Source: a virus
Taxonomy: Duplodnaviria; Caudoviricetes
Reading direction: 5' to 3' (one strand)
DNA length: 55,469 bases
IMG/VR virus record: IMGVR_UViG_3300002488_000008
Span: 1-55,469 of that record
Part shown: positions 1 through 55,469 of the stretch, piece after piece
How positions within the stretch are numbered: position 1 is the stretch's first letter
How the letters are laid out: every line of letters starts with the position of its first letter
Notes under the pieces: generated by a model
Databases searched by the model: none
What the model saw: the letters and a program-made list of their open reading frames with translations, nothing else
Told to the model about the DNA's origin: nothing
Position numbers and translations under genes: made by a program

Positions 1-2
1 CA

Positions 3-80
3 CAATCTAATATTAATACAAAAGCCGAGTGTTCTCCGGCTGTTATTTCTTCGTTGAAGAAAACTAAAGCAGAACTGTAA
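3..80 (+). CDS. Possible 3' end of an upstream gene (partial)
   Basis: Open frame QSNINTKAECSPAVISSLKKTKAEL* ends at TAA 78-80, just before a terminator-like hairpin. Too short to be sure. Confidence 0.3.
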   Translation, partial: QSNINTKAECSPAVISSLKKTKAEL

Positions 81-85
81 GCATA

Positions 86-149
86 ACCCCCTGTAGGGTC
101 TATCGTTAGTTAACGGTAGGCTCTGCGGGGTCTTTTTTTTATTTTTTTT
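86..149 (+). terminator. Stem-loop plus long U-tract, terminator-like
   Basis: ccctgtagggtctatcgtta / taacggtaggctctgcgggg pair over about 20 bp, and every non-Watson-Crick position is G-U. T-runs follow at 133-149. Confidence 0.7.
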
Positions 150-600
150 AGCCCCTCTCCTCCCAAGATAGCCCCAAAGTGTAATCTACAACCATATGGC
201 TTTGCTTTTTAAAAATTTTTTTTTATTTTTTTATTGTTTATGTTTTTTAGCACGAAAAATTTTTTATTTTTATTAATTAGCATGATTTTTTAATTATTTT
301 AAGCGTTTTAACACGTTAAATAAGTTAAAAGATAAAAAAACGCTGGCTTATATTAAAGAGCCGCCTTTATTAATTAAAGCATACAACACAAAGCACATAA
401 AAATCGAAGATTTTTTGTGCGTGATAATAAATGCTAATAACTACAACGCTTATTGTGGGAATAGGCAGTTAAGAAAAAAAAAATCGCCGCTAGTGGTAAA
501 AAAATTCCACCACATTTTTTGAAAAATAAAAGGGTATAATTATTTTACCGCATCAATTACCTTTTAGGCTAGATTATATTCGGCTTTATTGTAATTCTTG
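150..600. other. AT-rich non-coding region with homopolymer runs and inverted repeats
   Basis: No credible ORF. T-runs switch to A-runs near 320. Inverted repeats at 302-344 and 393-420. Confidence 0.6.
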
Positions 601-612
601 GGGTTGGCATTT

Positions 613-774
613 GTGTCTTGGTTTAATTTACTTAAAAAAGACAACGTAGATGACGCTATTGATGAATTAGAGGAGATAAGTGAAGAATTTGACTTGTCTG
701 AACATGATTGGTCTTCAGTGGATGACGCTTCTGACTATCTTTTTGAGCATAAAGTGAAGGATGAAGAAGAATGA
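613..774 (+). CDS. Small acidic protein (53 aa) with MSW tag (MSWFNLLKK); not in ORF track
   Basis: GTG start after ggggttgg. Translates MSWFNLLKKDNVDDAIDELEEISEEF...EEE*. Its stop overlaps the next ATG (ATGA). Confidence 0.75.
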   Translation: MSWFNLLKKDNVDDAIDELEEISEEFDLSEHDWSSVDDASDYLFEHKVKDEEE

Positions 775-908
775 AGAGTAAAAAGCAAGTTTTAGTTGAC
801 GATTTATGGAAAGTATTAGCGGCTAACGTGTATTCTTTGTCTGAAGCCCAATTACGTGACTTAAAATATTACGTTTTAGAACAATCTAAGCAGATAAAGG
901 GGAGATAG
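771..908 (+). CDS. Small hypothetical protein (45 aa); not in ORF track
   Basis: MKSKKQVLVDDLWKVLAANVYSLSEAQLRDLKYYVLEQSKQIKGR* fills the gap exactly: ATGA overlap upstream, stop abuts ATG 909. Confidence 0.6.
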   Translation: MKSKKQVLVDDLWKVLAANVYSLSEAQLRDLKYYVLEQSKQIKGR

Positions 909-1214
909 ATGATGAATTGGCAAAATATTCTTTTAAAGCGTAATCCCTTTCTAGATAAGTGGACACGTTATTGTAAAGAATGTGCTAAAAAAGGATTATT
1001 CCTCGCATCAGGTAAAGACCCTCACTTATCGGCGGCAAATGAAGACTATTGTTATAGATGTAAAAAGAATACAGAATCGGGTTATACTAAGAATGATGAG
1101 ATTATCATTTTTGATAGGAAAGGACAACAAGGTGTAGAGAGGCAAAAGAAATATGACGAAGAAAGGTCTAAAAGGTTAGGTTCACTAAGAGAGTTCGATA
1201 CTGGCGAGAGGTAG
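909..1214 (+). CDS. Zn-ribbon-like protein with MNWQNILLK tag
   Basis: CKEC...CYRC pairs; SD aggggag; tag at N-terminus. Confidence 0.75.
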   Translation: MMNWQNILLKRNPFLDKWTRYCKECAKKGLFLASGKDPHLSAANEDYCYRCKKNTESGYTKNDEIIIFDRKGQQGVERQKKYDEERSKRLGSLREFDTGER

Positions 1215-1219
1215 ATTAA

Positions 1220-1828
1220 ATGAGTTGGTTCACTATAATAAAAAAAGACAATAGTGTTGATTATAAAATACCCGATGATGTAAAGATGTTCATGGCTGAC
1301 TTAGAAAGTGCAGAGCAAGAAAGTGAGTCTATTAAAGACCAAGTAGAACAAGCCGAATATCATAAACAAGAGGATGATTTAGAGGACTTAAAAGAAGAAG
1401 AATATGAATTACAGGCGGAAGTTTCTGAGTTAGGAGACAAATTAAAATCTCTTATAGATAAGTATAAGATAAAAGATATGGATTGGGCTGTTGAAGAACT
1501 AAAAGATTTTTCTCCAATATATTATCCGTTTAAATCCGGTGAGTCGGTTAATTATTTTCAAATAAATGATTCTTTAAAAGACAATTTTTATGTTGACCCT
1601 TATGAGGATAAAACTCCAAAAAGAGGAAATAAAAATAAGAAAATTGTTGCAAGACTAAATAGTTTTCAAAATCAACATTATGAGCAGTATGGTACTCCCG
1701 AAGAGAACCAAGATTTACACGAATTTATCAGTGCAGTTAGTAATGGTGATGTTAGCAACTTACGGAATAGATTTCCTTTTGCACATTTAGTTTTTGATGA
1801 AGCAGGTTTATTAGGTGATTTAGAATGA
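1220..1828 (+). CDS. Acidic coiled-coil hypothetical protein with MSWFTIIKK tag
   Basis: 202 aa ORF; SD gaggt; ATGA coupling to the next gene. Confidence 0.8.
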   Translation: MSWFTIIKKDNSVDYKIPDDVKMFMADLESAEQESESIKDQVEQAEYHKQEDDLEDLKEEEYELQAEVSELGDKLKSLIDKYKIKDMDWAVEELKDFSPIYYPFKSGESVNYFQINDSLKDNFYVDPYEDKTPKRGNKNKKIVARLNSFQNQHYEQYGTPEENQDLHEFISAVSNGDVSNLRNRFPFAHLVFDEAGLLGDLE

Positions 1829-2190
1829 GTTGGCAAGATATACTAAAAGGAAAATCCTATGGGCATAACTTGGAATTATCTTATGAGAATTCAATGTTTC
1901 TTACTAATTATTCAACTGACTCAACAGAAATTAACCCTATAACAGGAGACAAATTTGCTCTCGGTGAACCTGCTATTCCTAAAAGCGAATATCATGCGGC
2001 AAAAGTTCTACTCTATGTAATACAATTAGAAGAGGGAGAAGCAAAGGCTAAATCTAAACTTGCCTATTTACGAGATTCAGGTAATATTCCATATGATTAT
2101 GTTATGGATAAATACGATAGTGGAGAATACACTGTTAACCCTAAAAAATTACCAAACGGTGAAAAAATTGATTGGGATAGAGTTGAGTGA
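1825..2190 (+). CDS. Hypothetical protein with MSWQDILK tag
   Basis: 121 aa ORF; SD aggtga. Confidence 0.8.
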   Translation: MSWQDILKGKSYGHNLELSYENSMFLTNYSTDSTEINPITGDKFALGEPAIPKSEYHAAKVLLYVIQLEEGEAKAKSKLAYLRDSGNIPYDYVMDKYDSGEYTVNPKKLPNGEKIDWDRVE

Positions 2191-2195
2191 TTAAA

Positions 2196-2372
2196 ATGAG
2201 TTGGAAAGATATAATAAAAAATAAAAAAGATAAATGCCCTAAGTGTGGTACTCCATATAAATATCCTTCTCTTCCATTGTGTGCTAAGTGCGGTCATATT
2301 GCTAATGATAAGATGATGAATGAAGAAGACCATGCACAGTTAGAAGAAGAAACAGGTCGTAGTTTTAGGTGA
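2196..2372 (+). CDS. Small Zn-ribbon protein with MSWKDIIK tag
   Basis: CPKC...CAKC. Start moved to ATG 2196 because the GTG at 2187 is part of the gagtga SD. Confidence 0.75.
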   Translation: MSWKDIIKNKKDKCPKCGTPYKYPSLPLCAKCGHIANDKMMNEEDHAQLEEETGRSFR

Positions 2373-2377
2373 GTAAA

Positions 2378-2620
2378 ATGAGTTGGCAAGATATATTAAA
2401 AAACGAAATGGACGTTAAAACTCTAGAAGAAATTGCAACTGAATTAGAGAAGGCAGTTAAAGCACATGCTTCTCAAGCAAAAAGAATTAGAGATATGCTT
2501 GCAAAGACTTCTGCTTCATCTACGCCACAACCGCCAAGTGTAAGACCTCGAACAAGAGGAGATGATTTGTTGATTGCAAGAGCAAAACGTGCTTATGATA
2601 CACAACCAAAAAATAGGTGA
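2378..2620 (+). CDS. Hypothetical protein with MSWQDILK tag
   Basis: SD aggtga, then ATG 2378; 80 aa. Confidence 0.8.
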   Translation: MSWQDILKNEMDVKTLEEIATELEKAVKAHASQAKRIRDMLAKTSASSTPQPPSVRPRTRGDDLLIARAKRAYDTQPKNR

Positions 2621-2625
2621 TTAAT

Positions 2626-2889
2626 ATGAGTTGGTTTGATATAATTAAAAGAAAAAGGCCGGAAGGTAAAGAAGATTACTTAACTGCTATGTCTAGAAGG
2701 ATGGGTAAAAACCGACCAAATAATACAAGATTTAAAACTCATAGTGAAGGTACTATGCGTGAAACATTCAAATGTGATTTATGTGGGAGAAGAATACATG
2801 CGAGAAATAAACACGAAACTAGCCTAAATACTGGAAGTAATTATTGTAAAAAATGTGCTAAATTTAAAGATGCTAGTAGTAGTAGTTAG
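2626..2889 (+). CDS. Basic Zn-ribbon-like protein with MSWFDIIK tag
   Basis: CDLC...CKKC; SD aggtga. Confidence 0.75.
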   Translation: MSWFDIIKRKRPEGKEDYLTAMSRRMGKNRPNNTRFKTHSEGTMRETFKCDLCGRRIHARNKHETSLNTGSNYCKKCAKFKDASSSS

Positions 2890-2898
2890 GTGATTAAT

Positions 2899-3039
2899 AT
2901 GTCTTGGGAAAATATACTAAAAGAAAAATTAGTTTGTCCTATGTGTGGTAAGAAGACTTTTGGCACAGATGTTAGGGCTAAAGGAAAATATAAAAGACAA
3001 CTAAAATGTAGTGAATGTGGACATACCCAAATGATGTGA
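2899..3039 (+). CDS. 46 aa Zn-ribbon microprotein with MSWENILK tag; not in ORF track
   Basis: MSWENILKEKLVCPMCGKKTFGTDVRAKGKYKRQLKCSECGHTQMM*; SD aggtga. Confidence 0.8.
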   Translation: MSWENILKEKLVCPMCGKKTFGTDVRAKGKYKRQLKCSECGHTQMM

Positions 3040-3044
3040 TTGAT

Positions 3045-3812
3045 ATGAATAAGTATCCTCATCTTTCTAATGTTCTTAATCGAGAGTTTGATGATGTTGC
3101 TAAAAATGAAGCAGAAGAAATAGTTGGTTTAAAATCAATTGTAGATAAGTTACAAGAATTGATAACTATTCAAACAAAGGCGGCCCAAGAAAAAAACGAG
3201 CGGATGAAAGCCGAAGAAGAAAAAGCAAGAGCAATAAGAGAAAAAGAAGAACAAGAAAAAGAAAGGCAAGCAAAAGAAGAACAAGCAATGAAAGATAAGG
3301 AAAAAAGAGAAGAAGAAGAAAGAAAGAAATATGGTGGAAAAACCAAAAAAGAAAAAGATGAGGAAGATGCAGAATACAAAAGAATTAGTCGAGCGGCTAG
3401 AAGAAGAGTTAGAACAATGGGTGGTAAAATACCTAAAACTAATCAACCATCAGTAAATGACCCACCTAAAGAAACTGATGAAGAAAAAGCAAAAAGAGAA
3501 GCAAGAACAAAATTTAAAGGATTACCTAGAGCAGAACAAAAGAGAAGACGTAAAAAAGCCTTAGAGAACAAGATAAATGAAGAAAACCAACGTAAAACGG
3601 AAGATGAAGCAGAAGCAAAACTAGCAGAAGTAGAAAGACAAAGACAACTAGAACTAGAACAAATACAAAGAAGAAGACAACAAAAAGAAGATGAAAAAAG
3701 AAGAAAAAAAGAAGAGTTGCGTAATAAGAAAAATGATGCGAAAAATAGAAAAGAAAAATTTTCAAAATCTGAAGACGATGAATCTAATTGGTTTTCTGCG
3801 GTGAGGGTTTGA
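3045..3812 (+). CDS. Highly charged K/E/R coiled-coil protein with tag-like C-terminus (SNWFSAVRV)
   Basis: 255 aa from ATG 3045, which follows gtgat and avoids overlap with the 2899 ORF. Confidence 0.75.
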   Translation: MNKYPHLSNVLNREFDDVAKNEAEEIVGLKSIVDKLQELITIQTKAAQEKNERMKAEEEKARAIREKEEQEKERQAKEEQAMKDKEKREEEERKKYGGKTKKEKDEEDAEYKRISRAARRRVRTMGGKIPKTNQPSVNDPPKETDEEKAKREARTKFKGLPRAEQKRRRKKALENKINEENQRKTEDEAEAKLAEVERQRQLELEQIQRRRQQKEDEKRRKKEELRNKKNDAKNRKEKFSKSEDDESNWFSAVRV

Positions 3813-3813
3813 A

Positions 3814-3915
3814 ATGAGTAGAGTAATAAAAACTGCATATTCAAGACTCATTAGTGGAACTGTTATTATTCTTAAAGTTGCTAGAATCTTTACAAAAAGA
3901 ACGAGGTTGGTTTAA
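3814..3915 (+). CDS. Putative basic microprotein (33 aa)
   Basis: MSRVIKTAYSRLISGTVIILKVARIFTKRTRLV*; SD gaggg; TAATG overlap with the next ORF. Confidence 0.45.
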   Translation: MSRVIKTAYSRLISGTVIILKVARIFTKRTRLV

Positions 3916-3998
3916 TGCCTAAAGGTTGGATAACTAATAAACCCATGAGAGAAGCATTTCTAAATTGGTTTGGTAAAACGGAAGAGGATTTTGAATGA
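3915..3998 (+). CDS. Putative microprotein (27 aa)
   Basis: MPKGWITNKPMREAFLNWFGKTEEDFE*; SD gaggtt; coupled on both sides (TAATG, ATGA). Confidence 0.5.
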   Translation: MPKGWITNKPMREAFLNWFGKTEEDFE

Positions 3999-4249
3999 GT
4001 TGGAAAGATATAGTAAAACAAGATTCTAAGGTATGGTATTTTGAATTATTAAGTCACATGATGAAATTAAATACAACATACGGAGAGCAATTAGATATAC
4101 TTCAAGACCTACGTGCCATAGCGAAAAGAAATCCAAATGATGTGGAGTTAGATAATGCGATAGAAGATATCTTAATTTTGCAGGATGAGAGTTTTGACGC
4201 AAGTGACCGATTGTTCCAATTAGTAAAGATGAGGGAAAAGTTACAATGA
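3995..4249 (+). CDS. Helical acidic hypothetical protein with MSWKDIVK tag
   Basis: 84 aa ORF with ATGA overlaps. Confidence 0.8.
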   Translation: MSWKDIVKQDSKVWYFELLSHMMKLNTTYGEQLDILQDLRAIAKRNPNDVELDNAIEDILILQDESFDASDRLFQLVKMREKLQ

Positions 4250-4449
4250 GTTGGTTTGAAGTTCTCAAAAAGAAAAAATCTAAGGTAAACTCCGCAGGTA
4301 ATTACACCAAGCCATCTATGCGTAAAAGAATTTTCAATAGGATAAAAGCAGGTAGTAAAGGAGGTGCGGCAGGTCAATGGTCTGCTAGAAAAGCACAGAT
4401 GTTGGCTCTAGCGTATAAGAAAGCAGGTGGTGGATATCGTGACAAATAA
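4246..4449 (+). CDS. Small basic protein (DUF5872-like N-half) with MSWFEVLK tag
   Basis: NYTKP-x-MRK...GSKGG-x-AGQWSARKAQ...YKKAGGGY motif, recognised from memory of marine phage proteins. Confidence 0.75.
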   Translation: MSWFEVLKKKKSKVNSAGNYTKPSMRKRIFNRIKAGSKGGAAGQWSARKAQMLALAYKKAGGGYRDK

Positions 4450-4705
4450 TTGGTTTGAAACATTGAAAGCCAAAACAAAAGGACAACAGGCTTTGACTGA
4501 ATGGACTAATGAAAAGTGGGATTATATTTCTCCTAAGTCTAAAAAGAAAGGAAGGTATGCACCAAAAGCAGTAGCCGATGCAATGACTAGTTCAGAAAAA
4601 GCATATGAAAACCGTAAAAAGAGAGAAGGTACTAGGAAAGGTAAGCAACATGTTCCGAGAGGAAAGTCTGCCAAGAAAAAATACAAGAGGGTTGAAGGAT
4701 TATGA
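4439..4705 (+). CDS. Small basic protein (DUF5872-like C-half) with NNWFETLK tag
   Basis: Q-x-x-L-x-x-WT-x-EKW...GRY-x-P...NR-x-KREG..GKQHV motif. GTG 4439 follows ggtggtgg. Confidence 0.7.
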   Translation: MTNNWFETLKAKTKGQQALTEWTNEKWDYISPKSKKKGRYAPKAVADAMTSSEKAYENRKKREGTRKGKQHVPRGKSAKKKYKRVEGL

Positions 4706-5103
4706 GTTGGCAAATAATATTGAAAGAACTCTCTTGTCCTCTACCAACTCAAGATTTAATGTTAAACACTAAAAATAGAGATGCCGCAGTTAAAAATCCT
4801 AATATTAGATATGGCCCACTAAATCTTAATGATGAAGATTATTGGGAAGACTATGCAAAGAAATGGAATACTACTGCTGAAGTAGCAAAAAAATCTAATT
4901 GTAGTAATTGTATTGCTTTTGATATTTCTCCAAGAATGGATGATTGTATGCCGTTATCTACTGATGATGATGGAAGATTAGGTTATTGTTGGATGCATGA
5001 TTTTAAATGTCATTCAGCAAGAACTTGTTTTACTTGGGCTAAAGGTGGCCCAATTGATGATGATGCTACATCAAAAGAAAATCAAATGAGGCGAGAAAAA
5101 TGA
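4702..5103 (+). CDS. Cys-rich (putative metal-binding) protein with MSWQIILK tag
   Basis: CSNC...GYC..H..KC....TC..W; 133 aa. Confidence 0.75.
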   Translation: MSWQIILKELSCPLPTQDLMLNTKNRDAAVKNPNIRYGPLNLNDEDYWEDYAKKWNTTAEVAKKSNCSNCIAFDISPRMDDCMPLSTDDDGRLGYCWMHDFKCHSARTCFTWAKGGPIDDDATSKENQMRREK

Positions 5104-5474
5104 GTTGGAAAGATATTCTATTGAAAGACACTAGAACTGCAACTAGAAGTGCATATTTGTGGGCTTTTAACGATGACGCAATTTATTTCCCAATAATACA
5201 ATTAATCAAACAAAAAGTAAAGGGGTATCTAGATTGGGGTTGGTCTAGAAAAGAAGTTATTGATGATATTTTAAATGCAATAGCAAAAGAGTTGCCCGAA
5301 ATGATGTCTCAACATAAAGGTTTTATGGATGACTTATTATCTCCCGTTAATGACAGAGATGAAATAGGAGATTCAATATCAGATGTTGATTGGTTAGAGG
5401 TTGCTGAAAATTTTAAGGAAGATATAGAAGAGGCTATGGAATTATATCCTGAAGAGGAGTCGTGGCAAAAATGA
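5100..5474 (+). CDS. Acidic hypothetical protein with MSWKDILLK tag
   Basis: 124 aa with ATGA overlaps on both sides. Confidence 0.8.
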   Translation: MSWKDILLKDTRTATRSAYLWAFNDDAIYFPIIQLIKQKVKGYLDWGWSRKEVIDDILNAIAKELPEMMSQHKGFMDDLLSPVNDRDEIGDSISDVDWLEVAENFKEDIEEAMELYPEEESWQK

Positions 5475-5806
5475 GTGATTGGTTTGATATACTTAAAAGA
5501 AAAAAACACCCTGCATTGAAGAGAGCAGGAGTTAGTGGTTTTAGTAAGCCAAAAAGAACTCCTGACCATAAGAGTAAATCTCACATTGTTGTAGTTAAAG
5601 ATGGTGAAAAAACTAAGACTATTAGGTTCGGTCAAAAGGGAGTTAAAACTAATCAAACTGCCGGACAAAGAAAGGCGTTTAAATCAAGACATTCTAAAAA
5701 TATAAAGAGAGGAAAATTTTCCGGTGCTTATTGGGCTAATAAAGTTAAATGGAGTCCTAAAAAAACAAAAGAAAAGAAAAATAAGAAGTGGAGAAAGGGT
5801 TCGTGA
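5471..5806 (+). CDS. Very basic protein with MSDWFDILK tag
   Basis: KSHIVVVKDG..KTIRFGQKG...FKSRH...AYWANKVKW pattern, common in marine viral proteins; SD gaggag. Confidence 0.75.
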   Translation: MSDWFDILKRKKHPALKRAGVSGFSKPKRTPDHKSKSHIVVVKDGEKTKTIRFGQKGVKTNQTAGQRKAFKSRHSKNIKRGKFSGAYWANKVKWSPKKTKEKKNKKWRKGS

Positions 5807-5856
5807 CAGTTAAGTGGTAATAATCATAAAGTTTATGTTCTAATAGTAGATGAGAG

Positions 5857-6063
5857 TTGATAAGTTTGGACGCTAATTCTGACAACTCTTGGTTTAACAT
5901 ATTAAGAATGTCGGGAGCAGTTACTACTACTTCAGCAGGAACATCACCCCTATTTAATAATAAAGCCATAAGGAGAAAAAAGTATGGCCGCAAAAAAACC
6001 GATAAAGAAAAAACAAATGCGAATAAAAACTACAAGCGGAGCAGTATTAATCGCAGATTATAA
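5857..6063 (+). CDS. Small basic hypothetical protein with SWFNILR tag variant
   Basis: Tag-like motif near the N-terminus. Start uncertain (TTG). Overlaps the next ORF by 80 nt. Confidence 0.5.
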   Translation: MISLDANSDNSWFNILRMSGAVTTTSAGTSPLFNNKAIRRKKYGRKKTDKEKTNANKNYKRSSINRRL

Positions 6064-7144
6064 AGGACTACCTTTTACTCAACTTTATAAAAATTGGAGA
6101 GAGGCTTGTAAAGATGTTACAAAAGAAGACATGTTTATGGAAGTTGCTAACGTTCCTACTTTGTTAGTAGCAATTCAGAAACATGGAGTAATCGCAAGAC
6201 AACGTTATAACAAAGAGTCTCTAGTTAGTCCTAAAAATCCAAATGAAGGTGGCGTAGAAATAATAAGACAATTAGATGCTATTGCTGGTAAACAAAATGA
6301 TTTATCTAAAGACCAATTACCTTTTTTACGAAAATTAGTTGCTGAATTAAAATCTCATACTATTGCGGGTTCTGAAACTAATCCTAGAAACATTGTGTTT
6401 AGTGACCCCATTATAAATGACGATGGATATATTATTGATGATGAAACTGTATATGGGCATTATAGAACAGTGAGATATAGATTATGGAGAAGTAATAAAA
6501 CAGACAAAGAAACTGGTGACTTTGAAGACGTTCCGGTTTGTCCTGAATCATGGTATGATGAAAGTCAAGATACTGCTGAACCCCCTATGTGGCAAGCACT
6601 TTATGCTCCTACAGCAAATAATAACCCATTGAAGTCTAAAGGATTATTACCTATTATGGAAGAATATTTAAAAGCAGTTGAAGATTTAACATATTCAGGA
6701 ACTAGAGAAAACCCACCAAGAATTACTAGTAAAACTATTGCTAAGGATTTATATGAATCATTTCCTAAAGTTAGAGAAGAAGTTGCTTCGTGGGTCAAAG
6801 AAGGAAGTCCTTTTTTGAAAACTGATTTAACTTTATATGGTAAACAAGCATCTGAATCTTTAAGAACTGTTAGAATTGAAGCAAGTACGGCGGAACATGT
6901 AGACCTTTTTGAAGAAATTTTAAAACTTCAAAATATAGATGTAGATAGTATTTACATAAATGTTACACCTCTACAATGTAAAAGAATGGCATTAATGAAT
7001 AAAGATTATGCTAATAGATTAAAGTCTAGAACATATGCACAAAAAGTTGCAGTTAATAGAAGGGCTCAATCTAAAAGGGCTAAAGAGGAAGTAGAAAGAA
7101 GAAGAGCAATGAGTCAAGGTAAAAAATCTAAAAAGAAAAAGTGA
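5984..7144 (+). CDS. Hypothetical protein (386 aa) with basic termini
   Basis: Long ORF; SD aggag; no recognised motif. Confidence 0.8.
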   Translation: MAAKKPIKKKQMRIKTTSGAVLIADYKGLPFTQLYKNWREACKDVTKEDMFMEVANVPTLLVAIQKHGVIARQRYNKESLVSPKNPNEGGVEIIRQLDAIAGKQNDLSKDQLPFLRKLVAELKSHTIAGSETNPRNIVFSDPIINDDGYIIDDETVYGHYRTVRYRLWRSNKTDKETGDFEDVPVCPESWYDESQDTAEPPMWQALYAPTANNNPLKSKGLLPIMEEYLKAVEDLTYSGTRENPPRITSKTIAKDLYESFPKVREEVASWVKEGSPFLKTDLTLYGKQASESLRTVRIEASTAEHVDLFEEILKLQNIDVDSIYINVTPLQCKRMALMNKDYANRLKSRTYAQKVAVNRRAQSKRAKEEVERRRAMSQGKKSKKKK

Positions 7145-7149
7145 GTAAA

Positions 7150-7224
7150 ATGTGTTGTAAAATAGAAAGTAAACAAAATTCTATGACTACTGTTCTTTGT
7201 CCAGTATGCTATAAGGTGATTTAA
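7150..7224 (+). CDS. Putative Cys-rich microprotein (24 aa)
   Basis: MCCKIESKQNSMTTVLCPVCYKVI* fills the gap between neighbours. Confidence 0.35.
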   Translation: MCCKIESKQNSMTTVLCPVCYKVI

Positions 7225-7225
7225 A

Positions 7226-7381
7226 ATGAAATGGTTTGATATAATTAGAAAAGAAGAAGAAGAAGAGATGACTGAAGAATCTCCATCTTCGCCACCGGAA
7301 ATACCTCCGACTGAAGATGAAGAAGAACAAGTAGTTCACTTTGTTGACCCTGCTGACCAAGATGAAATGAATGAAGTTTAG
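7226..7381 (+). CDS. Acidic Pro-rich microprotein (51 aa) with MKWFDIIRK tag; not in ORF track
   Basis: SD aggtga; MKWFDIIRKEEEEEMTEESPSSPPE...NEV*. Confidence 0.75.
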   Translation: MKWFDIIRKEEEEEMTEESPSSPPEIPPTEDEEEQVVHFVDPADQDEMNEV

Positions 7382-7389
7382 GTGATATT

Positions 7390-8046
7390 TTGATAACTAG
7401 AAAAAGATGTCCTCTTTGTAATCATGAGAATAGGGAATCCCTTGAATCTGAATTAGAAAATCTAATTATTACAACAGATGAGTTAGATGAGCAAATGAAT
7501 TGGCCTAGTGGAACTAGTTCTAAACATCAGAGAAATCATATGGAGGGTTTTGTAAATTCATCTAACCCTAGATGTTCTATTTGTGTTAGCCCCGATAGGG
7601 CAGAAATAGAAATGAAATTATATGAAGCACAAGTTACTCCTGCTGAAGTTGCACATGCACTAAATTGTAGTGAAGCACAAGTTATGAGACATTTAACAAA
7701 ACATTTGCAACCTATCGTACAACAGTCTGCGGCCAATATGATAGCAACAAAAGAAGTAGATGAGATTGATACACTTAGTAATAACATTGGTAGGTTAGAA
7801 GGAAAGATAGATGAATTATTTTTAGAAACTGATTTGAATCCTAAGTACATTGATTCGTTAACTAAGTTAGCAAAAGAAATTAGAGAGAGTTTAAAATACC
7901 TAATGGAGTTTAAAGGTAAATTAGTGCATAAGAGACAGGATACAATTATTGTCGCACAAATGCAAATTGTGCAAGAAGTGTTAGCACAAAATCATCCTCA
8001 AGTTTGGTTAGATATTAAGAATAAAATGCAGGAGAAGTTACAATGA
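7390..8046 (+). CDS. Putative terminase small subunit / DNA-binding protein with duplicated CxxC-HTH-H units
   Basis: Two repeats (CPLC...H...H and CSIC...H...H) with HTH-like segments, then a coiled coil. Lies upstream of TerL. Function is inferred. Confidence 0.5.
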   Translation: MITRKRCPLCNHENRESLESELENLIITTDELDEQMNWPSGTSSKHQRNHMEGFVNSSNPRCSICVSPDRAEIEMKLYEAQVTPAEVAHALNCSEAQVMRHLTKHLQPIVQQSAANMIATKEVDEIDTLSNNIGRLEGKIDELFLETDLNPKYIDSLTKLAKEIRESLKYLMEFKGKLVHKRQDTIIVAQMQIVQEVLAQNHPQVWLDIKNKMQEKLQ

Positions 8047-10229
8047 GTTGGCAAAATATTCTGAAAGCATCTGAAGATAAGTCATCTTTACCGCAGGAAA
8101 AAATAAATCGTAACGCACTGAAGTTTACAATCACACCCGTTAAACCATTAGTAAGAAGAAAAAATGAGTTAACTTACTTCTTAGCATCTTATTTAGATGA
8201 TGCTCAAACACTTAAAGAACTTATTTCTGAATGGAAAGAAAGCCAAAAAATGTTAGAGTATAAAAATACAACTGTAGGATTAAGACAGTTAAGTGCCGTT
8301 ATAAATAGAATTAAAAAATATTTTGAAAATATAATACCAATTGAACCAAACAGAAAGACTGAATCCGATGAACAGAAAACAGAAAGATTGGTAGAATTCT
8401 TTTCTAAATTACCTAATCCACCTTCTGCATCAGATATCACTACTATGGAAAACAATTTAGATATTTTAACAAAGTTTACAGAAAAAACCAAGTTAACTAG
8501 TAAACAATGGGATGAGAATAGAATAAATAAAGTAGTAAATCAAATTAAAGAAGCGGCTAGAAGAAGAAGTAGAAAGATAGACGAGGTAGATATATCTCAA
8601 CTAAATGCTAGTGATTTAGATGGATTACTTAATTATCTTTCAACTGATAAAAATATAAACAGAATGAAAAGACTTAGTAGGGCAAATAAAAAACAAATTA
8701 AAGATATTGTTCTTCAGATACAAAATAAAGATAAAAAGTTTATGGGTATTGGTTATGATACAACTGATATAACTTTAACACTACGTTCAGATTTTGATAC
8801 AGAAAAAGATGTATTATCTAATCTAAAGTTTGTTAACGAAGACGAACAGAAAACTGTAAAATTACCCGATTTTATTACTGAGGCACAGGGTCGTGCCTTA
8901 GCAGGGGGCTCTCCTTCAACTAAAATAACTAGAACTTCTTTAGGGAAATTATTTGAAATAGATGAATATTCAGAAAAAGATTTACCCACTTCTTTTGCTG
9001 AAAACATAACAGTTAATGATATTAATGAAGAGTTTATATTAAGATATTATGAACACGTACTACTTAAATTAAACAAGGGAAGAGATAAATTTTTACCTTA
9101 TATGAGTGGTAGTGAAAAATCAGATGCTAAAATTTTATTTGGAGTAAGCGGTACTAAATCAAGCAAACTAAATCCTACGTTAGTATATTTAATTAGAAAT
9201 TTTAACTTAAGACTAGGTAAAATAAGACTTTCAGAAATAACGGCACTTGAACTTGATAGTGTATTTAGAGGATTATCACAAGGAAAATATCAAGAAAGTC
9301 ATCCTCAATTAGTTACTGAATTCAAAAGATATGTTTCTACTGCTGACCCCGATATTGAAGAAGGAGAAAGAAAATTTACAGGTGTAAATAAGTTCTTAGA
9401 AAGACTTAGAGATGATGTAGATTTATATAAAGTTGTAGAAGAGTTAGCAAGAAAAGAATCTAAAAAAGAAAAACTTAGAGTGAGTGTAGAAATTGATGCA
9501 TTTATCAAAGAATATAAAGAAGACCTAAATAAAATAGGTGTTGATACTGCTAGGAAAAGAAGAAAAGCAGACAGATTTAGAGAAGAAAAACTTGTAGAAT
9601 TTAAAAAATTAGATGCTATAAAAGAACTAATGAAAAAAGGAAAATCACTGGAAAATGTAAAAAATAGAGAGTTTGAATATTTATTCGATAATTATGATAA
9701 AAACCAAGATAGATTTAGTTTACAATATGAACCCGAAGTAAATACTGAAAAGGAAACTATAAGATTACTTGATGAATTTAAAGATACCATAGAAAATTTC
9801 AAAATAAACACTATAACTTCTGCCATGATTAGAGAAGGAATGAAAGCGAAGAATCCAAATTTAATGTCAATGTTAATGCTTTGTTATGGATTATCAAAAG
9901 TATATGATGATAGAAAATTTGAAAAAAGTGTTTACTCTGCTTTAGAGACAATAATACACCTTAAGGAATATACAGGTAAAGATAAGAAAAAGAGAAAAGA
10001 GTACGAAGATAAGAAAGAAAAAATGGAAAAAAAATTCTCTGATTTTATGGAATTATTCAAAAAGAAATATAATGAATATCATATGAATTTTAAAAGAGAT
10101 TCGCAAGAAAAAATAGTAGAGGTTATAACTAAACCTATTTTACTAAGTAACACAGATGAACTTAGTGACAGAGAACCCGTCTTTGTAATACAAAATTTAC
10201 TTTCAAAAGGTAGAGAGGAGAAGAAGTAA
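8043..10229 (+). CDS. Large K/E-rich protein (728 aa) with MSWQNILK tag; candidate internal virion protein
   Basis: Long ORF, tag, helical composition. Confidence 0.8.
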   Translation: MSWQNILKASEDKSSLPQEKINRNALKFTITPVKPLVRRKNELTYFLASYLDDAQTLKELISEWKESQKMLEYKNTTVGLRQLSAVINRIKKYFENIIPIEPNRKTESDEQKTERLVEFFSKLPNPPSASDITTMENNLDILTKFTEKTKLTSKQWDENRINKVVNQIKEAARRRSRKIDEVDISQLNASDLDGLLNYLSTDKNINRMKRLSRANKKQIKDIVLQIQNKDKKFMGIGYDTTDITLTLRSDFDTEKDVLSNLKFVNEDEQKTVKLPDFITEAQGRALAGGSPSTKITRTSLGKLFEIDEYSEKDLPTSFAENITVNDINEEFILRYYEHVLLKLNKGRDKFLPYMSGSEKSDAKILFGVSGTKSSKLNPTLVYLIRNFNLRLGKIRLSEITALELDSVFRGLSQGKYQESHPQLVTEFKRYVSTADPDIEEGERKFTGVNKFLERLRDDVDLYKVVEELARKESKKEKLRVSVEIDAFIKEYKEDLNKIGVDTARKRRKADRFREEKLVEFKKLDAIKELMKKGKSLENVKNREFEYLFDNYDKNQDRFSLQYEPEVNTEKETIRLLDEFKDTIENFKINTITSAMIREGMKAKNPNLMSMLMLCYGLSKVYDDRKFEKSVYSALETIIHLKEYTGKDKKKRKEYEDKKEKMEKKFSDFMELFKKKYNEYHMNFKRDSQEKIVEVITKPILLSNTDELSDREPVFVIQNLLSKGREEKK

Positions 10230-10230
10230 T

Positions 10231-13200
10231 ATGGATGCTAAAACTTTTTTTCAAGATAAAACCATACTTGAAGTTTTATTATTCGATGAAGGTGCAGTTG
10301 CAAAAACGGTAAAAGATAGTATTCAAAGATATGTTGTAGAACCAAAATATGAAAAAGATAAAAATATAAACATTGGTGAGTTAGAAAATAAATTAGATGA
10401 ATTAGAAGCAAAAAAAGACAAAGTAGATGTTGAAACTTTTGAACGGTTAGATAGAGAATTAGAAACATACTTGGCTGAAATAGAACAACTAACTCAAAAA
10501 ACTTATGATAATTTTACAGAAAATTTTCCTAGTGAAATTCTCTTTGAATATCTCATAGACAATGATAAAGGTTCTTCAGTAGATGATGACGATACTTCTA
10601 TACAAGATGCTAAGTTTTTATTTACACATGACTCTTCAATTAAAGAACTTGAGTTAACTTCTTATTTTCTAACTGATGATGAAGGTAAACAACAAACTGG
10701 ACAGAATACTCTTATTAAAATTGAAAACTATTTAACTAATAAATATAAAGGTATAAAAAAGTATATAGATAATCTAAATAAACTAATAGAAGATATTAGA
10801 GATTATATTAGACAGTATGCTAAAAAGGGTAGTTTAACAGAAAAAAATTTAAGCACAGCACCTAAAAGACAAAATCTTACTGGTAGGTCTAAACAGGTAA
10901 AGTTAGATGAAATATTTAGAGCATTCGGTAATGGCAATACAATTTGGAGGTCAGCAAAGGATTTCATTGAACATGAGAATGCACCCACTAGTGATTTACA
11001 ATTTATACAAAAAGTAGATAAAGATACTTTAGAAGATTGGAAAGCACTATTAACAGGTTCATTTTATGGTCGTCAAAAGGTAAAGGTACAACCATTTTTA
11101 GATTTAATAAATGACAGGATTCTAGGTAAAAAAGATAAGTCAGGACAGAGATTAAGTAGATTAGATGCTGATACTATTGATTTTAAAGCCGATACATTAC
11201 TAGGTAGTTTAGATTTGAAAAAGGTTGAAAGAAGAGATTCTATTTATGCACATTGGGCAAAATACAGTGGTAAATATACAGACCTTACTAAATCAATAAA
11301 AAGATTTCAACAAGAATTGAGAGATATTGTCGAAACTAAAAATTATGAGGAAATAAAAAATAATGATATAGATAGATGGAGGCACTTACAAAACATTGTA
11401 GATTTTGACTTCGATGAGGATACTTTTAATTACATTGTAAAAATTAAACCTCAGACTATTAAAAGGTATAATAAAGATAATTTATATGTTAAAGGGTTTG
11501 AAGAATTAAACTTGTTTAAAAAACCAATTAGTGATGATATTAATATTTCTAGAGCAAAAGAAGGTAAACTACGTTCTTCGGAAGAAACAGATGAAAAAGG
11601 AATAAATACAGGTAAAGGTTCTATAGCAGGTTCTATTGATGCATCAAGTGATGAAGCAGGTTATGACATTCCTATAAGAGTGGCTGAAGGAGATAGAACA
11701 GGTGCAGACCCCGATGAAACAGAAAGGCTAAACGTGGAAGACAAAGAACGTCAAGCATCTGCTAGATATACCAAAGATAAGGATTTTGCAGGATTTGGTA
11801 TGGATATTGCTGAGGTAAAGGGTACTAAAGAAATTGAAGAGATAGATATTTTTGGTAGAAAGGTAAATAATTTATTTACACAAATTGACGTAGACCCTCT
11901 ATATGCTTATGCTTTTGATAAAGATTCAACAGTTTTTAAAAATATTCCTTTATTCAAAAAAGAAATTGGAAGACTTAGAAGAAAACTTAAAACAATATCA
12001 AGTGCTGGTAAGTCTTTAGATTTAGGGCTTAATTTTGATGATGATATTAATGATTATGTTGATGAGTTAAAAAGTATGGTAATATCAGATAGAAAAACAT
12101 TTTTCTTACCATTTACTAAAGAATTAAGTAGTTTAATGACACAACAAGAATACAATAAATATGAAAAAAATAGAGAAAAAATTACAAAATTTTTGGAATT
12201 AATTAGTGAGATACTCGACTTCGGGGATAAGAAAACTCAGGGAGGAGGTTGGGCTTCAGAAGAGTCAAGTGGTAGTCAAGATAGTCCTACAGGACAAAGA
12301 TATATAGAACCCTACGCAAATACAAAAACCTTACTTAAAGAAATTGAGGAGGCTAGAGATGCATTTGATGATATGATAGAGAATATAGTAGAATATTACA
12401 TTAAACCACTTTCGACTCAATATAAACCATTTGCATCTAAGATAGATATTTTAGATACTAATATTATTGAAAGGTTGGTTAGGGCAAAAGAAGAAGATGA
12501 ACCATATTTCCATTTATTAGCACTAAGAATGCGAGGGTTGACAGAAGTATTCCCAACAAGAAATTTTAAGGTTATTGAAAGAATTATAGAATTAATAAAT
12601 TTTACAACTAAACCATCTATATTAGATAGTGCTACAAAATTAGAAAAATTGTTAAGAGAGTTATATAAAGAGTTACTCATAATTTATAAAAAACCTTTTG
12701 CTAAAGAAATAGAGGCAGAGTTAGGAGCATATTATTACTCAGTATTAAAACCATCCTTAAAACCTACAAAGGCCAAAGAATTAGAAATATTTGATAAAAA
12801 TGCAAAAACCTTATTTGACCAAGTTGTAGACCAAAAGAGTGCATATCCTCTACATGCTTTAATAGACTTGTTAAAACAAAGTAGTGGTAAGAAAGGTGAA
12901 TTAATGTATCTAGCAAATGACTTAGGATTTTCAGATAAGAGGGCTAAAGCAAGAAGAAAACAAGGCGTTCCTACATATACTAAATCACAACTAAAAACGA
13001 TTGTTGTAAACTTTACTGAAGCAATGGACGACTTTAGTAGAACAATTACAAAGAGCATAGATGCACAAATTCTAGAAGCACATGATAATATTAGAAAAAT
13101 TTTAGATAAGCCAGTTTATTATAAAAGAGGAAATTTATCTAATTTTGACCATATCTCTACTACACAGGACATTTTAAAATCTAAATTTAATGTTGATGTT

Positions 13201-13314
13201 TCTGCATTAGATATTACAAAAATTGTAAAGGAATCAAATTCTATGCAAGATTTAGGTTTAAAGTATGGTATTTCTTCTGAAGGTGTTTATTTTATAAAGG
13301 CTAATTTTAGGTGA
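10231..13314 (+). CDS. Large charged hypothetical protein (1027 aa), possible C-terminal HTH
   Basis: Long ORF; C-terminal SMQDLGLKYGISSEGVYFIK resembles a helix-turn-helix. Confidence 0.8.
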   Translation: MDAKTFFQDKTILEVLLFDEGAVAKTVKDSIQRYVVEPKYEKDKNINIGELENKLDELEAKKDKVDVETFERLDRELETYLAEIEQLTQKTYDNFTENFPSEILFEYLIDNDKGSSVDDDDTSIQDAKFLFTHDSSIKELELTSYFLTDDEGKQQTGQNTLIKIENYLTNKYKGIKKYIDNLNKLIEDIRDYIRQYAKKGSLTEKNLSTAPKRQNLTGRSKQVKLDEIFRAFGNGNTIWRSAKDFIEHENAPTSDLQFIQKVDKDTLEDWKALLTGSFYGRQKVKVQPFLDLINDRILGKKDKSGQRLSRLDADTIDFKADTLLGSLDLKKVERRDSIYAHWAKYSGKYTDLTKSIKRFQQELRDIVETKNYEEIKNNDIDRWRHLQNIVDFDFDEDTFNYIVKIKPQTIKRYNKDNLYVKGFEELNLFKKPISDDINISRAKEGKLRSSEETDEKGINTGKGSIAGSIDASSDEAGYDIPIRVAEGDRTGADPDETERLNVEDKERQASARYTKDKDFAGFGMDIAEVKGTKEIEEIDIFGRKVNNLFTQIDVDPLYAYAFDKDSTVFKNIPLFKKEIGRLRRKLKTISSAGKSLDLGLNFDDDINDYVDELKSMVISDRKTFFLPFTKELSSLMTQQEYNKYEKNREKITKFLELISEILDFGDKKTQGGGWASEESSGSQDSPTGQRYIEPYANTKTLLKEIEEARDAFDDMIENIVEYYIKPLSTQYKPFASKIDILDTNIIERLVRAKEEDEPYFHLLALRMRGLTEVFPTRNFKVIERIIELINFTTKPSILDSATKLEKLLRELYKELLIIYKKPFAKEIEAELGAYYYSVLKPSLKPTKAKELEIFDKNAKTLFDQVVDQKSAYPLHALIDLLKQSSGKKGELMYLANDLGFSDKRAKARRKQGVPTYTKSQLKTIVVNFTEAMDDFSRTITKSIDAQILEAHDNIRKILDKPVYYKRGNLSNFDHISTTQDILKSKFNVDVSALDITKIVKESNSMQDLGLKYGISSEGVYFIKANFR

Positions 13315-13874
13315 TACATTTGATTAAAAAATTTCATCCTAAACTTAGACAAATTCTTCAAGACGATAAATTGAAGATTATACAGGTTGGTAATGAACAG
13401 GACATGAAAGAACTATGGGATGCAAGTAATCCTGACATGCCTCATGAAATGCGTTCTAGCAATGAATGGAAATATCCAATTGAAAATTGGTTCGGTGCAA
13501 TTGTTAATGACAATGGAAAGGCTAGATTAGTTACAGTTGTTGGTAATGCCGTTAGAACTGGAAAGGAAAAAAAACCTTATGCTTATTTTGGCGGTGCTAA
13601 AACACACCCCGATTATCGTAAGGGTAGTAAAAAAAATCCTAAAGGTGGAATTTTTAGAGAAGTAAGAGACAAAGCGTTAGAACCAATAAAGGGAATGCCT
13701 AGAATTGCGGGTTTCTCAACTATGAGAACAAAATCCGGTCTTACACTAGATAAGCCAAAAACTCATGAAGTAATTCCCGATGATGTTTTAATGTTCATGA
13801 ATGAAAGAATCACACATTTAGATAATGTGGATGATTGGGGTATATCAAAGTGGATGCTACAATTGAGGAAATAA
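13311..13874 (+). CDS. Putative GNAT-fold acetyltransferase-like protein
   Basis: AYFGGAKTHPDYRKG...GIFREVRDKAL resembles GNAT motif A. Start may be TTG 13320. Confidence 0.45.
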   Translation: MIHLIKKFHPKLRQILQDDKLKIIQVGNEQDMKELWDASNPDMPHEMRSSNEWKYPIENWFGAIVNDNGKARLVTVVGNAVRTGKEKKPYAYFGGAKTHPDYRKGSKKNPKGGIFREVRDKALEPIKGMPRIAGFSTMRTKSGLTLDKPKTHEVIPDDVLMFMNERITHLDNVDDWGISKWMLQLRK

Positions 13875-13875
13875 C

Positions 13876-15312
13876 ATGGAGTTAGATAATTTAGATTTAG
13901 TTTCTGCTATGGATATGGAGATATCAAAAAACTCCTTCCCTTATTTTTTTCAAAATGTATTAGGAATGATGTACCCTGCATATATGCACGAATGGTTAGA
14001 GTTGATGCAGACTACAGATAGAACAGTTATTATTTGTAGTAGGGATTTTGGCAAATCTGTTTTTATGCATAGTTGGGTAGTTTGGAATCTCGTCTTTCAA
14101 GAGCCACCATATCAAATGCTCTATATCTCATCTAACCAAAAGCAGACTCTTGTTCATATGAGAGAAATAGATAGAATGTTTAGTCATCCTGCACTTAAAA
14201 AATATAAACCAAATAGGGGTTGGGCTATTGGAAATATTCAGTTAACCAATGGTAATGCGATTTTAGAGCGTTCAGTTGGTTCTCAGATTAGAGGGCTTCA
14301 CCCTCAAGAAATAATTATTGATGACCCCTTGAAGGAATTTAGTATGGTGGGCATTCAAAAAGTTACAGATTGGTTCTTTGGAGATATGATACCTACATTA
14401 CATCATACTGCTAATTTAAGAATGATAGGTACTCCCTTTTCATATACTGATATTTTTACACAATTGGAAGAAAATGAGGCTTATAGTGTTAGAAAATATC
14501 CTTGCCTAAATTCTCTTAATGAATCTTTATGGCCGGAAAGATGGGGATATGAACAATTAATGCAAAGAAAAGCAGAAATTGGTTCTTTAAAATTTACAAG
14601 AGAATATCTTTGTGTTCCTATTTCTACGGGTACTTCTCTATTTAATCCTGAATTTGTAGATAAATGTAAATCAAGAGATTATGTTTTAAAATTAGGACAT
14701 AGAAAAGATAAAGGATACAAATATTATGTCGGTGTTGACCCTGCTATTTCTACTGATGGAGACTATAATGTAATTACTGTTATAGAAATGGATGATGAAA
14801 AAAATAAAACTATTGTGCATATAGATAGAGCAAAGAATGTAGACTTTAGGCAAAATATAGAAAAGATTAGATTAATAGGAGCAATTTTTGAACCGGAAGT
14901 TATTCTATTTGAAACAAATACTTTTGCTAAATCTTTTACTCAAGAATTAAGAAATATTTCAGATTTAAATGTTCAAGATTTTAATACCACAAGAAAAAAG
15001 AAACAAGAAATAATTCTTAGTTTACAGATGAATATTGAAAATGGTAAAATAAAATTTCCTTATGGAGATAATAATAGCAGACAGGTAACTAATCTTTTAA
15101 TTGAAGAATTGTCTATGTTTTCTATTACTCAAGCAGGTAAATTTGAAGGGGTCGGGGCTCATGATGACCTAGTAATGAGCCTTGCATTAGCCACCGCCGC
15201 CACACATAATTCTACAGAAGTGTTTATGTTGTTAGATGATATGGGCATCTTTGACGAACCTAAACAACAATTAGCCCGACCCGCTTCCGGCTTAATGGGG
15301 TTGAACTTTTAG
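13876..15312 (+). CDS. terL: Terminase large subunit
   Basis: Walker A SRDFGKS, IRG motif, Walker B IIIDD, coupling motif IGTP, nuclease VGVDPA and HDDLVMSLALA. Confidence 0.95.
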   Translation: MELDNLDLVSAMDMEISKNSFPYFFQNVLGMMYPAYMHEWLELMQTTDRTVIICSRDFGKSVFMHSWVVWNLVFQEPPYQMLYISSNQKQTLVHMREIDRMFSHPALKKYKPNRGWAIGNIQLTNGNAILERSVGSQIRGLHPQEIIIDDPLKEFSMVGIQKVTDWFFGDMIPTLHHTANLRMIGTPFSYTDIFTQLEENEAYSVRKYPCLNSLNESLWPERWGYEQLMQRKAEIGSLKFTREYLCVPISTGTSLFNPEFVDKCKSRDYVLKLGHRKDKGYKYYVGVDPAISTDGDYNVITVIEMDDEKNKTIVHIDRAKNVDFRQNIEKIRLIGAIFEPEVILFETNTFAKSFTQELRNISDLNVQDFNTTRKKKQEIILSLQMNIENGKIKFPYGDNNSRQVTNLLIEELSMFSITQAGKFEGVGAHDDLVMSLALATAATHNSTEVFMLLDDMGIFDEPKQQLARPASGLMGLNF

Positions 15313-15322
15313 AGGTGAAAAA

Positions 15323-16669
15323 ATGGCTAAAAAATTAAGTACAGAATTTGATGAATTAGCCAATATTGCTAGAGAAGATGAAAAGTTGGCAGAAGAAGAA
15401 CAACGAGTTATAGATGAATTAACAGTAGATAAAAGTGATTTCTTAAAATGGCTTGATAATCAACCTCTTTCTAATCATTTTGATATAGAAAAAAAATATG
15501 CTAAAAAATTTAATACTAATTTATCTCAAGCAAAAAAGGAACTAAATATTATTGTTAAAAAATATGAAGTAGAAGGACATGATGTACCAACAGTAGTCAA
15601 ACAATTAAAAAAGTATAGAAGAACACTAAAGGGAAGTGCAAAAGTAGATATTACAAATTCGATAGACAATCTAATAAAAGCATATTCTGACCATCTTAGC
15701 ACTAGTATTGATGATATATATTGGATTAAAAAATACAAGCCAATATTAAATGATATGGTATGTAGTGAAGATAATATTATAAAATTATCTTATGTTTCTG
15801 AGGAGTCTACAAGAAGAGAGATTATTGATACTCTTTGTAAATATTGGGAAGATAAATTACATATGAGGGATATGCCATATAATTCAGATTACGCTAAATT
15901 AAATAAGTCCATGTCTGTTTCAAAAAGAGAATTCAAATCCATATTGAGAAAATATATGACAAGTACGACAACTAAAGATATTATTAAACATGAAATATTA
16001 AAGGCAGTATGTGAAAATAACGGTATTTCTTCTAGACAAATACATGAAAGATTACCGACTAGATTATTTAAAAAAACTTCACCAACCATTATTTCTAAAA
16101 TGGCTAAAAGTATGGATATAACAAATGTAAATGGTGCATTCTATAAATTAAATGATGATATTAAAAAAGATATTTATGCCTATACTGCGGCCTTCATAGA
16201 TTCAGATGGGTATATTACTATGGATAAAAATTACAATCCTAGAGTTGGTTTGATAGCCACAGGAGAAAGAGGTAAAGCATTTATGATGGAAATGCATAAA
16301 TCTCTAGGTTGTGGTAGACTACATCTTGACCAAAAATCACCACAGGCTACTAGGTCTGTTCAAAGATTAAATTTCTATTCGGGTGATGATGTGGTAAAAA
16401 TATTAACAAAGTGTAGGCCACACTTTAAAATGAAAGGGGCTAACGCAGACATATTATTGGAACTAGTAAGAATGAAGAAATCGCATAAAAAGGCAGAATG
16501 GTATGAATCTAGAAGAGAGGAATTATTTAAATTAATGAAATATGAAAACCATAAAGACCACGTAGGGTATGACTTTTCTCAGTATGGAATAGACCCAACT
16601 ACTGTTGCTAAATTTCATGAAAATTCTAAAATGTTTGAAATGGATAGACTAGAAGGGATTGTGGTTTAA
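15323..16669 (+). CDS. LAGLIDADG-domain protein with long N-terminal extension
   Basis: Single LAGLIDADG helix YTAAFIDSDGYI at about aa 287, followed by a typical LAGLIDADG core. A wHTH-like segment lies upstream. Confidence 0.85.
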   Translation: MAKKLSTEFDELANIAREDEKLAEEEQRVIDELTVDKSDFLKWLDNQPLSNHFDIEKKYAKKFNTNLSQAKKELNIIVKKYEVEGHDVPTVVKQLKKYRRTLKGSAKVDITNSIDNLIKAYSDHLSTSIDDIYWIKKYKPILNDMVCSEDNIIKLSYVSEESTRREIIDTLCKYWEDKLHMRDMPYNSDYAKLNKSMSVSKREFKSILRKYMTSTTTKDIIKHEILKAVCENNGISSRQIHERLPTRLFKKTSPTIISKMAKSMDITNVNGAFYKLNDDIKKDIYAYTAAFIDSDGYITMDKNYNPRVGLIATGERGKAFMMEMHKSLGCGRLHLDQKSPQATRSVQRLNFYSGDDVVKILTKCRPHFKMKGANADILLELVRMKKSHKKAEWYESRREELFKLMKYENHKDHVGYDFSQYGIDPTTVAKFHENSKMFEMDRLEGIVV

Positions 16670-18336
16670 TGGCTGAAAGAAGAAGATTTAGTTTTACTAG
16701 TTTATTTAGAAATACTACACCTAAGCCACTAGACCGTAGTGTATATAATATTGGAATACAAGAAAAAGATACATCTTATTTATTGACTTCTCCGATAATA
16801 TATCATATTGCTCAACAATCTGTAATTGTTAGAACTTGTACTACCCAATTAAAACAAGAAGTGTTTAGGAGAGGATATATGTGGGAAGAAAAATTTGCAT
16901 TAAGATGTAATAAATGTGGAAAGGAATACAAATCTCCAGTCAAAGAATGTGGAGATTGTGGAAGTTTTGATTTTTCTAAGCCCGACCCTAAACAATTAAA
17001 GTATGCTAAAAAGATGTTAGGTGGTTATGTTAATAAATCTGAACAAATGTTTATTGATGTTTTAAAAGAAATGGAAGATGATTTGAACATTATGGATGAT
17101 GCATATTTAGTAATGGTTAAAGAATATTATTTAGATAACGACAATAATATAAAAATGCATAGAATAAAAGAAGTTTATCGAGGTGACCCTATTGGTATGC
17201 ATATTTATTCAGATGAGAAAGGAGAGAGAGGCAATACGGGATATACTTGTTTAAGACACAGAGATACTATTAGTCAAAGTTCTACAGGAACTTGTGAAAC
17301 ATGTGGGTGTAAATTATATCCAGTACACTTTGTTAACAGAACTAATGGGCAAGAACAGTATTTCATCAAGGGAGAAGTATTACATTTTAGTAAATATTCT
17401 CCAAGTAGAATATATGGCTTGTCTCCAATAATTACTTTATGGAATAACGTTACAACATTAATTGCTATGGAAAATTATGTTAATTCTTCTTATACAAAGG
17501 CAAGAATGCCAAAAGGAATTTTAGCAGTACAAACTAGAAATATGGATTCTATGAAGTCTTTTTGGAGAGGTGTTAAAGAAAAAATGGAAAAAGACCCACA
17601 CTTTATTCCAGTAATGGGAATTGAAGCAGAAGGTGGAAAGGGTTCTATTGAATGGGTAAAGTTCATGGATAGTCTAAAAGAAATGGATTATATGTCAGTT
17701 AAGGATGATTTAAGAGATAGAATATCTGCGTTTTATGGAGTTAGTAAAATCTTCATGGCAGACAACTCTGCTAGTGGTGGATTAAATAATGATGGTATGC
17801 AAATACTTGTAACTAATAGAGCGGTAGAAATGGCACAAACAATATGGAATAACTATGTATTCCCCTTTATGACAAAAGAATTTGGTATTCTTGATTGGGA
17901 ACTAAAATTACCACCATCAGAAGAAGAGGATGAGATTGCTAAATTAAGAAAGAGAGAGATAGAAGTAAATGTTGCGGCATCAATTAAAAACTTAGGGTTT
18001 GAAGTTGATATGGATGATGAAGGAAGGTTTACATTTTCTAAACCTCCTCCTGCACCTAAAGCAGAAGGAGAAGAAGAGGAAGAAGAAGAAATAGAATTAG
18101 ACCCTTATGCAGGTACAAACATAGACCAATCACAGTTAGGTCAAATGATGGAAGCAGGTACAAAACCTAGTATGGCAGAAGCAGGACAACCTGAAAAGGT
18201 AAAATCAGAAGATGAACCCCCTGCTACTAGAAATAAACCATCTATGTCAAGAGGGCCTGATAAAAGATTTAGTGGGCTACCCGCAGATGCAGGTAATCAA
18301 AATGTGGATAAAAGAACAGAGAGGCGGGTAGGTTGA
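16669..18336 (+). CDS. Portal protein (HK97-like) with Cys-rich insertions
   Basis: EVLHF..SPSRIYGLSPI, P.GIL and ISAFYGVSKIF portal motifs; located after TerL. Confidence 0.92.
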   Translation: MAERRRFSFTSLFRNTTPKPLDRSVYNIGIQEKDTSYLLTSPIIYHIAQQSVIVRTCTTQLKQEVFRRGYMWEEKFALRCNKCGKEYKSPVKECGDCGSFDFSKPDPKQLKYAKKMLGGYVNKSEQMFIDVLKEMEDDLNIMDDAYLVMVKEYYLDNDNNIKMHRIKEVYRGDPIGMHIYSDEKGERGNTGYTCLRHRDTISQSSTGTCETCGCKLYPVHFVNRTNGQEQYFIKGEVLHFSKYSPSRIYGLSPIITLWNNVTTLIAMENYVNSSYTKARMPKGILAVQTRNMDSMKSFWRGVKEKMEKDPHFIPVMGIEAEGGKGSIEWVKFMDSLKEMDYMSVKDDLRDRISAFYGVSKIFMADNSASGGLNNDGMQILVTNRAVEMAQTIWNNYVFPFMTKEFGILDWELKLPPSEEEDEIAKLRKREIEVNVAASIKNLGFEVDMDDEGRFTFSKPPPAPKAEGEEEEEEEIELDPYAGTNIDQSQLGQMMEAGTKPSMAEAGQPEKVKSEDEPPATRNKPSMSRGPDKRFSGLPADAGNQNVDKRTERRVG

Positions 18337-18437
18337 GTAATCTCGTTGAGTCTGCTAAAAAATGGAAAGAAGAAATAGATAGACTTAATGCAGAAACAGA
18401 TGAAAGAATTAGAAAATATTTGGAGGAAAAAAAATGA
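18333..18437 (+). CDS. Putative helical microprotein (34 aa); not in ORF track
   Basis: TTG start overlaps the portal stop. MSNLVESAKKWKEEIDRLNAETDERIRKYLEEKK* has an ATGA overlap with the next ORF. Confidence 0.55.
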   Translation: MSNLVESAKKWKEEIDRLNAETDERIRKYLEEKK

Positions 18438-18649
18438 GTGAAAAAGGTATAAGAGATATAGAAAAAGAAATGAAAAATGCAAGGATTGCAGAGAAGAGAC
18501 ACTATGATAGTTTAGTTACTAAAAATAGAGACTTTACTTTAGGTACTATTGCACCGGACACTAAAGCATACAAAGCACCGCCTAGTGTTCCCGATGTCAA
18601 TGTAATGCCAAAAAGAAAAAAAAGAAGTACTACTGAAAGTCCATTTTAA
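18434..18649 (+). CDS. Small basic hypothetical protein
   Basis: 71 aa; SD ggagg. Confidence 0.7.
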   Translation: MSEKGIRDIEKEMKNARIAEKRHYDSLVTKNRDFTLGTIAPDTKAYKAPPSVPDVNVMPKRKKRSTTESPF

Positions 18650-18662
18650 TTGAGGTGTTATT

Positions 18663-21272
18663 ATGGATTGGGAAGATATTCTAAAAGTTAGGGATAAATC
18701 TCAAGAAAAACTACAAGAATTTTTAGAACTACAAAGGCGTGGTCAAGGAAAAGGAATAACTTCAGCAATTGAACAAAAAAGAAAAGAGCAGGAATTAGAA
18801 CCAAGATTCAAAGATTTGGAAAGACTAGAAGAAGGTCTTGAAACTTTAGTAGCACCAATCACAAGGGAAATAAAAGATAAAGATGGTAAGTCAATTAAAG
18901 AAACAGTAAAAAATCCATTCCCAACTCCATCTTTAAGTGAAACACAAAAACGAAGGTCGGATATTAGACCTATTGAACCTAATGAACTTAAAATACTCAA
19001 TAAAAAATCTCTTTGGAAAGTAAATCGTAAAGTAAGAATAATCTTTGAAAGAACTTTAGAAGAGATAAAGACCTCAAATCCATCGTTTACACCAAAGTAT
19101 GATGTTAGAGATTTATCTCACGCTTCTTTATTTTTAATGATGTTATCTAAAATAGATTTAAATTTACCCCCACCAACAATGGATGGTAAAAAAGGTTCTA
19201 AATATAAACCTACTATAACAGAAAGTAAAATTCCATTTACTTCATTAGAGTCTGTTGATAAATATTTAAAAGACATTGATAAATCCATAAAAGAGATAGA
19301 AAAACAAATTTCAGTGTCATTAGGTAAAACAGTTGATATAAGTGAAGATTCTGACATTTTACAATTACTTAATCAAGTACGGGCAGATAAAGATGATGAT
19401 GAAATAAAACAACTCAAATTAAAAATAGAAAATTTAAAAACACTTAAACACACAATAAAAACATTATCAGAAAAAACAATTCCAACTCTTAAAAAGGACA
19501 AAGAGAAAATAGAACAAGAAAAGGATAAAAATAAAAAAGAAGAAGCACGTAAATCATATAGACTATATTGGCGTAAAACAATGAACATTGTTGATACAAC
19601 AATAGATGCGTTAGAAAGTAACTTTGGTAGTAATTATTTTCAAAATTTAATAACAAGCACAAAACAAACTCCACCTTCTACAACAATTAATACTTATTTT
19701 CCCGATAGTAAAAAAAATAAACAAACACGTTTGTTAGATATGCTAAAAAGTGAAAAGTATGTTATGGAAGTAGGTAAAAATAATAAATTTATTATGAAAG
19801 AAGATGACCTAAAAAAATTAATTGAAAAATTAGATAATATTAGATTTAATCCTAATCAAAATTTTGCCTTCTTACAACCAAAATATCAAAAGAGAAAGAA
19901 AGGTAAAAAATATTCTATATATGGTGCGACAGTTGAATCTAATCCACAATATAATCCTTTATTTAAAAGTCCTAATAAAGCATTAGAATCTACATTAGAT
20001 ATTCTAAATATTTTAGGTGGGAAATATTTTTCTAAACAACGCAAAGTACGCACTAAAGAGGATAAGAAAAAATACACTAAAACTGTATCTAATAATAGAC
20101 TAATACGAAGATTATTAGATGACTGGTCAGATAAAACTCTAGAAGAAGTAAAAAGTAGAGTAAGAGCAGTAGAACAAATAGGATTATTAGAACCTAAAAA
20201 TGTCACAAGAATTAATAAAATTTTATTTAGAGGAAATGTTGATAACTTTTTCGTAAAAGATGAACACCCATTCATAAATTATGATAGTGGATTTAGAAAT
20301 AATCTAAAACCTCAATGGGATGAAGATAAAAATTCTTGGGGAACAACAGATAGTGATGGTGATTGGGAAGATAGAATCATATTATATGATAATAAAAAAT
20401 CTACTGATATATGGAGAGAAATTGTCACTAAGTTGAACCTAAGTGAAAGTGGTTTAGAAGTATCTTCTACGAGAAAAGAAAGAAAAGATAGTGAATCAAA
20501 ATCTTTAAAATTAATATCTGAAATACTACAAGCATCAGATAAACTAAAAAATGTTAAAACAAGACAACAGATATTGTCTAAATATAAGAAATTAAAAGAA
20601 GTAATTCTTACTCCAAATAAAAATAGTTTATCTCCTTCTGATAAAAATATTGCTATTTCACAATTAAAAAATGAAGATAGATTAATATCAGATATGTATA
20701 GTTTTATGACAACCTTTGATGATGTATTAGAATTAATGGAAGAAAATATTCCTTCTGATTCTGCTACTTTAAGAGAAGCCCTTTTAGAAGGAGAGGAAAA
20801 TTGGGCAGTAGGTGTTACTGGACGATTACAAGGAACAAATAGAATATTGGTATCGTTTATTGAACCCTTAGAATTTTTATATCAGATTTTATTTTCATTA
20901 GGTAGAACAGTTGATATTGAAGATTCTGACATTTTTCAAATTATTAAAAATCAAAAAATGGATTTAGATATTAGTGAACAATTAAAAGAAATATCTGAAC
21001 TAGAAAAGAGATTGAAAGAGCAAAAGATAGATACTGAAAAAATAGAAGAATATGAAAAATTATTAGAAACTCAAAAGAAATCTATAGAAATTTTCAAAAA
21101 TACAGATTTTGTTCGCAATCAAGATGTAGAAAATGGTATAGAAGAACTATTAGAAAGAGATGATATGGTTAAGAAAAGTTATGAGTTTGAAGAATTAACC
21201 TTAGATGAACAAATAGCAAAGGCTTTAAGAAAAGTAAAGCGTAAGAAAGCATTATTGGAGAGGAGTTTATGA
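18663..21272 (+). CDS. Large K/E-rich protein (869 aa) with MDWEDILK tag; candidate internal virion protein
   Basis: SD gaggtg; tag; coiled-coil composition. Confidence 0.8.
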   Translation: MDWEDILKVRDKSQEKLQEFLELQRRGQGKGITSAIEQKRKEQELEPRFKDLERLEEGLETLVAPITREIKDKDGKSIKETVKNPFPTPSLSETQKRRSDIRPIEPNELKILNKKSLWKVNRKVRIIFERTLEEIKTSNPSFTPKYDVRDLSHASLFLMMLSKIDLNLPPPTMDGKKGSKYKPTITESKIPFTSLESVDKYLKDIDKSIKEIEKQISVSLGKTVDISEDSDILQLLNQVRADKDDDEIKQLKLKIENLKTLKHTIKTLSEKTIPTLKKDKEKIEQEKDKNKKEEARKSYRLYWRKTMNIVDTTIDALESNFGSNYFQNLITSTKQTPPSTTINTYFPDSKKNKQTRLLDMLKSEKYVMEVGKNNKFIMKEDDLKKLIEKLDNIRFNPNQNFAFLQPKYQKRKKGKKYSIYGATVESNPQYNPLFKSPNKALESTLDILNILGGKYFSKQRKVRTKEDKKKYTKTVSNNRLIRRLLDDWSDKTLEEVKSRVRAVEQIGLLEPKNVTRINKILFRGNVDNFFVKDEHPFINYDSGFRNNLKPQWDEDKNSWGTTDSDGDWEDRIILYDNKKSTDIWREIVTKLNLSESGLEVSSTRKERKDSESKSLKLISEILQASDKLKNVKTRQQILSKYKKLKEVILTPNKNSLSPSDKNIAISQLKNEDRLISDMYSFMTTFDDVLELMEENIPSDSATLREALLEGEENWAVGVTGRLQGTNRILVSFIEPLEFLYQILFSLGRTVDIEDSDIFQIIKNQKMDLDISEQLKEISELEKRLKEQKIDTEKIEEYEKLLETQKKSIEIFKNTDFVRNQDVENGIEELLERDDMVKKSYEFEELTLDEQIAKALRKVKRKKALLERSL

Positions 21273-21625
21273 GTTGGGAAAATATTCTCAAAAAAGATGA
21301 ACCCTCATTATTTAGTTTAGAAGATGCTATAGGTAAGACTGATTCTAAAAGAAGAAAGAAACTAAAAAAAGTTCTTCAAGCAAGTGAGCCTACAGAATTT
21401 TTTGGTCAAGAAATGACAAAACTCACAGAACTAATAGATGAGTTAAAAGATTTAGATTTAGTAAAGACAGATAAAAAATTAACTAAAGAGATGAAAGGGT
21501 TTGAAGAAAAGAATTTAGATATTGTTGCTACGGCCTCAAAATTAAGAAAGGATTATGAAACATTATACAATCAATTACGTGGATTAGTATATCCAAAAAG
21601 TAAAGGGAAATTAGGAGACAAATAA
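21269..21625 (+). CDS. Coiled-coil protein with MSWENILKK tag
   Basis: 118 aa; SD gaggag; ATGA overlap. Confidence 0.8.
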   Translation: MSWENILKKDEPSLFSLEDAIGKTDSKRRKKLKKVLQASEPTEFFGQEMTKLTELIDELKDLDLVKTDKKLTKEMKGFEEKNLDIVATASKLRKDYETLYNQLRGLVYPKSKGKLGDK

Positions 21626-21626
21626 T

Positions 21627-21722
21627 ATGCAAGAAATAAATTGGAAAGAATACTTGAGGGGAGAACTTCGGGAATGTTTTAAGACTATAGCAGAGGATGA
21701 AGCGGTAGGTGGTTACTATTAG
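21627..21722 (+). CDS. Putative microprotein (31 aa) with NWKEYLR tag variant
   Basis: SD aggag; MQEINWKEYLRGELRECFKTIAEDEAVGGYY*. Confidence 0.4.
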   Translation: MQEINWKEYLRGELRECFKTIAEDEAVGGYY

Positions 21723-21942
21723 TGGAGAGTCTGAGGAAATATTATTATTATTAAAAGAGTTAGTTTCTAAGGTTAAAACTTTAGAAGATGCAGTATATAA
21801 TAAAGATAATATTTTAATGAAATCAGGGTTTGTTGTAGTAGATACACCAACACCTGCTATTAGAAATGAACATACTGTTAGTGACATTTCTAAAATGGAT
21901 TGGTCACAAATACATGACACTGTTAATAAAATGGGGAAATAG
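21709..21942 (+). CDS. Small coiled-coil, scaffold-like protein ending in ISKMDWSQIH
   Basis: 77 aa; C-terminus resembles the scaffold C-terminus. Start uncertain. Confidence 0.7.
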   Translation: MVTISGESEEILLLLKELVSKVKTLEDAVYNKDNILMKSGFVVVDTPTPAIRNEHTVSDISKMDWSQIHDTVNKMGK

Positions 21943-21944
21943 AT

Positions 21945-22208
21945 ATGCCGGAAAAAGTAACAAAGGAAGAAAGAGTAGCAGAAATTGCCATAGAACATGC
22001 AAAAAAATTATTAGAAGTTGTTAAGGCTAAAAAAGAAGATTCAGTAGTTGATGTTGAAGTTAATGAATTAGGAGATTTAGATGAACTTGACCATTTGGGC
22101 GAAGAGGACAAGGTGAAACGTCCAACCAAAAAACCATCAGAAGAAAAACCTAAAATGAGTAAAGATGCTAATGATGGATACATTGGAGACAAACCTTATT
22201 TTGGTTGA
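21945..22208 (+). CDS. Small acidic hypothetical head-module protein
   Basis: 87 aa; SD gggg. Confidence 0.7.
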   Translation: MPEKVTKEERVAEIAIEHAKKLLEVVKAKKEDSVVDVEVNELGDLDELDHLGEEDKVKRPTKKPSEEKPKMSKDANDGYIGDKPYFG

Positions 22209-22222
22209 GATAGTGATGTTAG

Positions 22223-24841
22223 ATGCCTCAGACAGGAATCAGTTTTGAAAAGAAAACTAATGATTTATCAAAAAGAGTTTTAGACTTTTTTGAAAGAGTT
22301 AGATATTCCTTTTTATCGGCTAAAGATGACCCTTCTGAATATGGGTCTAAGTGGAAATCATCAGTAGAAGAAATAAGAGATATGTTTGATTCTTTAGATG
22401 ACTTTTCTAAAGAATTAAAAAAATATGTAGAAGAAAAAGATGTTTTTTCCGGTGAAGCCAAAGACCCTACATCTGTTACTGCACAAAGAATATATGATAA
22501 TATAAAAGAAATGCGGTTTAAATCTAAGTCTGTATCTGACCCCTTTTCAAAAACATTAGGTGATGATGTAGTTGATAAATTGTTAGAAAAGGAACACCAT
22601 CTAATTGCTTTTTTACATTATGCTATTCGCTCACACAATAATGCTATACCTAAACAAGTTTGGATAAAAAATGATTTACCTCCCGATGAAATTACTCAAG
22701 GGTCTATGGGTTTAGACTTAGAAATAGATGATATTGAATTGTATATCAAAGAACATTATGGGGAAAACAAAACAACAGATAGATTATCTAGCAAAATTAA
22801 AGGGGCATTAAAAAGATTAGAAGATATGTTTATTGAAAAATATGGGGAAGATAATTGGGAAGATTTAGAAGAAGTAGATATTCCTACTTTAAAGAAGGCA
22901 GAAACTAAAAGTGAAGAGGAAAAGTCTGCTATAGATTTTCTTATCCCAAACAAACCAATGTTTAGAATTTTTGAAATAGATGATTTAAAAGAAATTAAAG
23001 GATTAAGTGGAGAGTTTGTTGTTCAAGAAAAATATGATGGAATGAGAATTCAGATTCATAAAGTAGATAATAATATAAAAATTTATTCATATAATAAAAT
23101 AGATATTACTGATAAATGTCCTGAACAAGTAGAAGAAATAAAAAAGAAACATTTTGGTAGTTGTATATTAGATGCAGAATTAATGTTATTTTTGGACGAT
23201 GAACCACTACACAGAGCGGAAACAATATCTTATGTTTTTAAATTAAAAGATGAAAATAAGAAAGGAGTATTGAAGGCTCATGTTTTTGATATCATGCAAC
23301 ATGAAGGTAAATCTGTTATGGAAGAAGCATTAAGAGAAAGAATTAATATTTTATTGTATCAATATTCACAACATTCTTCTGAAATGTTGGCATTCCCGTC
23401 TAAAAAAGATACACGTATGGCTGATTCAATAAAAGAGGTTTTAGAATATTCTAAAGATATCATGAAACTTCCTGCATCTGAGGGAGTAGTAATAAAAGAT
23501 ATGGAGTCAACATATTATCGTGGAGTAGCACAAAATCCAAAATGGATTAAGTGGAAAAAGTTTGTAGACTTAGATGTAATTGTATTAAAAGATAGAAAAA
23601 CTAAAAGTGGTTTACATTCTTATACTATGGGAATTGGGCCAGTTCCCGCTTCTGTTGTTAGAGAGTATGAAACAGTTGAGTTTGAAGATAAGGAATATCT
23701 AGAAGTAGGTAAAGCATTAAACACTAAAACCAATGTAGAAGTTGGAAAAGTAGTAAGAGTAAAAGTAGATGAAGTAAAAAAGAAAGGTAAGTCCTTTAGT
23801 CTATATTCTGCTAAGGTGATAGAAGTTCCTGAAGTTTTAGTTTCTGATACATTTGAGACATTGGAACACTTAGCATCTAAAACTAAAAAATCTTTAACTG
23901 ATGCTTTAGATTTCTTAGGGGATAATGTATTAAGAACACCTTATAAAATTATGAGTGGAGTAGGAGAGAGTCAAAAGAAAGTTAAGAAAGCATATTATGT
24001 TACAGATGAGATACACGGTACTGCTGAAATTATACTAAAAGAAGATTTAGATGGATTTACTATTTATGGTTTTGAGGGAGATACATTAATGCAAAAAAAT
24101 GCACTTCATAATATAGATATATGGAAAGAACAACTTACTGAAATCATAAAAACTAAAAGGTCAACATTAAGAATTGCAATTAAAAATGAAATTTTAGAAT
24201 CAGGTAGACCCAAAGTAACATTTGAAAAGATAGCAGAATTTGTTAGAGATAACTATCCCGAAACATTTGAAGATGTATTTGATAATAAAGAAGATAAATT
24301 AATGAGTTGGATGAAAACAGAAGGTGATGTAAGTTTTGTTTATCATCACCCGAACAAATTTAGTGTGCAAAGTGATGAACTTACAAAAGATATAGAAGTA
24401 TTACAAAAAGAAGACAGAAAGGGTAAGTTTGTAATTAAACGTAGAGAAGATGAAAATATTGATTTTATTATAGAATATAAAGATAAAAGAAATGCTTGGA
24501 CAATAGAAATTGAAGACTCCGAAGATATTTTTAATTTATTTGGTAAGTCCGGTAAATATCCTGCTATTGTTGCAAAAAATCTAGATAGCGGTAAAACTTT
24601 AGATGAAGGAGAGTTACTTCTTGGAGTACAAAAACAAGGTTATCATGAATATAAATTAAATGGGGATAAATTTGATACTAGAATTCATATAAGAGTTTTG
24701 CCAGTAAATGAAAAAAATGTATGGCTTGCATGGACAGGTAAAAAACAAGAAATGTTACCATTAGATGAGGATGAAAAATTGTGGGATATTACAGAAGATA
24801 AGTATGCAAATTTAGAGTTTCCACAAAAAAATAGCACGTAA
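22223..24841 (+). CDS. Multidomain ATP-dependent DNA ligase-like protein
   Basis: Motif I EKYDGMR (K270), III ILDAEL, IIIa VFDIM, IV EGVVIK and V WIKWK, then an OB-like region. Extra N- and C-terminal domains. Confidence 0.88.
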   Translation: MPQTGISFEKKTNDLSKRVLDFFERVRYSFLSAKDDPSEYGSKWKSSVEEIRDMFDSLDDFSKELKKYVEEKDVFSGEAKDPTSVTAQRIYDNIKEMRFKSKSVSDPFSKTLGDDVVDKLLEKEHHLIAFLHYAIRSHNNAIPKQVWIKNDLPPDEITQGSMGLDLEIDDIELYIKEHYGENKTTDRLSSKIKGALKRLEDMFIEKYGEDNWEDLEEVDIPTLKKAETKSEEEKSAIDFLIPNKPMFRIFEIDDLKEIKGLSGEFVVQEKYDGMRIQIHKVDNNIKIYSYNKIDITDKCPEQVEEIKKKHFGSCILDAELMLFLDDEPLHRAETISYVFKLKDENKKGVLKAHVFDIMQHEGKSVMEEALRERINILLYQYSQHSSEMLAFPSKKDTRMADSIKEVLEYSKDIMKLPASEGVVIKDMESTYYRGVAQNPKWIKWKKFVDLDVIVLKDRKTKSGLHSYTMGIGPVPASVVREYETVEFEDKEYLEVGKALNTKTNVEVGKVVRVKVDEVKKKGKSFSLYSAKVIEVPEVLVSDTFETLEHLASKTKKSLTDALDFLGDNVLRTPYKIMSGVGESQKKVKKAYYVTDEIHGTAEIILKEDLDGFTIYGFEGDTLMQKNALHNIDIWKEQLTEIIKTKRSTLRIAIKNEILESGRPKVTFEKIAEFVRDNYPETFEDVFDNKEDKLMSWMKTEGDVSFVYHHPNKFSVQSDELTKDIEVLQKEDRKGKFVIKRREDENIDFIIEYKDKRNAWTIEIEDSEDIFNLFGKSGKYPAIVAKNLDSGKTLDEGELLLGVQKQGYHEYKLNGDKFDTRIHIRVLPVNEKNVWLAWTGKKQEMLPLDEDEKLWDITEDKYANLEFPQKNST

Positions 24842-24842
24842 C

Positions 24843-24850
24843 TTATATAG
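24843..24850 (+). promoter_or_regulatory. Putative archaeal TATA box for the protease-MCP operon
   Basis: TTATATAG begins 30 nt before the SD-less GTG 24873, with an A-rich upstream segment. Spacing fits a leaderless archaeal transcript. Confidence 0.4.
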
Positions 24851-24872
24851 TAAGAGTTTAAACTGACTGTTC

Positions 24873-26087
24873 GTGCAAGCGATGCAGATGTTAAGAAAAG
24901 AGGATAACACCTCTGGTCATTTTAGCATTTTAAAGTCTGATGATTTAGTTATTGGAGGTTATGCTTCTATTGAAATAGTAGATAAACAAAACGACTTAAT
25001 TACATTAGAAGCATTAAATGACGCAGTTGCAAAATATATGAGTGAAAAGAAATACAGAAATGTAATGTCTAATCATTCTAATGTTCAAGTTGGAGAAGTA
25101 ATTGAAAACTACAGAGATAAAAATGGAATGCTTCATAAAACAGAAGTAGATAATGTTGGTTTTTATGTTGTTATTAAATTAAGAGATGACATAGAAAAAG
25201 CAAAAGAAATTTCAAGAGGAATTAGAAAAGGAACACTACGCTCCTTTAGTATTGGTGGACAAGCAATATCAAAGCGTAGTAAAAAATCAGATGAGTTCGG
25301 TCAATACAATGAAATTGACAAGTTAGAGTTACATGAGGTAACTATATGTGAAAAGGGAATTAATCCCGAAGCGAGATTCGACATTTTAAAACAAGATGTT
25401 GGAGGTAATAAAATGAGTGATAAACTGGAAAAAGCACTTGAGGAGTTGAACGGCTTGATGAAACAAGTTAGTGATATTCACAAGGAAGAAGAAAAAGATG
25501 CCGATATGAAGAACGCAGGTGACATGAGTTACATGGATTCAGAAGAAGAAAAAATGAACTATGAAAAGACTGATAGCGAAGAAGAAATGAAAGCCGATGA
25601 TGAGATGGACGATGATGAAGCAAAAGCATTAGACATTGACAATACTCATTCAGAAGCAGGAGAAGAAGTAGTAAGTGGTGGAAATCCAACTGCAACCCCT
25701 GCACCGCTTAAAGTTTCTAAAGGATTAGAAGATGCTGATTTCAGTACTTTGAATCTAAGTCAAGAAAATGTAGAGAAGGCTTACGAGGCTTTCAAAGCAG
25801 AACGTCTTGAAAAACTCGCATACGATTCCCTAAGCAAGCAATTTGAAACAAGACTTGCTGAAGAATTAGAAGTTAAGAAAGCAATGGCAGAGAGAAACGA
25901 ATATGATGCTATCTCTGAAGTTGCGGCTCTTAAAGAAGAATTTGCGGAACTACGCAAATCACTATCTGAAACAGAAGTACGCAAAGCACAAGAAGTTGCC
26001 TTGCCCGAAGGATTCCCAACATCAATGGATGCAATAGCAGACATGTCTTGGGGAGATATACACACATTAGTTGGAAGGAGAGATTAA
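24873..26087 (+). CDS. Prohead maturation protease (HK97-type) fused to scaffold domain
   Basis: IGGYAS..VDKQND, H (SNHS), catalytic SFSIGG and LHEVTICEKGINP, followed by an acidic coiled-coil C-terminal half. Confidence 0.92.
   Translation: MQAMQMLRKEDNTSGHFSILKSDDLVIGGYASIEIVDKQNDLITLEALNDAVAKYMSEKKYRNVMSNHSNVQVGEVIENYRDKNGMLHKTEVDNVGFYVVIKLRDDIEKAKEISRGIRKGTLRSFSIGGQAISKRSKKSDEFGQYNEIDKLELHEVTICEKGINPEARFDILKQDVGGNKMSDKLEKALEELNGLMKQVSDIHKEEEKDADMKNAGDMSYMDSEEEKMNYEKTDSEEEMKADDEMDDDEAKALDIDNTHSEAGEEVVSGGNPTATPAPLKVSKGLEDADFSTLNLSQENVEKAYEAFKAERLEKLAYDSLSKQFETRLAEELEVKKAMAERNEYDAISEVAALKEEFAELRKSLSETEVRKAQEVALPEGFPTSMDAIADMSWGDIHTLVGRRD
25413..26087 (+). CDS. Nested in-frame scaffolding protein (224 aa) from an internal start
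   Basis: Strong SD GGAGGT (25401-25406), then in-frame ATG 25413 right after the protease domain. Confidence 0.65.
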   Translation: MSDKLEKALEELNGLMKQVSDIHKEEEKDADMKNAGDMSYMDSEEEKMNYEKTDSEEEMKADDEMDDDEAKALDIDNTHSEAGEEVVSGGNPTATPAPLKVSKGLEDADFSTLNLSQENVEKAYEAFKAERLEKLAYDSLSKQFETRLAEELEVKKAMAERNEYDAISEVAALKEEFAELRKSLSETEVRKAQEVALPEGFPTSMDAIADMSWGDIHTLVGRRD

Positions 26088-26089
26088 GA

Positions 26090-27505
26090 ATGACATACAT
26101 AAATACAATAAGAGATTTGGAAGCAAGCACATACGGAATGGCCGGAGCAAGCGGTAACGCCCTACTAAAGAGTAGTGGTGTTATTGGTGGTTTTGGTAAT
26201 GTTGTAGGCGGAGCGGCACAAGGCCACGATGCGGCAACTAACTTAGCCGGTGGAGCGGCAGGTTTAGGAGACTTGTATAACGTTCTTTACGGACAAAAAG
26301 TTTGGTCAATGTTAAATCAAGAAGTTAACGTTTTGTCAATGATTGCTAAAAGGCCATATACATCAAGTGGTTGGAGAATACTAAAATCCCGTCCTGCTGG
26401 TGGTTCAGATGCGGCTTTCGGAATAGGAAATACTGCGGTTGACTCAAATGTTACTGATTTATCTACCCCTAGAGCAGACCAAATTGGTGGTGTAGAAGAA
26501 AACGCAACATTAGGTGGAGCAAATGGATTCAAAGCATTGTCTCCTGAATACACTAAACTATTTACAAGCCCTAAAACAATAGCACATCTGTTCGAGTTCT
26601 CTGAACTTGGAATGGAAATGGCCGCTATTGATGATGGTGTTGGCGATATACGTGCAATTGTTAGAGAAGACATGGGTAAGCATCACGCTGAAGTTCAAAG
26701 TAAGATGTTACTAATGCCTTTAGAAAGATATGATGATGCAACTGCAACTAACATAACAAGAAATTATACTTCTTTAATGAAGATAGTTTCTTCTAACAAA
26801 GAAATTGCGGCTATGGCTAATGCTGATATGACGGCTATGGGTGCGGCTGATGGCAGTTCTAACGTAACTGATTTAGTAGACGTTACTAAATTATTTGGTG
26901 CTAATAGAGCAGACAATAATGGTGTAACTGTAAGTGGTTCAACATATACAGGTGTTAACGATTTCATGAGTGCAGAAGTTGATTTTGGTACAAATTATAC
27001 AGGTGGCCCTAGAGTATTAACTCTAACAATATTGAATGATATGCTACGAAGAATACGTGTTAACGGTGGAAATCCAAAAGTTATTTTAACAGGATACGAT
27101 ACTATACAACATATATCTGACTTACTACAAAGCCAAGAGAGATTTATGGATAGGAAAGAAATTGTTCCTACACATAATGGTGTTCGTGGAGTTAAAGGTT
27201 CAGAAGTTGGTTTCAGAGTTGCAACATACTATGACATACCAATTATCCCATCAAAGGATATGCCTAAAACACACAAAGCAAGTCTAAACCCTGCTAACCC
27301 ATTGAGTGATATATTAATTCTAGATACTGACCATCTATGGTTAGCGGTTATGAAGCCTACACAATACTTCGAGGACGGAATTTCAAATGGAAACCCATTC
27401 GGTGTTGGTAAACTTGGTAATCAAGGAATGTACCGCACTATGGGAGAAACATGTTGTTCCTTCTTTAAAGGTCAAGGTAAGATTACTAACTTGAAGAGTG
27501 CTTAG
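26090..27505 (+). CDS. Major capsid protein (HK97 fold)
   Basis: Follows the protease. 471 aa from ATG 26090 (SD ggaaggag). Motifs YG.KVW..LN.E.N, PKTIAH.FE.SE, PKVILTG and IPIIPSKDMP; low-K/E, highly expressed codon style. Confidence 0.9.
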   Translation: MTYINTIRDLEASTYGMAGASGNALLKSSGVIGGFGNVVGGAAQGHDAATNLAGGAAGLGDLYNVLYGQKVWSMLNQEVNVLSMIAKRPYTSSGWRILKSRPAGGSDAAFGIGNTAVDSNVTDLSTPRADQIGGVEENATLGGANGFKALSPEYTKLFTSPKTIAHLFEFSELGMEMAAIDDGVGDIRAIVREDMGKHHAEVQSKMLLMPLERYDDATATNITRNYTSLMKIVSSNKEIAAMANADMTAMGAADGSSNVTDLVDVTKLFGANRADNNGVTVSGSTYTGVNDFMSAEVDFGTNYTGGPRVLTLTILNDMLRRIRVNGGNPKVILTGYDTIQHISDLLQSQERFMDRKEIVPTHNGVRGVKGSEVGFRVATYYDIPIIPSKDMPKTHKASLNPANPLSDILILDTDHLWLAVMKPTQYFEDGISNGNPFGVGKLGNQGMYRTMGETCCSFFKGQGKITNLKSA

Positions 27506-27515
27506 GTGATTCTAT

Positions 27516-27878
27516 ATGGCGGAAGAAGTATACGATGTTACTTTGTTGGCTGACCATAAAGGAATAGCCGCACCTAAAGTACACGGAGATGAGTATTATG
27601 TTGATGCAGTAATTGATGTTTCTACCTATGATTCAGCAGGTGTAGTGTTAAGTGCGAGTGATTTTGGATTATCTAGAGTTACCGCAGTTACACACACTGG
27701 TACTGCAAATGTTTTATTTTATCCAACATTTGTTATATCAGAAGCAGGTGCTTACACTAGTACTGCTTCGTTTACTATGTTGTTAGTACAAGCACTACAG
27801 GCTACACCAGCAGAAGTTGCTGATGGTGGAACTCATAGTGGAATGCAATTTAGACTTAGGGTCTACGGACTTCTTTGA
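27516..27878 (+). CDS. Putative capsid decoration protein
   Basis: 120 aa beta-rich protein directly after the MCP and before a stabilising hairpin; Y..G.....FGL pattern. Confidence 0.55.
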   Translation: MAEEVYDVTLLADHKGIAAPKVHGDEYYVDAVIDVSTYDSAGVVLSASDFGLSRVTAVTHTGTANVLFYPTFVISEAGAYTSTASFTMLLVQALQATPAEVADGGTHSGMQFRLRVYGLL

Positions 27879-27893
27879 GTAAAACGTAAAATA

Positions 27894-27931
27894 GTAGTCA
27901 TTGCTCCCTCTTATCGGGGAGCAGTGGCTAC
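27894..27931 (+). other. RNA stem-loop after the MCP/decoration genes
   Basis: gtagtcattgctccc / gggagcagtggctac form 15 bp with two G-U pairs; no U-tract. Confidence 0.65.
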
Positions 27932-27955
27932 CTATCTAATTATGGAGTGAAAACA

Positions 27956-28342
27956 ATGGTAAAAGTACAACTAAAAAAACAAGGAAGACCGTATAAATTT
28001 GTAGACAAAGGAATAGAATATTTTATTTCTCATGAAGGTATAGAACCTAAGTTACCTACTAATCTTGCCCTTAGTCTAATAGGTAATCAAGAATTAGAGT
28101 TTACCTTTGAAGCAAAAGACAAGAGTGCAATTCAAGATTTAAATTCTAGTTATTTACAAACTTATTGTCAAATATATAATACATCTGATACAAAGATGTT
28201 GTTAGAAGTATTATTTCCTAAGAAAACTACTACACAAAAAGTAAAGAAAGTTGTAGAAGAAGTATTAGAAACTCCTGCTAAGAAAACACCTGCTAAGAAG
28301 GCGGCTAAAAAAACACCTGCTAAGAAGGAGGTGAAGAAGTAA
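27956..28342 (+). CDS. Hypothetical protein with C-terminal PAKK repeats
   Basis: TPAKKTPAKKAAKKTPAKK tail; ATG 27956 follows ggagtga. Confidence 0.75.
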   Translation: MVKVQLKKQGRPYKFVDKGIEYFISHEGIEPKLPTNLALSLIGNQELEFTFEAKDKSAIQDLNSSYLQTYCQIYNTSDTKMLLEVLFPKKTTTQKVKKVVEEVLETPAKKTPAKKAAKKTPAKKEVKK

Positions 28343-28656
28343 TGGCTATAACATGTGCAACAAGTGGAGTTAAAACTGCTGATGCAGTAGTTTCTGCTTC
28401 TAGGTGTAAACTTATGAGTATTCATGTTACTGTTACTAGTAATCATGGAACTGCGGCATTGAGTACACTAAAACTTTATGATAATGCAAGTGCCGCAAGT
28501 GGAACAGAGATTGCTAGAATTAATTTATTAGCATCTAGTACTTCTCCACAAAATATTGAATTTGATATGCATGGAGTATTATGTGCTAATGGGTTATATG
28601 CCGATGTAACGGTAGGTAGTAATTGCACTGTAGCGTATAGCGTGGAGTTTGCGTAA
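28342..28656 (+). CDS. Small beta-rich putative virion structural protein
   Basis: 104 aa, A/S/T-rich; LYDNASAASGT...G.....GLY pattern typical of viral decoration or spike proteins. Confidence 0.55.
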   Translation: MAITCATSGVKTADAVVSASRCKLMSIHVTVTSNHGTAALSTLKLYDNASAASGTEIARINLLASSTSPQNIEFDMHGVLCANGLYADVTVGSNCTVAYSVEFA

Positions 28657-28657
28657 T

Positions 28658-29074
28658 ATGCCTAGCATAGATACAGATACAAGACTAATAATGACAATAC
28701 TATTCGTAGGGTCAGTTAGCGGTGTTAATGTTTATTTTTACACTCAATATGGTGTAGACTTCCCATATGGAGGTTATGCTCATGGAGTATTATTTGGCAT
28801 TATAACCATTGGTGCTATTATGATTATGAAAGCGGCCTTTGATTTAATGCTTCATGATATGATAGAAGATAGATTACTTCAACGTAATATTGATAATTAT
28901 TGGTTTAGAAAGGCTAGAGATGAAGAAAACCGTAAGAGAGTTAGAGAGTCTATGAGAAACTTTCAACAAAACTTTGCTCCCGTATATGGAGATACAAATT
29001 TACCTACTTTTGGTCAAACTAATAAAGCAGAAGAACAAACAGTTTCACCCGCATTCTTAACAGAACTAAGGTAG
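28658..29074 (+). CDS. Membrane protein (2 predicted TM helices)
   Basis: Hydrophobic LIMTILFVGSVSGVNVYFY and GVLFGIITIGAIMIM, followed by a charged tail. Confidence 0.75.
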   Translation: MPSIDTDTRLIMTILFVGSVSGVNVYFYTQYGVDFPYGGYAHGVLFGIITIGAIMIMKAAFDLMLHDMIEDRLLQRNIDNYWFRKARDEENRKRVRESMRNFQQNFAPVYGDTNLPTFGQTNKAEEQTVSPAFLTELR

Positions 29075-29090
29075 ATAGGAGGTCATAAAT

Positions 29091-29315
29091 ATGGTAGGAG
29101 AAATCCTAATGGGCTTTGATGAGTCTGCTATGGCTTATGATTTACAAAGAGCCCATTCAGCAGACATATGGTTTATTCGTGCAAGATTTTGGATATGGGG
29201 AATTGTTGCATCTATAGTATCTTTTGGATTAGGACATTTAATTGCACATCTAGGATTTAATATGTATTCTTGGTTGTGGGGAGGTATGGTAGACTTTTGG
29301 AATCATCTATGGTGA
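29091..29315 (+). CDS. Small Trp-rich membrane protein
   Basis: FWIWGIVASIVSFGLGHLIAHLGF TM segment plus amphipathic WLWGGMVDFWNHLW; SD aggagg. Confidence 0.75.
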   Translation: MVGEILMGFDESAMAYDLQRAHSADIWFIRARFWIWGIVASIVSFGLGHLIAHLGFNMYSWLWGGMVDFWNHLW

Positions 29316-29319
29316 ATAT

Positions 29320-29991
29320 ATGTCAGTAATGGCCGGATTTGCTATATTATTAGTAGAGGGTATGAATAAGTTATATCAAAGACTACACTCTATTCCATTT
29401 GGTGTATATGGTGCGAGCAAAGCAGGGAAGACAACTTTACATCATCAATTAAGAACTAGAGGAGAAGTACCAACAATAGTAGAAAGAACTGTTGGAACAC
29501 ATAAAGCAACTAGAAAATATGTTAAGTTAGATGGAGATGCTCATACAGTAAAAACTGCTGATATAGGGGGAGAAACAGTTTTTTGGGGAGAATGGGTAGA
29601 AGACATGAAAAACAGACATGTAAAATATATAATTTTCATGATAGATGATAGACATATGGATAAACATTTTGATATTGAACAACAGTTATGTTGGACATTT
29701 TTAGTAGATACAATTTGTGCTAACTCTTGGACAGTAAATGGTAAAAATAGAAAAAAGAAAAATCATGATTATCCAATTGCAGTAGGAATATGGGCTAATA
29801 AATATGATTTGTGGAAAGACAAATATGACCATAAAGGTTCAATAGATAAGCATCCTATTTTTGATTCTTTTCAAGTAGGTATGCAAAAGTTAAATGATAA
29901 AGGAATCCCATGCTTTAAATATATAGTGAGTGCGAAGTCCGATTCAGAAATGGTGTATAGAGGAATATTAACAATGATAAAAGATTACTAG
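29320..29991 (+). CDS. Ras-superfamily (Arf-like) small GTPase
   Basis: G1 GASKAGKT, G2 RTVG, G3 DIGG, G4 NKYD and G5 SAK; N-terminal hydrophobic/amphipathic helix. Confidence 0.88.
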   Translation: MSVMAGFAILLVEGMNKLYQRLHSIPFGVYGASKAGKTTLHHQLRTRGEVPTIVERTVGTHKATRKYVKLDGDAHTVKTADIGGETVFWGEWVEDMKNRHVKYIIFMIDDRHMDKHFDIEQQLCWTFLVDTICANSWTVNGKNRKKKNHDYPIAVGIWANKYDLWKDKYDHKGSIDKHPIFDSFQVGMQKLNDKGIPCFKYIVSAKSDSEMVYRGILTMIKDY

Positions 29992-30000
29992 GTGAAGAAA

Positions 30001-30672
30001 ATGACGATGAATTTTAACCCCCCAAATTTAATAGGAGCAACAACGACAAACGTGAGTAACCCTTTCTTAGATAGGTTTACTCAAGCAAGAGCCGCAGGTG
30101 CGGTAATGCTATATGAGTATAAAAGTGTAAAACCAAAAAAACAACTCAAGGAAATAATAAAAGTATTATTACCGGAAAATAAAACTTTTTTAAAAATTCC
30201 ATATAAATTCAAATATAACATGAAAGATAGATGTGTTGTATGTGGAACACAAAAAGTTTGGGAATCTGCTGATAGTATGCGACCCCCATTACCATTACAT
30301 AAAGTAAGAAAGGGTTATCCTATGAGAGGAACTTATTGTGATAAACATGCTTCTATTCATAGACAATATGAAATGTTAGAACAACAAATACTAGCAGAAG
30401 AACATGGTTTATCTTATAGTGCTTATATTCCTAAAATGCCTAACTTAAACCCTTTAGCAAGTGGCCCACTTACTAGTTTAAAACAGACAGATATACAATC
30501 TTTATCTGCATTAGGTTGGACAATAAAACCCCCAACGGCAGGACTAGAAAGTAAAGAAGAAGAACTATTTAGAATCTTAATAGAAAGTAATGCAAATAAT
30601 GAAAGAGTCAAAACTTTATTAACTGAAGGCGTGAAGATACAAGTGCAAGAGCAGGTGGGAGTTGAGGAATAA
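30001..30672 (+). CDS. Hypothetical Zn-finger-like protein
   Basis: CVVC...C..H; C-terminal helix; SD aggtga before ATG 30001. Confidence 0.75.
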   Translation: MTMNFNPPNLIGATTTNVSNPFLDRFTQARAAGAVMLYEYKSVKPKKQLKEIIKVLLPENKTFLKIPYKFKYNMKDRCVVCGTQKVWESADSMRPPLPLHKVRKGYPMRGTYCDKHASIHRQYEMLEQQILAEEHGLSYSAYIPKMPNLNPLASGPLTSLKQTDIQSLSALGWTIKPPTAGLESKEEELFRILIESNANNERVKTLLTEGVKIQVQEQVGVEE

Positions 30673-31364
30673 TGGGATTATTTGGTACAAGTAATGGACA
30701 AATATTATCATCTATGAATGCTAATAATCAAACACAATTTAAAACTATGAATAATTTATTAACTCTACAAGAGAATCATGTAGAAGATTTTTTTCAATAT
30801 CATGGAGAAGCGTTTTTAGCGGCTTTGGATAAATTAATAGAAGATGCAGTAGAAAGAAGTGTTAGTAAAGTTATAGGTAATTTAAAATTTAATACTCAAA
30901 GTAGTGGAGAAATAGTCTTACACCCCGATGCAGTTGCTACACTAAATACTATTACAGAAGAAAATATTACATTAGATTTACAAACTCTTTTGGCTACTGC
31001 GGTTAATAGTGAAGTTATAATGCAAAGAAGAATGGCTAAACAACAATATCTTGAGTCACAAGGATTTTCTAGTCCTGCACAACAGGCTATGCCAACTCAA
31101 CCAGTAAATCCAATGGGTATGAATCCTCAAAATATACAAGGTAATAATATGGGAATGGGTATGAACAATGCAATAAATCAACAAGCAATGGCTATGAATA
31201 ATGGTAGTGGATATCCCGTACCACCTGCCGGATATGACCAAATGAATAATGCATATTGGATAGACCCTAATACAGGTCAGATGACATATACACCTCCTAC
31301 TAGTGGTTTAGGATTAGGTGCGGCCATAACTAAAGGCGTTGCTTGGGCTAAATGGTTGGCTTAA
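30672..31364 (+). CDS. Q/N/M/G-rich protein with C-terminal amphipathic helix
   Basis: Low-complexity PMGMNPQNIQGNNMGMGMNN region; ends in GLGLGAAITKGVAWAKWLA. Confidence 0.75.
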   Translation: MGLFGTSNGQILSSMNANNQTQFKTMNNLLTLQENHVEDFFQYHGEAFLAALDKLIEDAVERSVSKVIGNLKFNTQSSGEIVLHPDAVATLNTITEENITLDLQTLLATAVNSEVIMQRRMAKQQYLESQGFSSPAQQAMPTQPVNPMGMNPQNIQGNNMGMGMNNAINQQAMAMNNGSGYPVPPAGYDQMNNAYWIDPNTGQMTYTPPTSGLGLGAAITKGVAWAKWLA

Positions 31365-31378
31365 GCGAGGGTTATAGA

Positions 31379-33886
31379 ATGATAAGTAAACAGGATAAAC
31401 TAATAATTCATAGTAACGTTATAAGTGATACCATAGGAAGTAGTAGAACACTTACTCCTACCATCATATTTACTCCATCAGATAAAACAAAAATTATGCC
31501 CGAATTAATAAAAGATAATCTTTTATTTAGATATATGTGTTTTTATATGTTTTCTAATACTCTTATTGCTGATGCTAATGTAAACAGAGTAGAACAAATA
31601 TTACCTAAAATTTTACAAATAAATAAAAGAGACATAGAGTTATTTTTAGAAGAGGCTAAAAATATAGATAGTAAAACTAGTAGTGTAGATGTAGAATCTA
31701 TAGAAAGAACTGTTGCAGGATTTAGTAATGAAGAGTATAATGAATATAAAATAGCATTTCTAAATCAATTAAAAAAAATAAATTTAGAATCCTTTTTAAC
31801 AATTATGATTGGTGAAGGTGACAATCAATTATCAAAAAAATCTTTAAATGATATTTTTAAAAAAACATCTTTTTCGGATTTTTTAAAATTACTGAAAGAT
31901 AATCCTATTGATGATAGTATTACTTTTATGGATTTAGATAAAAATACAAAACTTAGAGACTATTTATCCGGTCAAAAGGGAAGATATGGAAAACAAGAAA
32001 AGAAAACTACACTAAGAGATGCACCTGAATTTTTTTCATCAACAAGCATAAACCCCAAGAATTACAAAGAGTATATAGAATATGTAAAGAAGTTATCAGA
32101 AGATAAAGAGTTTAGAGATACAATTGAGCAAGCGTTTCAAGATATGGCTATAGACCAAGATATATTAAATGACCATTTAGATGTATTAGGTAAATTAGAA
32201 ACAGGTTCTCCACTTTTATTTGATAATATAATGAAACATATTACAGTTAAAACTAACGCTAGTAGTAGTAAAGAGGGAGAAGTCATATTATCTGAAAAAG
32301 TAATTCAATTTAATCAAACTGCATATTTAAGAGAAGTGTTTTTAAATTTTGGTTTGGGAGATATTGAAAAGGAAAATTTTGAATTAGTTTCTGATTTAAA
32401 AATAAAAAAACAAGATGATGCAAAAACTATATTTGCGGGAATAAAATCTACAGATGCAGGTAAAGATAAAAGAACACCTTTAATGTTTTTATCTCCAAAG
32501 TTTAAAACAAAAAAGACTAAATGGGGTGATTTTGATGTAGAAGAAGATACTAGAATTATAGAAAATATTGAACTAGTAGGAAATAAAAATACAAAAGAAT
32601 TTGCCTATGATGATAATGGACTATCAGCCTTAGCATCTGAATTAAATGATATTAAAGATTCATATACAAATATAAAACTCAAAGAAACAATTGAAAATTT
32701 ATTATTTAAAAATCTAAATATGAATATTCCTTTAACAAAATTAATTATTGACACAATAACTCCTACTGACGGTAAAATAGTTTGTGGGGTATTTTCAATG
32801 CTTTTAGGTAAAAATGATAAAATTTTTAAAATGGCTGAAGAGGTTCAAGGATTAGAAACTTATTTAGCAGATAAATTTAATAAAGATTCAATTTATATGA
32901 AAGAATCACAATTAGAAGACGAAAGTGCAGAACTGGAAGATAAATATAGTGAATTTGAAACTATGATGAATACAAATGATGCTTCAAAATTAATGGGTAA
33001 AGTTGAAAAAATTGATTTGAAGAAGAATTTTTTACCAAATAGTCCTCGAATAAGAAAACCTGAAGAAGAGGAAGAAGAGGAAGAAGAGGAAGAAGAGGAA
33101 GAGGAAACTACTGAAGAGGAAGAGGAAGAGGAAGAGGAAGAAGAAGAACCTAAAGAGTTAGAATATGAATTAGTAAAAGACGCATATGTGAAATTAAATT
33201 TTACTGAGATTTTAATTAAATTGTTTCAAAAACTTGTACCAATACCTACAATTGTAGGGGGTACAACTCAATTTGAAGAATTTTTTGAAGAACAAACAAA
33301 AAAAGTAGTAAGAGGACTTAGCCCCGATGAAGAAAATACAGATATAAAAACGGCTATAGAAAATTATATACGTGTTTTAGACCAAATAAATTCACTTTCA
33401 GAAAAAGAAAATGACAGGTTAGTACAATTTAAAAATTTACTAGATAATATAAAATCAAAAATAAGTACAAAAAAAGGAGATTTTAGTGCAGGAAACGAAA
33501 GTAAGGCACGTTTATTTTTTAATCTATATAAGAACAAAACAGAAACTTCATTTACAGGTACAAAAGATAAAGCAGAAGTAGATATAGATTTCAAAACATT
33601 AGCACGAACGGCTAGAAAAGAAAAGGGAATAGGGGCAACAGAAATTCCAATTATAGAATATAAAGATATTAAATTCAAAAAAGATGGAACAGTTAATGCT
33701 AAGAACTTTTCTTTTAAGATGGGATATAGGAAAAAAACTGCTACAGAAGAAGCAAGACAATCTAAAGGCGGAAGGGCGGTTGTTGATAATGATAGGAAAG
33801 GTGCTAAAGATAAAGTTGATAAAAACATAAATAGATTTTTAAATACTTTAGTTAGGAACTTTAAAAACATAGAAGGGTTGGTATAA
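31379..33886 (+). CDS. Large K/E-rich hypothetical protein with poly-Glu tract
   Basis: About 835 aa from ATG 31379 (SD gaggg). Confidence 0.8.
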   Translation: MISKQDKLIIHSNVISDTIGSSRTLTPTIIFTPSDKTKIMPELIKDNLLFRYMCFYMFSNTLIADANVNRVEQILPKILQINKRDIELFLEEAKNIDSKTSSVDVESIERTVAGFSNEEYNEYKIAFLNQLKKINLESFLTIMIGEGDNQLSKKSLNDIFKKTSFSDFLKLLKDNPIDDSITFMDLDKNTKLRDYLSGQKGRYGKQEKKTTLRDAPEFFSSTSINPKNYKEYIEYVKKLSEDKEFRDTIEQAFQDMAIDQDILNDHLDVLGKLETGSPLLFDNIMKHITVKTNASSSKEGEVILSEKVIQFNQTAYLREVFLNFGLGDIEKENFELVSDLKIKKQDDAKTIFAGIKSTDAGKDKRTPLMFLSPKFKTKKTKWGDFDVEEDTRIIENIELVGNKNTKEFAYDDNGLSALASELNDIKDSYTNIKLKETIENLLFKNLNMNIPLTKLIIDTITPTDGKIVCGVFSMLLGKNDKIFKMAEEVQGLETYLADKFNKDSIYMKESQLEDESAELEDKYSEFETMMNTNDASKLMGKVEKIDLKKNFLPNSPRIRKPEEEEEEEEEEEEEEETTEEEEEEEEEEEEPKELEYELVKDAYVKLNFTEILIKLFQKLVPIPTIVGGTTQFEEFFEEQTKKVVRGLSPDEENTDIKTAIENYIRVLDQINSLSEKENDRLVQFKNLLDNIKSKISTKKGDFSAGNESKARLFFNLYKNKTETSFTGTKDKAEVDIDFKTLARTARKEKGIGATEIPIIEYKDIKFKKDGTVNAKNFSFKMGYRKKTATEEARQSKGGRAVVDNDRKGAKDKVDKNINRFLNTLVRNFKNIEGLV
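33062..33148 (+). repeat. GAA/GAG microsatellite encoding E15-TT-E12
   Basis: (GAAGAAGAG)4 and (GAAGAG)n runs. Confidence 0.9.
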
Positions 33887-33890
33887 TAGT

Positions 33891-34967
33891 ATGGCAAGAG
33901 TTAGTTCCCCTAGTGATTTTACAAGTATTAATCCAAATTATTCTATAGGAAATGGGTTCTATACAACCCATACTGACATTTCTAATCTTTTACAAATTAG
34001 TCCTTTTTCTTCAAGTACTACACCCAACTTAGTAGAAGTAGGTAAAATTATTAAAAATGTAGAAGGTAAAATAGATGATACTATGGGTATTTCTCATAGA
34101 CCTATAATATTCAAACATGAATATCATAATTTTGAAGCATTTTCTATGGGAGCATATCCTATTCAATATTACAAAGATTATGTTGGGTTCGTACAATTAG
34201 ACCAACATAAAGTACAAAAAATATTAAGATTAGAAGTTTGGCAAGGTAGAGAATGGAAAGACTTAGCATCTGCTACTGCTAAAATTACAATGCCTACTAC
34301 TGTTACTACTTCAGCATGGAATATAACATTAGTCGCAGGAAGTTTTACATTTACAATTACAGAAAATACACACTTCTACGATACCTTTGGCCCTAAAACT
34401 ACTGCTAGTCAATTAGTAGATGCAATTAACGAAGTATTTCCTGCAAAAACTGCAAAGTTTACAGGAGAAACTGCCGCTAAAAGTGTAACTGCTAATGGTA
34501 ATGCTAATATTAATATTTCAGATTTTTTTTATGCTACTGTAGATTCTGAAGATTCAAGTACTGTAATTATCTCATCTTTACTACTAGGAGATGATGGTAA
34601 AAATTGTACTATTAGTTCTAATTTTGGTGCAGTAGAAGGGTTTGCAGACAATGAAAATTCAGGAAGAACTGATGACTTTTGGCAAATTGGAGATGAAGGA
34701 AAAATATTCTTTTTAAGAAATTATCCACATATCAATAGTCATTCAGTTAGAGTTACTTATGTTAGTGGTGATGGTAGAGTTACTTCAGCAGTTCATGAAG
34801 CCGCTACAAAATTAGCCGCCGCAGGTATTCTATTGCATGATGATAACTCTATATTAATTGCAGAATCGGGTTCTAATATTGATTTAAAAACTAAACATGA
34901 TATATTGGTGGAAGAAGCAAATAAAATTCTAGATGGGAAAAAGAAACTCATACACTTTATATCGTGA
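33891..34967 (+). CDS. Putative head-tail adaptor (neck) protein with inserted beta domain
   Basis: N-terminal YTT..DI..LL...II..VE..ID and C-terminal VRVTY..G....V.EAATKLAA are typical of SPP1 gp15-like adaptors; position fits. Confidence 0.65.
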   Translation: MARVSSPSDFTSINPNYSIGNGFYTTHTDISNLLQISPFSSSTTPNLVEVGKIIKNVEGKIDDTMGISHRPIIFKHEYHNFEAFSMGAYPIQYYKDYVGFVQLDQHKVQKILRLEVWQGREWKDLASATAKITMPTTVTTSAWNITLVAGSFTFTITENTHFYDTFGPKTTASQLVDAINEVFPAKTAKFTGETAAKSVTANGNANINISDFFYATVDSEDSSTVIISSLLLGDDGKNCTISSNFGAVEGFADNENSGRTDDFWQIGDEGKIFFLRNYPHINSHSVRVTYVSGDGRVTSAVHEAATKLAAAGILLHDDNSILIAESGSNIDLKTKHDILVEEANKILDGKKKLIHFIS

Positions 34968-34972
34968 TTAAT

Positions 34973-35170
34973 ATGGAAAGTATAAGTACTAAAATTAAAG
35001 AGGCACTACAACTACAACTTGATAGAAATGAATTTTTAAAGGATAGTAGATATGCAGAATTTGCTTTTTCTGATGAAAAAATGATGGAAGAGTTAATGGA
35101 GACTTATGCTAAAATAATTAAAAAGGAATTTAAAGAAACCATTATACATAAAGAGAGATTTAAGAGGTGA
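34973..35170 (+). CDS. Small hypothetical protein
   Basis: 65 aa, lies between neck genes. Confidence 0.65.
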   Translation: MESISTKIKEALQLQLDRNEFLKDSRYAEFAFSDEKMMEELMETYAKIIKKEFKETIIHKERFKR

Positions 35171-35174
35171 TAAA

Positions 35175-35702
35175 ATGGATGAAGTTACTTTTCTTTTACG
35201 TTTATTAAGTGATAGATGGAGTGCGGCGGCTAGTGCTTTAGTTTCTAGGGGTGATATTACTAATAGTCATGTTGAGACACCGGAGTTTGTTGATGTTCGT
35301 TCTATAGAACCTAAAAAAGGTAGAAGAATAGATGCTGATTCAAAATCAATAATAGTTGTCTTTGAAGATTCATCTTCAACTTCCTATCCTACTATAGATT
35401 ATGCAGTAAGAAATGAGGATTTTGGCTTTACAATACACATTAGAGTATTACATAGAAGAGACTTTTCTACTCCTACATTTTCAAGAGATAGACTACAATC
35501 CTTATATAGAATTACACGATACATTTTAGAGAAGAACTCGCTTAGACCAACCGTATATGTTGGTGGCGGAACGTCCGGTACAATAGAAGATAGTGCAGAA
35601 CTTGTTAAATTAAATAGTCGAAGTGATTCAAATGACAGAGGTAAAAAACTATTAGGCTACAAACTTTCGGTGGAGATGAAACGGTTCGGCAGGAATACAT
35701 GA
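35175..35702 (+). CDS. Putative tail terminator / tail completion protein
   Basis: Size, alpha/beta pattern and position immediately before the tail tube gene. Confidence 0.5.
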   Translation: MDEVTFLLRLLSDRWSAAASALVSRGDITNSHVETPEFVDVRSIEPKKGRRIDADSKSIIVVFEDSSSTSYPTIDYAVRNEDFGFTIHIRVLHRRDFSTPTFSRDRLQSLYRITRYILEKNSLRPTVYVGGGTSGTIEDSAELVKLNSRSDSNDRGKKLLGYKLSVEMKRFGRNT

Positions 35703-35714
35703 GGGAATAAAAAA

Positions 35715-37553
35715 ATGGTTAGTAATGAAGCATTCGTAGGTGCAGGACAATCGGTAACATTTGTACCGGAAACTAATATTTATTTGAAAGATTGTGTTAA
35801 TAACAATACTGCTATTATTAGTTCTTGGGATGGTGATGTAGTTCTTGTTCCTAAATTATATGTTGGTTGTGTGGCTAAAGTAGAAAAGGAAGAAGACAGT
35901 GGTGTTACGCCTTTAGTTGGTTATTTTACTATAAAGGATAACACTCAAACTACTTTAACATTTAATGAAGTTATACAGAGTGAAGATTTGGCTAATTTAG
36001 ATGTTACAATTTTATCATATGGTTCACCAACTCCTGCATTAGTCACTTCAGATGACAATACTGCTGATGGTGGTGCAATTACATTGGGTACTTCTTCTAT
36101 TACTATAACTGATGATGGAAGTGGTGGTACTGCTAACCAAGTACGGGCTAACGTAGAATTAACTGGAAATGGCATGGGTACAGGTGCAGAGGCTACTGTT
36201 ACTGTTCATGCATCTAATGGTGGTATTACTAGTATAGACGTTACTAAAGGTGGAGATGGTTATGTCGTAGGAGAAACTCTAACATTAGCAGTGGGTAATG
36301 CTACTGGTTCTTCTATAACAGGACTTCCTACAGATGCAGTATTAACAATTGCAAGTAATAAAGTTGAGACTGATGGAGTAACTGTATTAGGAGACAGTTG
36401 GTTAGGATTAGTTAATTCTTTTTCTCCACCTAATGTAGAAGTAACTCTTAATCAAATGAATTTAGCACTGGGTAATACTCGCAACTTTACTCATCAATAT
36501 AAGGGGGCTGAAACTGTAAGTGGTGCTTCTATGGATATTAACATGAATAATGGTTCATGGTTGTATTATGCTTTAGGGGGAATATCAGTTGAAGAAGCCG
36601 ATAGTAATGCATTAGCGACTTTAGAAACTGCAATAAATAGTAGTGCTACTGAATTAACATATATTAATAGAGGTACTGGTGAAATAGTTCGGACAATAAA
36701 AGGTGGTAATTCTAGTTTAACTTCTGTATCTTGTCCTCCAGTCAAAAGTCCTGCGAACTTTAGACAAAGAAATGGTAAAATTTTAACTTATACATTTACA
36801 GAATTAAATGGAGATTCACTTCCTTCTTTCGCTATAGATATGTCGCACGAAAAAACTTCTTCCGGTGGAAAGATAGATAGTTTATCTCCTACAGAAAATA
36901 TGTGGTCTAAGTTAGCAACAGGTTGTCAAGTAAATACTCTTACTATGAATTTTAATGAAGGAGAAGAATTAAAATGTAGTTTAGATTTAGTAAGTAAAAC
37001 TTTATTTGATAACCCATCAGGTTATTTTCCTGCAAGAAATATTGATACTACAAGTAACTTACATAATTTTAGTTCTACAAAGGAAGATAATTATCCATTT
37101 ATGTATTCTGATGGTGGAATTAAAATATTTGGACAGACATTTGCAAGAATAAAATCCGGTTCTCTTGCAATAGCAAATAACTTAACACCTCATAGATTCA
37201 TTGGCAAATATGACCGTAAAAGTGTTAGCCATCATAGTCCTGCTCAAAGAACATATGATTTAAATTTCACAATGTTAATTACTGATACTCAAATATGGGA
37301 TGAATTAAGAGGTCAAGATGAATTTGACCCAACTGGAGCATCTAATGAAGGTATAATTGAGTTATCATTTTCTAAAGGTTCAGGAGAAACATTATCTAAC
37401 ATTAATTTACAATTTAAAAATTATATTATAGATAGTGTTAATATCCCGTTCCCTGATGATAAGTCTGCATTAGAAGTAGAAGTTACTATGAAAGCAAGAA
37501 CATTACATAGTTGTACTTATTCCGGTAAGTGGGAAATCATAAATACAAAATAG
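35715..37553 (+). CDS. Major tail (tube) protein with inserted domains
   Basis: LPSFAI, GCQVNTLTMNF..GE.L, G.L.I.NNL and RTYDLNFT tube motifs; precedes the chaperone and tape measure genes. Confidence 0.75.
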   Translation: MVSNEAFVGAGQSVTFVPETNIYLKDCVNNNTAIISSWDGDVVLVPKLYVGCVAKVEKEEDSGVTPLVGYFTIKDNTQTTLTFNEVIQSEDLANLDVTILSYGSPTPALVTSDDNTADGGAITLGTSSITITDDGSGGTANQVRANVELTGNGMGTGAEATVTVHASNGGITSIDVTKGGDGYVVGETLTLAVGNATGSSITGLPTDAVLTIASNKVETDGVTVLGDSWLGLVNSFSPPNVEVTLNQMNLALGNTRNFTHQYKGAETVSGASMDINMNNGSWLYYALGGISVEEADSNALATLETAINSSATELTYINRGTGEIVRTIKGGNSSLTSVSCPPVKSPANFRQRNGKILTYTFTELNGDSLPSFAIDMSHEKTSSGGKIDSLSPTENMWSKLATGCQVNTLTMNFNEGEELKCSLDLVSKTLFDNPSGYFPARNIDTTSNLHNFSSTKEDNYPFMYSDGGIKIFGQTFARIKSGSLAIANNLTPHRFIGKYDRKSVSHHSPAQRTYDLNFTMLITDTQIWDELRGQDEFDPTGASNEGIIELSFSKGSGETLSNINLQFKNYIIDSVNIPFPDDKSALEVEVTMKARTLHSCTYSGKWEIINTK

Positions 37554-37642
37554 GAGGATATTCGATAAAGTAGGATATTCTAAAAAAGTAAATTCCATCA
37601 ACATTGTTTGTTTGTTGATTTTAAAAGTAGGTGGAAAAGAAA

Positions 37643-38008
37643 ATGAGTGAAATAGAAAATGATAAGAGTAGGTTGTTCGCAACCGTAGACCAAACGATGC
37701 ATGAAATAAAAGTCGCAGAAGATAGTGATAAAATAATAAAAGTGTGGGTTAAAGAACCTACATGGTTACAAGTAGAAACTGCTTTATCTTCTGTAATGGA
37801 CGTAGATTCTCAAACACAAGAGATGACTTTAAATTTAACTAAAATGTATAAATTTATGATAAAGGAATTTATTGGAAAAACAGAACCTTCCCTATCTCCT
37901 ATAGAACTATTAAGATTGAGTCCTTACATTGGGGCTCAACTCAAAGAAGTTCTTCCTAATCCATTTATGGATATAACGGGGGCTGATACGGGAAAAGCAC
38001 AGAAATAA
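37643..38008 (+). CDS. Tail assembly chaperone (gpG-like)
   Basis: Lies between tube and tape measure; 121 aa; slippery site near the 3' end. Confidence 0.75.
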   Translation: MSEIENDKSRLFATVDQTMHEIKVAEDSDKIIKVWVKEPTWLQVETALSSVMDVDSQTQEMTLNLTKMYKFMIKEFIGKTEPSLSPIELLRLSPYIGAQLKEVLPNPFMDITGADTGKAQK

Positions 38009-38217
38009 GAAAAGCATTAACAGGAAGAGAAGTAGATGCTAAATTAGCATTTACTATCTTATTATATTCTTATTGTAAAATATTTAATATAAACCCTAAT
38101 GAAGCAAGACACACAAAGTTGTCTCTTATGTTAGAATTAACACAGATTCACGCTGTAGCAGAATCACTAAAAGCAGAAAAAGTAGAAAAAGAAGTAGGAG
38201 GTATAAAGAATGTCTGA
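37990..38217 (+). CDS. -1 frameshift extension of the tail chaperone (gpGT-like, about 191 aa fusion)
   Basis: In-phase G GGA AAA at 37990-37996. The -1 frame has no early start and stays open (STEIRKALTGREVDAKL...FNINPNEA...KNV*) up to the TMP start. Confidence 0.8.
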   Translation, partial: GKSTEIRKALTGREVDAKLAFTILLYSYCKIFNINPNEARHTKLSLMLELTQIHAVAESLKAEKVEKEVGGIKNV

Positions 38218-39604
38218 TGATTATGAAGCACTAACAGAATTCGGTAAAGCCATACAAACTTTAAGCGAAAGTTCGGATAGTTTAGCGGCATCTTTTGGAG
38301 AACTTTCAGATAAAAGTAAAGCATGGACAATTGCTAGTAGAATATTATCGGGTTCAGGACTATGGAAATTACAAAACTATGTTAGAGCCGTAGGTAATAC
38401 CATTAAAATGTATAATGATAATCAAAATGAAGCGGCTATGGCTACTGTTAAAGCATTTGAACATAATCAAAAATTAACAAAAAGTTATGCTGAAATGGAA
38501 AAGCAGATTCGACAGGTAGAGAAAGAAACCGGAAGTTATTATGACATGATGGTCAGAACTCATGGTGAAGAAAGGGCAAGAACAGAAGGATTAAAAGACT
38601 TATTTAGAATTAAAAATCAAATTAGTGAGAAATTGGTTGGAAAGGCTAAAGGTGGAATTGGTTTAGCATTTGAAAGTGCAGGAGCATATTTTAGAGAAGG
38701 TAGAACAGAAATTGACCCTAGAACAGGAAAAAAAGAAAAAGTAAGAAATGCATTTACAGGACAAGTAGGTGGATATTTCGGAAAAGTAATGGGTAGTAAA
38801 GTTGCAGGGGCGAATAAATTTGCCACTGCCTTACTCAAAGGCGACCCTACCGGAAAAACAGAAAAAGCAAGAAGAAGATTATTACTAAAATATAGTTCAA
38901 AATATTTCAAAAAGATGTCTCCGGTTGCAGGAATATTGGCTAAAATACCTTCAGCATTATATAAATTTATAAATATAGGATTAACATTTTTTATACAAGG
39001 GCTAATGTATGTTACTTTAATAGGTCTTGGAATAATAGTCTTAGTTAAAATATTAAAAGCGGCAAATATATTTGGATTGTTTAAAGAACTAGGAGAAGGT
39101 TTTCGTATAGTACATCATTTACTTGAAGGATTTAAAAAGATATTTGGTGGAATATTCCTTATGCTTAAAGCAGTATTTAAAGGAAATTTTAAAATGTTTT
39201 TTATTGGATTAGTCACAGTTCTAAAGGGTGTAGGACAAGTTCTATTGGGAGTATTCCTTGCAGGAATTGCGGCTACCATTGCAATAATTGGGGGATTACT
39301 CTCTGCACTTGGTAAAGCAATATATAAGGGTATAACAGGTAGAGCAACAGGTGGAATAGTAAGAGAAAATTTGACTCTAGTTGGAGAAAGAGGGCCGGAA
39401 CTAGTTTCACTACCAAATGGAGCAAGGGTACATACTAATGCTGAAAGTAGAAGAATGGTAACTGGAAGTAGTAATGTTATCAATGTTAATGTTACTGGAA
39501 GAGTAGGTGCATCCGATACAGAGATTAGAGATATAGCCAATAAAGTTGCAAGGGAAATTAATTTGCGAATGAACAGAACAGGTAGTGCGGCAGGTAGATT
39601 TTAA
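38210..39604 (+). CDS. Tape measure protein (short)
   Basis: Follows the chaperone. G/A/K-rich helices, hydrophobic segments and C-terminal RATGGIV...VGERGPELV.LP.GA.V motif. Confidence 0.8.
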   Translation: MSDDYEALTEFGKAIQTLSESSDSLAASFGELSDKSKAWTIASRILSGSGLWKLQNYVRAVGNTIKMYNDNQNEAAMATVKAFEHNQKLTKSYAEMEKQIRQVEKETGSYYDMMVRTHGEERARTEGLKDLFRIKNQISEKLVGKAKGGIGLAFESAGAYFREGRTEIDPRTGKKEKVRNAFTGQVGGYFGKVMGSKVAGANKFATALLKGDPTGKTEKARRRLLLKYSSKYFKKMSPVAGILAKIPSALYKFINIGLTFFIQGLMYVTLIGLGIIVLVKILKAANIFGLFKELGEGFRIVHHLLEGFKKIFGGIFLMLKAVFKGNFKMFFIGLVTVLKGVGQVLLGVFLAGIAATIAIIGGLLSALGKAIYKGITGRATGGIVRENLTLVGERGPELVSLPNGARVHTNAESRRMVTGSSNVINVNVTGRVGASDTEIRDIANKVAREINLRMNRTGSAAGRF

Positions 39605-40311
39605 TGAGCGGTGAAGGGTTCAATAACTTTAGTGTATTTTTAGAATTACAAAGAAGAAATGAAATAGGAGAACATCGTCAAAACAGAATTCCTTTATTTG
39701 TAAATGATATTTCTATTAATACTAATAAAACTGTAATGAGTATGGGTGTTCCTTTTTCCGGTATGGTTAGAGGTGAAGCAACTTCTTTAGCATTTGACAT
39801 GGGAATGGCACAAAAAACAGTAAGTTTGACAGGAGTATTATTAGGACAAAACATTACTAAAATAAAAAATAATAGTGGTGATGGTAATGAAATAGATGTT
39901 AATTTAACTTCTTTTGAAATGGCACAATTAATTCACTCTAATGTTGATTCTAGTGTTCTACAAGATGACCAATCTTTAAACAAATTGGTTGTATTAATAC
40001 CTAGCAGAGTAGATGAAAATTATGGATATCATGCAGGAGTAAATGGTACAACTGATATTTCTCAACTACCATTGATTCCCTTTTCTTGGAAAAATAGAAA
40101 ATTTGATAATGACTTTACTGCCTTTACAAAAAACCCTGCTCCTTATTTTACACCTTATACAGATACTACTGCTAATAATACTACTTCTGTAGGAATGAAG
40201 GGTTTTATTCGTTCCTTTAGTACTAATATTACAGGAACGGATTTTCCGTCTATAAATTTTACTTTGGAGTTTGAAATCGCTACTGTTATTTCTGATAATC
40301 CATTGAGTTGA
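39604..40311 (+). CDS. Putative distal tail / tail-tip protein
   Basis: Directly after the TMP; tube-like beta pattern (TVSLTGVL, FTLEFEIA). Confidence 0.55.
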   Translation: MSGEGFNNFSVFLELQRRNEIGEHRQNRIPLFVNDISINTNKTVMSMGVPFSGMVRGEATSLAFDMGMAQKTVSLTGVLLGQNITKIKNNSGDGNEIDVNLTSFEMAQLIHSNVDSSVLQDDQSLNKLVVLIPSRVDENYGYHAGVNGTTDISQLPLIPFSWKNRKFDNDFTAFTKNPAPYFTPYTDTTANNTTSVGMKGFIRSFSTNITGTDFPSINFTLEFEIATVISDNPLS

Positions 40312-40321
40312 GGGAAATAAA

Positions 40322-43258
40322 ATGGTAAATGTTTATAGTGGTAGTTCTTATAAATTAGTATTTCCACTATTAAGTAAGGGTTTTTTAAAATTAAATTTTC
40401 GTGATAATAATATAGACCATTCTATTACTACTACTGCGGCAACAGGATACTCTAGTGGTTCTACTTCTTTAGAATTAACAGATGGTTCTGCTTTTCCTTC
40501 TACCGGAACAGGAACTATTGACGGCGTACCTTTTTCTTGGACGGCTAAAAATAATTTTACGTTAATTGTTCCAAACTTAGGAGCAAATTATTCTGCGGGA
40601 GTTACTATAACTAACGATGTAACGAGTCTTAATAATATATGGAAATATACAGATTCATTTACTTTAGAAGCCATTTTAACTCCATATGATGTAAATGGAT
40701 ATGCAAATAGATTAAGTGGTAATGGGGTATTAACATCAACAAAAACTAGACCATATCTAAACGATTCAATTACTAGCAATCGAACTCACTATGAAAGTGT
40801 TGATACATTAGGAGATACAAATTTTTTAACACAAAAAATGATGATATTTCATAATACTAATTTAAAAATATATTTACAAAATACTACCACTACTAATTTT
40901 AATCAACCTGCTGAATATAAAGTGGTTGCTGAAATAACTAAAAATGGAGTAACTAAAACAATATCTAGCGATACTGTTATCACATCTACTAATGTCTTAC
41001 GTGGTAAATACGATGTAAATGGTTATTATGAAAATGGGCTAAATACTAGATTTACTAGATTATCTACAAATGCATCTAATGTTGCTCCGAGTGCAGTTGT
41101 TACAATTAGTGGTAGTGGATTACCCGTTAATTCTAGTACTAGTGCTACTGCGGCTACAGGTTCATACACTGTAAATAATCATGGTAGTACTGCCGCAGTT
41201 TCTAGTGAAGTAAAAGCAACTGCTACAATTGATATTGGTAATAGTATTAATAGTGGTACTGACTTTACTGTTCCTGCTGACCAAAGCGTAGTAGCGGCCA
41301 CTGGAACTATACAACTGAAAAGTGTTCAAGCCCATACGACTTCTAATAATGGTACAGAAATAATTCTTTATCATGATGGCACACAAAGTTCAGATACATA
41401 CAGATTTTTTGCTAGAAATGCTGGTACTGAAGACGCAGGTGAAGCATTAGGAGCGTTGACATTTGGGGCAAGAGCCTTTGCTTATCATAGAGTAGCCGGA
41501 GATATTGACCTTACTGCACAAAATTTAGCAACTGCCATAGAAAGAGCCATGCCTACAGGAGATGTTACAACTTCTTATAATGCCTCTAACGATACTATTA
41601 CCGTAACTATGCCACCTAGTTCACAATTTAATAATAATATAACATTAGGAGTTAACTTAGGTGGAACAGATTTTGTTGTATCGGGTATGGCAAACGGTAA
41701 TGCAGGTACAGTAGTAAATAGTTATCTTACAATTACAGACCATACAAACACTACTAAAAATTATAAGGCTTCAGATTCAAATGCACAATCAACAGGAAGT
41801 ACAGGAACAAGTAACGGAACTGCCGTAGTATATTATAGAAATGGGGCTAGTCTAAATGCTACTGCTAATAATTTAAAAAATGCTATTTTACATGCTAACG
41901 GGCATGGTTCTAATAAGTTTAGTGTTAGTACTAATAATCCTTTAACGTTAACTTCTCAGGCTACGGGTGTTGCGGGTAATAGTAGTGGTTCTACTAGTAT
42001 TGCTATTTCTGATACAGGATTAATAGATGCAGATTTAACTTATACGCAGTTTACAGGAGGGGCTGATGAATATAAAAATAATAATTTTTATGTTATGATA
42101 GATAATACTGCTTCAGGTAACGTAACTAAAAATTATCAAATGGCAGTAACAGGTGATGCCACATTTACAACTGGAAGCACAGGAACTAGTTTGAACGGAA
42201 CTGCGGTAGTATATTTTGAAAAAGGAGCAAATAATACTGCTACGGCAGGAAATCTAGAAACGGCTATTGAAAGTAGTAATGGACATAATGGTGGAATACT
42301 TGTTACTGGAAGTGGAACTTCAAGAACTCTTACTCAAGCAACAGTGGCAAGTAGCGGTAATTTAGGAGATACGACTATAACCAATTATGGAAGTGGATTT
42401 TCTAATTCTGATTTTTCAGGTGGTGCAGTTGCTACAACTACAACCCCCGATAAATACTTACAAATTACTGATGCGGCAGGAACAATAAGAAGATATCATG
42501 CGGCTACAACTGAATCTCAAAACTCTACTGCTACAATAGGTGGAGTAATTTACGTTTATTTCACTAATAGTTCCACTGCTTCAACTCTTGCTACTAATCT
42601 TAAAAGTGCTATTGAAAGTAGTAATGGTCACAATGGTAGTATTAGTGTTTCTAGAAGTGGAGCAGTTCTAACATTGAGTATTACTACTAATAATAACCAA
42701 GCAATAAGTGAAAACTTTGATAGTAATTTAGTAATAAGTAATGCAGGAACTATAAGTAATAATGTGTATTCGTGGAATACTTCTAACAATTTAGTTATTA
42801 ACGTACAGGCAGGAGAGGCAGATAATCTTGGTAGTGGTTCAAAAATATATGATTCTACTACTAAACTAATTGGAACTGTAAATTCAATTAGTGGTACAGC
42901 AATCACATTAACTTCTTCTCCTGCTACAGCAGTTACTAGTACTATTTATGTTGACCAACCTAAAGAGGCATTATATTTAGAAGAAATGTTTAAAATTTCT
43001 TTTGTTTATTATTCTTCGGGAATGGTAGAATTATATCTTAATAATGCAAGATTGGTAAGAGAAGATTCACAGATTTTAAAGTTTCAATTACATGGGTCTG
43101 ATTGTCAAATTGGTAGAGGAAGTAGTAATCAAGAACAGTTTTATGGTGAATTGTATGAGATAGGATATTATACTTCTGCTCAACCTACTGTAGATATAAC
43201 TACATTAACTCCTAGTTTTAAAAATATTTTATTTTATTATAGGTTTGGTGATACATAA
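40322..43258 (+). CDS. Tail-associated protein: split LamG/concanavalin-like domain with repeated inserted domains
   Basis: SFTLEAILTP (N-part) and VELYLNN...QIG....QFYGELYEI (C-part). Internal repeats TA.NL..AI...NGH. Confidence 0.65.
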   Translation: MVNVYSGSSYKLVFPLLSKGFLKLNFRDNNIDHSITTTAATGYSSGSTSLELTDGSAFPSTGTGTIDGVPFSWTAKNNFTLIVPNLGANYSAGVTITNDVTSLNNIWKYTDSFTLEAILTPYDVNGYANRLSGNGVLTSTKTRPYLNDSITSNRTHYESVDTLGDTNFLTQKMMIFHNTNLKIYLQNTTTTNFNQPAEYKVVAEITKNGVTKTISSDTVITSTNVLRGKYDVNGYYENGLNTRFTRLSTNASNVAPSAVVTISGSGLPVNSSTSATAATGSYTVNNHGSTAAVSSEVKATATIDIGNSINSGTDFTVPADQSVVAATGTIQLKSVQAHTTSNNGTEIILYHDGTQSSDTYRFFARNAGTEDAGEALGALTFGARAFAYHRVAGDIDLTAQNLATAIERAMPTGDVTTSYNASNDTITVTMPPSSQFNNNITLGVNLGGTDFVVSGMANGNAGTVVNSYLTITDHTNTTKNYKASDSNAQSTGSTGTSNGTAVVYYRNGASLNATANNLKNAILHANGHGSNKFSVSTNNPLTLTSQATGVAGNSSGSTSIAISDTGLIDADLTYTQFTGGADEYKNNNFYVMIDNTASGNVTKNYQMAVTGDATFTTGSTGTSLNGTAVVYFEKGANNTATAGNLETAIESSNGHNGGILVTGSGTSRTLTQATVASSGNLGDTTITNYGSGFSNSDFSGGAVATTTTPDKYLQITDAAGTIRRYHAATTESQNSTATIGGVIYVYFTNSSTASTLATNLKSAIESSNGHNGSISVSRSGAVLTLSITTNNNQAISENFDSNLVISNAGTISNNVYSWNTSNNLVINVQAGEADNLGSGSKIYDSTTKLIGTVNSISGTAITLTSSPATAVTSTIYVDQPKEALYLEEMFKISFVYYSSGMVELYLNNARLVREDSQILKFQLHGSDCQIGRGSSNQEQFYGELYEIGYYTSAQPTVDITTLTPSFKNILFYYRFGDT

Positions 43259-46200
43259 TGGCCGATGGAAGAATGATATATCCCGTAGGAAGTGGGTTTC
43301 CTACTACATCACTAAATGATAGAGGATATCATCAGGCATACGATGAGTTTGGTCTAGCATTTAGAAATGTATCAGTAAATCCTATATTATATGGTGTCAA
43401 TTTAAACAGGGAAAATGGTACAAGTTCAACTTCTTTTGTAAATTCTATGATTTGTACTGAAATTAGAAAATCACCTTATGGTGGTTCTATTTCTAATGAT
43501 TCTTCTACTATGATAGGAAATAGAATTTTACCCATTAATACAACACTTTCTAGTCATTCAACTAATTTTATGACAACTAGTTCTAATAAAATTAAATGTT
43601 TTGATGGTTCTACTGCTTCAGAAACTAATAGAAAATTTATTTATTCTACTTCTAATTATCCCGCCACAGGAGAAGTAGGATTAGATATAGATAACTATGA
43701 TTATTTTATATTATTAAATCCTGAAATTGTTACTGCTGGAACAGATACAATTAGACCACACTTTGCTAAGGTTACAAGAATTATTCACTTTGATGAATTT
43801 GGTGATGGTTTAGAATTTTCTCCTAGTTATCCTACTGCCGTTCCATCAGGTACTAACTTTGAAATTTTCAAAGGCCCATTAAAAACAGATACAGATATCG
43901 TAGCAGTAAGTTATGGTTTAAGAGGAGATACTACAACTTCAACTGATAAGTATGATGTGGTAAATAGTGTTAGTCCACCTACTTTTTATTTTTATGAGGA
44001 TAGACTTGATGTTCCAAATCAATTAGACTATCATGAAAAATATACTTTGACATCTTTTCGTTGGTGGAATTATGGTCAAACAATTGCATTAGCCACAACT
44101 GTTGGTGGATACGCTCAATTTAATAGAGGTACAACTAGCAAATACTTTACTATCTCTGATGCCGATTATGCTAAAATAGAAGAAGGAATGTCATTATTTA
44201 CTTCTAATAATATACATGTTGGTAATGTAGAAAAAAAATATGGTAGTGCAGGAGCATATAGAATATACTTAGATTTTGCAAGAGTGGCTATTAGTGCTAC
44301 AACTGATTCAGTTACTTACAAAATAGGAAAAACTGCTCAGAATGTAGTGTTTATGACTGAAAGTAAATTTAATAAAAGAGTAACAAATTTTGGTTTTGAA
44401 AAACTAGATGCTACTTTAGTTGATATGTATTTAGATGAAGATATTGCTCATAGTGGTTATGCTGATGCATATACAGATTCGGGTAATCAAAATACTTTAA
44501 ATCCTACAAGGTGGCAATATATTTTTCCAAATGCTAAACGAAGTACAACAGATGTAAAATGGAATACTAGTACTTCCTCATCTTTAATTGAAACTACTTT
44601 AGATGGTGGATTAAATGGGCCAAATAAATATATTACTTTTGAAAAATCTAAATATCAAAATGATAAAATGCCTTTTATACATGATGTTATCTTAAATAAA
44701 ACCCATAATCAAGTGAGTCAATTAGGTAGAGTTAAAATTGTAGATAGTTCCGGTATAAGTCATAAAACTATAAAAGAGAATAAACCTTTATCTTTTCGTA
44801 ATGCTATTTACAATGATTCCTTTTTTATGAGAGAAATAAGTGGAACAGTTAGTAAAACAAGTAATACTTTAATTACATTTACTAATGAAACAGAAAATAT
44901 TGATTTAAAAAGTTTTTTAGGGAATAAAGATATTGTAGAAATAGATAACTATTATTATGTAATTAATTCAATAAATTCCAAATCAAATAATACTCAAAGT
45001 TTTCAAGTTCTTGCCAATAAAGTAAAAGGGGCAAATGTTTGGACAGTTTCTTCGGCGATACATGAGTTCGATAAACAAAAATTATTTGTTACGTCAATTA
45101 CTAATGATAGTTATTTAAATTTTGATTTTACGCCTGATACTCAAGTTCACCATTTAAAAAATAATTTAATTACATTAAATGAGTTTAGTATTACTAAAGA
45201 AAAAAGTAGAATGTATAAAAGTAGATTAGTTCCTAATTTATTTCCTAAAAATATAAATGAAATTGAGTTTGCTGATAAGGATAATAAATATGCTAAGATT
45301 TTAGATACTAATAAGACATTCTATCAACCTACTACAATTAGCAGACTTTATTATTATAGTGGTGCTTATTCTATAACTGAAGAAATATTTAATGGTAATA
45401 TTGAAGATATTACTAGTAAACAAGAATATGGATTAATGACATATGAAGTAGTTGGTAGAGATAAAAGTTCTAAAATTATTAATGATGTAACTAACCTAAA
45501 TCTAAACACATCTTCTGATATTATATATTCTAGTATGCCTCCTAAAACTGCTTTTTCTTCAATTAGTACTGCTAGTGTTTCTATAAGTGGTAGTACATTA
45601 ACTCTAAATGGCGTTAATCAAGTTTCGTCAGGAGGTCATGTTCCTAGAAAATATTGGCTTTATGTTGATAGTAATGGTCAATTAATTGGAGAAGTATCTT
45701 CTGCTTCAGTTAGTGGAACTACTAATAGTACAGTTACTATAACTTTATCCCATCCGGCATTAGTATCTACAGCATCAGACGTTAAATATTTTAGTCCGTT
45801 AGAAGATGGTAATTATATTTCTACATTAAAAACATTAAGCCATAATAAATTATTATCTAATAGCATACTTGATAGTAGTAGTTTTATTGAGAATGGTTTA
45901 TCATTTGAAAATGGATTTACTTACGATTATCTTGCTACTACTGATGCGGGAAATGGCAATACAGGTTCGACACCAACACCAACTATTTTGTTCAATTCTT
46001 CTAATACAGGTTCATTAGAATCAGATGGTTCTTTAGGTTATGATATAAATTCTCCCATTAGAGCCAGTACTAACGATTCGTATTATGGTTTTAAATTAGG
46101 AGATGAGAATGGGGTAACTATTACAGATAATAATATTGCCACAACTAATGCTGAAACATTTAACATTGTAGATATTAACACTAAATCAGAAAATAACACT

Positions 46201-49200
46201 ATCATTAGCATTGCTCCTAATTTCCCAATGATATTAGGTAGAATAGAAAATAATACTTTAGATTCTAGAAGTACAAGAAGTATTTATTTAATAAATAATA
46301 ATATTAATACAGGTGGTTTTTTACATAGACTTACTGATACTAATACTAATTTTTACATACCTAAAGATACCATGCGTTTTTGGGATATTCAAAAATTTAA
46401 AGAAGGAACAATTACTCAAACGCAAAATAGTATATACAACATAGGAATTACCGGACAAAAAATTCAAGGATATGGAGTAGCAATAGGATTATATGCAGAT
46501 GGAACGTTATATGATGTTGCAGTTAGTCAGACAAATTCACCTATTAATGGTAGTAATACTTTAGATGGATGGAATCATCTAAGTAATTTTTATGGTCATT
46601 CTCAAGACAAATTAATTAAATCATATCCATATCAAGTGGGTAGTAATTGGTATGAGGCAGATATAGACTATGATGTTTTTAAACAAATTGACCCTAGAAC
46701 TGTACCTCTTGAATTATTTGTAACCGGAGACATATATCCTAATTCTAAACTTAGATGGAATCATATTGGAAATGCAACACATTCAGAACATTCTTATTTG
46801 GATTATGGTTTGTTATTAGAATCTAAACATAAAAATTCTAATAATGTGACTAACCATAGTAATTATACAGGTTCTACACAACAAACCTTAATTACAGATA
46901 ATGAATTTGAATCTATGTCTATAAAAAGTGCTTCTCAAACTCCTAATGATATGAAACGTTGGGGAGTAATTAGGTTAGTAGAAGCAACTTTTGATTGGCA
47001 TTTTAATCCTATAGAATATGATGCCCTAACTAAAAATACTAAAATACCAACTGTTCCATATTTTGATTATGTGATGATGGATAAACCTGCATTAGAAACA
47101 GCAACAGATGACATGGCTTTGAATAGTAATTCTTCAAATGTTCGTTTGTCATCTGACGATATAGGAAGTGGTTCTTTAGGTGGTAATGTATATTATACAA
47201 CAGATTTTATTGGGGTAAACACTTCTGAAACTTTAGCCATAGAAAATCCAGTTAGAATTAATGGTTTTTTAGGAGTTAAGCAACATGGAACTTGGAGTAG
47301 TACTTCTGCTGACCAACAGTGGAATGGTAATAGTGCAAACTTTGGTGGAAACACAACTATCTTTGATGACATTTTAACTTTTCAAGGTTATGATGATAGT
47401 TCTAATGTTAAATATTTTGGAGTTCAATCATTTCCTTTATATTCTAATAAAACAAGTATGATAGATAAGTTAGTAACTCCATCTGTTGTAAGTAATTATT
47501 TAAGAACTGTTAGAACTACGAATACACATGATTTGAGATTTACTGATGTATTTATACCTAGCCCTATGACTGTATTAACTAATTTCAGATATGGTGGTAA
47601 ATTAAGAAGTGGTTCTAGTGAAAGTGATTCTGAATTTAACGGTCATAATATTATATTACCTATTATACCAAAAGCGGAAACTGGAGCAGGTAATAATAAT
47701 AGAGGAAGAACCTTTTCTCCATTTCATCACCCCGATGCATGGTTTGGTCAAAATACTAACTTCTTACATACGTCTAGAGTGATAGCGGCATTAGTAGATA
47801 GGCAATTTAATGAGGGTAGTGATGTAACTATAGCAGATAAATATGGATTGGGTATAACTTCTGATGGTGCAAGTCAAGGAATAGCACATTTATACGATAA
47901 TTGTATAGGAGTGTTTAAAGATGTTCAACTAGCAGTTACAGGAAATAAAGGAAGAAAACCTAAGTTTTCTGATAATGCTATTATGGCTTCTAAACTAGAA
48001 TTAGATACAAGTGCTAGATATAATGATTATGAAGCAGATGTAAGTACTACTTCTGAAACACAGCATACTAGAAATTTAATGATAGATGAAAAAGATGATG
48101 ATAAGTCAATGATTGGAACTAAGGCAAGTAGTCATTTCTTAGAAGGTAACTTTTCAGATTTAGATGGAGAGTTTGCTAAAACTAATTCATTAGTTGATTC
48201 AGGAAGTACTCATAATACTAATTTGGGTACAGTTGTCTCTGCACAATTTATTGTAAAACCAATGTTTGATTTAACTGCGGTATCATCTACATTAGTATTT
48301 AGTAACAATAACAAAACAGTAACCTTTACACATTCGGCAGTAAGTAAACATATATGGCTTAGTTTTGTTCCTAATCTAACTGGACAATATATAGTATCTG
48401 AAAAACTAAATGGAGGGAATACATTAAGTAATCAATTTGTTGATGGTTCACCTTTATTCATTGCAAAAATTCTTTCACATACTGTTTCAGTAGCCCCATC
48501 TGCTTCTGCTATAGAAACACACGTACTTACTTTTGATACTGCTATAGATGTCAGTAATAACGGAACTAAATATAGATTAATGAAAATTTCTGAAACTACT
48601 TTTAATAGCGTAACAGATAAAATTTCTTTTAATGTTATGAATAACCGCTTAGATAATTTTATAGATTTTAAAACAGGACAAGGAATTAGTAATGAAACTG
48701 ACTATTCTAGAGTTGAAACTGTATACGATATGTATTTATTATTAGATATAGATAATTTAAACACATATATTGAAAGAAGAACTATTGATACAGTAAATGA
48801 TAATTTTACAGATGGGCAAGTTTTAGACACATATGTAACTGATGGAACAACCTCTTCTAGACAAAATATTACTGTTAGTACTTCACGTACTAGTTTAGGA
48901 GCAGATACCGAAGTAGGATTAACATTTACATTTGGTGGGGAATTAAATGGTAATGGGGTAGTATCTTTTTCTGAAGTTATTGATTTAACATTAGAAGGTC
49001 GTCCTAAACTGAAAGAATTAGATAGATGTCATATTGGAGCAACTTTCAATGTAGGTACAAATGTTGACACGGCCATACAAAAACTTGTATTAGAATCCGG
49101 TTTAGATTTAGACAGAAGTAGTAGTTTTATTACGGAAACAGGTAATATTTTTGAAGTACAAGGTGCTAGTGGTAGTCTTGGGATACACGCTACAAAGTTA

Positions 49201-50217
49201 AATTGTTATGATAAAGTTACTAATATAACTGTAGGAGATATTATATATACTCACACAGGATATTTAGTAGGTCAAGTTACTGCTATAACTGATGGTAATA
49301 ATAGTTCTAATCAATCGGTTACTGGTAACAGAATTACAGTAGATAAATTATATTATACCCCAATACAAGGAAATGAATTCGTTAAAGTTAATCAAAAAAC
49401 ATTTGTTAGTACTTTAAATTTTTCAAATTTAGATACTTTATCTGCATTAAATGTATTGGCAAATAATAAAGATTTAGAATACACAATTAAAGATGATAAG
49501 ATATTGTTATCTAATATTGGTGATACAAAAAAATTAAGAAAATTTTCAATTAACTATAGAGAAACTGACCGTTTAATTTCTGTAGAAAATAATGTGAGTC
49601 TTTTTGATAAGGCTAATGAAGTAATTGTAATAGGAGACAAAGTTACCTATACTGCTAAAATAGAAACAGATGCACCTAAAAAAGTTATTAGGCATATAGA
49701 CCCTAATATTAAAACTAAAAGTGAGGCTCAGCAAAAGGCTAATAGTATCTTGAGTGTATATCATAATGATTCAAGAAAAATTAAATTAACTTTACAGAAG
49801 AAAGGATTAGAATTATTAACTGCCGGAGATATAGTTAATTTAAATTTCCCTGAACATAATATACCTAATGATGACTATAGAGTTTTTGAAATAGAAAATG
49901 TATTAGCAGGTGTATTAGATATTACTGTTGGAACTTTTAATAAAACTATAGCAGAAAGATTATCTGAAATTACACTACAACAACAGTCTGAAGCAACTAC
50001 TACCTTTTCTAAAGATGCAATAAATACTTCTACAGGAAGATACATTTTTGATGGTATAAATATAAATCAGTTATCCTTCGGCTATACTATATCCACTCCT
50101 ACGGGGCAAGGTTCAAATTTTGGAATAAGTAGTGCAATGAGTTTAAATCAAAGTGTGGGAATAGAACATGAAACTGAAATTATTAAAAGATATAATGAAG
50201 AATATTATGAACAATAG
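43258..50217 (+). CDS. Giant tail tip / baseplate hub-like protein (2319 aa)
   Basis: S/T/N-rich. Has FNGNIEDI...VVGRD and C-terminal ANEVIVIG...LTAGDIVNL..P...YRVFEIE hub-type motifs. Confidence 0.65.
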   Translation: MADGRMIYPVGSGFPTTSLNDRGYHQAYDEFGLAFRNVSVNPILYGVNLNRENGTSSTSFVNSMICTEIRKSPYGGSISNDSSTMIGNRILPINTTLSSHSTNFMTTSSNKIKCFDGSTASETNRKFIYSTSNYPATGEVGLDIDNYDYFILLNPEIVTAGTDTIRPHFAKVTRIIHFDEFGDGLEFSPSYPTAVPSGTNFEIFKGPLKTDTDIVAVSYGLRGDTTTSTDKYDVVNSVSPPTFYFYEDRLDVPNQLDYHEKYTLTSFRWWNYGQTIALATTVGGYAQFNRGTTSKYFTISDADYAKIEEGMSLFTSNNIHVGNVEKKYGSAGAYRIYLDFARVAISATTDSVTYKIGKTAQNVVFMTESKFNKRVTNFGFEKLDATLVDMYLDEDIAHSGYADAYTDSGNQNTLNPTRWQYIFPNAKRSTTDVKWNTSTSSSLIETTLDGGLNGPNKYITFEKSKYQNDKMPFIHDVILNKTHNQVSQLGRVKIVDSSGISHKTIKENKPLSFRNAIYNDSFFMREISGTVSKTSNTLITFTNETENIDLKSFLGNKDIVEIDNYYYVINSINSKSNNTQSFQVLANKVKGANVWTVSSAIHEFDKQKLFVTSITNDSYLNFDFTPDTQVHHLKNNLITLNEFSITKEKSRMYKSRLVPNLFPKNINEIEFADKDNKYAKILDTNKTFYQPTTISRLYYYSGAYSITEEIFNGNIEDITSKQEYGLMTYEVVGRDKSSKIINDVTNLNLNTSSDIIYSSMPPKTAFSSISTASVSISGSTLTLNGVNQVSSGGHVPRKYWLYVDSNGQLIGEVSSASVSGTTNSTVTITLSHPALVSTASDVKYFSPLEDGNYISTLKTLSHNKLLSNSILDSSSFIENGLSFENGFTYDYLATTDAGNGNTGSTPTPTILFNSSNTGSLESDGSLGYDINSPIRASTNDSYYGFKLGDENGVTITDNNIATTNAETFNIVDINTKSENNTIISIAPNFPMILGRIENNTLDSRSTRSIYLINNNINTGGFLHRLTDTNTNFYIPKDTMRFWDIQKFKEGTITQTQNSIYNIGITGQKIQGYGVAIGLYADGTLYDVAVSQTNSPINGSNTLDGWNHLSNFYGHSQDKLIKSYPYQVGSNWYEADIDYDVFKQIDPRTVPLELFVTGDIYPNSKLRWNHIGNATHSEHSYLDYGLLLESKHKNSNNVTNHSNYTGSTQQTLITDNEFESMSIKSASQTPNDMKRWGVIRLVEATFDWHFNPIEYDALTKNTKIPTVPYFDYVMMDKPALETATDDMALNSNSSNVRLSSDDIGSGSLGGNVYYTTDFIGVNTSETLAIENPVRINGFLGVKQHGTWSSTSADQQWNGNSANFGGNTTIFDDILTFQGYDDSSNVKYFGVQSFPLYSNKTSMIDKLVTPSVVSNYLRTVRTTNTHDLRFTDVFIPSPMTVLTNFRYGGKLRSGSSESDSEFNGHNIILPIIPKAETGAGNNNRGRTFSPFHHPDAWFGQNTNFLHTSRVIAALVDRQFNEGSDVTIADKYGLGITSDGASQGIAHLYDNCIGVFKDVQLAVTGNKGRKPKFSDNAIMASKLELDTSARYNDYEADVSTTSETQHTRNLMIDEKDDDKSMIGTKASSHFLEGNFSDLDGEFAKTNSLVDSGSTHNTNLGTVVSAQFIVKPMFDLTAVSSTLVFSNNNKTVTFTHSAVSKHIWLSFVPNLTGQYIVSEKLNGGNTLSNQFVDGSPLFIAKILSHTVSVAPSASAIETHVLTFDTAIDVSNNGTKYRLMKISETTFNSVTDKISFNVMNNRLDNFIDFKTGQGISNETDYSRVETVYDMYLLLDIDNLNTYIERRTIDTVNDNFTDGQVLDTYVTDGTTSSRQNITVSTSRTSLGADTEVGLTFTFGGELNGNGVVSFSEVIDLTLEGRPKLKELDRCHIGATFNVGTNVDTAIQKLVLESGLDLDRSSSFITETGNIFEVQGASGSLGIHATKLNCYDKVTNITVGDIIYTHTGYLVGQVTAITDGNNSSNQSVTGNRITVDKLYYTPIQGNEFVKVNQKTFVSTLNFSNLDTLSALNVLANNKDLEYTIKDDKILLSNIGDTKKLRKFSINYRETDRLISVENNVSLFDKANEVIVIGDKVTYTAKIETDAPKKVIRHIDPNIKTKSEAQQKANSILSVYHNDSRKIKLTLQKKGLELLTAGDIVNLNFPEHNIPNDDYRVFEIENVLAGVLDITVGTFNKTIAERLSEITLQQQSEATTTFSKDAINTSTGRYIFDGININQLSFGYTISTPTGQGSNFGISSAMSLNQSVGIEHETEIIKRYNEEYYEQ

Positions 50218-50229
50218 GTAGGTAAAAAA

Positions 50230-50568
50230 ATGATAGTAGATGTAGGAAAAATAGATATAGCGAGTTCATATATTAAGGCAAATTATACTACAGTATCAGT
50301 AGGAAATGGTAGAGATGATACTGCCGCTTCACAGAGTTTATTGGATTCTATTGTGGCTACTAAAACAGGACAAACACCTAGTATGATAGGAAATAGACTA
50401 CAGTGGGTAGTAGATTTTACAGGAGCAGAACTTGGAACACAAGGAATTTCTGAAATTGGTGTGTTTCACACGAACGGAACATTACTAAGTCGAACTGCTT
50501 TCCCCAATACAGGTGTGGTCGCTTCAAATGACACAATTACATTTACAATAACGGTGGAAGTGAATTAA
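50230..50568 (+). CDS. Small tail protein (fibre-attachment type)
   Basis: VSVGNG...ISEIGVF...GTLLSR pattern, seen in tail collar and fibre-attachment domains. Confidence 0.55.
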   Translation: MIVDVGKIDIASSYIKANYTTVSVGNGRDDTAASQSLLDSIVATKTGQTPSMIGNRLQWVVDFTGAELGTQGISEIGVFHTNGTLLSRTAFPNTGVVASNDTITFTITVEVN

Positions 50569-50569
50569 A

Positions 50570-53500
50570 ATGGTAGACCAAACTAATTCAGGTTTTATTA
50601 GTACCTTCTCTACTTCAGCAAGCAATACTGCAAGATTAAAGGATGAAGTTGATAGTATACATAGTTCAATTATATCTACATTAAATATTGCTACTGCGGG
50701 TAATAGAGTAATTAGTGGATTTACAATTACTCAAGGTTCAGCACTTGGGTATACTACTTATGCAGTAGCAACGGGTAAAATTTTAAGAAATGGTTTACTT
50801 GTAGAAGTTACTGGAGCAACAGTTAGCCCACAAACAGTTGTTAATACAGGTTTTGACCATTATAGCGTATTAGTTGTTAAGTTAGATGGCACAACTAATT
50901 CTTTAGAAATTAGAGATGGTGCTAAAACAGGATTTTCAGAGACTACCGTTTCAGTGTTAAGTCCTAATGATATACCAATTGCAGTAATAAAAAATATTAA
51001 AAATTCAGGAAATAGTAATACATCTAGACCCGTACAATGGTTAGGTTACACTCAAACTAATCAAGGGCTAAGTATTATTAATAGTAGTGCTGAAACTCTT
51101 AGAATTAATACAGATGGTACAATAACAAAAGGAGGGGCTACTCTTAATCTACCAACTTCAGGTGGAACAATTGCACGTACAGAAGACGTAGCATATGCAA
51201 GTGCAATTCCTAATGCTACTTCATCCCAAACAGGATTGGCTACATCTACTCAAATAACAAAACTAGATGGAATAGAAACAAATGCTACTGCTGACCAAAC
51301 TAAATCTGATATAAATACTCTTTACAATTGGTCAACCGACCCTGAAAGTGGGGCTACTGCTGACCAAACAGATACAGAAATAAAAAATGCATACCATAAT
51401 GTAGTTTCACAAGTTACTGATAATGAAAAAAATGCAGGAACTTCAACTGCAATTAGAGTATTTGCTCCTAAAGACATTAAAGATATAGCAGTTGCTCATG
51501 CAATTACGGCTAATACCGATGTTGATGTTAGTGTTGCTAATTTAAAAACAAAGTTGAATAGTGACTTTTTAGGTAATTTTACTATTGGAACACAATCAGA
51601 TGATGTGGCTACCTTTACAGGTGGAGTAACAATAGGTGGAGATTTAATAGTTAGTGGTACAACAACTACAGTAAATTCAGGAACTATAAATTTAGCAGAT
51701 AATTTTATTACATTAAATAGTGATATTACTGGTACTCCTAATAGTATCGCATATGATTCGGGTCTAGAAGTTGAAAGAGGAAGCGGTACAAATGTTCTCT
51801 TAAAATGGAATGAGGCATCAGATAGATGGACTTTTACTAATGATGGTAGTGCGTATTATAATATACCAATTTCTACAGAATATAATAATTACACTCATCC
51901 TACTAATGTTGTTACCAATTTAGATACAAGTGGTGCAGAAGTATTAGATACATTAGTTACTGATAGTACTGGACACATTACTGCTATGACAAAAAGAACA
52001 TTAACTAAAGCAAATTTAGGATTAGGTAATGTTGAAAATACTGCTATCTCTAGTTTTGCAGGTACAAGTAATATTACAACTGTAGGAACTATAACAACAG
52101 GAACATGGCAAGGTACTGCAATTGCCACTGCTTATATTGCTAATAGTGCTATAACTACTGCTAAAATAAATGATGATGCAATTACTGCTGATAAAATTGC
52201 TAATGGAGTTATTGGTAATACTGCTATTGCTTCAGATGCAAATATTGCCCAAGATAAAATAAATGGTTTATCTACTTCCTTAGCAGGTAAAGAACCTAGT
52301 CTCACAATTGGAAATGGACTAACTAGAACAGGGTCAACGTTAAAAATTAATATTAATGATTCTAGTGGTGGATTAGGACTAGAAACAGGTATTGATAGAA
52401 CGGCTGACTTTATTATGTTTGACGATGGTTCAGTTACTTCAGGTAATCCTTTAAGAAGGGCTAGTTTAGTTAATATTTTTGATAAATTAATTGCGAGTGA
52501 TATTCCTGCTCTTGCATATTTAGCATCAGATACAACTGCTATTGTTAATGCTAATATTGCCGCTAATGCCGCTATTAGTTCTGATAAATTAGCAGATGGA
52601 ACAAATAATAAACTATTTACTGCTACCTTAAAATCTAAGTTAGATGGCATTGCAAATGGTGCTGAAGTTAATGTAAAGTCAAATTGGAATGAAACATCTT
52701 CTTCCGCAGATTCTTTCATAGAAAATAAACCAACAATTCCTTCAGGAAATCAAATTATAGATTGGACAGTAGACCAAAGTTCAACAAACATACATGCAGG
52801 TAATTATATTAATACAGAATATTCTGTTGGTGATGGAGGATTAACTCAAGTTAATTTCACAACTGCTAGAAGTAATAAGTTAGATGGTATTGCTAATAAT
52901 GCTAATAATTTCTCACTTACCACAGGAGCAGTAACTAACGACCATTTAGCAGGTTCTATTGCTCAAAGTAAAATCTCAGGATTAACTACTGCTTTAGGAA
53001 ATACTATTACAACATTAGGTGATTTAGGAATAACTGCAAATGCAACTGAAATAAACAGACTAGATGGTATCTTAGTAAATGCTACAACATTAAATTATCT
53101 TTCTAATGTTACAGGTGATATACAAAGTCAACTAAATTCTAAATTAGATGGTAATAATATTCTTGGTTATACATTAACTGCGGCAAATACTTCTGACGGT
53201 AATGATGTTGTTCTAAAACTAACAGGTGCAAACGGTGGCGGTACTAGTTCCGTAATAGTAGAAGGTGGAACGTCTATAAATACTAGTGTAGGCAATAGCG
53301 GGCAATTAGTTTTAGATGCTTTATCTGCGGTTGCAAGTATAGCATTTACAGAAGGATTGTTAACATTAACATATACAGATGGAAGCACTATTACTACAAC
53401 TTTACCGGATGCTACAACTTCTGCTCATGGTTTAATGACTGATACGCAGTTTGACCAATTAGCGGCTAATGTATCTAAGTTAGCAAATATAGAAGCAAAT

Positions 53501-55469
53501 GCTGATGTAACTGATACTGCAAATGTAACTGCGGCAGGAGCATTAATGGATTCAGAACTCACTGACCTTGCAGGAGTTAAAGGAGTAACAATATCTACAT
53601 TACAAGTAAAACCATCAGAAGGTGCTTTTGCAGATGGAGATAAAACTAAGTTAGATAGTATTGAAGCATCTGCAACGGCAGACCAAACTGCGGCAGAAAT
53701 TAGAACCCTTGTTGAATCTGCTTCTGATTCAAATGTATTTACTGATGCTGACCATTCTAAACTCAATGCAATAGAAGCAAGTGCTACTGCTGACCAAACT
53801 GCTAGTGAAATTACTGCCTTACTTAATGATGTAGCATCATACAGTTTAGGAACTGCTGATTCAGGAATTATTACAGTTAATCACGATTTAACTGTTGCAG
53901 GAGATTTAATTATAAGTGGTGATACAACTACTGTAAACTCAAACACTGTAAACATAGGGGATAGTATAATTACTCTTAATTCAGATGAAACAGGAACACC
54001 ATCACAAGATGCGGGAATAGAAATAGAAAGAGGAAGTTCTACTAATAAAACATTATTTTGGGATGAGAGTGAAGATGAATGGACTATTGGTGCTGAGAGA
54101 TTTAAAGCGGGTTCTTTTGAGGGAGATGGTTCATTACTAACTGCACTTAATGGTAGTCAAATAACAAGTGGAACTATAGCGGCAGGTAGAATTGCTACAC
54201 TAAATCAAGATACAACAGGTAATGCCGCTACTGCTACTAAAATTGCTTCTATAACAAATAGTAATATTGTTCAATTAACAGAAACTCAAACACTAACAAA
54301 TAAAACAATTAATGCAAGTAATAATACTCTAAGTAATATTGGTAACAGTTCTCTAACTAATAGTTCTATCACTATTGATGGAACTTCTGTTTCTTTGGGA
54401 GGTAGTATGTCTACTACTAATACACAATTAACAACAGAACAAGTTCAAGATATTGTAGGTGGTATGTTTGCTTCCAATACTGAAACTAGAATTAGTGCAA
54501 CCTATGTAGATGGTGGAGATGGAGCAGGTAAAATTAATCTTGTCGTAGATGACATGACCGCTAATGATAATACATTTAGAACTGTAACGGCAGGTGGAAA
54601 TACATTAGGTTCTAGTGAAACGTTAGCATTTACTGCCGGAACAGGAATTACTATTGCTGAAAGTGGTGGTGCAGTAACCATTACTAATTCTGTTACTGAT
54701 ACTAATACACAAAACGTATTTGCATCTTCGTTTGTTGATTCTTCTGATGATATTATATTGCGTTTAACTAAAAGTGGTGCAAGTAGTGGAACACAAGACA
54801 TTAAGTTTGTAGCAGGTTCTAATGTTACATTAACACATACAGATGCAAATAATATTACTATTGCATCCACAGATACCAATACTCAACTAACCCAAGAGCA
54901 GGTTGAAGACTTCGTAGCAGGTGTAATCGTAGCAGGTTCTAATATCACCAAGACATATGACGATACGGCAGGAACGTTGACTCTTGCCTCTACTGATACT
55001 AATACTCAATTATCGCAAGCACAAGTTCGTGACTTTGCAGGAGGTATGTTTACAGGAAATACTGAAACTTTTATTACTGCTACTTATCAAACAGGTGATG
55101 ATACAGTAGATTTAGTAGTTCCAGTATTAGATGAAAATGACCTTTCCTCTGATTCTGATACTCATCTTGCTACACAACAATCTATCAAGGCATATGTTGA
55201 TTCTCAAACAAGTGTAACTACTGTTGCTGATAGCACCGCAAATACAAATTTCCCCGTAGTATTCCACAATGAATCTAATGGATTATTAGATGATACGGGA
55301 GCATTAAGATATAATCCAAGTACAGGAACTTTGCTTGTTCCTAATTTAAGTGTTGCAGGAACTACAACTACTGTTGATACAGTTACAATGAATGCGGCTA
55401 ATGCAGTAGTGTTTGAAGGTGCAACTCCCGATGCTCATGAAACTACATTAACTATTACAGACCCAACTG
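50570..55469 (+). CDS. Long tail fibre protein, truncated by the window end (>1630 aa); not in ORF track
   Basis: ATG 50570 (MVDQTNSG...). The frame still reads as fibre sequence at the end (FEGATPDAHETTLTITDPT). Repeats include KLDGIE..ATADQT, GDL.VSG.TTTVNS...G.E.ERG and TNTQL..EQV.D. Confidence 0.85.
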   Translation, partial: MVDQTNSGFISTFSTSASNTARLKDEVDSIHSSIISTLNIATAGNRVISGFTITQGSALGYTTYAVATGKILRNGLLVEVTGATVSPQTVVNTGFDHYSVLVVKLDGTTNSLEIRDGAKTGFSETTVSVLSPNDIPIAVIKNIKNSGNSNTSRPVQWLGYTQTNQGLSIINSSAETLRINTDGTITKGGATLNLPTSGGTIARTEDVAYASAIPNATSSQTGLATSTQITKLDGIETNATADQTKSDINTLYNWSTDPESGATADQTDTEIKNAYHNVVSQVTDNEKNAGTSTAIRVFAPKDIKDIAVAHAITANTDVDVSVANLKTKLNSDFLGNFTIGTQSDDVATFTGGVTIGGDLIVSGTTTTVNSGTINLADNFITLNSDITGTPNSIAYDSGLEVERGSGTNVLLKWNEASDRWTFTNDGSAYYNIPISTEYNNYTHPTNVVTNLDTSGAEVLDTLVTDSTGHITAMTKRTLTKANLGLGNVENTAISSFAGTSNITTVGTITTGTWQGTAIATAYIANSAITTAKINDDAITADKIANGVIGNTAIASDANIAQDKINGLSTSLAGKEPSLTIGNGLTRTGSTLKININDSSGGLGLETGIDRTADFIMFDDGSVTSGNPLRRASLVNIFDKLIASDIPALAYLASDTTAIVNANIAANAAISSDKLADGTNNKLFTATLKSKLDGIANGAEVNVKSNWNETSSSADSFIENKPTIPSGNQIIDWTVDQSSTNIHAGNYINTEYSVGDGGLTQVNFTTARSNKLDGIANNANNFSLTTGAVTNDHLAGSIAQSKISGLTTALGNTITTLGDLGITANATEINRLDGILVNATTLNYLSNVTGDIQSQLNSKLDGNNILGYTLTAANTSDGNDVVLKLTGANGGGTSSVIVEGGTSINTSVGNSGQLVLDALSAVASIAFTEGLLTLTYTDGSTITTTLPDATTSAHGLMTDTQFDQLAANVSKLANIEANADVTDTANVTAAGALMDSELTDLAGVKGVTISTLQVKPSEGAFADGDKTKLDSIEASATADQTAAEIRTLVESASDSNVFTDADHSKLNAIEASATADQTASEITALLNDVASYSLGTADSGIITVNHDLTVAGDLIISGDTTTVNSNTVNIGDSIITLNSDETGTPSQDAGIEIERGSSTNKTLFWDESEDEWTIGAERFKAGSFEGDGSLLTALNGSQITSGTIAAGRIATLNQDTTGNAATATKIASITNSNIVQLTETQTLTNKTINASNNTLSNIGNSSLTNSSITIDGTSVSLGGSMSTTNTQLTTEQVQDIVGGMFASNTETRISATYVDGGDGAGKINLVVDDMTANDNTFRTVTAGGNTLGSSETLAFTAGTGITIAESGGAVTITNSVTDTNTQNVFASSFVDSSDDIILRLTKSGASSGTQDIKFVAGSNVTLTHTDANNITIASTDTNTQLTQEQVEDFVAGVIVAGSNITKTYDDTAGTLTLASTDTNTQLSQAQVRDFAGGMFTGNTETFITATYQTGDDTVDLVVPVLDENDLSSDSDTHLATQQSIKAYVDSQTSVTTVADSTANTNFPVVFHNESNGLLDDTGALRYNPSTGTLLVPNLSVAGTTTTVDTVTMNAANAVVFEGATPDAHETTLTITDPT

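Follow-up and report, generated by a model that had tools for sequence, protein, structure and literature searches.

A short N-terminal peptide shared by unrelated head-region proteins of magroviruses, a candidate procapsid-docking tag

Tagged genes in the head region

The window, as we call the whole stretch of DNA analysed here (55.5 kb), is a fragment of an abundant ocean magrovirus and has no replication module. According to published work, magroviruses are tailed viruses infecting marine Poseidoniales (Marine Group II archaea), and their traits include an ATP-dependent DNA ligase within the structural module, a nuclease gene amid the head genes, a major capsid protein (MCP) closest to that of haloarchaeal tailed viruses, genomes of ~100 kb and a full replication module, with PolB split in group B1 (PMC5434244). 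The window carries the ligase between portal and protease (22223-24841; domain PF01068, E = 1.4e-27) and, between terminase and portal, an ORF with a LAGLIDADG-like motif judged by eye and no Pfam matches (15323-16669). Its MCP (26090..27505, + strand) is HK97-like, with a SU10_MCP match, and has haloarchaeal tailed viruses as nearest named relatives; all its tblastn matches, at 23-26% identity, were to haloviruses or viruses associated with methanogens. Contigs of relatives whose MCP is 68-91% identical measure 86-98 kb, and two adjacent PolB pieces were present in all five searched. Also on the + strand lie the untagged genes for the terminase large subunit (13876..15312) and the portal protein (16669..18336; Phage_portal match slightly under the Pfam cut-off), as well as a prohead protease-scaffold fusion (24873..26087) composed of a Peptidase_S78 domain (residues 26-175), an acidic linker and a helical scaffold region.

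Nineteen ORFs, all on the + strand, begin with or near variants of one short peptide, hereafter the tag. The run opens with an acidic protein of 53 aa, (GTG)-SWFNLLK (613..774), followed by MNWQNILLK (912..1214; 100 aa, 4 Cys, a weak Zn-ribbon match under cut-off), MSWFTIIK (1220..1828; 202 aa, acidic) and MSWQDILK (1825..2190; 121 aa), whose start forms an ATGA overlap with the upstream stop. Next come MSWKDIIK (2196..2372; 58 aa, 4 Cys), a second MSWQDILK (2378..2620; 80 aa, basic), MSWFDIIK (2626..2889; 87 aa, 4 Cys, basic) and MSWENILK, with its Ser encoded by TCT (2899..3039; 46 aa, 4 Cys). Further downstream are MSWKDIVK (3995..4249; 84 aa, acidic), MSWFEVLK (4246..4449; 67 aa, very basic), (GTG)-TNNWFETLK (4439..4705; basic), MSWQIILK (4702..5103; 133 aa, 7 Cys), MSWKDILLK (5100..5474; 124 aa, acidic) and MSDWFDILK (5471..5806; 111 aa, very basic). 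The ORF at 5857..6063 has its tag (..NSWFNILR) 11 codons past a TTG start and overlaps the start of a 386-aa gene (5984), a layout that recurs in the relative G003. After the very acidic MKWFDIIR protein (7226..7381; 51 aa) come two large proteins with no family matches: MSWQNILK (8043..10229; 728 aa), for which G003 has a tagged protein of 795 aa at the equivalent position, and MDWEDILK (18663..21272; 869 aa), immediately after the portal gene. The last is p118, MSWENILK (21269..21625). Several members of this set are small and either basic or of the Cys4 type.

The tag has the consensus M-[S]-W-x-[D/N/E]-[I/V]-[L/I/V]-K and stands at or near the N-terminus of all 19 ORFs; the ORF check thus bears out each of the N-termini given in a preliminary description of this DNA. 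ATG directly precedes the tag in 16 ORFs; the ORF at 613 starts with GTG, that at 4439 has GTG starts only, and the TTG of that at 5857 lies 11 codons upstream of the Trp. Across the six frames of the window, the expression W..[ILVM][ILVM]{1,2}[KR] matched 30 times, 18 of them at the listed N-termini (the nineteenth, WFETLK at 4439, matches only once Thr is allowed); the remaining matches are one internal to a real gene (MCP, 27338) and 11 in short spurious frames. A fixed-length DNA form, ATGNNNTGGNNNNNNRTHNTNAAR, gave 12 matches, all on the + strand and all at tagged starts, against 0.03 expected (largest 1) from 100 dinucleotide-preserving shuffles. Together with fetched relatives, the window provided 153 distinct tagged N-termini, in which positions 1-8 each carry 2.0-4.3 bits of information (3.8 bits for K8) and those from position 9 on at most 0.87 bits, in agreement with the earlier claim that similarity ends after the Lys. 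At the amino-acid level Trp3 and Lys8 hardly vary, K8 being present in 142 of the 153 although the search pattern did not demand it. The bodies behind the tags are as unrelated and as varied in charge as had been proposed, with none of 171 body pairs at E<0.01 (best 0.055) and body pI spanning 4.1 to 11.7.

In an alignment of p118 (n = 18), M1, W3 and K8 are invariant, and a linker of variable length follows the tag, with indels directly past it. The AlphaFold2 model of p118 presents the tag as a short helix (residues 3-9, pLDDT <50), separated by a break from the confident helical body. On such a helix, W, I and L would lie on one face, followed by the Lys. As a Sec, Tat or class III signal peptide, for which we looked for a hydrophobic core of at least 10 residues, a twin-Arg or a prepilin motif, the tag was rejected: it consists of eight conserved residues with two to three hydrophobic positions, and variable charged residues follow.

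Marine-bacteriophage homologues of three tagged proteins begin at the tag's end. The 4246 body is 73% identical to gp42 of Pelagibacter phage HTVC033P, whose residue 1 aligns with ORF residue 7; the 4439 body is 39% identical to gp39 of the same phage, whose residue 2 aligns right behind the tag; and the 5471 body is 65% identical to gp31 of Lentibacter phage ICBM2, whose residue 1 aligns with ORF residue 8. The PHROG matches likewise begin past the tag, and the best phage match of the 4702 protein (H69) starts from residue 11, the other six starting from residues 1-36. By these alignments the tag is an add-on, the bacteriophage homologues of the 4246, 4439 and 5471 bodies being devoid of it.

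Distribution and C-terminal copies

Among the 77 loci fetched by means of the tag DNA pattern (L104-L180), 66 have at least two tagged ORFs, and a complete, more divergent genome (G007) has ~25 tagged N-termini. Judging from these genomes the tag is lineage-wide, with 10 to ~25 tagged genes per genome and sets of tagged genes that differ strongly from one genome to another. It was not found in the head module of the related haloarchaeal virus HVTV-1, so the tag system does not extend to the whole of this capsid lineage.

Both the window and three complete relatives have their tagged genes confined to the head module and the region upstream of it. In the window, 18 of the 31 called genes upstream of the protease are tagged versus none of the 22 from the protease onward (Fisher p = 3.7e-6), which upholds the earlier statement that neck and tail genes lack the tag. 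A test for enrichment in the head module had been suggested as well; the replication blocks of complete relatives hold no tags. In G003, 12 of 61 genes in the structural-strand block are tagged versus 0 of 60 in two + strand blocks (p = 2.7e-4), one of which contains the PolB genes; the corresponding figures for G001 are 8 of 55 versus 0 of 65 (p = 1.4e-3). Every tag of G007 lies upstream of the MCP gene on the structural strand, and both the opposite-strand block and the tail region are free of tags. The small tagged genes are located upstream of the terminase genes and could be early genes merely sharing the strand.

The core of the tag also occurs at the other end of two proteins. The protease-scaffold fusion carries MSWGDIHTLV (26043-26072, + strand), beginning 14 residues from its end, and p77, a small head-module protein of 77 aa (21709..21942, + strand), carries MDWSQIHDTV (21895-21924, + strand), beginning 15 residues from its end. 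All 61 of 61 recovered orthologues of the protease-scaffold protein, and also that of G007, have the core [MV][ST]W-x-[DE]-[ILV]-H at 13-15 residues from their C-terminus. At the same distance, the motif core is present near the C-terminus of p77 in 50 of 50 BLAST-recovered relatives, the p77 copy (MDWSQI) being matched only with a slightly wider pattern. For a single given protein, the chance that its final 15-20 residues contain the core is ~1.4e-4, with 0.16 occurrences expected in the window proteome, where, besides the tags, it was found only in the scaffold copy and in one weak internal match. The tags have L, I or V at position 7, where the C-terminal copies have H (or N, R), and the two forms need not share a binding site; the C-terminal copies also have no conserved Lys at position 8. 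Variants of the scaffold motif and of the tags did not co-vary across 45 loci or genomes (T, 3/39 versus 10/143; V, 6/39 versus 20/136), in a test that is weak because the substitutions concerned (S/T at position 2, I/V at position 6) are conservative. The C-terminal region of a scaffold is the part expected to contact the shell.

Comparison with known systems

The tag resembles the capsid-targeting sequence (CTS) of phage T4, carried by IPI, IPII, IPIII and Alt, in being a short N-terminal peptide common to otherwise unrelated, often basic proteins that are encoded with or near head genes; the diverse cargo sets, poorly conserved among relatives, are a further likeness. In the T4 record, ipII and ipIII begin with MKTYQEFIAE and ipI with MKTFKEF, whose spacing aromatic-x-acidic-hydrophobic-hydrophobic is that of W-x-D-I-L in the tag. 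Papers on T4 place targeting in CTS residues 4 and 7 (i, i+3) (PMC9026906), state that the prohead protease cuts the peptide off (PMC9026906, PMC3012670, PMC7411985) and give its binding partner as the scaffolding core rather than the shell (PMC3012670, PMC7411985). Homology to the CTS and gp21 was rejected, as the window protease matches Peptidase_S78 only and the likeness to MKTYQEFIAE is one of residue spacing and not of sequence; the tag is therefore at most CTS-like in function and not related to the CTS by descent. The gp21 of T4 is from another protease family, whereas the window enzyme is of HK97 type and fused to the scaffold. The magrovirus system also differs from that of T4 in its archaeal host, its larger candidate cargo set (the 10 to ~25 tagged genes per genome, including the 728 and 869 aa proteins), the presence of the core at the C-termini of scaffold and p77, and in that targeting and cleavage are putative here.

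The conserved C-terminal tail on an S78 protease-scaffold protein recalls the prohead proteases of HK97-type and giant phages. Duda and colleagues reportedly described, in 2013, a C-terminal targeting tail of the HK97 prohead protease, and the scaffold of P22 has a coat-binding C-terminus. For SPN3US, a published account proposes that a C-terminal propeptide of the protease targets it into the prohead (PMC7411985). Unlike these tails, which serve only their own protease or scaffold, the magrovirus core has been copied onto many other N-termini. An N-terminal segment of DarB, a large anti-restriction protein of phage P1, carries both this protein and a reporter into the capsid, 30 residues being enough; the same source reports no N-terminal consensus for the Dar proteins (PMC9024508). 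The magrovirus tag is, by contrast, a sharply defined consensus on many proteins. Encapsulins dock diverse cargo inside an HK97-fold shell through a short peptide, which is mostly C-terminal, has another consensus and is not cleaved; the magrovirus shell, unlike theirs, is a DNA-packaging head with portal and terminase. An encapsulin cargo-loading peptide was accordingly rejected, the tag being N-terminal on the cargo candidates and the locus encoding terminase, portal and tail genes. We found no published description of the tag in the literature.

Possible functions of the tag

Codon use in the tags indicates that selection acts on the peptide, as the preliminary description had held, although its argument, that Ser2 uses both AGT and TCT, is weak: Ser2 is AGT in 97% of 115 cases versus 33% in the background, so the alternation says little. 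Support comes instead from Leu7, encoded by all six codons of two codon families, and from Asp5, Val6 and Lys8, whose codons occur at background ratios. Some DNA- or RNA-level constraint on codon 2 exists. One could go further and regard the peptide as the by-product of a conserved nucleic-acid block, either a cassette for translation initiation or start-stop coupling, or a recombination boundary that shuffles cassettes. Such a block would fit the AGT bias, the avoidance of TTA at Leu7 (10% versus 58% in the background), the Shine-Dalgarno-like G-rich block at -12 to -7 of tagged starts, the strongly differing gene sets and the ATGA that opens 136 of the 153 tagged starts. Nevertheless, A also stands at +4 in 84 of 177 untagged ATG-start genes, which marks ATGA as a common trait of these genomes, and the varied Leu7 codons, the near invariance of Trp3 and Lys8 as amino acids and a core lying far from start codons at two C-termini make this origin very improbable.

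If the peptide itself is selected, several partners can be considered. The motif might be only the recognition or cleavage site, or a docking exosite, of the S78 prohead protease, a removable propeptide controlling activity or stability; encapsidation, if any, would then occur by riding on the protease, and the scaffold copy would be an autoprocessing site. The fusion of the protease to a protein with a C-terminal copy and the abrupt end of conservation at Lys8, reminiscent of a P1 position, speak for it. So does HK97, whose gp4 shares the Pfam family Peptidase_S78 with the window protease: its capsid protein has Lys at position 103 and mature solved chains start at residue 104, which shows that cleavage after Lys is within the reach of this enzyme family. 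In T4, the same 10 residues hold the determinants of both targeting and processing (PMC9026906). C-terminal copies with His at position 7 and no conserved Lys8 nevertheless give no evidence of a common cleavage site, and [ILV][ILV]K is too common to give specificity in a Lys-rich proteome; we consider a role limited to the protease unlikely, although it overlaps with procapsid docking and does not exclude it. About equally doubtful is a short linear motif for another common partner unrelated to loading, such as the portal, a virus or host chaperone (some magroviruses encode thermosome genes; PMC5434244) or a host factor. The motif is a short amphipathic helix, occurs at either end of a protein and lies in a flexible terminus, as is typical of docking motifs, but the restriction to head-proximal genes and the copy on the scaffold point to head assembly. 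Moreover, the tag DNA pattern gave only 36 matches, scattered and single, across 596 Gb of prokaryote genomes, with Poseidoniales contributing none, a search that is weak for host proteins because codon usage differs. Finally, W, I and L on one helix face, followed by Lys, would also suit a signal for secretion or sorting, or an amphipathic helix that binds membranes; eight residues without hydrophobic core, twin-Arg or prepilin-like motif, the many highly charged, soluble-looking bodies and the presence of the motif on an internal scaffold protein make this hardly credible.

The proposal that the tag is a capsid-targeting label has thus gained real though circumstantial support, from its confinement to genes in the head module or upstream of it, its add-on status, the scaffold and p77 copies, the S78 protease and the T4-like spacing. 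New here is that the tag core also stands at the C-termini of the protease-scaffold fusion and p77, and we favour, with moderate confidence, the view that the peptide is a portable tag for procapsid docking and a copy of the tail of the scaffold. The shared M-S-W-x-D-I core suggests that the tag most likely shares its binding site with the tail at the C-terminus of the protease-scaffold protein, a site probably on the inner face or the N-terminal arm of the MCP, a candidate receptor that is itself a guess. The tag would in this way bring otherwise unrelated proteins into the assembling magrovirus procapsid, where the S78 prohead protease would remove it, possibly after Lys8, and the cargo would stay in the virion and enter the host along with the DNA.

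A tagged protein set in a magrovirus fragment

The window is a whole contig of 55,469 bp with nearly every gene on the + strand (gene calls are simple ORF calls made for this analysis). It encodes a terminase large subunit (13876-15312), a portal (16669-18336), an ATP-dependent DNA ligase domain in the portal-protease interval (22223-24841), a prohead protease of the Peptidase_S78 family (E = 1.4e-9) with a long C-terminal region fused to it (24873-26087) and an HK97-like major capsid protein (MCP; 26090-27505) that matches SU10_MCP. A tail-tube-like protein and very large fibre-like proteins are also encoded. The closest named MCPs are those of haloarchaeal tailed viruses (23-26% identity). 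At least 599 relatives of the MCP are present in IMG/VR; the top 80 show 68-91% identity, and several lie on 86-98 kb contigs. In five of five searched 86-98 kb records with MCP relatives, PolB is encoded in two adjacent pieces. A PDB profile search with the MCP alignment returned no matches. Magroviruses of Marine Group II (Poseidoniales) are described as having a ligase in the structural module, halovirus-like head genes, genomes of ~100 kb and a split PolB (PMC5434244); we classify the window as a magrovirus fragment without the replication module.

By eye, the portal has Cys-x2-Cys pairs in its N-terminal third, a Zn-ribbon-like insertion, and in the complete relative G003 the portal region appears split into three ORFs (about 64.6-66.3 kb), perhaps through frameshifts or errors in assembly. 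A 448-aa ORF in the terminase-portal interval (15323-16669) shows, also by eye, a LAGLIDADG-like motif (..AAFIDSDGYI..), as expected for magroviruses, and has no Pfam match at E <= 0.01. A 223-aa protein encoded between head and tail genes (29320-29991) contains a P-loop and gives weak matches to SRPRB, MMR_HSR1 and Arf (small-GTPase) below Pfam cut-offs; such a protein is unusual in a structural module.

All 19 N-termini for which the preliminary description had reported a shared eight-residue peptide, M-S-W-x-[D/N/E]-[I/V]-[L/I/V]-K (the tag), are found in the window (19/19). ATG stands directly before the tag in 16 of them, GTG serves the ORFs at 613 and 4439, and in the ORF at 5857 the motif lies 11 codons downstream of a TTG. 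A fixed-length DNA form of the tag gives 12 matches against 0.03 expected from shuffles, and among real genes the peptide pattern matches internally in the MCP only. The rest of each protein, its body, is unrelated to the others as had been claimed (0/171 pairs at E<0.01 in BLAST of the 19 bodies). The pI of the bodies spans 4.1 (very acidic) to 11.7 (very basic), and four or more Cys occur in five of the 19 tagged proteins. Pfam and PHROGs searches with most bodies yielded, above cut-offs, only phrog_17747, phrog_14910 and phrog_7595, all families of unknown function; a weak match of the 5471 ORF to phrog_220, 'minor head protein and DNA pilot' (E = 9.2e-5), is not relied on, and the ESM Atlas gave no usable match for the tagged proteins of 869 and 728 aa. 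The 5857-6063 ORF, which has no nearby ATG, overlaps in another frame the first 80 nt of a 386-aa gene (5984-7144), an arrangement conserved in G003 at about 77058. Since the 386-aa gene starts at an AAGGAG-ATG of its own, a programmed frameshift joining the two was rejected.

Among 153 distinct tagged N-termini from the window and fetched relatives (anchor M-x-W-x-x-[ILVMT]-[ILVM], K8 left free), the logo reads M1, S2 (115/153), W3, E/Q/F/K4, D/N/E5, I/V6, L/I/V7, K8 (142/153). The similarity does end after Lys8, with 0.87 bits of information left at position 9 and 0.3-0.7 bits at later positions. That selection acts on the peptide had been deduced from the use of both AGT and TCT at Ser2, an argument that fails, since AGT makes up 97% of Ser2 codons (33% in the background); the idea itself is sustained by other positions, with all six Leu codons used at Leu7 and the codons of Asp5, Val6 and Lys8 at the background ratios of these genomes. 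Selection therefore acts chiefly at the peptide level, while codon 2 is under a further, nucleotide-level constraint. Starts read ATGA in 136/153 cases; A is the commonest base at +4 in untagged genes too (84/177). In six window genes the TGA of the start is the stop of the upstream gene, and a G-rich Shine-Dalgarno-like block occupies -12 to -7 of tagged starts. In the 153 N-termini, TTA is avoided (10% vs 58% background) and CTA favoured at Leu7, while Ile6 favours ATA, a bias that may keep a long A/T run or TATA-like sequence from forming directly downstream of the start.

Tagged genes across the lineage

The tag is a real, strong and lineage-wide feature. In the window, the claim that neck and tail genes lack it agrees with the gene order: 18/31 called genes upstream of the protease are tagged and 0/22 from the protease on (Fisher p = 3.7e-6), the 5857 ORF, uncalled owing to its overlap with another gene, standing outside this count. 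G003, a 96 kb genome with direct terminal repeats, has 12 tags among 61 genes of its long structural-strand block, none of them outside the stretch from the MCP to the block's far upstream end, and has none among the 60 genes of its two + strand blocks, one of which contains PolB. For the relative G001 the corresponding counts are 8/55 vs 0/65. G007, complete and more divergent, has about 25 tagged ORFs at 82.7-95.2 kb and 0-17 kb, all on the structural strand and upstream of the MCP (24.3 kb), with none in the opposite-strand block or tail region. Scanning IMG/VR with one DNA spelling of the tag retrieved at least 119 stretches, and two or more tagged ORFs occur in 66 of the 77 scanned loci among the matches listed (L104-L180; one has 17 in 14 kb), counts that overstate the number of independent events because the relatives are phylogenetically non-independent. 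The tag DNA pattern produced 36 scattered single matches in unrelated taxa across 596 Gb of prokaryote genomes, for which we estimate a chance expectation of a few tens, and none in the Poseidoniales among them. By eye, the 15 CDS of the head module of haloarchaeal virus HVTV-1 show no comparable N-terminal motif.

G007 also contains an expanded family of about nine tagged paralogues (82.7-89.6 kb in locus L230, and position 17 in L226) with bodies of 165-806 aa and a longer shared leader, W-x-D-I-L-K-N-I-Q-I-S-S-Q-R-T-S-S-K; G001 has a similar three-copy family with the leader W-F-x-I-L-K-N-E-M-R..LPKFKVKP. One tag-bearing IMG/VR contig of 184,733 bp (G006, behind L124) was considered as a larger virus and rejected, as it has two MCP genes ~91 kb apart; although rated 100% complete, it probably joins two magrovirus genomes, as a concatemer or a chimeric assembly.

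The scaffold tail and the tag as an addition

New in this analysis is the presence of the motif core at the C-termini of two head-module proteins. In the protease-scaffold fusion (24873-26087) the S78 protease domain is N-terminal; the other two parts are an acidic linker, which is variable, and a helical region, which is conserved. The protein ends in ...LPEGFPT...M-S-W-G-D-I-H-x-L.... In 61/61 scaffold orthologues from MCP loci, [MV]-[ST]-W-x-[DE]-[ILV]-H opens the last 13-15 residues; the G007 scaffold tail reads MSWDEINELV. The small protein p77 (21709-21942) has a comparable ending (MDWSQIHDTV), as do 50/50 BLAST-recovered relatives and G007. By composition, 0.16 occurrences of the core are expected in the whole window proteome, with a chance of about 1.4e-4 of finding it in the last 15-20 residues of one given protein. 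Outside the tags the core is found in that proteome only at the scaffold tail and in one weak internal match, the p77 copy appearing only with a slightly wider pattern. Scaffold-tail variants and tag variants show no covariation. In P22 and HK97, scaffolding proteins and prohead proteases are kept inside the shell by their C-terminal ends. For SPN3US, a C-terminal part has been proposed to hold the protease in the prohead (PMC7411985). These sequences are most simply read as showing, in the N-terminal tag, a copy of the tail with which the scaffold itself docks.

Bacteriophage homologues lack the tag. Three tagged bodies fall in PHROG families of unknown function, with matches beginning after the tag. 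Residue 1 of Pelagibacter phage HTVC033P gp42 aligns to residue 7 of the window ORF 4246-4449 (73% identity), residue 2 of HTVC033P gp39 aligns directly after the tag of 4439-4705 (39%), and residue 1 of Lentibacter phage ICBM2 gp31 aligns to residue 8 of 5471-5806 (65%). For 4702-5103, the best phage match begins at residue 11 and the other six between residues 1 and 36. The HTVC033P and ICBM2 homologue genes lie at the end of the late or lysis region amid other small basic proteins; the available sections of the cobavirus paper (PMC6775973) contain no virion proteomics of the untagged homologues. Small, very basic proteins with 39-73% identity to proteins of pelagiphages, roseophages, cyanophages and SAR116 phage HMO-2011 include these three window ORFs and, in relatives, L101 6013-6279 and L102 6001-6180 and 6576-6824. 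The similarities point to gene flow between marine bacteriophages and archaeal viruses.

In the family of p118, the tagged protein encoded at 21269-21625, insertions and deletions occur directly after K8. Its AlphaFold2 model (mean pLDDT 76) has a short low-confidence helix at residues 3-9, a break and then a confident helical body, which fits a free docking peptide on a linker. The protease-scaffold model is poor (mean pLDDT 47) and is not used as evidence; in it, a non-helical stretch precedes the C-terminal motif, which is drawn as a short helix (390-398, pLDDT about 60). Predicting a complex of the MCP with tagged p118 scored 0.00 in two uncontrolled runs, which counts neither for nor against binding. 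The C-terminus of a tagged 794-aa protein of G007 (16995-19376) matches that of p118 (..LRKDYE.LY..L...IYPK); some relatives thus have p118 fused to the large post-portal protein.

A putative capsid-targeting code

Loading into the capsid is the best available interpretation of the tag, and it is strengthened by the scaffold-tail finding; removal by the protease and injection are steps that we infer. The Peptidase_S78 family also includes HK97 gp4 (E = 4.9e-30). In the HK97 capsid protein Lys103 is followed by Ser104, where the mature solved chains start, and a member of this family thus cuts after Lys; by analogy, prohead-protease cleavage after K8 of the tag is possible. Two tag-end-like sites elsewhere were rejected as evidence: 'NALLK' in the MCP N-terminus (residues 23-27; N23, L25 and K27 invariant) as a maturation site, since [ILV][ILV]K turns up too often in this proteome, and 'FSILK' near the protease N-terminus, probably a structural strand.

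The tag could also be a protease site and nothing else, a reading that overlaps with capsid loading and sits badly with C-terminal copies that have no L-K end. Another common partner, such as the portal, a chaperone or a host factor, is possible. A cassette acting at the DNA or RNA level is unlikely given the codon data and, again, the C-terminal copies, which are placed where no start lies; eight residues that lack a hydrophobic core do not match a membrane or secretion signal.

Capsid loading has precedents. In T4, ipII and ipIII start with MKTYQEFIAE and ipI with MKTFKEF; the first 10 residues are enough for encapsidation, residues 4 and 7 mattering for targeting and 8 and 10 for processing, and other basic proteins of T4-related phages have similar leaders (PMC9026906, PMC3012670). 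The spacing of Y4-Q-E-F7-I and W3-Q-D-I6-L is the same (aromatic, x, acidic, hydrophobic, hydrophobic), a pattern resemblance and not homology. P1 DarB likewise has an N-terminal capsid signal, with no consensus among Dar proteins (PMC9024508); the capsid role of the magrovirus tag is putative. The magrovirus system differs from known ones in its number of tagged genes, S78 protease-scaffold fusion, archaeal host and visible scaffold-tail link. The motif is not described in the available text of PMC11706807, PMC10160649 and PMC5434244, whose supplementary protein-cluster tables could mention it; motif terms retrieved only an unrelated helix-turn-helix mention from the accessible parts of the first two. 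Literature searches for conserved N-termini in magroviruses and Marine Group II found no motif description in the text covered, and those for capsid targeting in an archaeal virus found no publication.

Tentatively, and at a little under an even chance, magroviruses may carry a general, evolvable protein-payload system. In each genome, 10-25 unrelated proteins would have received a copy of the capsid-docking scaffold tail as an eight-residue N-terminal zip code, among them small basic proteins captured from marine bacteriophages and tagged afterwards. Tagged proteins would be loaded into the head, and the prohead protease would cut them free after Lys8; they would then enter the archaeal host together with the DNA, as a first wave of effectors. 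If true, a capsid-targeting code would be seen for the first time in an archaeal virus, with its origin, scaffold-tail mimicry, readable in the sequence, and it suggests that capsid-targeting peptides may arise by copying the scaffold's own docking tail. The very short SW-x-D-I-L-K is a candidate encapsidation handle in HK97-type procapsids, and small basic proteins that bear the tag here but occur without it in pelagiphages and roseophages would link the gene pools of bacteriophages and archaeal viruses. In the surface ocean, magroviruses rank among the most abundant viruses of archaea; if the scheme is correct, a sequence rule would predict the internal, possibly injected, proteome of this uncultured, globally abundant group, and dozens of 'hypothetical proteins' per genome would become candidate virion cargo or host-takeover factors.

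Follow-up and report, generated by a model that had tools for sequence, protein, structure and literature searches.

At positions 24873–26087 of the plus strand, the window (the whole 55,469-nt stretch of viral DNA that we analyzed) carries a 404-aa prohead protease-scaffold fusion gene with a GTG start, directly upstream of the major capsid protein (MCP) gene (26090–27505, plus strand, 471 aa). By profile and above the curated cut-off, the product is a member of Peptidase_S78 (PF04586), the HK97-type prohead serine proteases: residues 26–175 match at E = 1.4e-9 with 38.8 bits against a cut-off of 21, and the PHROG head maturation protease profile also matches (E = 6.4e-17). H68 and S126, candidates for the catalytic residues, do not vary among 14 sequences whose identity goes down to 33%. 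The MCP has an HK97 fold (Pfam SU10_MCP, E = 1.1e-9) and a highly conserved N-terminal arm (22 unique sequences). The Peptidase_S78 and SU10_MCP matches back the proposal of a first-pass annotation that a protease/scaffold gene lies beside the MCP gene. An AF2 model of the whole protease-scaffold is poor overall (mean pLDDT 47.7, pTM 0.22) and was used for secondary structure alone, which comprises a helix at residues 183–204, an acidic disordered stretch, a helix at 297–367 (pLDDT 73–83), and a terminal helix at 393–403. When the scaffold and MCP profiles were searched against PDB sequences, nothing but coiled-coil or chance matches came up (E ≥0.2).

Terminase and portal genes lie upstream of the protease-scaffold gene in the window, and a ligase gene sits inside the structural module, a placement given as a magrovirus A/B feature in PMC5434244. 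In the explanation that we favor as a whole, the window would derive from a marine archaeal tailed virus of the magrovirus type, of whose genome it is a fragment. Among cultured viruses, haloviruses are its nearest relatives, with MCPs 23–26% identical to this one. HVTV-1 and HCTV were considered as cultured stand-ins and set aside: their protease domain is 29–30% identical, yet HVTV-1, the closest of the cultured viruses, has a C-terminus without the motif described next.

A Conserved Motif Ends the Protease-Scaffold

Bases 26043–26084 are ATGTCTTGGGGAGATATACACACATTAGTTGGAAGGAGAGAT and encode MSWGDIHTLVGRRD, the last 14 residues (M391–D404) of the ORF at 24873–26087, followed by TAA at 26085–26087. 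The core of this end, MSWGDIHTLV (M391–V400; 26043–26072, plus strand), is conserved, and AF2 places a helix at residues 393–403 (pLDDT 53–69 over the block). The remaining GRRD and stop (26073–26087, plus strand) form a nonconserved tail, past the motif the ends of relatives being RGN, RKF, GGNL, or SEYER. Within these last scaffold codons, GGAAGGAGAG (26073–26082) doubles as the ribosome-binding site of the MCP gene. An independent 14-aa ORF at 26043 was ruled out, there being no upstream ribosome-binding site and the frame being the scaffold's own.

Across relatives the motif has the consensus M-x-W-x-[DE]-[IVL]-H-x-h-[VA], 13–16 residues ahead of the stop. It is present in 42/45 related loci (the remaining three lose it to contig ends), in 20/20 further genomes, and in at least 75 of 80 loci of a second, sister clade at about 42% identity; the scaffold end singled out by the first-pass annotation is thus a conserved motif. 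All 21 unique scaffold tails have W and H, and nearly all have M and D. The best 150 of 1142 library homologues include 15 strict and 9 loose motif matches.

A Probable Nested Scaffold and a Second Carrier

Within the protease gene, a GGAGG ribosome-binding site (25401–25405, plus strand) precedes by 7 nt the ATG at 25413, which probably starts a nested scaffold ORF (25413–26087, plus strand; M181–D404, 224 aa) in frame with the protease and with the same C-terminus. A Shine-Dalgarno-like site before this internal Met is kept in 20/20 unique relatives though the encoded residues differ, against a background of 38/318 internal ATGs (12%) and 28/38 gene starts, and database ORFs P0015, P0118, and P0134 start at exactly this Met. 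The predicted arrangement, an internal in-frame start yielding a scaffold with the protease's C-terminus, is that of the lambda C/Nu3 and UL26/UL26.5 type.

The same motif (21895–21924) closes a 77-aa protein with a GTG start (21709–21942, plus strand), found by motif search and hhalign, whose last residues before the stop are SDISKMDWSQIHDTVNKMGK. Its alignment with the scaffold tails covers 49 columns (hhalign probability 91%, E = 1e-6), and the scaffold profile matches the small protein in six genomes (E = 8e-7 to 3e-4). It occurs with the motif in 24 loci, with four more in which Asn replaces His, and has 47 database relatives, none of them named. Two distinct proteins, scaffold and 77-aa protein, therefore end in the same extreme C-terminal peptide, as is the case for 80alpha SP and CpmB.

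A Shared N-Terminal Octapeptide on Otherwise Unrelated Proteins

The octapeptide MSWx[DEN]ILK stands at the start of 15 ORFs of the window, about a quarter of its genes. A motif search placed these N-tagged ORFs, all on the plus strand, at 912–1214 (MNWQNILLK, 100 aa), 1220–1828 (MSWFTIIKK, 202 aa), 1825–2190 (MSWQDILKG, 121 aa), 2196–2372 (MSWKDIIKN, 58 aa, zinc ribbon), 2378–2620 (MSWQDILKN, 80 aa), 2626–2889 (MSWFDIIKR, 87 aa, basic, zinc ribbon), 2899–3039 (MSWENILKE, 46 aa, zinc ribbon), 3995–4249 (MSWKDIVKQ, 84 aa), 4246–4449 (MSWFEVLKK, 67 aa, very basic), 4702–5103 (MSWQIILKE, 133 aa), 5100–5474 (MSWKDILLK, 124 aa), and 7226–7381 (MKWFDIIRK, 51 aa, very acidic). Further along are ORFs at 8043–10229 (MSWQNILKA, 728 aa), tightly packed into the terminase/portal gene string, at 18663–21272 (MDWEDILKV, 869 aa), directly after the portal gene, and at 21269–21625 (MSWENILKK, 118 aa), a conserved head-module gene.

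Across loci, 75 tags lie on the coding strand and 0 on the opposite strand, and W occupies position 3 in 79/497 gene starts, 16-fold over background; in some tags the W is shifted by one to several residues (MWFEEVKK, MNDWKEILK, MEEWQNILK). Beyond the tag the proteins are unrelated, with a mean column identity of 4%. Pfam searches on 79 tagged proteins gave only nine single-member matches (five zinc-ribbon families, DUF6321, DUF5754, PAP2, and YkyA) and no shared family, and Pfam and PHROGs together yielded no function for them. A hydrophobic 19-mer is present in 0/81 tagged proteins, and pI exceeds 9 in 38/81. A brief conserved N-terminus on proteins with nothing else in common is likewise a feature of T4-type capsid targeting sequences, a class into which the tags may fall.

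Tags Repeat the First Half of the Scaffold Motif

The scaffold C-terminus does match the tags, as the first-pass annotation had noticed, and its first ten bases at 26043, ATGTCTTGGG, are identical to the tagged ORF start at 2899. The likeness is nevertheless one of proteins and the DNA identity with 2899 incidental, because 13/14 window tags with Ser at position 2 use the codon AGT, the ORF at 2899 (TCT) being the exception. In the plus-strand proteome of the window (56 segments, 18,426 residues) the pattern M[STD]W.[DE][IV] has nine matches, whereas 2000 shuffles within proteins give an expectation of 0.0165 and never more than one match; in the three reverse-strand frames it has none. Chance is excluded as the source of these matches. 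Eight of the nine are ORF starts; the sole internal one is the scaffold C-terminus. A looser pattern, M.W..[ILVM][ILVMH], applied to all six frames of the window, gave 17 matches, all in plus-strand ORFs, 15 of them N-terminal and 2 C-terminal.

The likeness covers only part of the motif. Scored with a profile of the other clade, tag positions 2–6 reach +7.8 bits, versus −11.8 for other Met-started 10-mers, while positions 7–10 score −12.9 bits and are no better than background (−10.2). At position 7 the C-terminal form always has His or Asn, where the tags have Leu, Ile, or Val; no instance seen departs from this split. Tag position 4 is E, K, F, or Q in nearly all cases, 60 unique tags including two with Met and one with Asp; the Gly or Ala of the main scaffold variants never occurs there, Glu and Asp being found in some scaffold variants. 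The match claimed by the first-pass annotation thus holds, far beyond chance, over positions 1–6 and breaks down over positions 7–10. Within the same genomes the tag consensus showed no co-variation with the type of scaffold end (MSWG, MTW[ED], MDWA, or LSWG), a check that the annotation had put forward. Complex prediction with the MCP alignment and a 36-residue tag alignment scored 0.00 in both runs and is informative neither way. The initiator Met makes part of the tag-scaffold match trivial.

The sister clade separates the two motifs. In 1.03 Mb of its sequence the tag pattern matched 2 versus 3 times on the two strands, N-terminal enrichment was absent among 1110 genes, and five genomes each have two C-terminal motif sites and no others. 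Since two proteins of this clade have retained the scaffold motif in the absence of tags, the motif is independent of the tags, which could at most be a later mimic of it.

A Proposed Assembly Model and Its Alternatives

The best explanation as a whole, to which we give about even chances, is a C-terminal capsid handle together with N-terminal tags like the capsid targeting sequence (CTS) of T4. Built on directly established features (motifs, conservation, positions, paralogy, and the internal start signal), the model adds packaging and every binding step, which we infer. The last ~20 scaffold residues, a short helix plus a variable tail, would be a handle for entry into the procapsid during assembly; its likeliest partner is the inner face of the HK97-fold MCP, perhaps the conserved N-arm. 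The same handle would be carried by three products: the full-length protease-scaffold, the nested scaffold from 25413, and the 77-aa protein, which the model describes as a putative coiled-coil protein. With one handle on three products, protease, scaffold, and auxiliary protein would co-assemble via one site, on the same principle as lambda C/Nu3, herpesvirus UL26/UL26.5, and 80alpha SP/CpmB. The tag octapeptide, present in one virus lineage, repeats the first half of this handle and, as a T4-CTS-like signal, would recruit changeable small soluble proteins into the procapsid through contact with the MCP or the scaffold core. By analogy, T4-like capsid targeting is the best and most likely reading of the tags. 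Speaking against the model, a capsid for a ~90-kb genome would be heavily burdened by 15 or more kinds of cargo.

A bolder version, which we consider unlikely, is that one magrovirus lineage took the front half of the helix by which its scaffold binds the coat and made of it a portable loading tag at the N-terminus, packing 10–20 different, fast-changing proteins, those of 728 and 869 aa among them, into its HK97 capsid for delivery with the DNA, and that the ancestral handle-only state survives in the sister clade.

Among the alternatives, the tags may have nothing to do with the capsid, an idea that we regard as somewhat unlikely. They would then be a lineage-specific N-terminal recognition peptide for another partner (a chaperonin, protease, or regulator), and their likeness to the scaffold a coincidence of two short amphipathic helices. 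A sister clade with the same scaffold motif and no tags fits this idea, as do the sharing of half the motif and no more, the lack of any tagged protein with a known virion function, and the character of the tagged proteins, mostly small zinc-ribbon or basic proteins whose cluster resembles a typical accessory or early gene block. Coincidence is nonetheless hard to reconcile with S/T/D2, W3, D/E5, and I/V6 in register with Met, given the 0.0165 matches expected per proteome. Three of the 15 window tags also lie within the terminase/portal/head gene string, locus L017 has up to 12 tagged genes between portal and protease, and 12/12 near-complete tag-bearing genomes have the scaffold motif, though all belong to one lineage.

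The first-pass annotation proposed full mimicry, in which tags dock, Trp buried, in the same MCP pocket as the scaffold C-terminus, much as cargo-loading peptides dock in encapsulin shells, and compete for it. Such mimicry draws on the identical consensus at positions 1–6 (M-S-W-x-D/E-I) of two independently defined motifs, on the location of tagged genes inside the head module, and on a precedent, the competition of CpmB with the 80alpha scaffold for one site, as described in PMC5644958. We judge it unlikely: positions 7–10 are unshared, with His7 invariant in scaffolds and never present in tags, tags do not co-vary with the scaffold variant, and the sister clade has the motif without tags. 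Moreover, according to PMC3012670 the T4 CTS brings proteins into the scaffolding core, so that binding of tag to scaffold is an equally good model.

Quite unlikely, in our estimate, is a C-terminal motif that serves portal docking, scaffold self-association, or binding of the protease domain and not coat binding. The tail past the helix is not conserved, and the small motif-bearing protein of the sister clade is encoded directly after the portal gene, both of which would suit such a role. Against it, a motif at the extreme C-terminus, encoded just upstream of the MCP gene and common to protease, scaffold, and auxiliary protein, has the arrangement of known coat-binding tails as these are described in PMC5644958 and PMC12749128, and the MCP N-arm is equally conserved across both clades.

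Finally, a signal acting at the nucleotide level, be it a translation start module or an RNA element ahead of the MCP gene, is highly improbable as the source of the shared letters even though ten bases recur at 2899 and 26043, the motif lies at most 48 nt from the MCP start, and the last codons form the MCP ribosome-binding site: we reject it because codons vary while residues stay (Ser AGT/TCT/TCA, Ile ATA/ATT/ATC, Asp GAT/GAC, Leu several), the 77-aa protein ends in the same motif in a different DNA context, and nearly all Ser2 tags of the window use AGT, not TCT.

Significance and Comparison with Known Systems

Magroviruses are abundant in the surface ocean and uncultured, and to our knowledge are known only from gene lists. 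A C-terminal handle combined with capsid-targeting tags would give them a concrete assembly model, with one handle on protease, nested scaffold, and small auxiliary protein, and would offer a testable reason why the same eight residues open a quarter of the genes. The main text of PMC5434244 mentions neither an N-terminal motif nor a scaffold protein ("scaffold" there is metagenomic), and that of PMC11706807 neither N-termini nor a scaffold; the supplements of both may list these genes. Should the tags prove to load cargo, no capsid-targeting signal would have been described before them in an archaeal virus, and they would offer a short peptide with which to fill an HK97 shell; if the tag is portable, it would make a natural, programmable cargo system in such a virus. 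The tag-free sister clade is a natural control.

Lambda C/Nu3 and herpesvirus UL26/UL26.5 are nested protease/scaffold pairs with one common C-terminal MCP-binding tail. The gene described here is like them in its N-terminal protease, its C-terminal scaffold, its place adjoining the MCP gene, and its internal in-frame start with a ribosome-binding site of its own. It is unlike them in that the protease is of S78 (HK97) type, that a third, separately encoded small protein has the tail, and that the system is known from genes alone. In HK97 the scaffold is the delta domain of the MCP, unlike in this virus, where it is fused to the protease. Work by Duda, Oh, and Hendrix (2013) is said to have described a C-terminal encapsidation signal of the HK97 gp4 protease. 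By analogy with gp4, the S78-family protease of this virus is proposed to enter the prohead via its C-terminal end.

Encapsulin cargo-loading peptides are short terminal peptides that load unrelated proteins into an HK97-fold shell. The tags, by analogy, would do the same, and they differ in being N-terminal and in belonging to a true virus with terminase and portal. An encapsulin cargo system proper, a shell without packaging machinery, was rejected for this locus, both of these packaging genes being present.

As described in PMC5644958, the 80alpha SP places a C-terminal helix-and-hook on the CP N-arm, and SaPI1 CpmB competes for the site. Here, too, two different proteins have an alike extreme C-terminal peptide, a short predicted helix plus a few residues, although the systems are likened by description and not by sequence. 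Unlike SP and CpmB, both carriers belong to the virus itself and not to a parasite, and the tail after the helix is not conserved.

According to PMC3012670, T4 internal proteins have only a CTS in common. Unlike T4, this is an archaeal virus with an S78 protease, known through its genes only, with 15 carriers in 55 kb that include proteins of 728 and 869 aa, and its tag resembles its own scaffold C-terminus. Like the T4 CTS, the tag is a short conserved N-terminal peptide that is the sole common feature of diverse, changeable small proteins.

Protease-scaffold gene and its nested product

The gene directly upstream of the major capsid protein gene (MCP; 26090–27505, + strand) encodes a protease whose C-terminal half is scaffold-like. 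Its 404-aa product (ORF 24873–26087, + strand) matches Peptidase_S78 at residues 26–175 (Pfam, E 1.4e-9) as well as a PHROG of head maturation proteases, and the terminase (13876–15312) and portal (16669–18336) genes lie upstream. The AF2 model is poor overall (mean pLDDT 47.7), with a helix at residues 183–204, a long one at 297–367 (pLDDT 73–83), a disordered acidic stretch between these two, and short helices at 385–389 and 393–403. Homology, gene neighbors, and predicted helices therefore agree with the protease/scaffold identity proposed in the first-pass annotation.

Between portal and protease, the head module also holds an 872-aa protein (22223–24841) in which long unassigned N- and C-terminal regions enclose an ATP-dependent DNA ligase domain (residues 261–445); Philosof et al. 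(PMC5434244) describe a ligase inside the structural module as a trait of magrovirus groups A and B. Giant ORFs lie beyond the tail genes (43258–50217, 2319 aa; 50570–55468, >1633 aa, running off the end). The record (55.5 kb) is an estimated 59% complete, and relatives span 86–96 kb.

The protease-scaffold gene likely contains a second start, at ATG 25413 (Met181), just past the protease domain and preceded by GGAGG at 25401–25405. A Shine-Dalgarno (SD)-like site is kept before the Met181 equivalent in 20/20 unique relatives while the residues encoded across it vary (DVGGNK, KMEDRT, NKGEKK, KKVKN, ERGDEK, KEDRE); such sites precede 28/38 gene starts in the window vs. 38/318 internal ATGs, and three database ORFs start exactly at Met181. 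We therefore predict a likely 224-aa nested scaffold with the same C terminus as the protease-scaffold.

A conserved C-terminal motif on several products

Residues 391–404 of the protease-scaffold (bases 26043–26084, MSWGDIHTLVGRRD, then TAA) carry the motif M-x-W-x-[DE]-[IVL]-H-x-h-[VA]. The proposal that cargo tags mimic the scaffold's coat-binding C terminus needed this motif to be conserved, and it is. It lies 13–16 residues before the stop in 42/45 related IMG/VR loci (44–99% identity), the other three stopping short of the protease-scaffold C terminus, and the form ..M[SDT]W[DES][ED]VHxLA.. closes the scaffold in at least 75/80 loci of a second, sister clade (1.03 Mb, ~42% identity). Further genomes come from 25 records ≥65 kb with the DNA pattern of the N-terminal tags described below: 20 contain the protease-scaffold (including 12/12 that are ≥90% complete) and 20/20 of these end in the motif. 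As evidence that tags and motif occur together this adds little, since all are one lineage. Variants among related loci include MSWGDIH, MTW[ED]DVH, MSWEDVH, MTWDELH, MDWADIH, and LSWGELH; W and H never vary across 21 unique tails, and M and D hardly do. Among the best 150 of 1142 library homologues, the last 30 residues hold the strict motif in 15 and a looser one in 9, the rest being mostly fragments or having different C termini. The motif is absent from the nearest cultured virus, HVTV-1. The last scaffold codons, G-R-R-D (26073–26082, GGAAGGAGAG), double as the MCP gene's ribosome-binding site. Other subclades have different tail residues, and there the site follows the scaffold stop.

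A previously unannotated 77-aa ORF (21709–21942, GTG start) encodes a coiled-coil protein whose C terminus, ..SDISKMDWSQIHDTVNKMGK, carries the same motif. In members of this family, a Pro-rich linker follows the N-terminal helix (LLKELVxKVKxLE), and the motif sits ~14 residues before the C-terminal end. The protein was found in 24/45 loci, plus four with Asn for His (some remaining loci may end too soon upstream), and also in the second clade. Profile comparison aligns the family with scaffold tails (probability 91%, E 1e-6, 49 columns), and the scaffold profile picks up the protein in six further genomes (E 8e-7 to 3e-4); its 47 database relatives are all unnamed or "hypothetical." With this second carrier and the nested start, one C-terminal module is, as judged from sequence, common to three products: protease-scaffold, predicted nested scaffold, and 77-aa protein.

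N-terminal tags on unrelated proteins

Fifteen ORFs in the window open with M-[SDNK]-W-x-x-[IV]-[LIV]-[KLR] (consensus M-S-W-[EKFQ]-[DEN]-I-L-K). Across the window and 45 loci, tag starts number 75 on the coding strand vs. 0 on the opposite strand, and Trp3 occurs in 79/497 dereplicated gene starts, 16 times background. Some tags place W one to several residues farther from Met, and large post-portal proteins of some relatives have F instead; Phe-for-Trp starts read MSFMDIL(L)K or MNFFDLLK (L022:4178–5776, L023:4076–6409, L010:3796–5631). Tag carriers are otherwise unrelated (mean column identity 4%): Pfam gave nine matches on 79 tagged proteins, each single-member and five of them zinc-ribbon families, and among 81 tagged proteins none has a hydrophobic 19-mer, 38 have pI >9, and 16 have ≥4 Cys. 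Tag number varies greatly among relatives. Three tagged genes (8043, 18663, 21269) sit within the tightly packed terminase-portal-head gene string, and one relative (L017) has 12 between portal and protease.

Several window ORFs show related details. Upstream of ATG 5984, the in-frame stretch 5887–5990 reads ..DNSWFNILRM.., a tag-like SWFNIL lacking a preceding ATG, and this 386-aa gene may begin at an unusual codon and bear a tag. The tagged 46-aa zinc-ribbon ORF at 2899–3039 overlaps an untagged 265-aa ORF (3015–3812) by 25 nt in a different frame. A putative 31-codon ORF (21627–21722, MQEINWKEYLRGE...), flanked by a tagged gene of 118 aa and by the 77-aa gene, has Trp then KEYL, faintly like a shifted tag.

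Tags resemble half of the C-terminal motif

The first ten bases at 26043 recur at the start of the ORF at 2899. Ser2 is encoded by AGT in 13/14 window tags with Ser at that position, so the likeness lies at the residue level, not in DNA. M[STD]W.[DE][IV] has nine matches among the 18,426 residues encoded on the window's + strand, where 2000 shuffles predict 0.0165, and none on the reverse strand; eight matches are ORF starts and one is the protease-scaffold C terminus. The match between tag and scaffold tail noted in the first-pass annotation extends over positions 2–6 but not 7–10: when Met-started 10-mers of the first clade were scored, Met excluded, with a profile of the C-terminal motifs found in the second clade, tags reached +7.8 bits at positions 2–6 (vs. 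−11.8 for other 10-mers) and −12.9 at positions 7–10 (background −10.2). Position 7 is His/Asn in every C-terminal instance and Leu/Ile/Val in every tag, and tag position 4 is almost always E/K/F/Q (two Met and one Asp among 60 unique tags), never Gly/Ala, the residues of the main scaffold variants. By these scores and residues, the motif is half common to both classes and half class-specific.

The co-variation of tag and scaffold that the first-pass annotation proposed as a check is absent: in genomes with scaffold MTW the tags keep MSW (S in 12/14, T in 0), and in those with MDW position 2 is S in 5/12 and D in 0. In the second clade two proteins bear the C-terminal motif, but tags are absent: searches there gave 2 vs. 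3 regex matches on the two strands (1.03 Mb), no enriched residue among 1110 gene starts, and, in five genomes, matches at the two C-terminal sites only. The C-terminal motif would be old and the tag younger, and the tag could be a copy of the motif's first half. In this tag-free clade the gene after portal starts MDLLKMNP or MELRKMNP (L058:2923–3270, L099:3190–3549); speculatively, these could be a remnant or forerunner of the tag's ..DILK half.

Proposed function and comparison with known systems

Judged by position and precedent, the C-terminal motif would most likely bind the inside of MCP, and it is probably a capsid-incorporation peptide. One of the scaffold-tail precedents first offered needed correcting. 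In 80α, the scaffold's last 16–21 residues fold into a helix and hook that engages the CP N-arm, a site for which CpmB is a competitor (PMC5644958). The MCP N terminus is strongly conserved here (YINTIRDLEASTYG), also in the second clade (YVRTVTDMERYYYG). The tags, as putative contacts of either MCP or scaffold, might target proteins to the capsid, a reading we hold tentatively, and it is unlikely that they share the tail's pocket. In T4, as portions of PMC3012670 describe, a capsid targeting sequence is the sole common feature of diverse internal proteins and loads them into the scaffolding core. It is the nearest model for the tags, a common peptide on otherwise unrelated proteins.

The underlying principles are already known; their combination in an archaeal virus is not: one tail common to an S78 protease-scaffold, a predicted nested scaffold, and a small protein encoded elsewhere, together with N-terminal tags that echo half of that tail at the start of a quarter of the genes. 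We found no mention of tail sharing or tags in the main texts of the magrovirus papers searched. In lambda, Nu3 lies within C, as UL26.5 does within UL26 in herpesviruses; the scaffold predicted within the protease-scaffold gene resembles both arrangements.

Follow-up and report, generated by a model that had tools for sequence, protein, structure and literature searches.

Five genes at positions 28658 to 31364 of the analyzed stretch of viral DNA (the "window," 55,469 nucleotides) constitute a well-supported module. The genes, designated A to E, encode in this order a 2-TM protein, a Trp-rich 1-TM peptide, a small GTPase, a Cys/His protein, and a Q/N/M-rich protein. They very probably operate as one functional unit, and the site of action of this unit is probably a membrane. 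This virus-specific cassette around an Arf/Sar-like GTPase may serve egress or lysis, an assignment of purpose that is tentative. All five open reading frames (ORFs) are on the plus strand, with intergenic gaps of −13 to +16 nt. When compared with four orthologues per gene, A to E displayed dN/dS values of 0.00 to 0.21, indicating strong purifying selection on each of them, so that none is a chance ORF. The five tightly packed genes recognized in an earlier sequence-only reading of the DNA are thus real.

The gene content identifies the window as part of a magrovirus-type tailed virus, with marine Poseidoniales archaea as the presumed hosts. Magrovirus genomes are characterized by tailed-virus morphogenetic genes, by an ATP-dependent DNA ligase gene within the structural module, and by marine contigs of about 90 to 100 kb. 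The morphogenetic genes of the window are those for an SU10-type capsid protein, the S78 protease, the portal, TerL, and the tail tube. The ligase gene (22223 to 24841) is located within the structural module, a trait reported for magrovirus groups A and B in the cited part of the source (PMC5434244), and contigs carrying relatives of the window reach up to 101,546 bases. The replication module falls outside of the window, and the completeness of the record is estimated at 59%. The cassette shares a plus-strand block with structural genes. In the group of viruses to which the window belongs (group 1), the capsid protein gene is upstream of the cassette and tail genes are downstream, coding for the tail tube, a tail chaperone, and the tape measure (38210 to 39604 in the window). 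The earlier placement "between capsid and neck genes" was confirmed on the capsid side and not confirmed on the other, where only tail tube, tail chaperone, and tape measure genes were identified. The two genes right after the cassette (844 and 358 aa) gave no informative match in family scans.

Conservation of the cassette as a unit was evaluated in four virus groups. In group 1, A to E were complete and kept in order and strand in 70 of 70 spanning loci of close relatives; taken singly, A was detected in 79 and B in 80 of 80 group-1 loci. In the three divergent groups, the GTPase is about 30% identical to that of group 1. All four partner families were found beside the GTPase gene in 76 of 80 group-2 loci, and the layout of the cassette was matched in 4 loci of group 3 and in both group-4 loci inspected (n = 2). 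The flanking genes differ: a giant gene of about 2,200 codons is located upstream and HTH/TerL homologues downstream in group 2, the cassette is directly 3' of a thermosome gene in group 3, and large unannotated ORFs, which were not family-scanned, precede it in group 4. Additional small membrane or signal-peptide-like proteins come after the cassette in groups 2 to 4. The recurrence in three more divergent groups with other flanking genes indicates that the cassette moves as a unit, and the co-occurrence in relatives, being the opposite of the outcome that would speak against a module, supports the module that had been proposed. In hhalign comparisons between the groups, the matches on the diagonal reached 99.7 to 100% for C, 95.3 to 100% for D, and 93.0, 96.3, and 26.8% for E. 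The four partners A, B, D, and E are virus-only orphans outside any known fold or family. None of the five genes gave a match to a lytic enzyme, a pore-former, a coat fold, or a domain of the GAP/GEF type in family, profile, and fold searches.

Gene C (29320 to 29991, plus strand) encodes a Ras superfamily small GTPase of 223 aa. The G motifs are complete, with G31-x4-GKT, the switch-I T57, D81-IGG-E85, N160-KYD, and S204-AK, and residues G36, K37, D81, G84, N160, and K161 are invariant across 41 sequences of the C family, so that the identification as a GTPase was borne out by the full G1 to G5 set. In single-sequence searches, all scores remained below the respective thresholds: 22.5 bits for the best Pfam match, SRPRB (8e-5; cutoff, 25), 20.0 bits for Arf (cutoff, 22.3), 20.8 bits for MMR_HSR1, and 19.8 for the NCBIfam model small_GTP (cutoff, 42.5). 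The C family profile matched in the PDB 8oun with 1.7e-11, followed by Arl8, Arl3, Arf1, and Sar1, and Arf/Arl/Sar/ArfR proteins contributed 44 of the 60 top matches. The best true match, 8oun, is the Asgard protein GerdArfR1, and the N-terminal helix is within the alignment. By profile, C is thus closest to Arf/Arl/Sar and Asgard ArfR. The AlphaFold2 (AF2) model of C (pLDDT 68.5) contains a predicted helix at residues 2 to 22 and matches G-alpha, Rab, and Ras structures in Foldseek. This N-terminal helix is hydrophobic, and its amphipathic moment, at 0.41, is only middling, the background having its median at 0.33 and its 90th percentile at 0.52. A hydrophobic N-terminal extension ahead of the P-loop is present in 43 of 44 members of the family, and TM-like hydropathy of the N terminus (KD19 of at least 1.74) in 7 members, including distant ones. 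At the position following the G3 motif (G3+1), the family has Q, E, H, or D, in which it resembles Arf and Sar: Glu85 in the window, Gln in same-group orthologues and in group 2, His in group 3, and Asp or Ala elsewhere. Specific for C are an insert at about positions 134 to 152 and a conserved HPIF motif.

C is also the most conserved gene of the block, with a median identity of 81% in group 1; of 76 loci, 75 have a GTPase that is better conserved than the capsid protein. The family is nearly isolated in sequence space. Its profile had 82 matches at an E value of ≤0.001 in 1.84 billion protein representatives, which leaves out the ordinary Arf, Ras, and Rab proteins. No match to C was found by tblastn in the INPHARED phages. 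In GTDB genomes, only two contigs were positive, both in one metagenome-assembled genome (MAG) labeled Maricaulis, and these have the appearance of mis-binned viral sequence; a homologue in a host was thus not detected there, an absence only weakly supported because the GTDB scan used exact peptide patterns. Among the distant GTPase relatives, no viral loci were found for P0139 and P0185, and P0130 had none in viral contigs and 11 in metagenome contigs. A complex prediction for C plus D scored 0.00 with controls not run, a value that counts neither for nor against binding.

Gene A (28649 [TTG] or 28658 [ATG] to 29074, plus strand) encodes 141 or 138 aa, and gene B (29091 to 29315, plus strand) 74 aa. 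The sequence-only reading of a 2-TM protein and a Trp-rich TM peptide agrees with the hydropathy values, which are the basis for all membrane segments in A and B. A has two peaks, with a KD19 of 1.67 at positions 13 to 31 and of 2.08 at positions 46 to 64, both with conserved columns, which on hydropathy alone suggests an N-terminal hairpin of two hydrophobic segments. The C-terminal tail of A is basic, helical, and probably cytoplasmic. B has one peak (1.77 at positions 33 to 51), 8 Trp residues in its 74 aa, and a Trp-rich C-terminal tail; its first 32 residues are nearly invariant, and residues 9 to 33 are invariant. The dN/dS values were 0.02 to 0.11 for A and 0.09 to 0.21 for B. Among the 46 ORFs of the window, A and B are the sole small membrane proteins. 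In groups 2 to 4, A has equivalents by position and architecture, and the slot of B is occupied by ORFs of 69 to 82 aa with a TM segment and 3 to 5 Trp residues. The hhalign value for A was 97.3% between groups 2 and 3, 18.5% (E = 1.3e-3) between groups 1 and 3, and 3.8% between groups 1 and 2, all of these being the top matches of their own rows. For B, it was 62.9% between groups 2 and 3, and the matches to group 1 were weak (E values of 0.0086 and 0.073). No family was assigned to A in Pfam, PHROG, or NCBIfam. Contigs from 3 runs filed as RNA (3 studies) match parts of g104, A, and B (28446 to 29296) with an identity of at least 90%, all 8 of 8 RNA-library runs checked had small shares (0.06 to 0.17 of words), and C and D were covered by no contig in these 8 runs. 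DNA may have been present in these libraries and contigs cannot show transcription; these observations are neither for nor against expression of the cassette.

Gene D (29992 [GTG] or 30001 [ATG] to 30672, plus strand) encodes 226 aa when counted from the GTG. The ATG at 30001 is the more likely start as judged from the alignment, because M4 is shared by all 27 aligned orthologues. In the protein, a basic helix (KPKKQLKEIIKVL) is combined with a Cys/His knuckle pair (C81-x2-C84 ... C116-x2-H119), a long helix, and an acidic tail that is disordered. The Cys/His pairs behind the description as a Zn-finger/helical protein are present in the window, but as metal ligands they are not universal: in large parts of groups 2 and 3, Asp takes the place of the second Cys, and group 4 lacks the second ligand pair. 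With its basic helix and the Cys/His site, D could equally well bind nucleic acids. The AF2 model (pLDDT 65.6; about 77 to 87 in the core, residues 41 to 145) had no Foldseek match at an E value of ≤0.001, and the top match in the VIA-wide comparison, with a Z score of 4.2, was on helical hairpins; because the model is only moderately confident, this does not indicate a new fold. By hhalign, D corresponds to the gene directly after the GTPase gene in group 2 (96.6%) and group 3 (95.3%). Among the best 120 of 691 relatives of D, no Pfam domain was present and all were named "hypothetical," and a Pfam scan of 45 D-family members yielded no family matched in more than 2 of them.

Gene E (30672 to 31364, plus strand; 230 aa; dN/dS of 0.00 to 0.13) starts with a conserved MGLFGTSN and continues with about 90 residues of helical core, a low-complexity Q/N/M/G-rich stretch at about positions 133 to 195, and a conserved PP-Y/W-rich segment ending with AWAKWLA, the last residues, which are limited to the window's own virus group. 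The Q/N/M-rich character was confirmed and an amphipathic C-terminal helix was not, since the hydrophobic moment of 0.22 to 0.32 is that of the window background (median, 0.30). E matched its counterparts with 93.0% in group 2 and 96.3% in group 3, and had no relative in PDB, Pfam, or PHROG. Sequence and profile searches with D and E against the PDB, with narrow and broad alignments, gave nothing credible; the best matches were a designed ankyrin (E value, 0.54) and a designed kelch repeat, each stretch being insignificant. The ESM Atlas contained no usable match to either protein.

The main players in the exit of archaeal tailed viruses from their hosts, and thus the egress machinery, are termed "completely uncharacterized" (PMC10791045). 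A holin-type egress system is proposed, in the cited section of PMC11706807, only for non-magrovirus Poseidoniales viruses. In the full-text literature searched, supplementary tables of the magrovirus papers aside, a cassette with a small-GTPase switch is not described for any archaeal virus. Among the 46 ORFs scanned, most of them against a single library, none matched a holin, endolysin, or spanin family, as had been noted before; this holds for 59% of the genome, and an ordinary lysis gene could sit in the unseen part. A domain of a cell wall- or envelope-degrading enzyme was found neither in A to E (Pfam, PHROG, and NCBIfam) nor in the other scanned ORFs of the window, and the testable features thus reject A to E as a holin-endolysin cassette. 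Like a holin-endolysin-spanin cassette, A to E bring together small 2-TM and 1-TM proteins encoded in a block of late genes in a tailed virus; unlike it, they contain a GTPase and two soluble orphans instead of an enzyme domain, and the presumed host is without peptidoglycan. A and B are holin-like in size and topology, and holins have no defining sequence signature. Conserved beyond the capsid protein, kept together through rearrangements in four groups, and containing a membrane-type GTPase, the cassette is a concrete and clonable egress candidate.

A possible course of events would start at the host cytoplasmic membrane. The hairpin of A, with its basic cytoplasmic tail, and B may mark a membrane site, with B as a single-pass protein that exposes the invariant N terminus to the cytoplasm and the Trp-rich tail to the outside. 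The GTPase C would be recruited to this A/B site and, in the GTP state, held on the bilayer by its hydrophobic N-terminal helix, comparable to Arf, Sar1, and SR-beta. GTP-loaded C might engage D, via the basic helix and the Cys/His knuckle, and E, with its helical core and low-complexity stretch, as effector and regulator. Late co-expression is assumed because the cassette is within the plus-strand structural gene block. The likeliest output would be that the membrane is weakened or opened in a timed manner, allowing tailed virions to exit from a peptidoglycan-free host. Of the earlier proposal, the membrane-anchored GTPase switch is compatible with the Arf/Sar-like matches in profile searches, with the hydrophobic helix at the N terminus of C, and with the two adjoining membrane proteins; the individual roles (anchor, GEF/GAP, coat, or pore) and functions (lysis, budding, or assembly site) found no direct support, with no enzyme, coat fold, or GAP domain detected. 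That the cassette is a GTP-gated membrane-breaching egress machine of archaeal tailed viruses, consisting of an Arf/Sar-like switch, two membrane anchors, and two orphan effectors and replacing the holin-endolysin logic where peptidoglycan is missing, is a speculative and rather doubtful extension.

A role in morphogenesis or in the virion itself needs to be considered instead. The products could form a platform at a membrane on which heads or tails are assembled or DNA is packaged, or the hydrophobic ones could be packaged and act during entry as ejection or channel proteins, the GTPase being an assembly checkpoint. The position in group 1, inside the same-strand structural block between the capsid gene and those for the tail tube, the chaperone, and the tape measure and thus at the usual place of head-tail joining genes, fits this role, as do the locations immediately upstream of the HTH/TerL packaging-gene homologues in group 2 and immediately after the thermosome gene in group 3. 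A conservation above that of the capsid protein is also expected of a core virion or assembly function. However, the position relative to the head, tail, and packaging genes shifts among the groups, which is unusual for head-tail joining genes, PHROG structural families matched none of the five genes, tailed virions have no membrane, and the entry channel in siphovirus-type tails normally comes from the tape measure. A morphogenetic or virion-associated role is unlikely. The unit may alternatively take over the host envelope, with an SR-beta/Arf-like GTPase and membrane partners redirecting protein targeting or secretion, or blocking superinfection via the cell surface. SRPRB as best Pfam match of C, the TM-like N-terminal segments in some distant members of its family, comparable to SR-beta, and the small membrane or signal-peptide-like proteins next to the cassette in groups 2 to 4 agree with this. 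It is nevertheless quite unlikely: the SRPRB score is under the 25-bit cutoff, an SRX/longin-like or SRP/Sec-related partner was undetected in all family and profile searches, and accessory take-over genes are usually variable, whereas no gene in the region is more conserved than C.

Vesicle formation instead of lysis, producing decoys or allowing spread or release in vesicles, would make the cassette a viral counterpart of ArvA/ArvB/ArvC. In the euryarchaeon Haloferax volcanii, this small GTPase operon, one product of which is a Zn-ribbon protein, brings about membrane deformation and vesiculation, as reported in the cited part of PMC10927574; the operon also occurs in other archaea. In both systems, the gene of an Arf-like GTPase bearing an N-terminal helix is followed directly by that of a Cys-rich protein that binds metal, and ArvA is, like C, weakly assigned in Pfam to MMR_HSR1/Arf (PMC10927574, same part). 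The viral cassette differs by two extra membrane proteins and a low-complexity protein, and the Arv (OapA/B/C) operon is cellular. In six-frame searches, the window contained neither OapB (PF09846; E value of ≤0.01) nor OapC (PF09845), the controls being positive in 2 of 14 and 3 of 14 genomes, respectively, and OapC was matched by none of the 45 D-family members at an E value of ≤0.1. An identity of A to E with the ArvABC operon was thus rejected, ArvA itself being compared by description only, and a counterpart in function is improbable. Finally, the genes may be unrelated neighbors packed together by genome economy. In favor of this, a function is not recognizable for four of the five genes, but the gene order is kept over four groups down to a GTPase identity of about 30% and with differing flanks, and only 4 of the 46 window proteins found any match in group-2 loci by tblastn. 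Packing without joint function is hardly credible.

Whatever the role of the cassette, it adds Arf-like GTPases with their own set of partners beyond the Asgard and eukaryote lineage, and bears on the evolution of GTPase-driven membrane remodeling. Going further, Poseidoniales viruses may hold a deep-branching lineage of Arf-like GTPases outside the Asgard archaea. C shares with Arf the Ras-like G domain with G1 to G5, an N-terminal helix of approximately 30 residues ahead of the P-loop, and a G3 motif DxGG that is followed by Q, H, or E and by a Trp eight residues past the second Gly. In contrast to the Arf family (Arf, Arl, Sar1, SR-beta, and ArfR 8OUN/8OUM), C is below the Arf, SRPRB, and small_GTP cutoffs, has in the window a Glu in place of the catalytic Gln of Arf, contains its own insert and the HPIF motif, and belongs to a virus whose host is a non-Asgard archaeon. 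COPII initiation involves the membrane GEF Sec12, Sar1, the Zn-finger-containing GAP Sec23, and the Pro-rich Sec31. The cassette has a similar set of parts, namely, a membrane protein, a Sar-like GTPase that bears an N-terminal helix, a protein with a Cys cluster, and one of low complexity. Profile and fold searches showed no similarity in sequence or fold to any COPII partner, and the likeness is an analogy only. In group 3, C carries the motif DIGGH, comparable to DLGGH in Sar1.

The five genes of the cassette, A for a 2-TM protein, B for a Trp-rich 1-TM peptide, C for a small GTPase, D for a Cys/His protein, and E for a Q/N/M-rich protein, were located head to tail on the plus strand with intergenic gaps of −13 to +16 nt. 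Their dN/dS values, determined against four orthologues per gene, were 0.00 to 0.21. This indicates that all five are real genes, and the tight packing noted in the sequence-only reading was borne out. Gene A started at 28649 or 28658, ended at 29074, and encoded two hydrophobic segments followed by a basic helical tail. The product of gene B (29091 to 29315) comprised 74 aa with eight Trp residues, one hydrophobic segment, and 32 almost invariant N-terminal residues. The GTPase motifs GxxxxGKT, switch-I Thr, DIGG, NKYD, and SAK were present in C (29320 to 29991), and the pairs C81-x2-C84 and C116-x2-H119 in D, which ended at 30672 and probably started at 30001 rather than at 29992. The product of gene E (30672 to 31364) began with MGLFGTSN and contained a helical core, which was conserved, and a stretch rich in Q, N, M, and G; its conserved tail, with AWAKWLA at the end, was specific to group 1, the virus group of the window. 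The amphipathic C-terminal helix previously assigned to E was not upheld, with a moment of 0.22 to 0.32 compared to a background median of 0.30.

Among the 46 window ORFs taken in the hydropathy survey, no small proteins other than A and B had TM-like hydropathy; the remaining two ORFs above the threshold were the tape measure and one giant ORF. The positive-inside rule predicts a cytoplasmic location for the two termini of A and for the conserved N terminus of B, the side of the membrane on which C, D, and E would be found.

Group 1 comprised 80 loci from 125 confirmed matches, with GTPases that were 75 to 99% identical. All 70 loci spanning the block contained A to E in the same order and on the same strand, and in the remaining ten the block was cut by contig ends. 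No gene of the region was better conserved than C, whose median identity was 81% versus 70% for the capsid protein; C exceeded the capsid protein in 75 of 76 group-1 loci. A search with the GTPase profile yielded only 82 matches at E ≤ 0.001 among 1.84 billion representative proteins, and the full-length matches among these led to three further, divergent groups. The 80 loci of group 2 (GTPase about 32% identical) encoded a 2-TM protein (165 to 186 aa) that included a basic coil, a 1-TM peptide of about 80 aa that contained Trp, the GTPase, a protein of 294 to 357 aa that contained Cys, a protein rich in Q/N/M (about 200 aa) that began with MG[LF]FG, and usually a sixth, small 2-TM protein. 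With within-group HMMs, the four partner families were detected together in 76 of the 80 loci. A cruder test based on ORF length found them in 57 of 68 loci, and since all 11 misses carried the four families, these were artefacts of the ORF filter. In the four loci of group 3, the same five genes directly followed a thermosome gene (Cpn60_TCP1, E 5.5e-133), and group 4 consisted of 11 metagenome loci with the five genes present in the two that were inspected. Recurrence in groups 2 to 4, together with the order kept within group 1, supported the earlier proposal of a five-gene module.

The profile-profile matrix between groups 1 to 3 was diagonal. Scores for C were 99.7 to 100% between groups, for D 96.6% (group 1 versus 2), 95.3% (1 versus 3), and 100% (2 versus 3), and for E 93.0%, 96.3%, and 26.8%, respectively. 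A scored 97.3% between groups 2 and 3, 18.5% with an E value of 1.3e-3 between 1 and 3, and 3.8% between 1 and 2; B scored 62.9% between groups 2 and 3 and weakly against group 1. The likeness of A and B from group 1 to their counterparts was therefore one of position, size, and architecture only. Off-diagonal pairs all remained at or below 3.4%, except for one of 23.2% over 12 columns. Each group had different flanks. The group-1 cassette was located between capsid and tail genes, and the neck genes previously placed downstream of it were not identified; that of group 2 was between a gene for about 2,200 to 2,360 aa and homologues of the HTH protein of the window (7390 to 8046) and of TerL. 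When the 46 window proteins were compared with the group-2 loci by tblastn, only four matched: the HTH protein, TerL, the GTPase, and one small ORF (three loci). That the block keeps its internal order in changing surroundings strongly indicates a joint function, and A to E very probably act as a functional unit.

As a single sequence, C reached 22.5 bits with SRPRB, 20.8 with MMR_HSR1, and 20.0 with Arf in Pfam, all just below the cut-offs, and was also subthreshold with small_GTP of NCBIfam. The group-1 profile matched one PDB sequence, 8oun (E 0.005), in an alignment that began with the N-terminal helix and extended through switch II. According to bioRxiv 10.1101/2024.02.28.582541, this entry is GerdArfR1-GDP at full length, and the protein is an Asgard GTPase related to Arf. 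With the all-group profile of 41 sequences, 8oun was at 1.7e-11, followed by Arl8, 8oum, Arl3, Arf1, Arl1, Arl5, and Sar1. Arf-family proteins provided 44 of the best 60 PDB rows listed, the others being concatenated RecA (P-loop only), Rab33, G-alpha, EhRabX3, Der, and others. The AF2 model (pLDDT 68.5, pTM 0.68) had the fold of small GTPases, residues 2 to 22 forming a helix, and Foldseek aligned the model with G-alpha, Rab, Ras, and Rho at TM 0.40 to 0.57. Within the family, the residue after DxGG was Q, E, H, D, or A, and a Trp was located eight residues past the second Gly, as in Arf. The 26 to 50 residues that precede the P-loop contained a hydrophobic core in 43 of 44 members, and in seven this core was long enough for a true membrane helix. 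It is concluded that C works like a membrane GTPase of the Arf/Sar/SR-beta type; it was not filed as a member because it was below the curated thresholds. The JGI automatic annotation already named 4 of the 120 homologues listed "GTPase SAR1 family protein", so that the GTPase call itself is not new.

D had 691 relatives at E ≤ 0.001, of which the best 120 were unnamed or "hypothetical", and without a Pfam domain; the contigs carrying them reached about 107 kb. The model core, residues 41 to 145 (pLDDT about 77 to 87), contained a basic helix, two beta-hairpins bearing the Cys/His ligands, and a long helix; a comparison with solved folds gave no convincing match. In much of groups 2 and 3, the second Cys of the putative metal site was Asp, and the D-like protein of group 4 had lost the second Cys/His pair. 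Given this variation in the ligands and the loss of half the site in group 4, its role is probably structural and not catalytic. No relative of E was found in PDB, Pfam, PHROGs, or the Atlas. Its low-complexity region was in the C-terminal half in group 1 and in the N-terminal half in groups 2 to 4.

The favoured reading of the cassette is a membrane-anchored GTPase switch, and an action at the membrane is likely. A and B would define the membrane site, C-GTP would dock via its N-terminal helix and then engage D and E, and the output would be a late change in membrane integrity serving virion release. This assignment to egress is tentative and somewhat doubtful. Alternatively, the cassette might serve morphogenesis or entry, which is rather unlikely, or envelope take-over or superinfection exclusion, which is improbable. 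The nearest described logic is that of the archaeal vesiculation operon ArvA/ArvB/ArvC of Haloferax, where, according to PMC10927574, one operon encodes both a Zn-ribbon protein and an Arf-like GTPase bearing an N-terminal helix and is needed for vesicle formation. OapB (PF09846) and OapC (PF09845) were absent from the window although positive controls were detected, and OapC was absent from the D family. Membership in ArvABC was therefore rejected, and a function in Arv-like vesiculation is very improbable. A holin-endolysin cassette was rejected by every testable feature. COPII contains a membrane GEF, Sar1, a Zn-finger GAP, and a Pro-rich coat, and the likeness of the cassette to these parts would be an analogy only. 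No paper joining magroviruses with a GTPase was found, "GTP" appearing there only in the mention of a GTP cyclohydrolase. The main texts of PMC5434244 and PMC11706807 contained neither "GTP" nor "Arf", and "Ras" only in a reference; their supplements may annotate the gene. Nor did the literature searched for archaeal viruses with small or Arf-like GTPases describe such a cassette.

In group 4, an additional acidic protein of 256 to 260 aa with a long Asp/Glu-rich tail was encoded between the B-like peptide and the GTPase (contigs L168, 6229 to 6999, and L177, 6217 to 6999). Downstream of the E-like gene, groups 2 and 4 encoded a small 2-TM protein of 77 to 107 aa (L115, 10172 to 10429; L096, 4752 to 4991; L177, 9221 to 9532), and in groups 3 and 4 there followed additional small proteins with a hydrophobic segment at the N or C terminus. 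The cassette may thus belong to a larger set of envelope-directed genes missing from group 1. Only two GTPase matches occurred in GTDB species genomes, on the 29-kb and 12-kb contigs L162 and L163 (74% and 62% identity), both from one alphaproteobacterial MAG labelled Maricaulis sp.; these are probably magrovirus contigs binned by mistake.

The window is read as a magrovirus-type tailed virus of Poseidoniales, with the host taken from the literature. The record, a linear virus fragment, was estimated to be 59% complete, and contigs of close relatives were marine viral and up to 101,546 bases long. All long ORFs, including those listed here, were on the plus strand (G+C 28 to 39%). Recognisable genes among them encoded the large terminase TerL (13876 to 15312), the portal (16669 to 18336), an 872-aa protein (22223 to 24841), an S78 prohead protease (24873 to 26087; domain at residues 26 to 175), an SU10-type major capsid protein (26048 to 27505), the tail tube (35715 to 37553), the tail assembly chaperone (37631 to 38008), and the tape measure (38210 to 39604). 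The 872-aa protein, in the middle of the structural module, contained an ATP-dependent DNA ligase domain at residues 261 to 445 (E 1.4e-27) between about 260 N-terminal and 430 C-terminal residues without assignment; a ligase inside the structural module is a notable trait of magrovirus groups A and B according to PMC5434244. The C-terminal half of the protease was long, acidic, and coiled, as expected of a fused scaffold. Its gene ran 40 nt into the capsid gene as listed with a TTG start, and the true capsid start may therefore be further downstream.

A 104-aa gene (28342 to 28656; phrog_28102 of unknown function, E 1.4e-4) was directly upstream of A, its stop two bases before the ATG, and was beside the cassette in 78 of the 80 group-1 loci and not in groups 2 to 4. 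Directly after the cassette, an 844-aa gene with a long poly-Glu run (31352 to 33886) overlapped E by 13 nt and was hypervariable, as tblastn found it in 9 of 80 otherwise syntenic group-1 relatives. Two giant ORFs, 43258 to 50217 (2319 aa) and 50570 to 55468 (>1633 aa, past the window edge), had no Pfam match and presumably encode tail fibre or adhesin proteins. The gene preceding the cassette in group 2 was similar to them.
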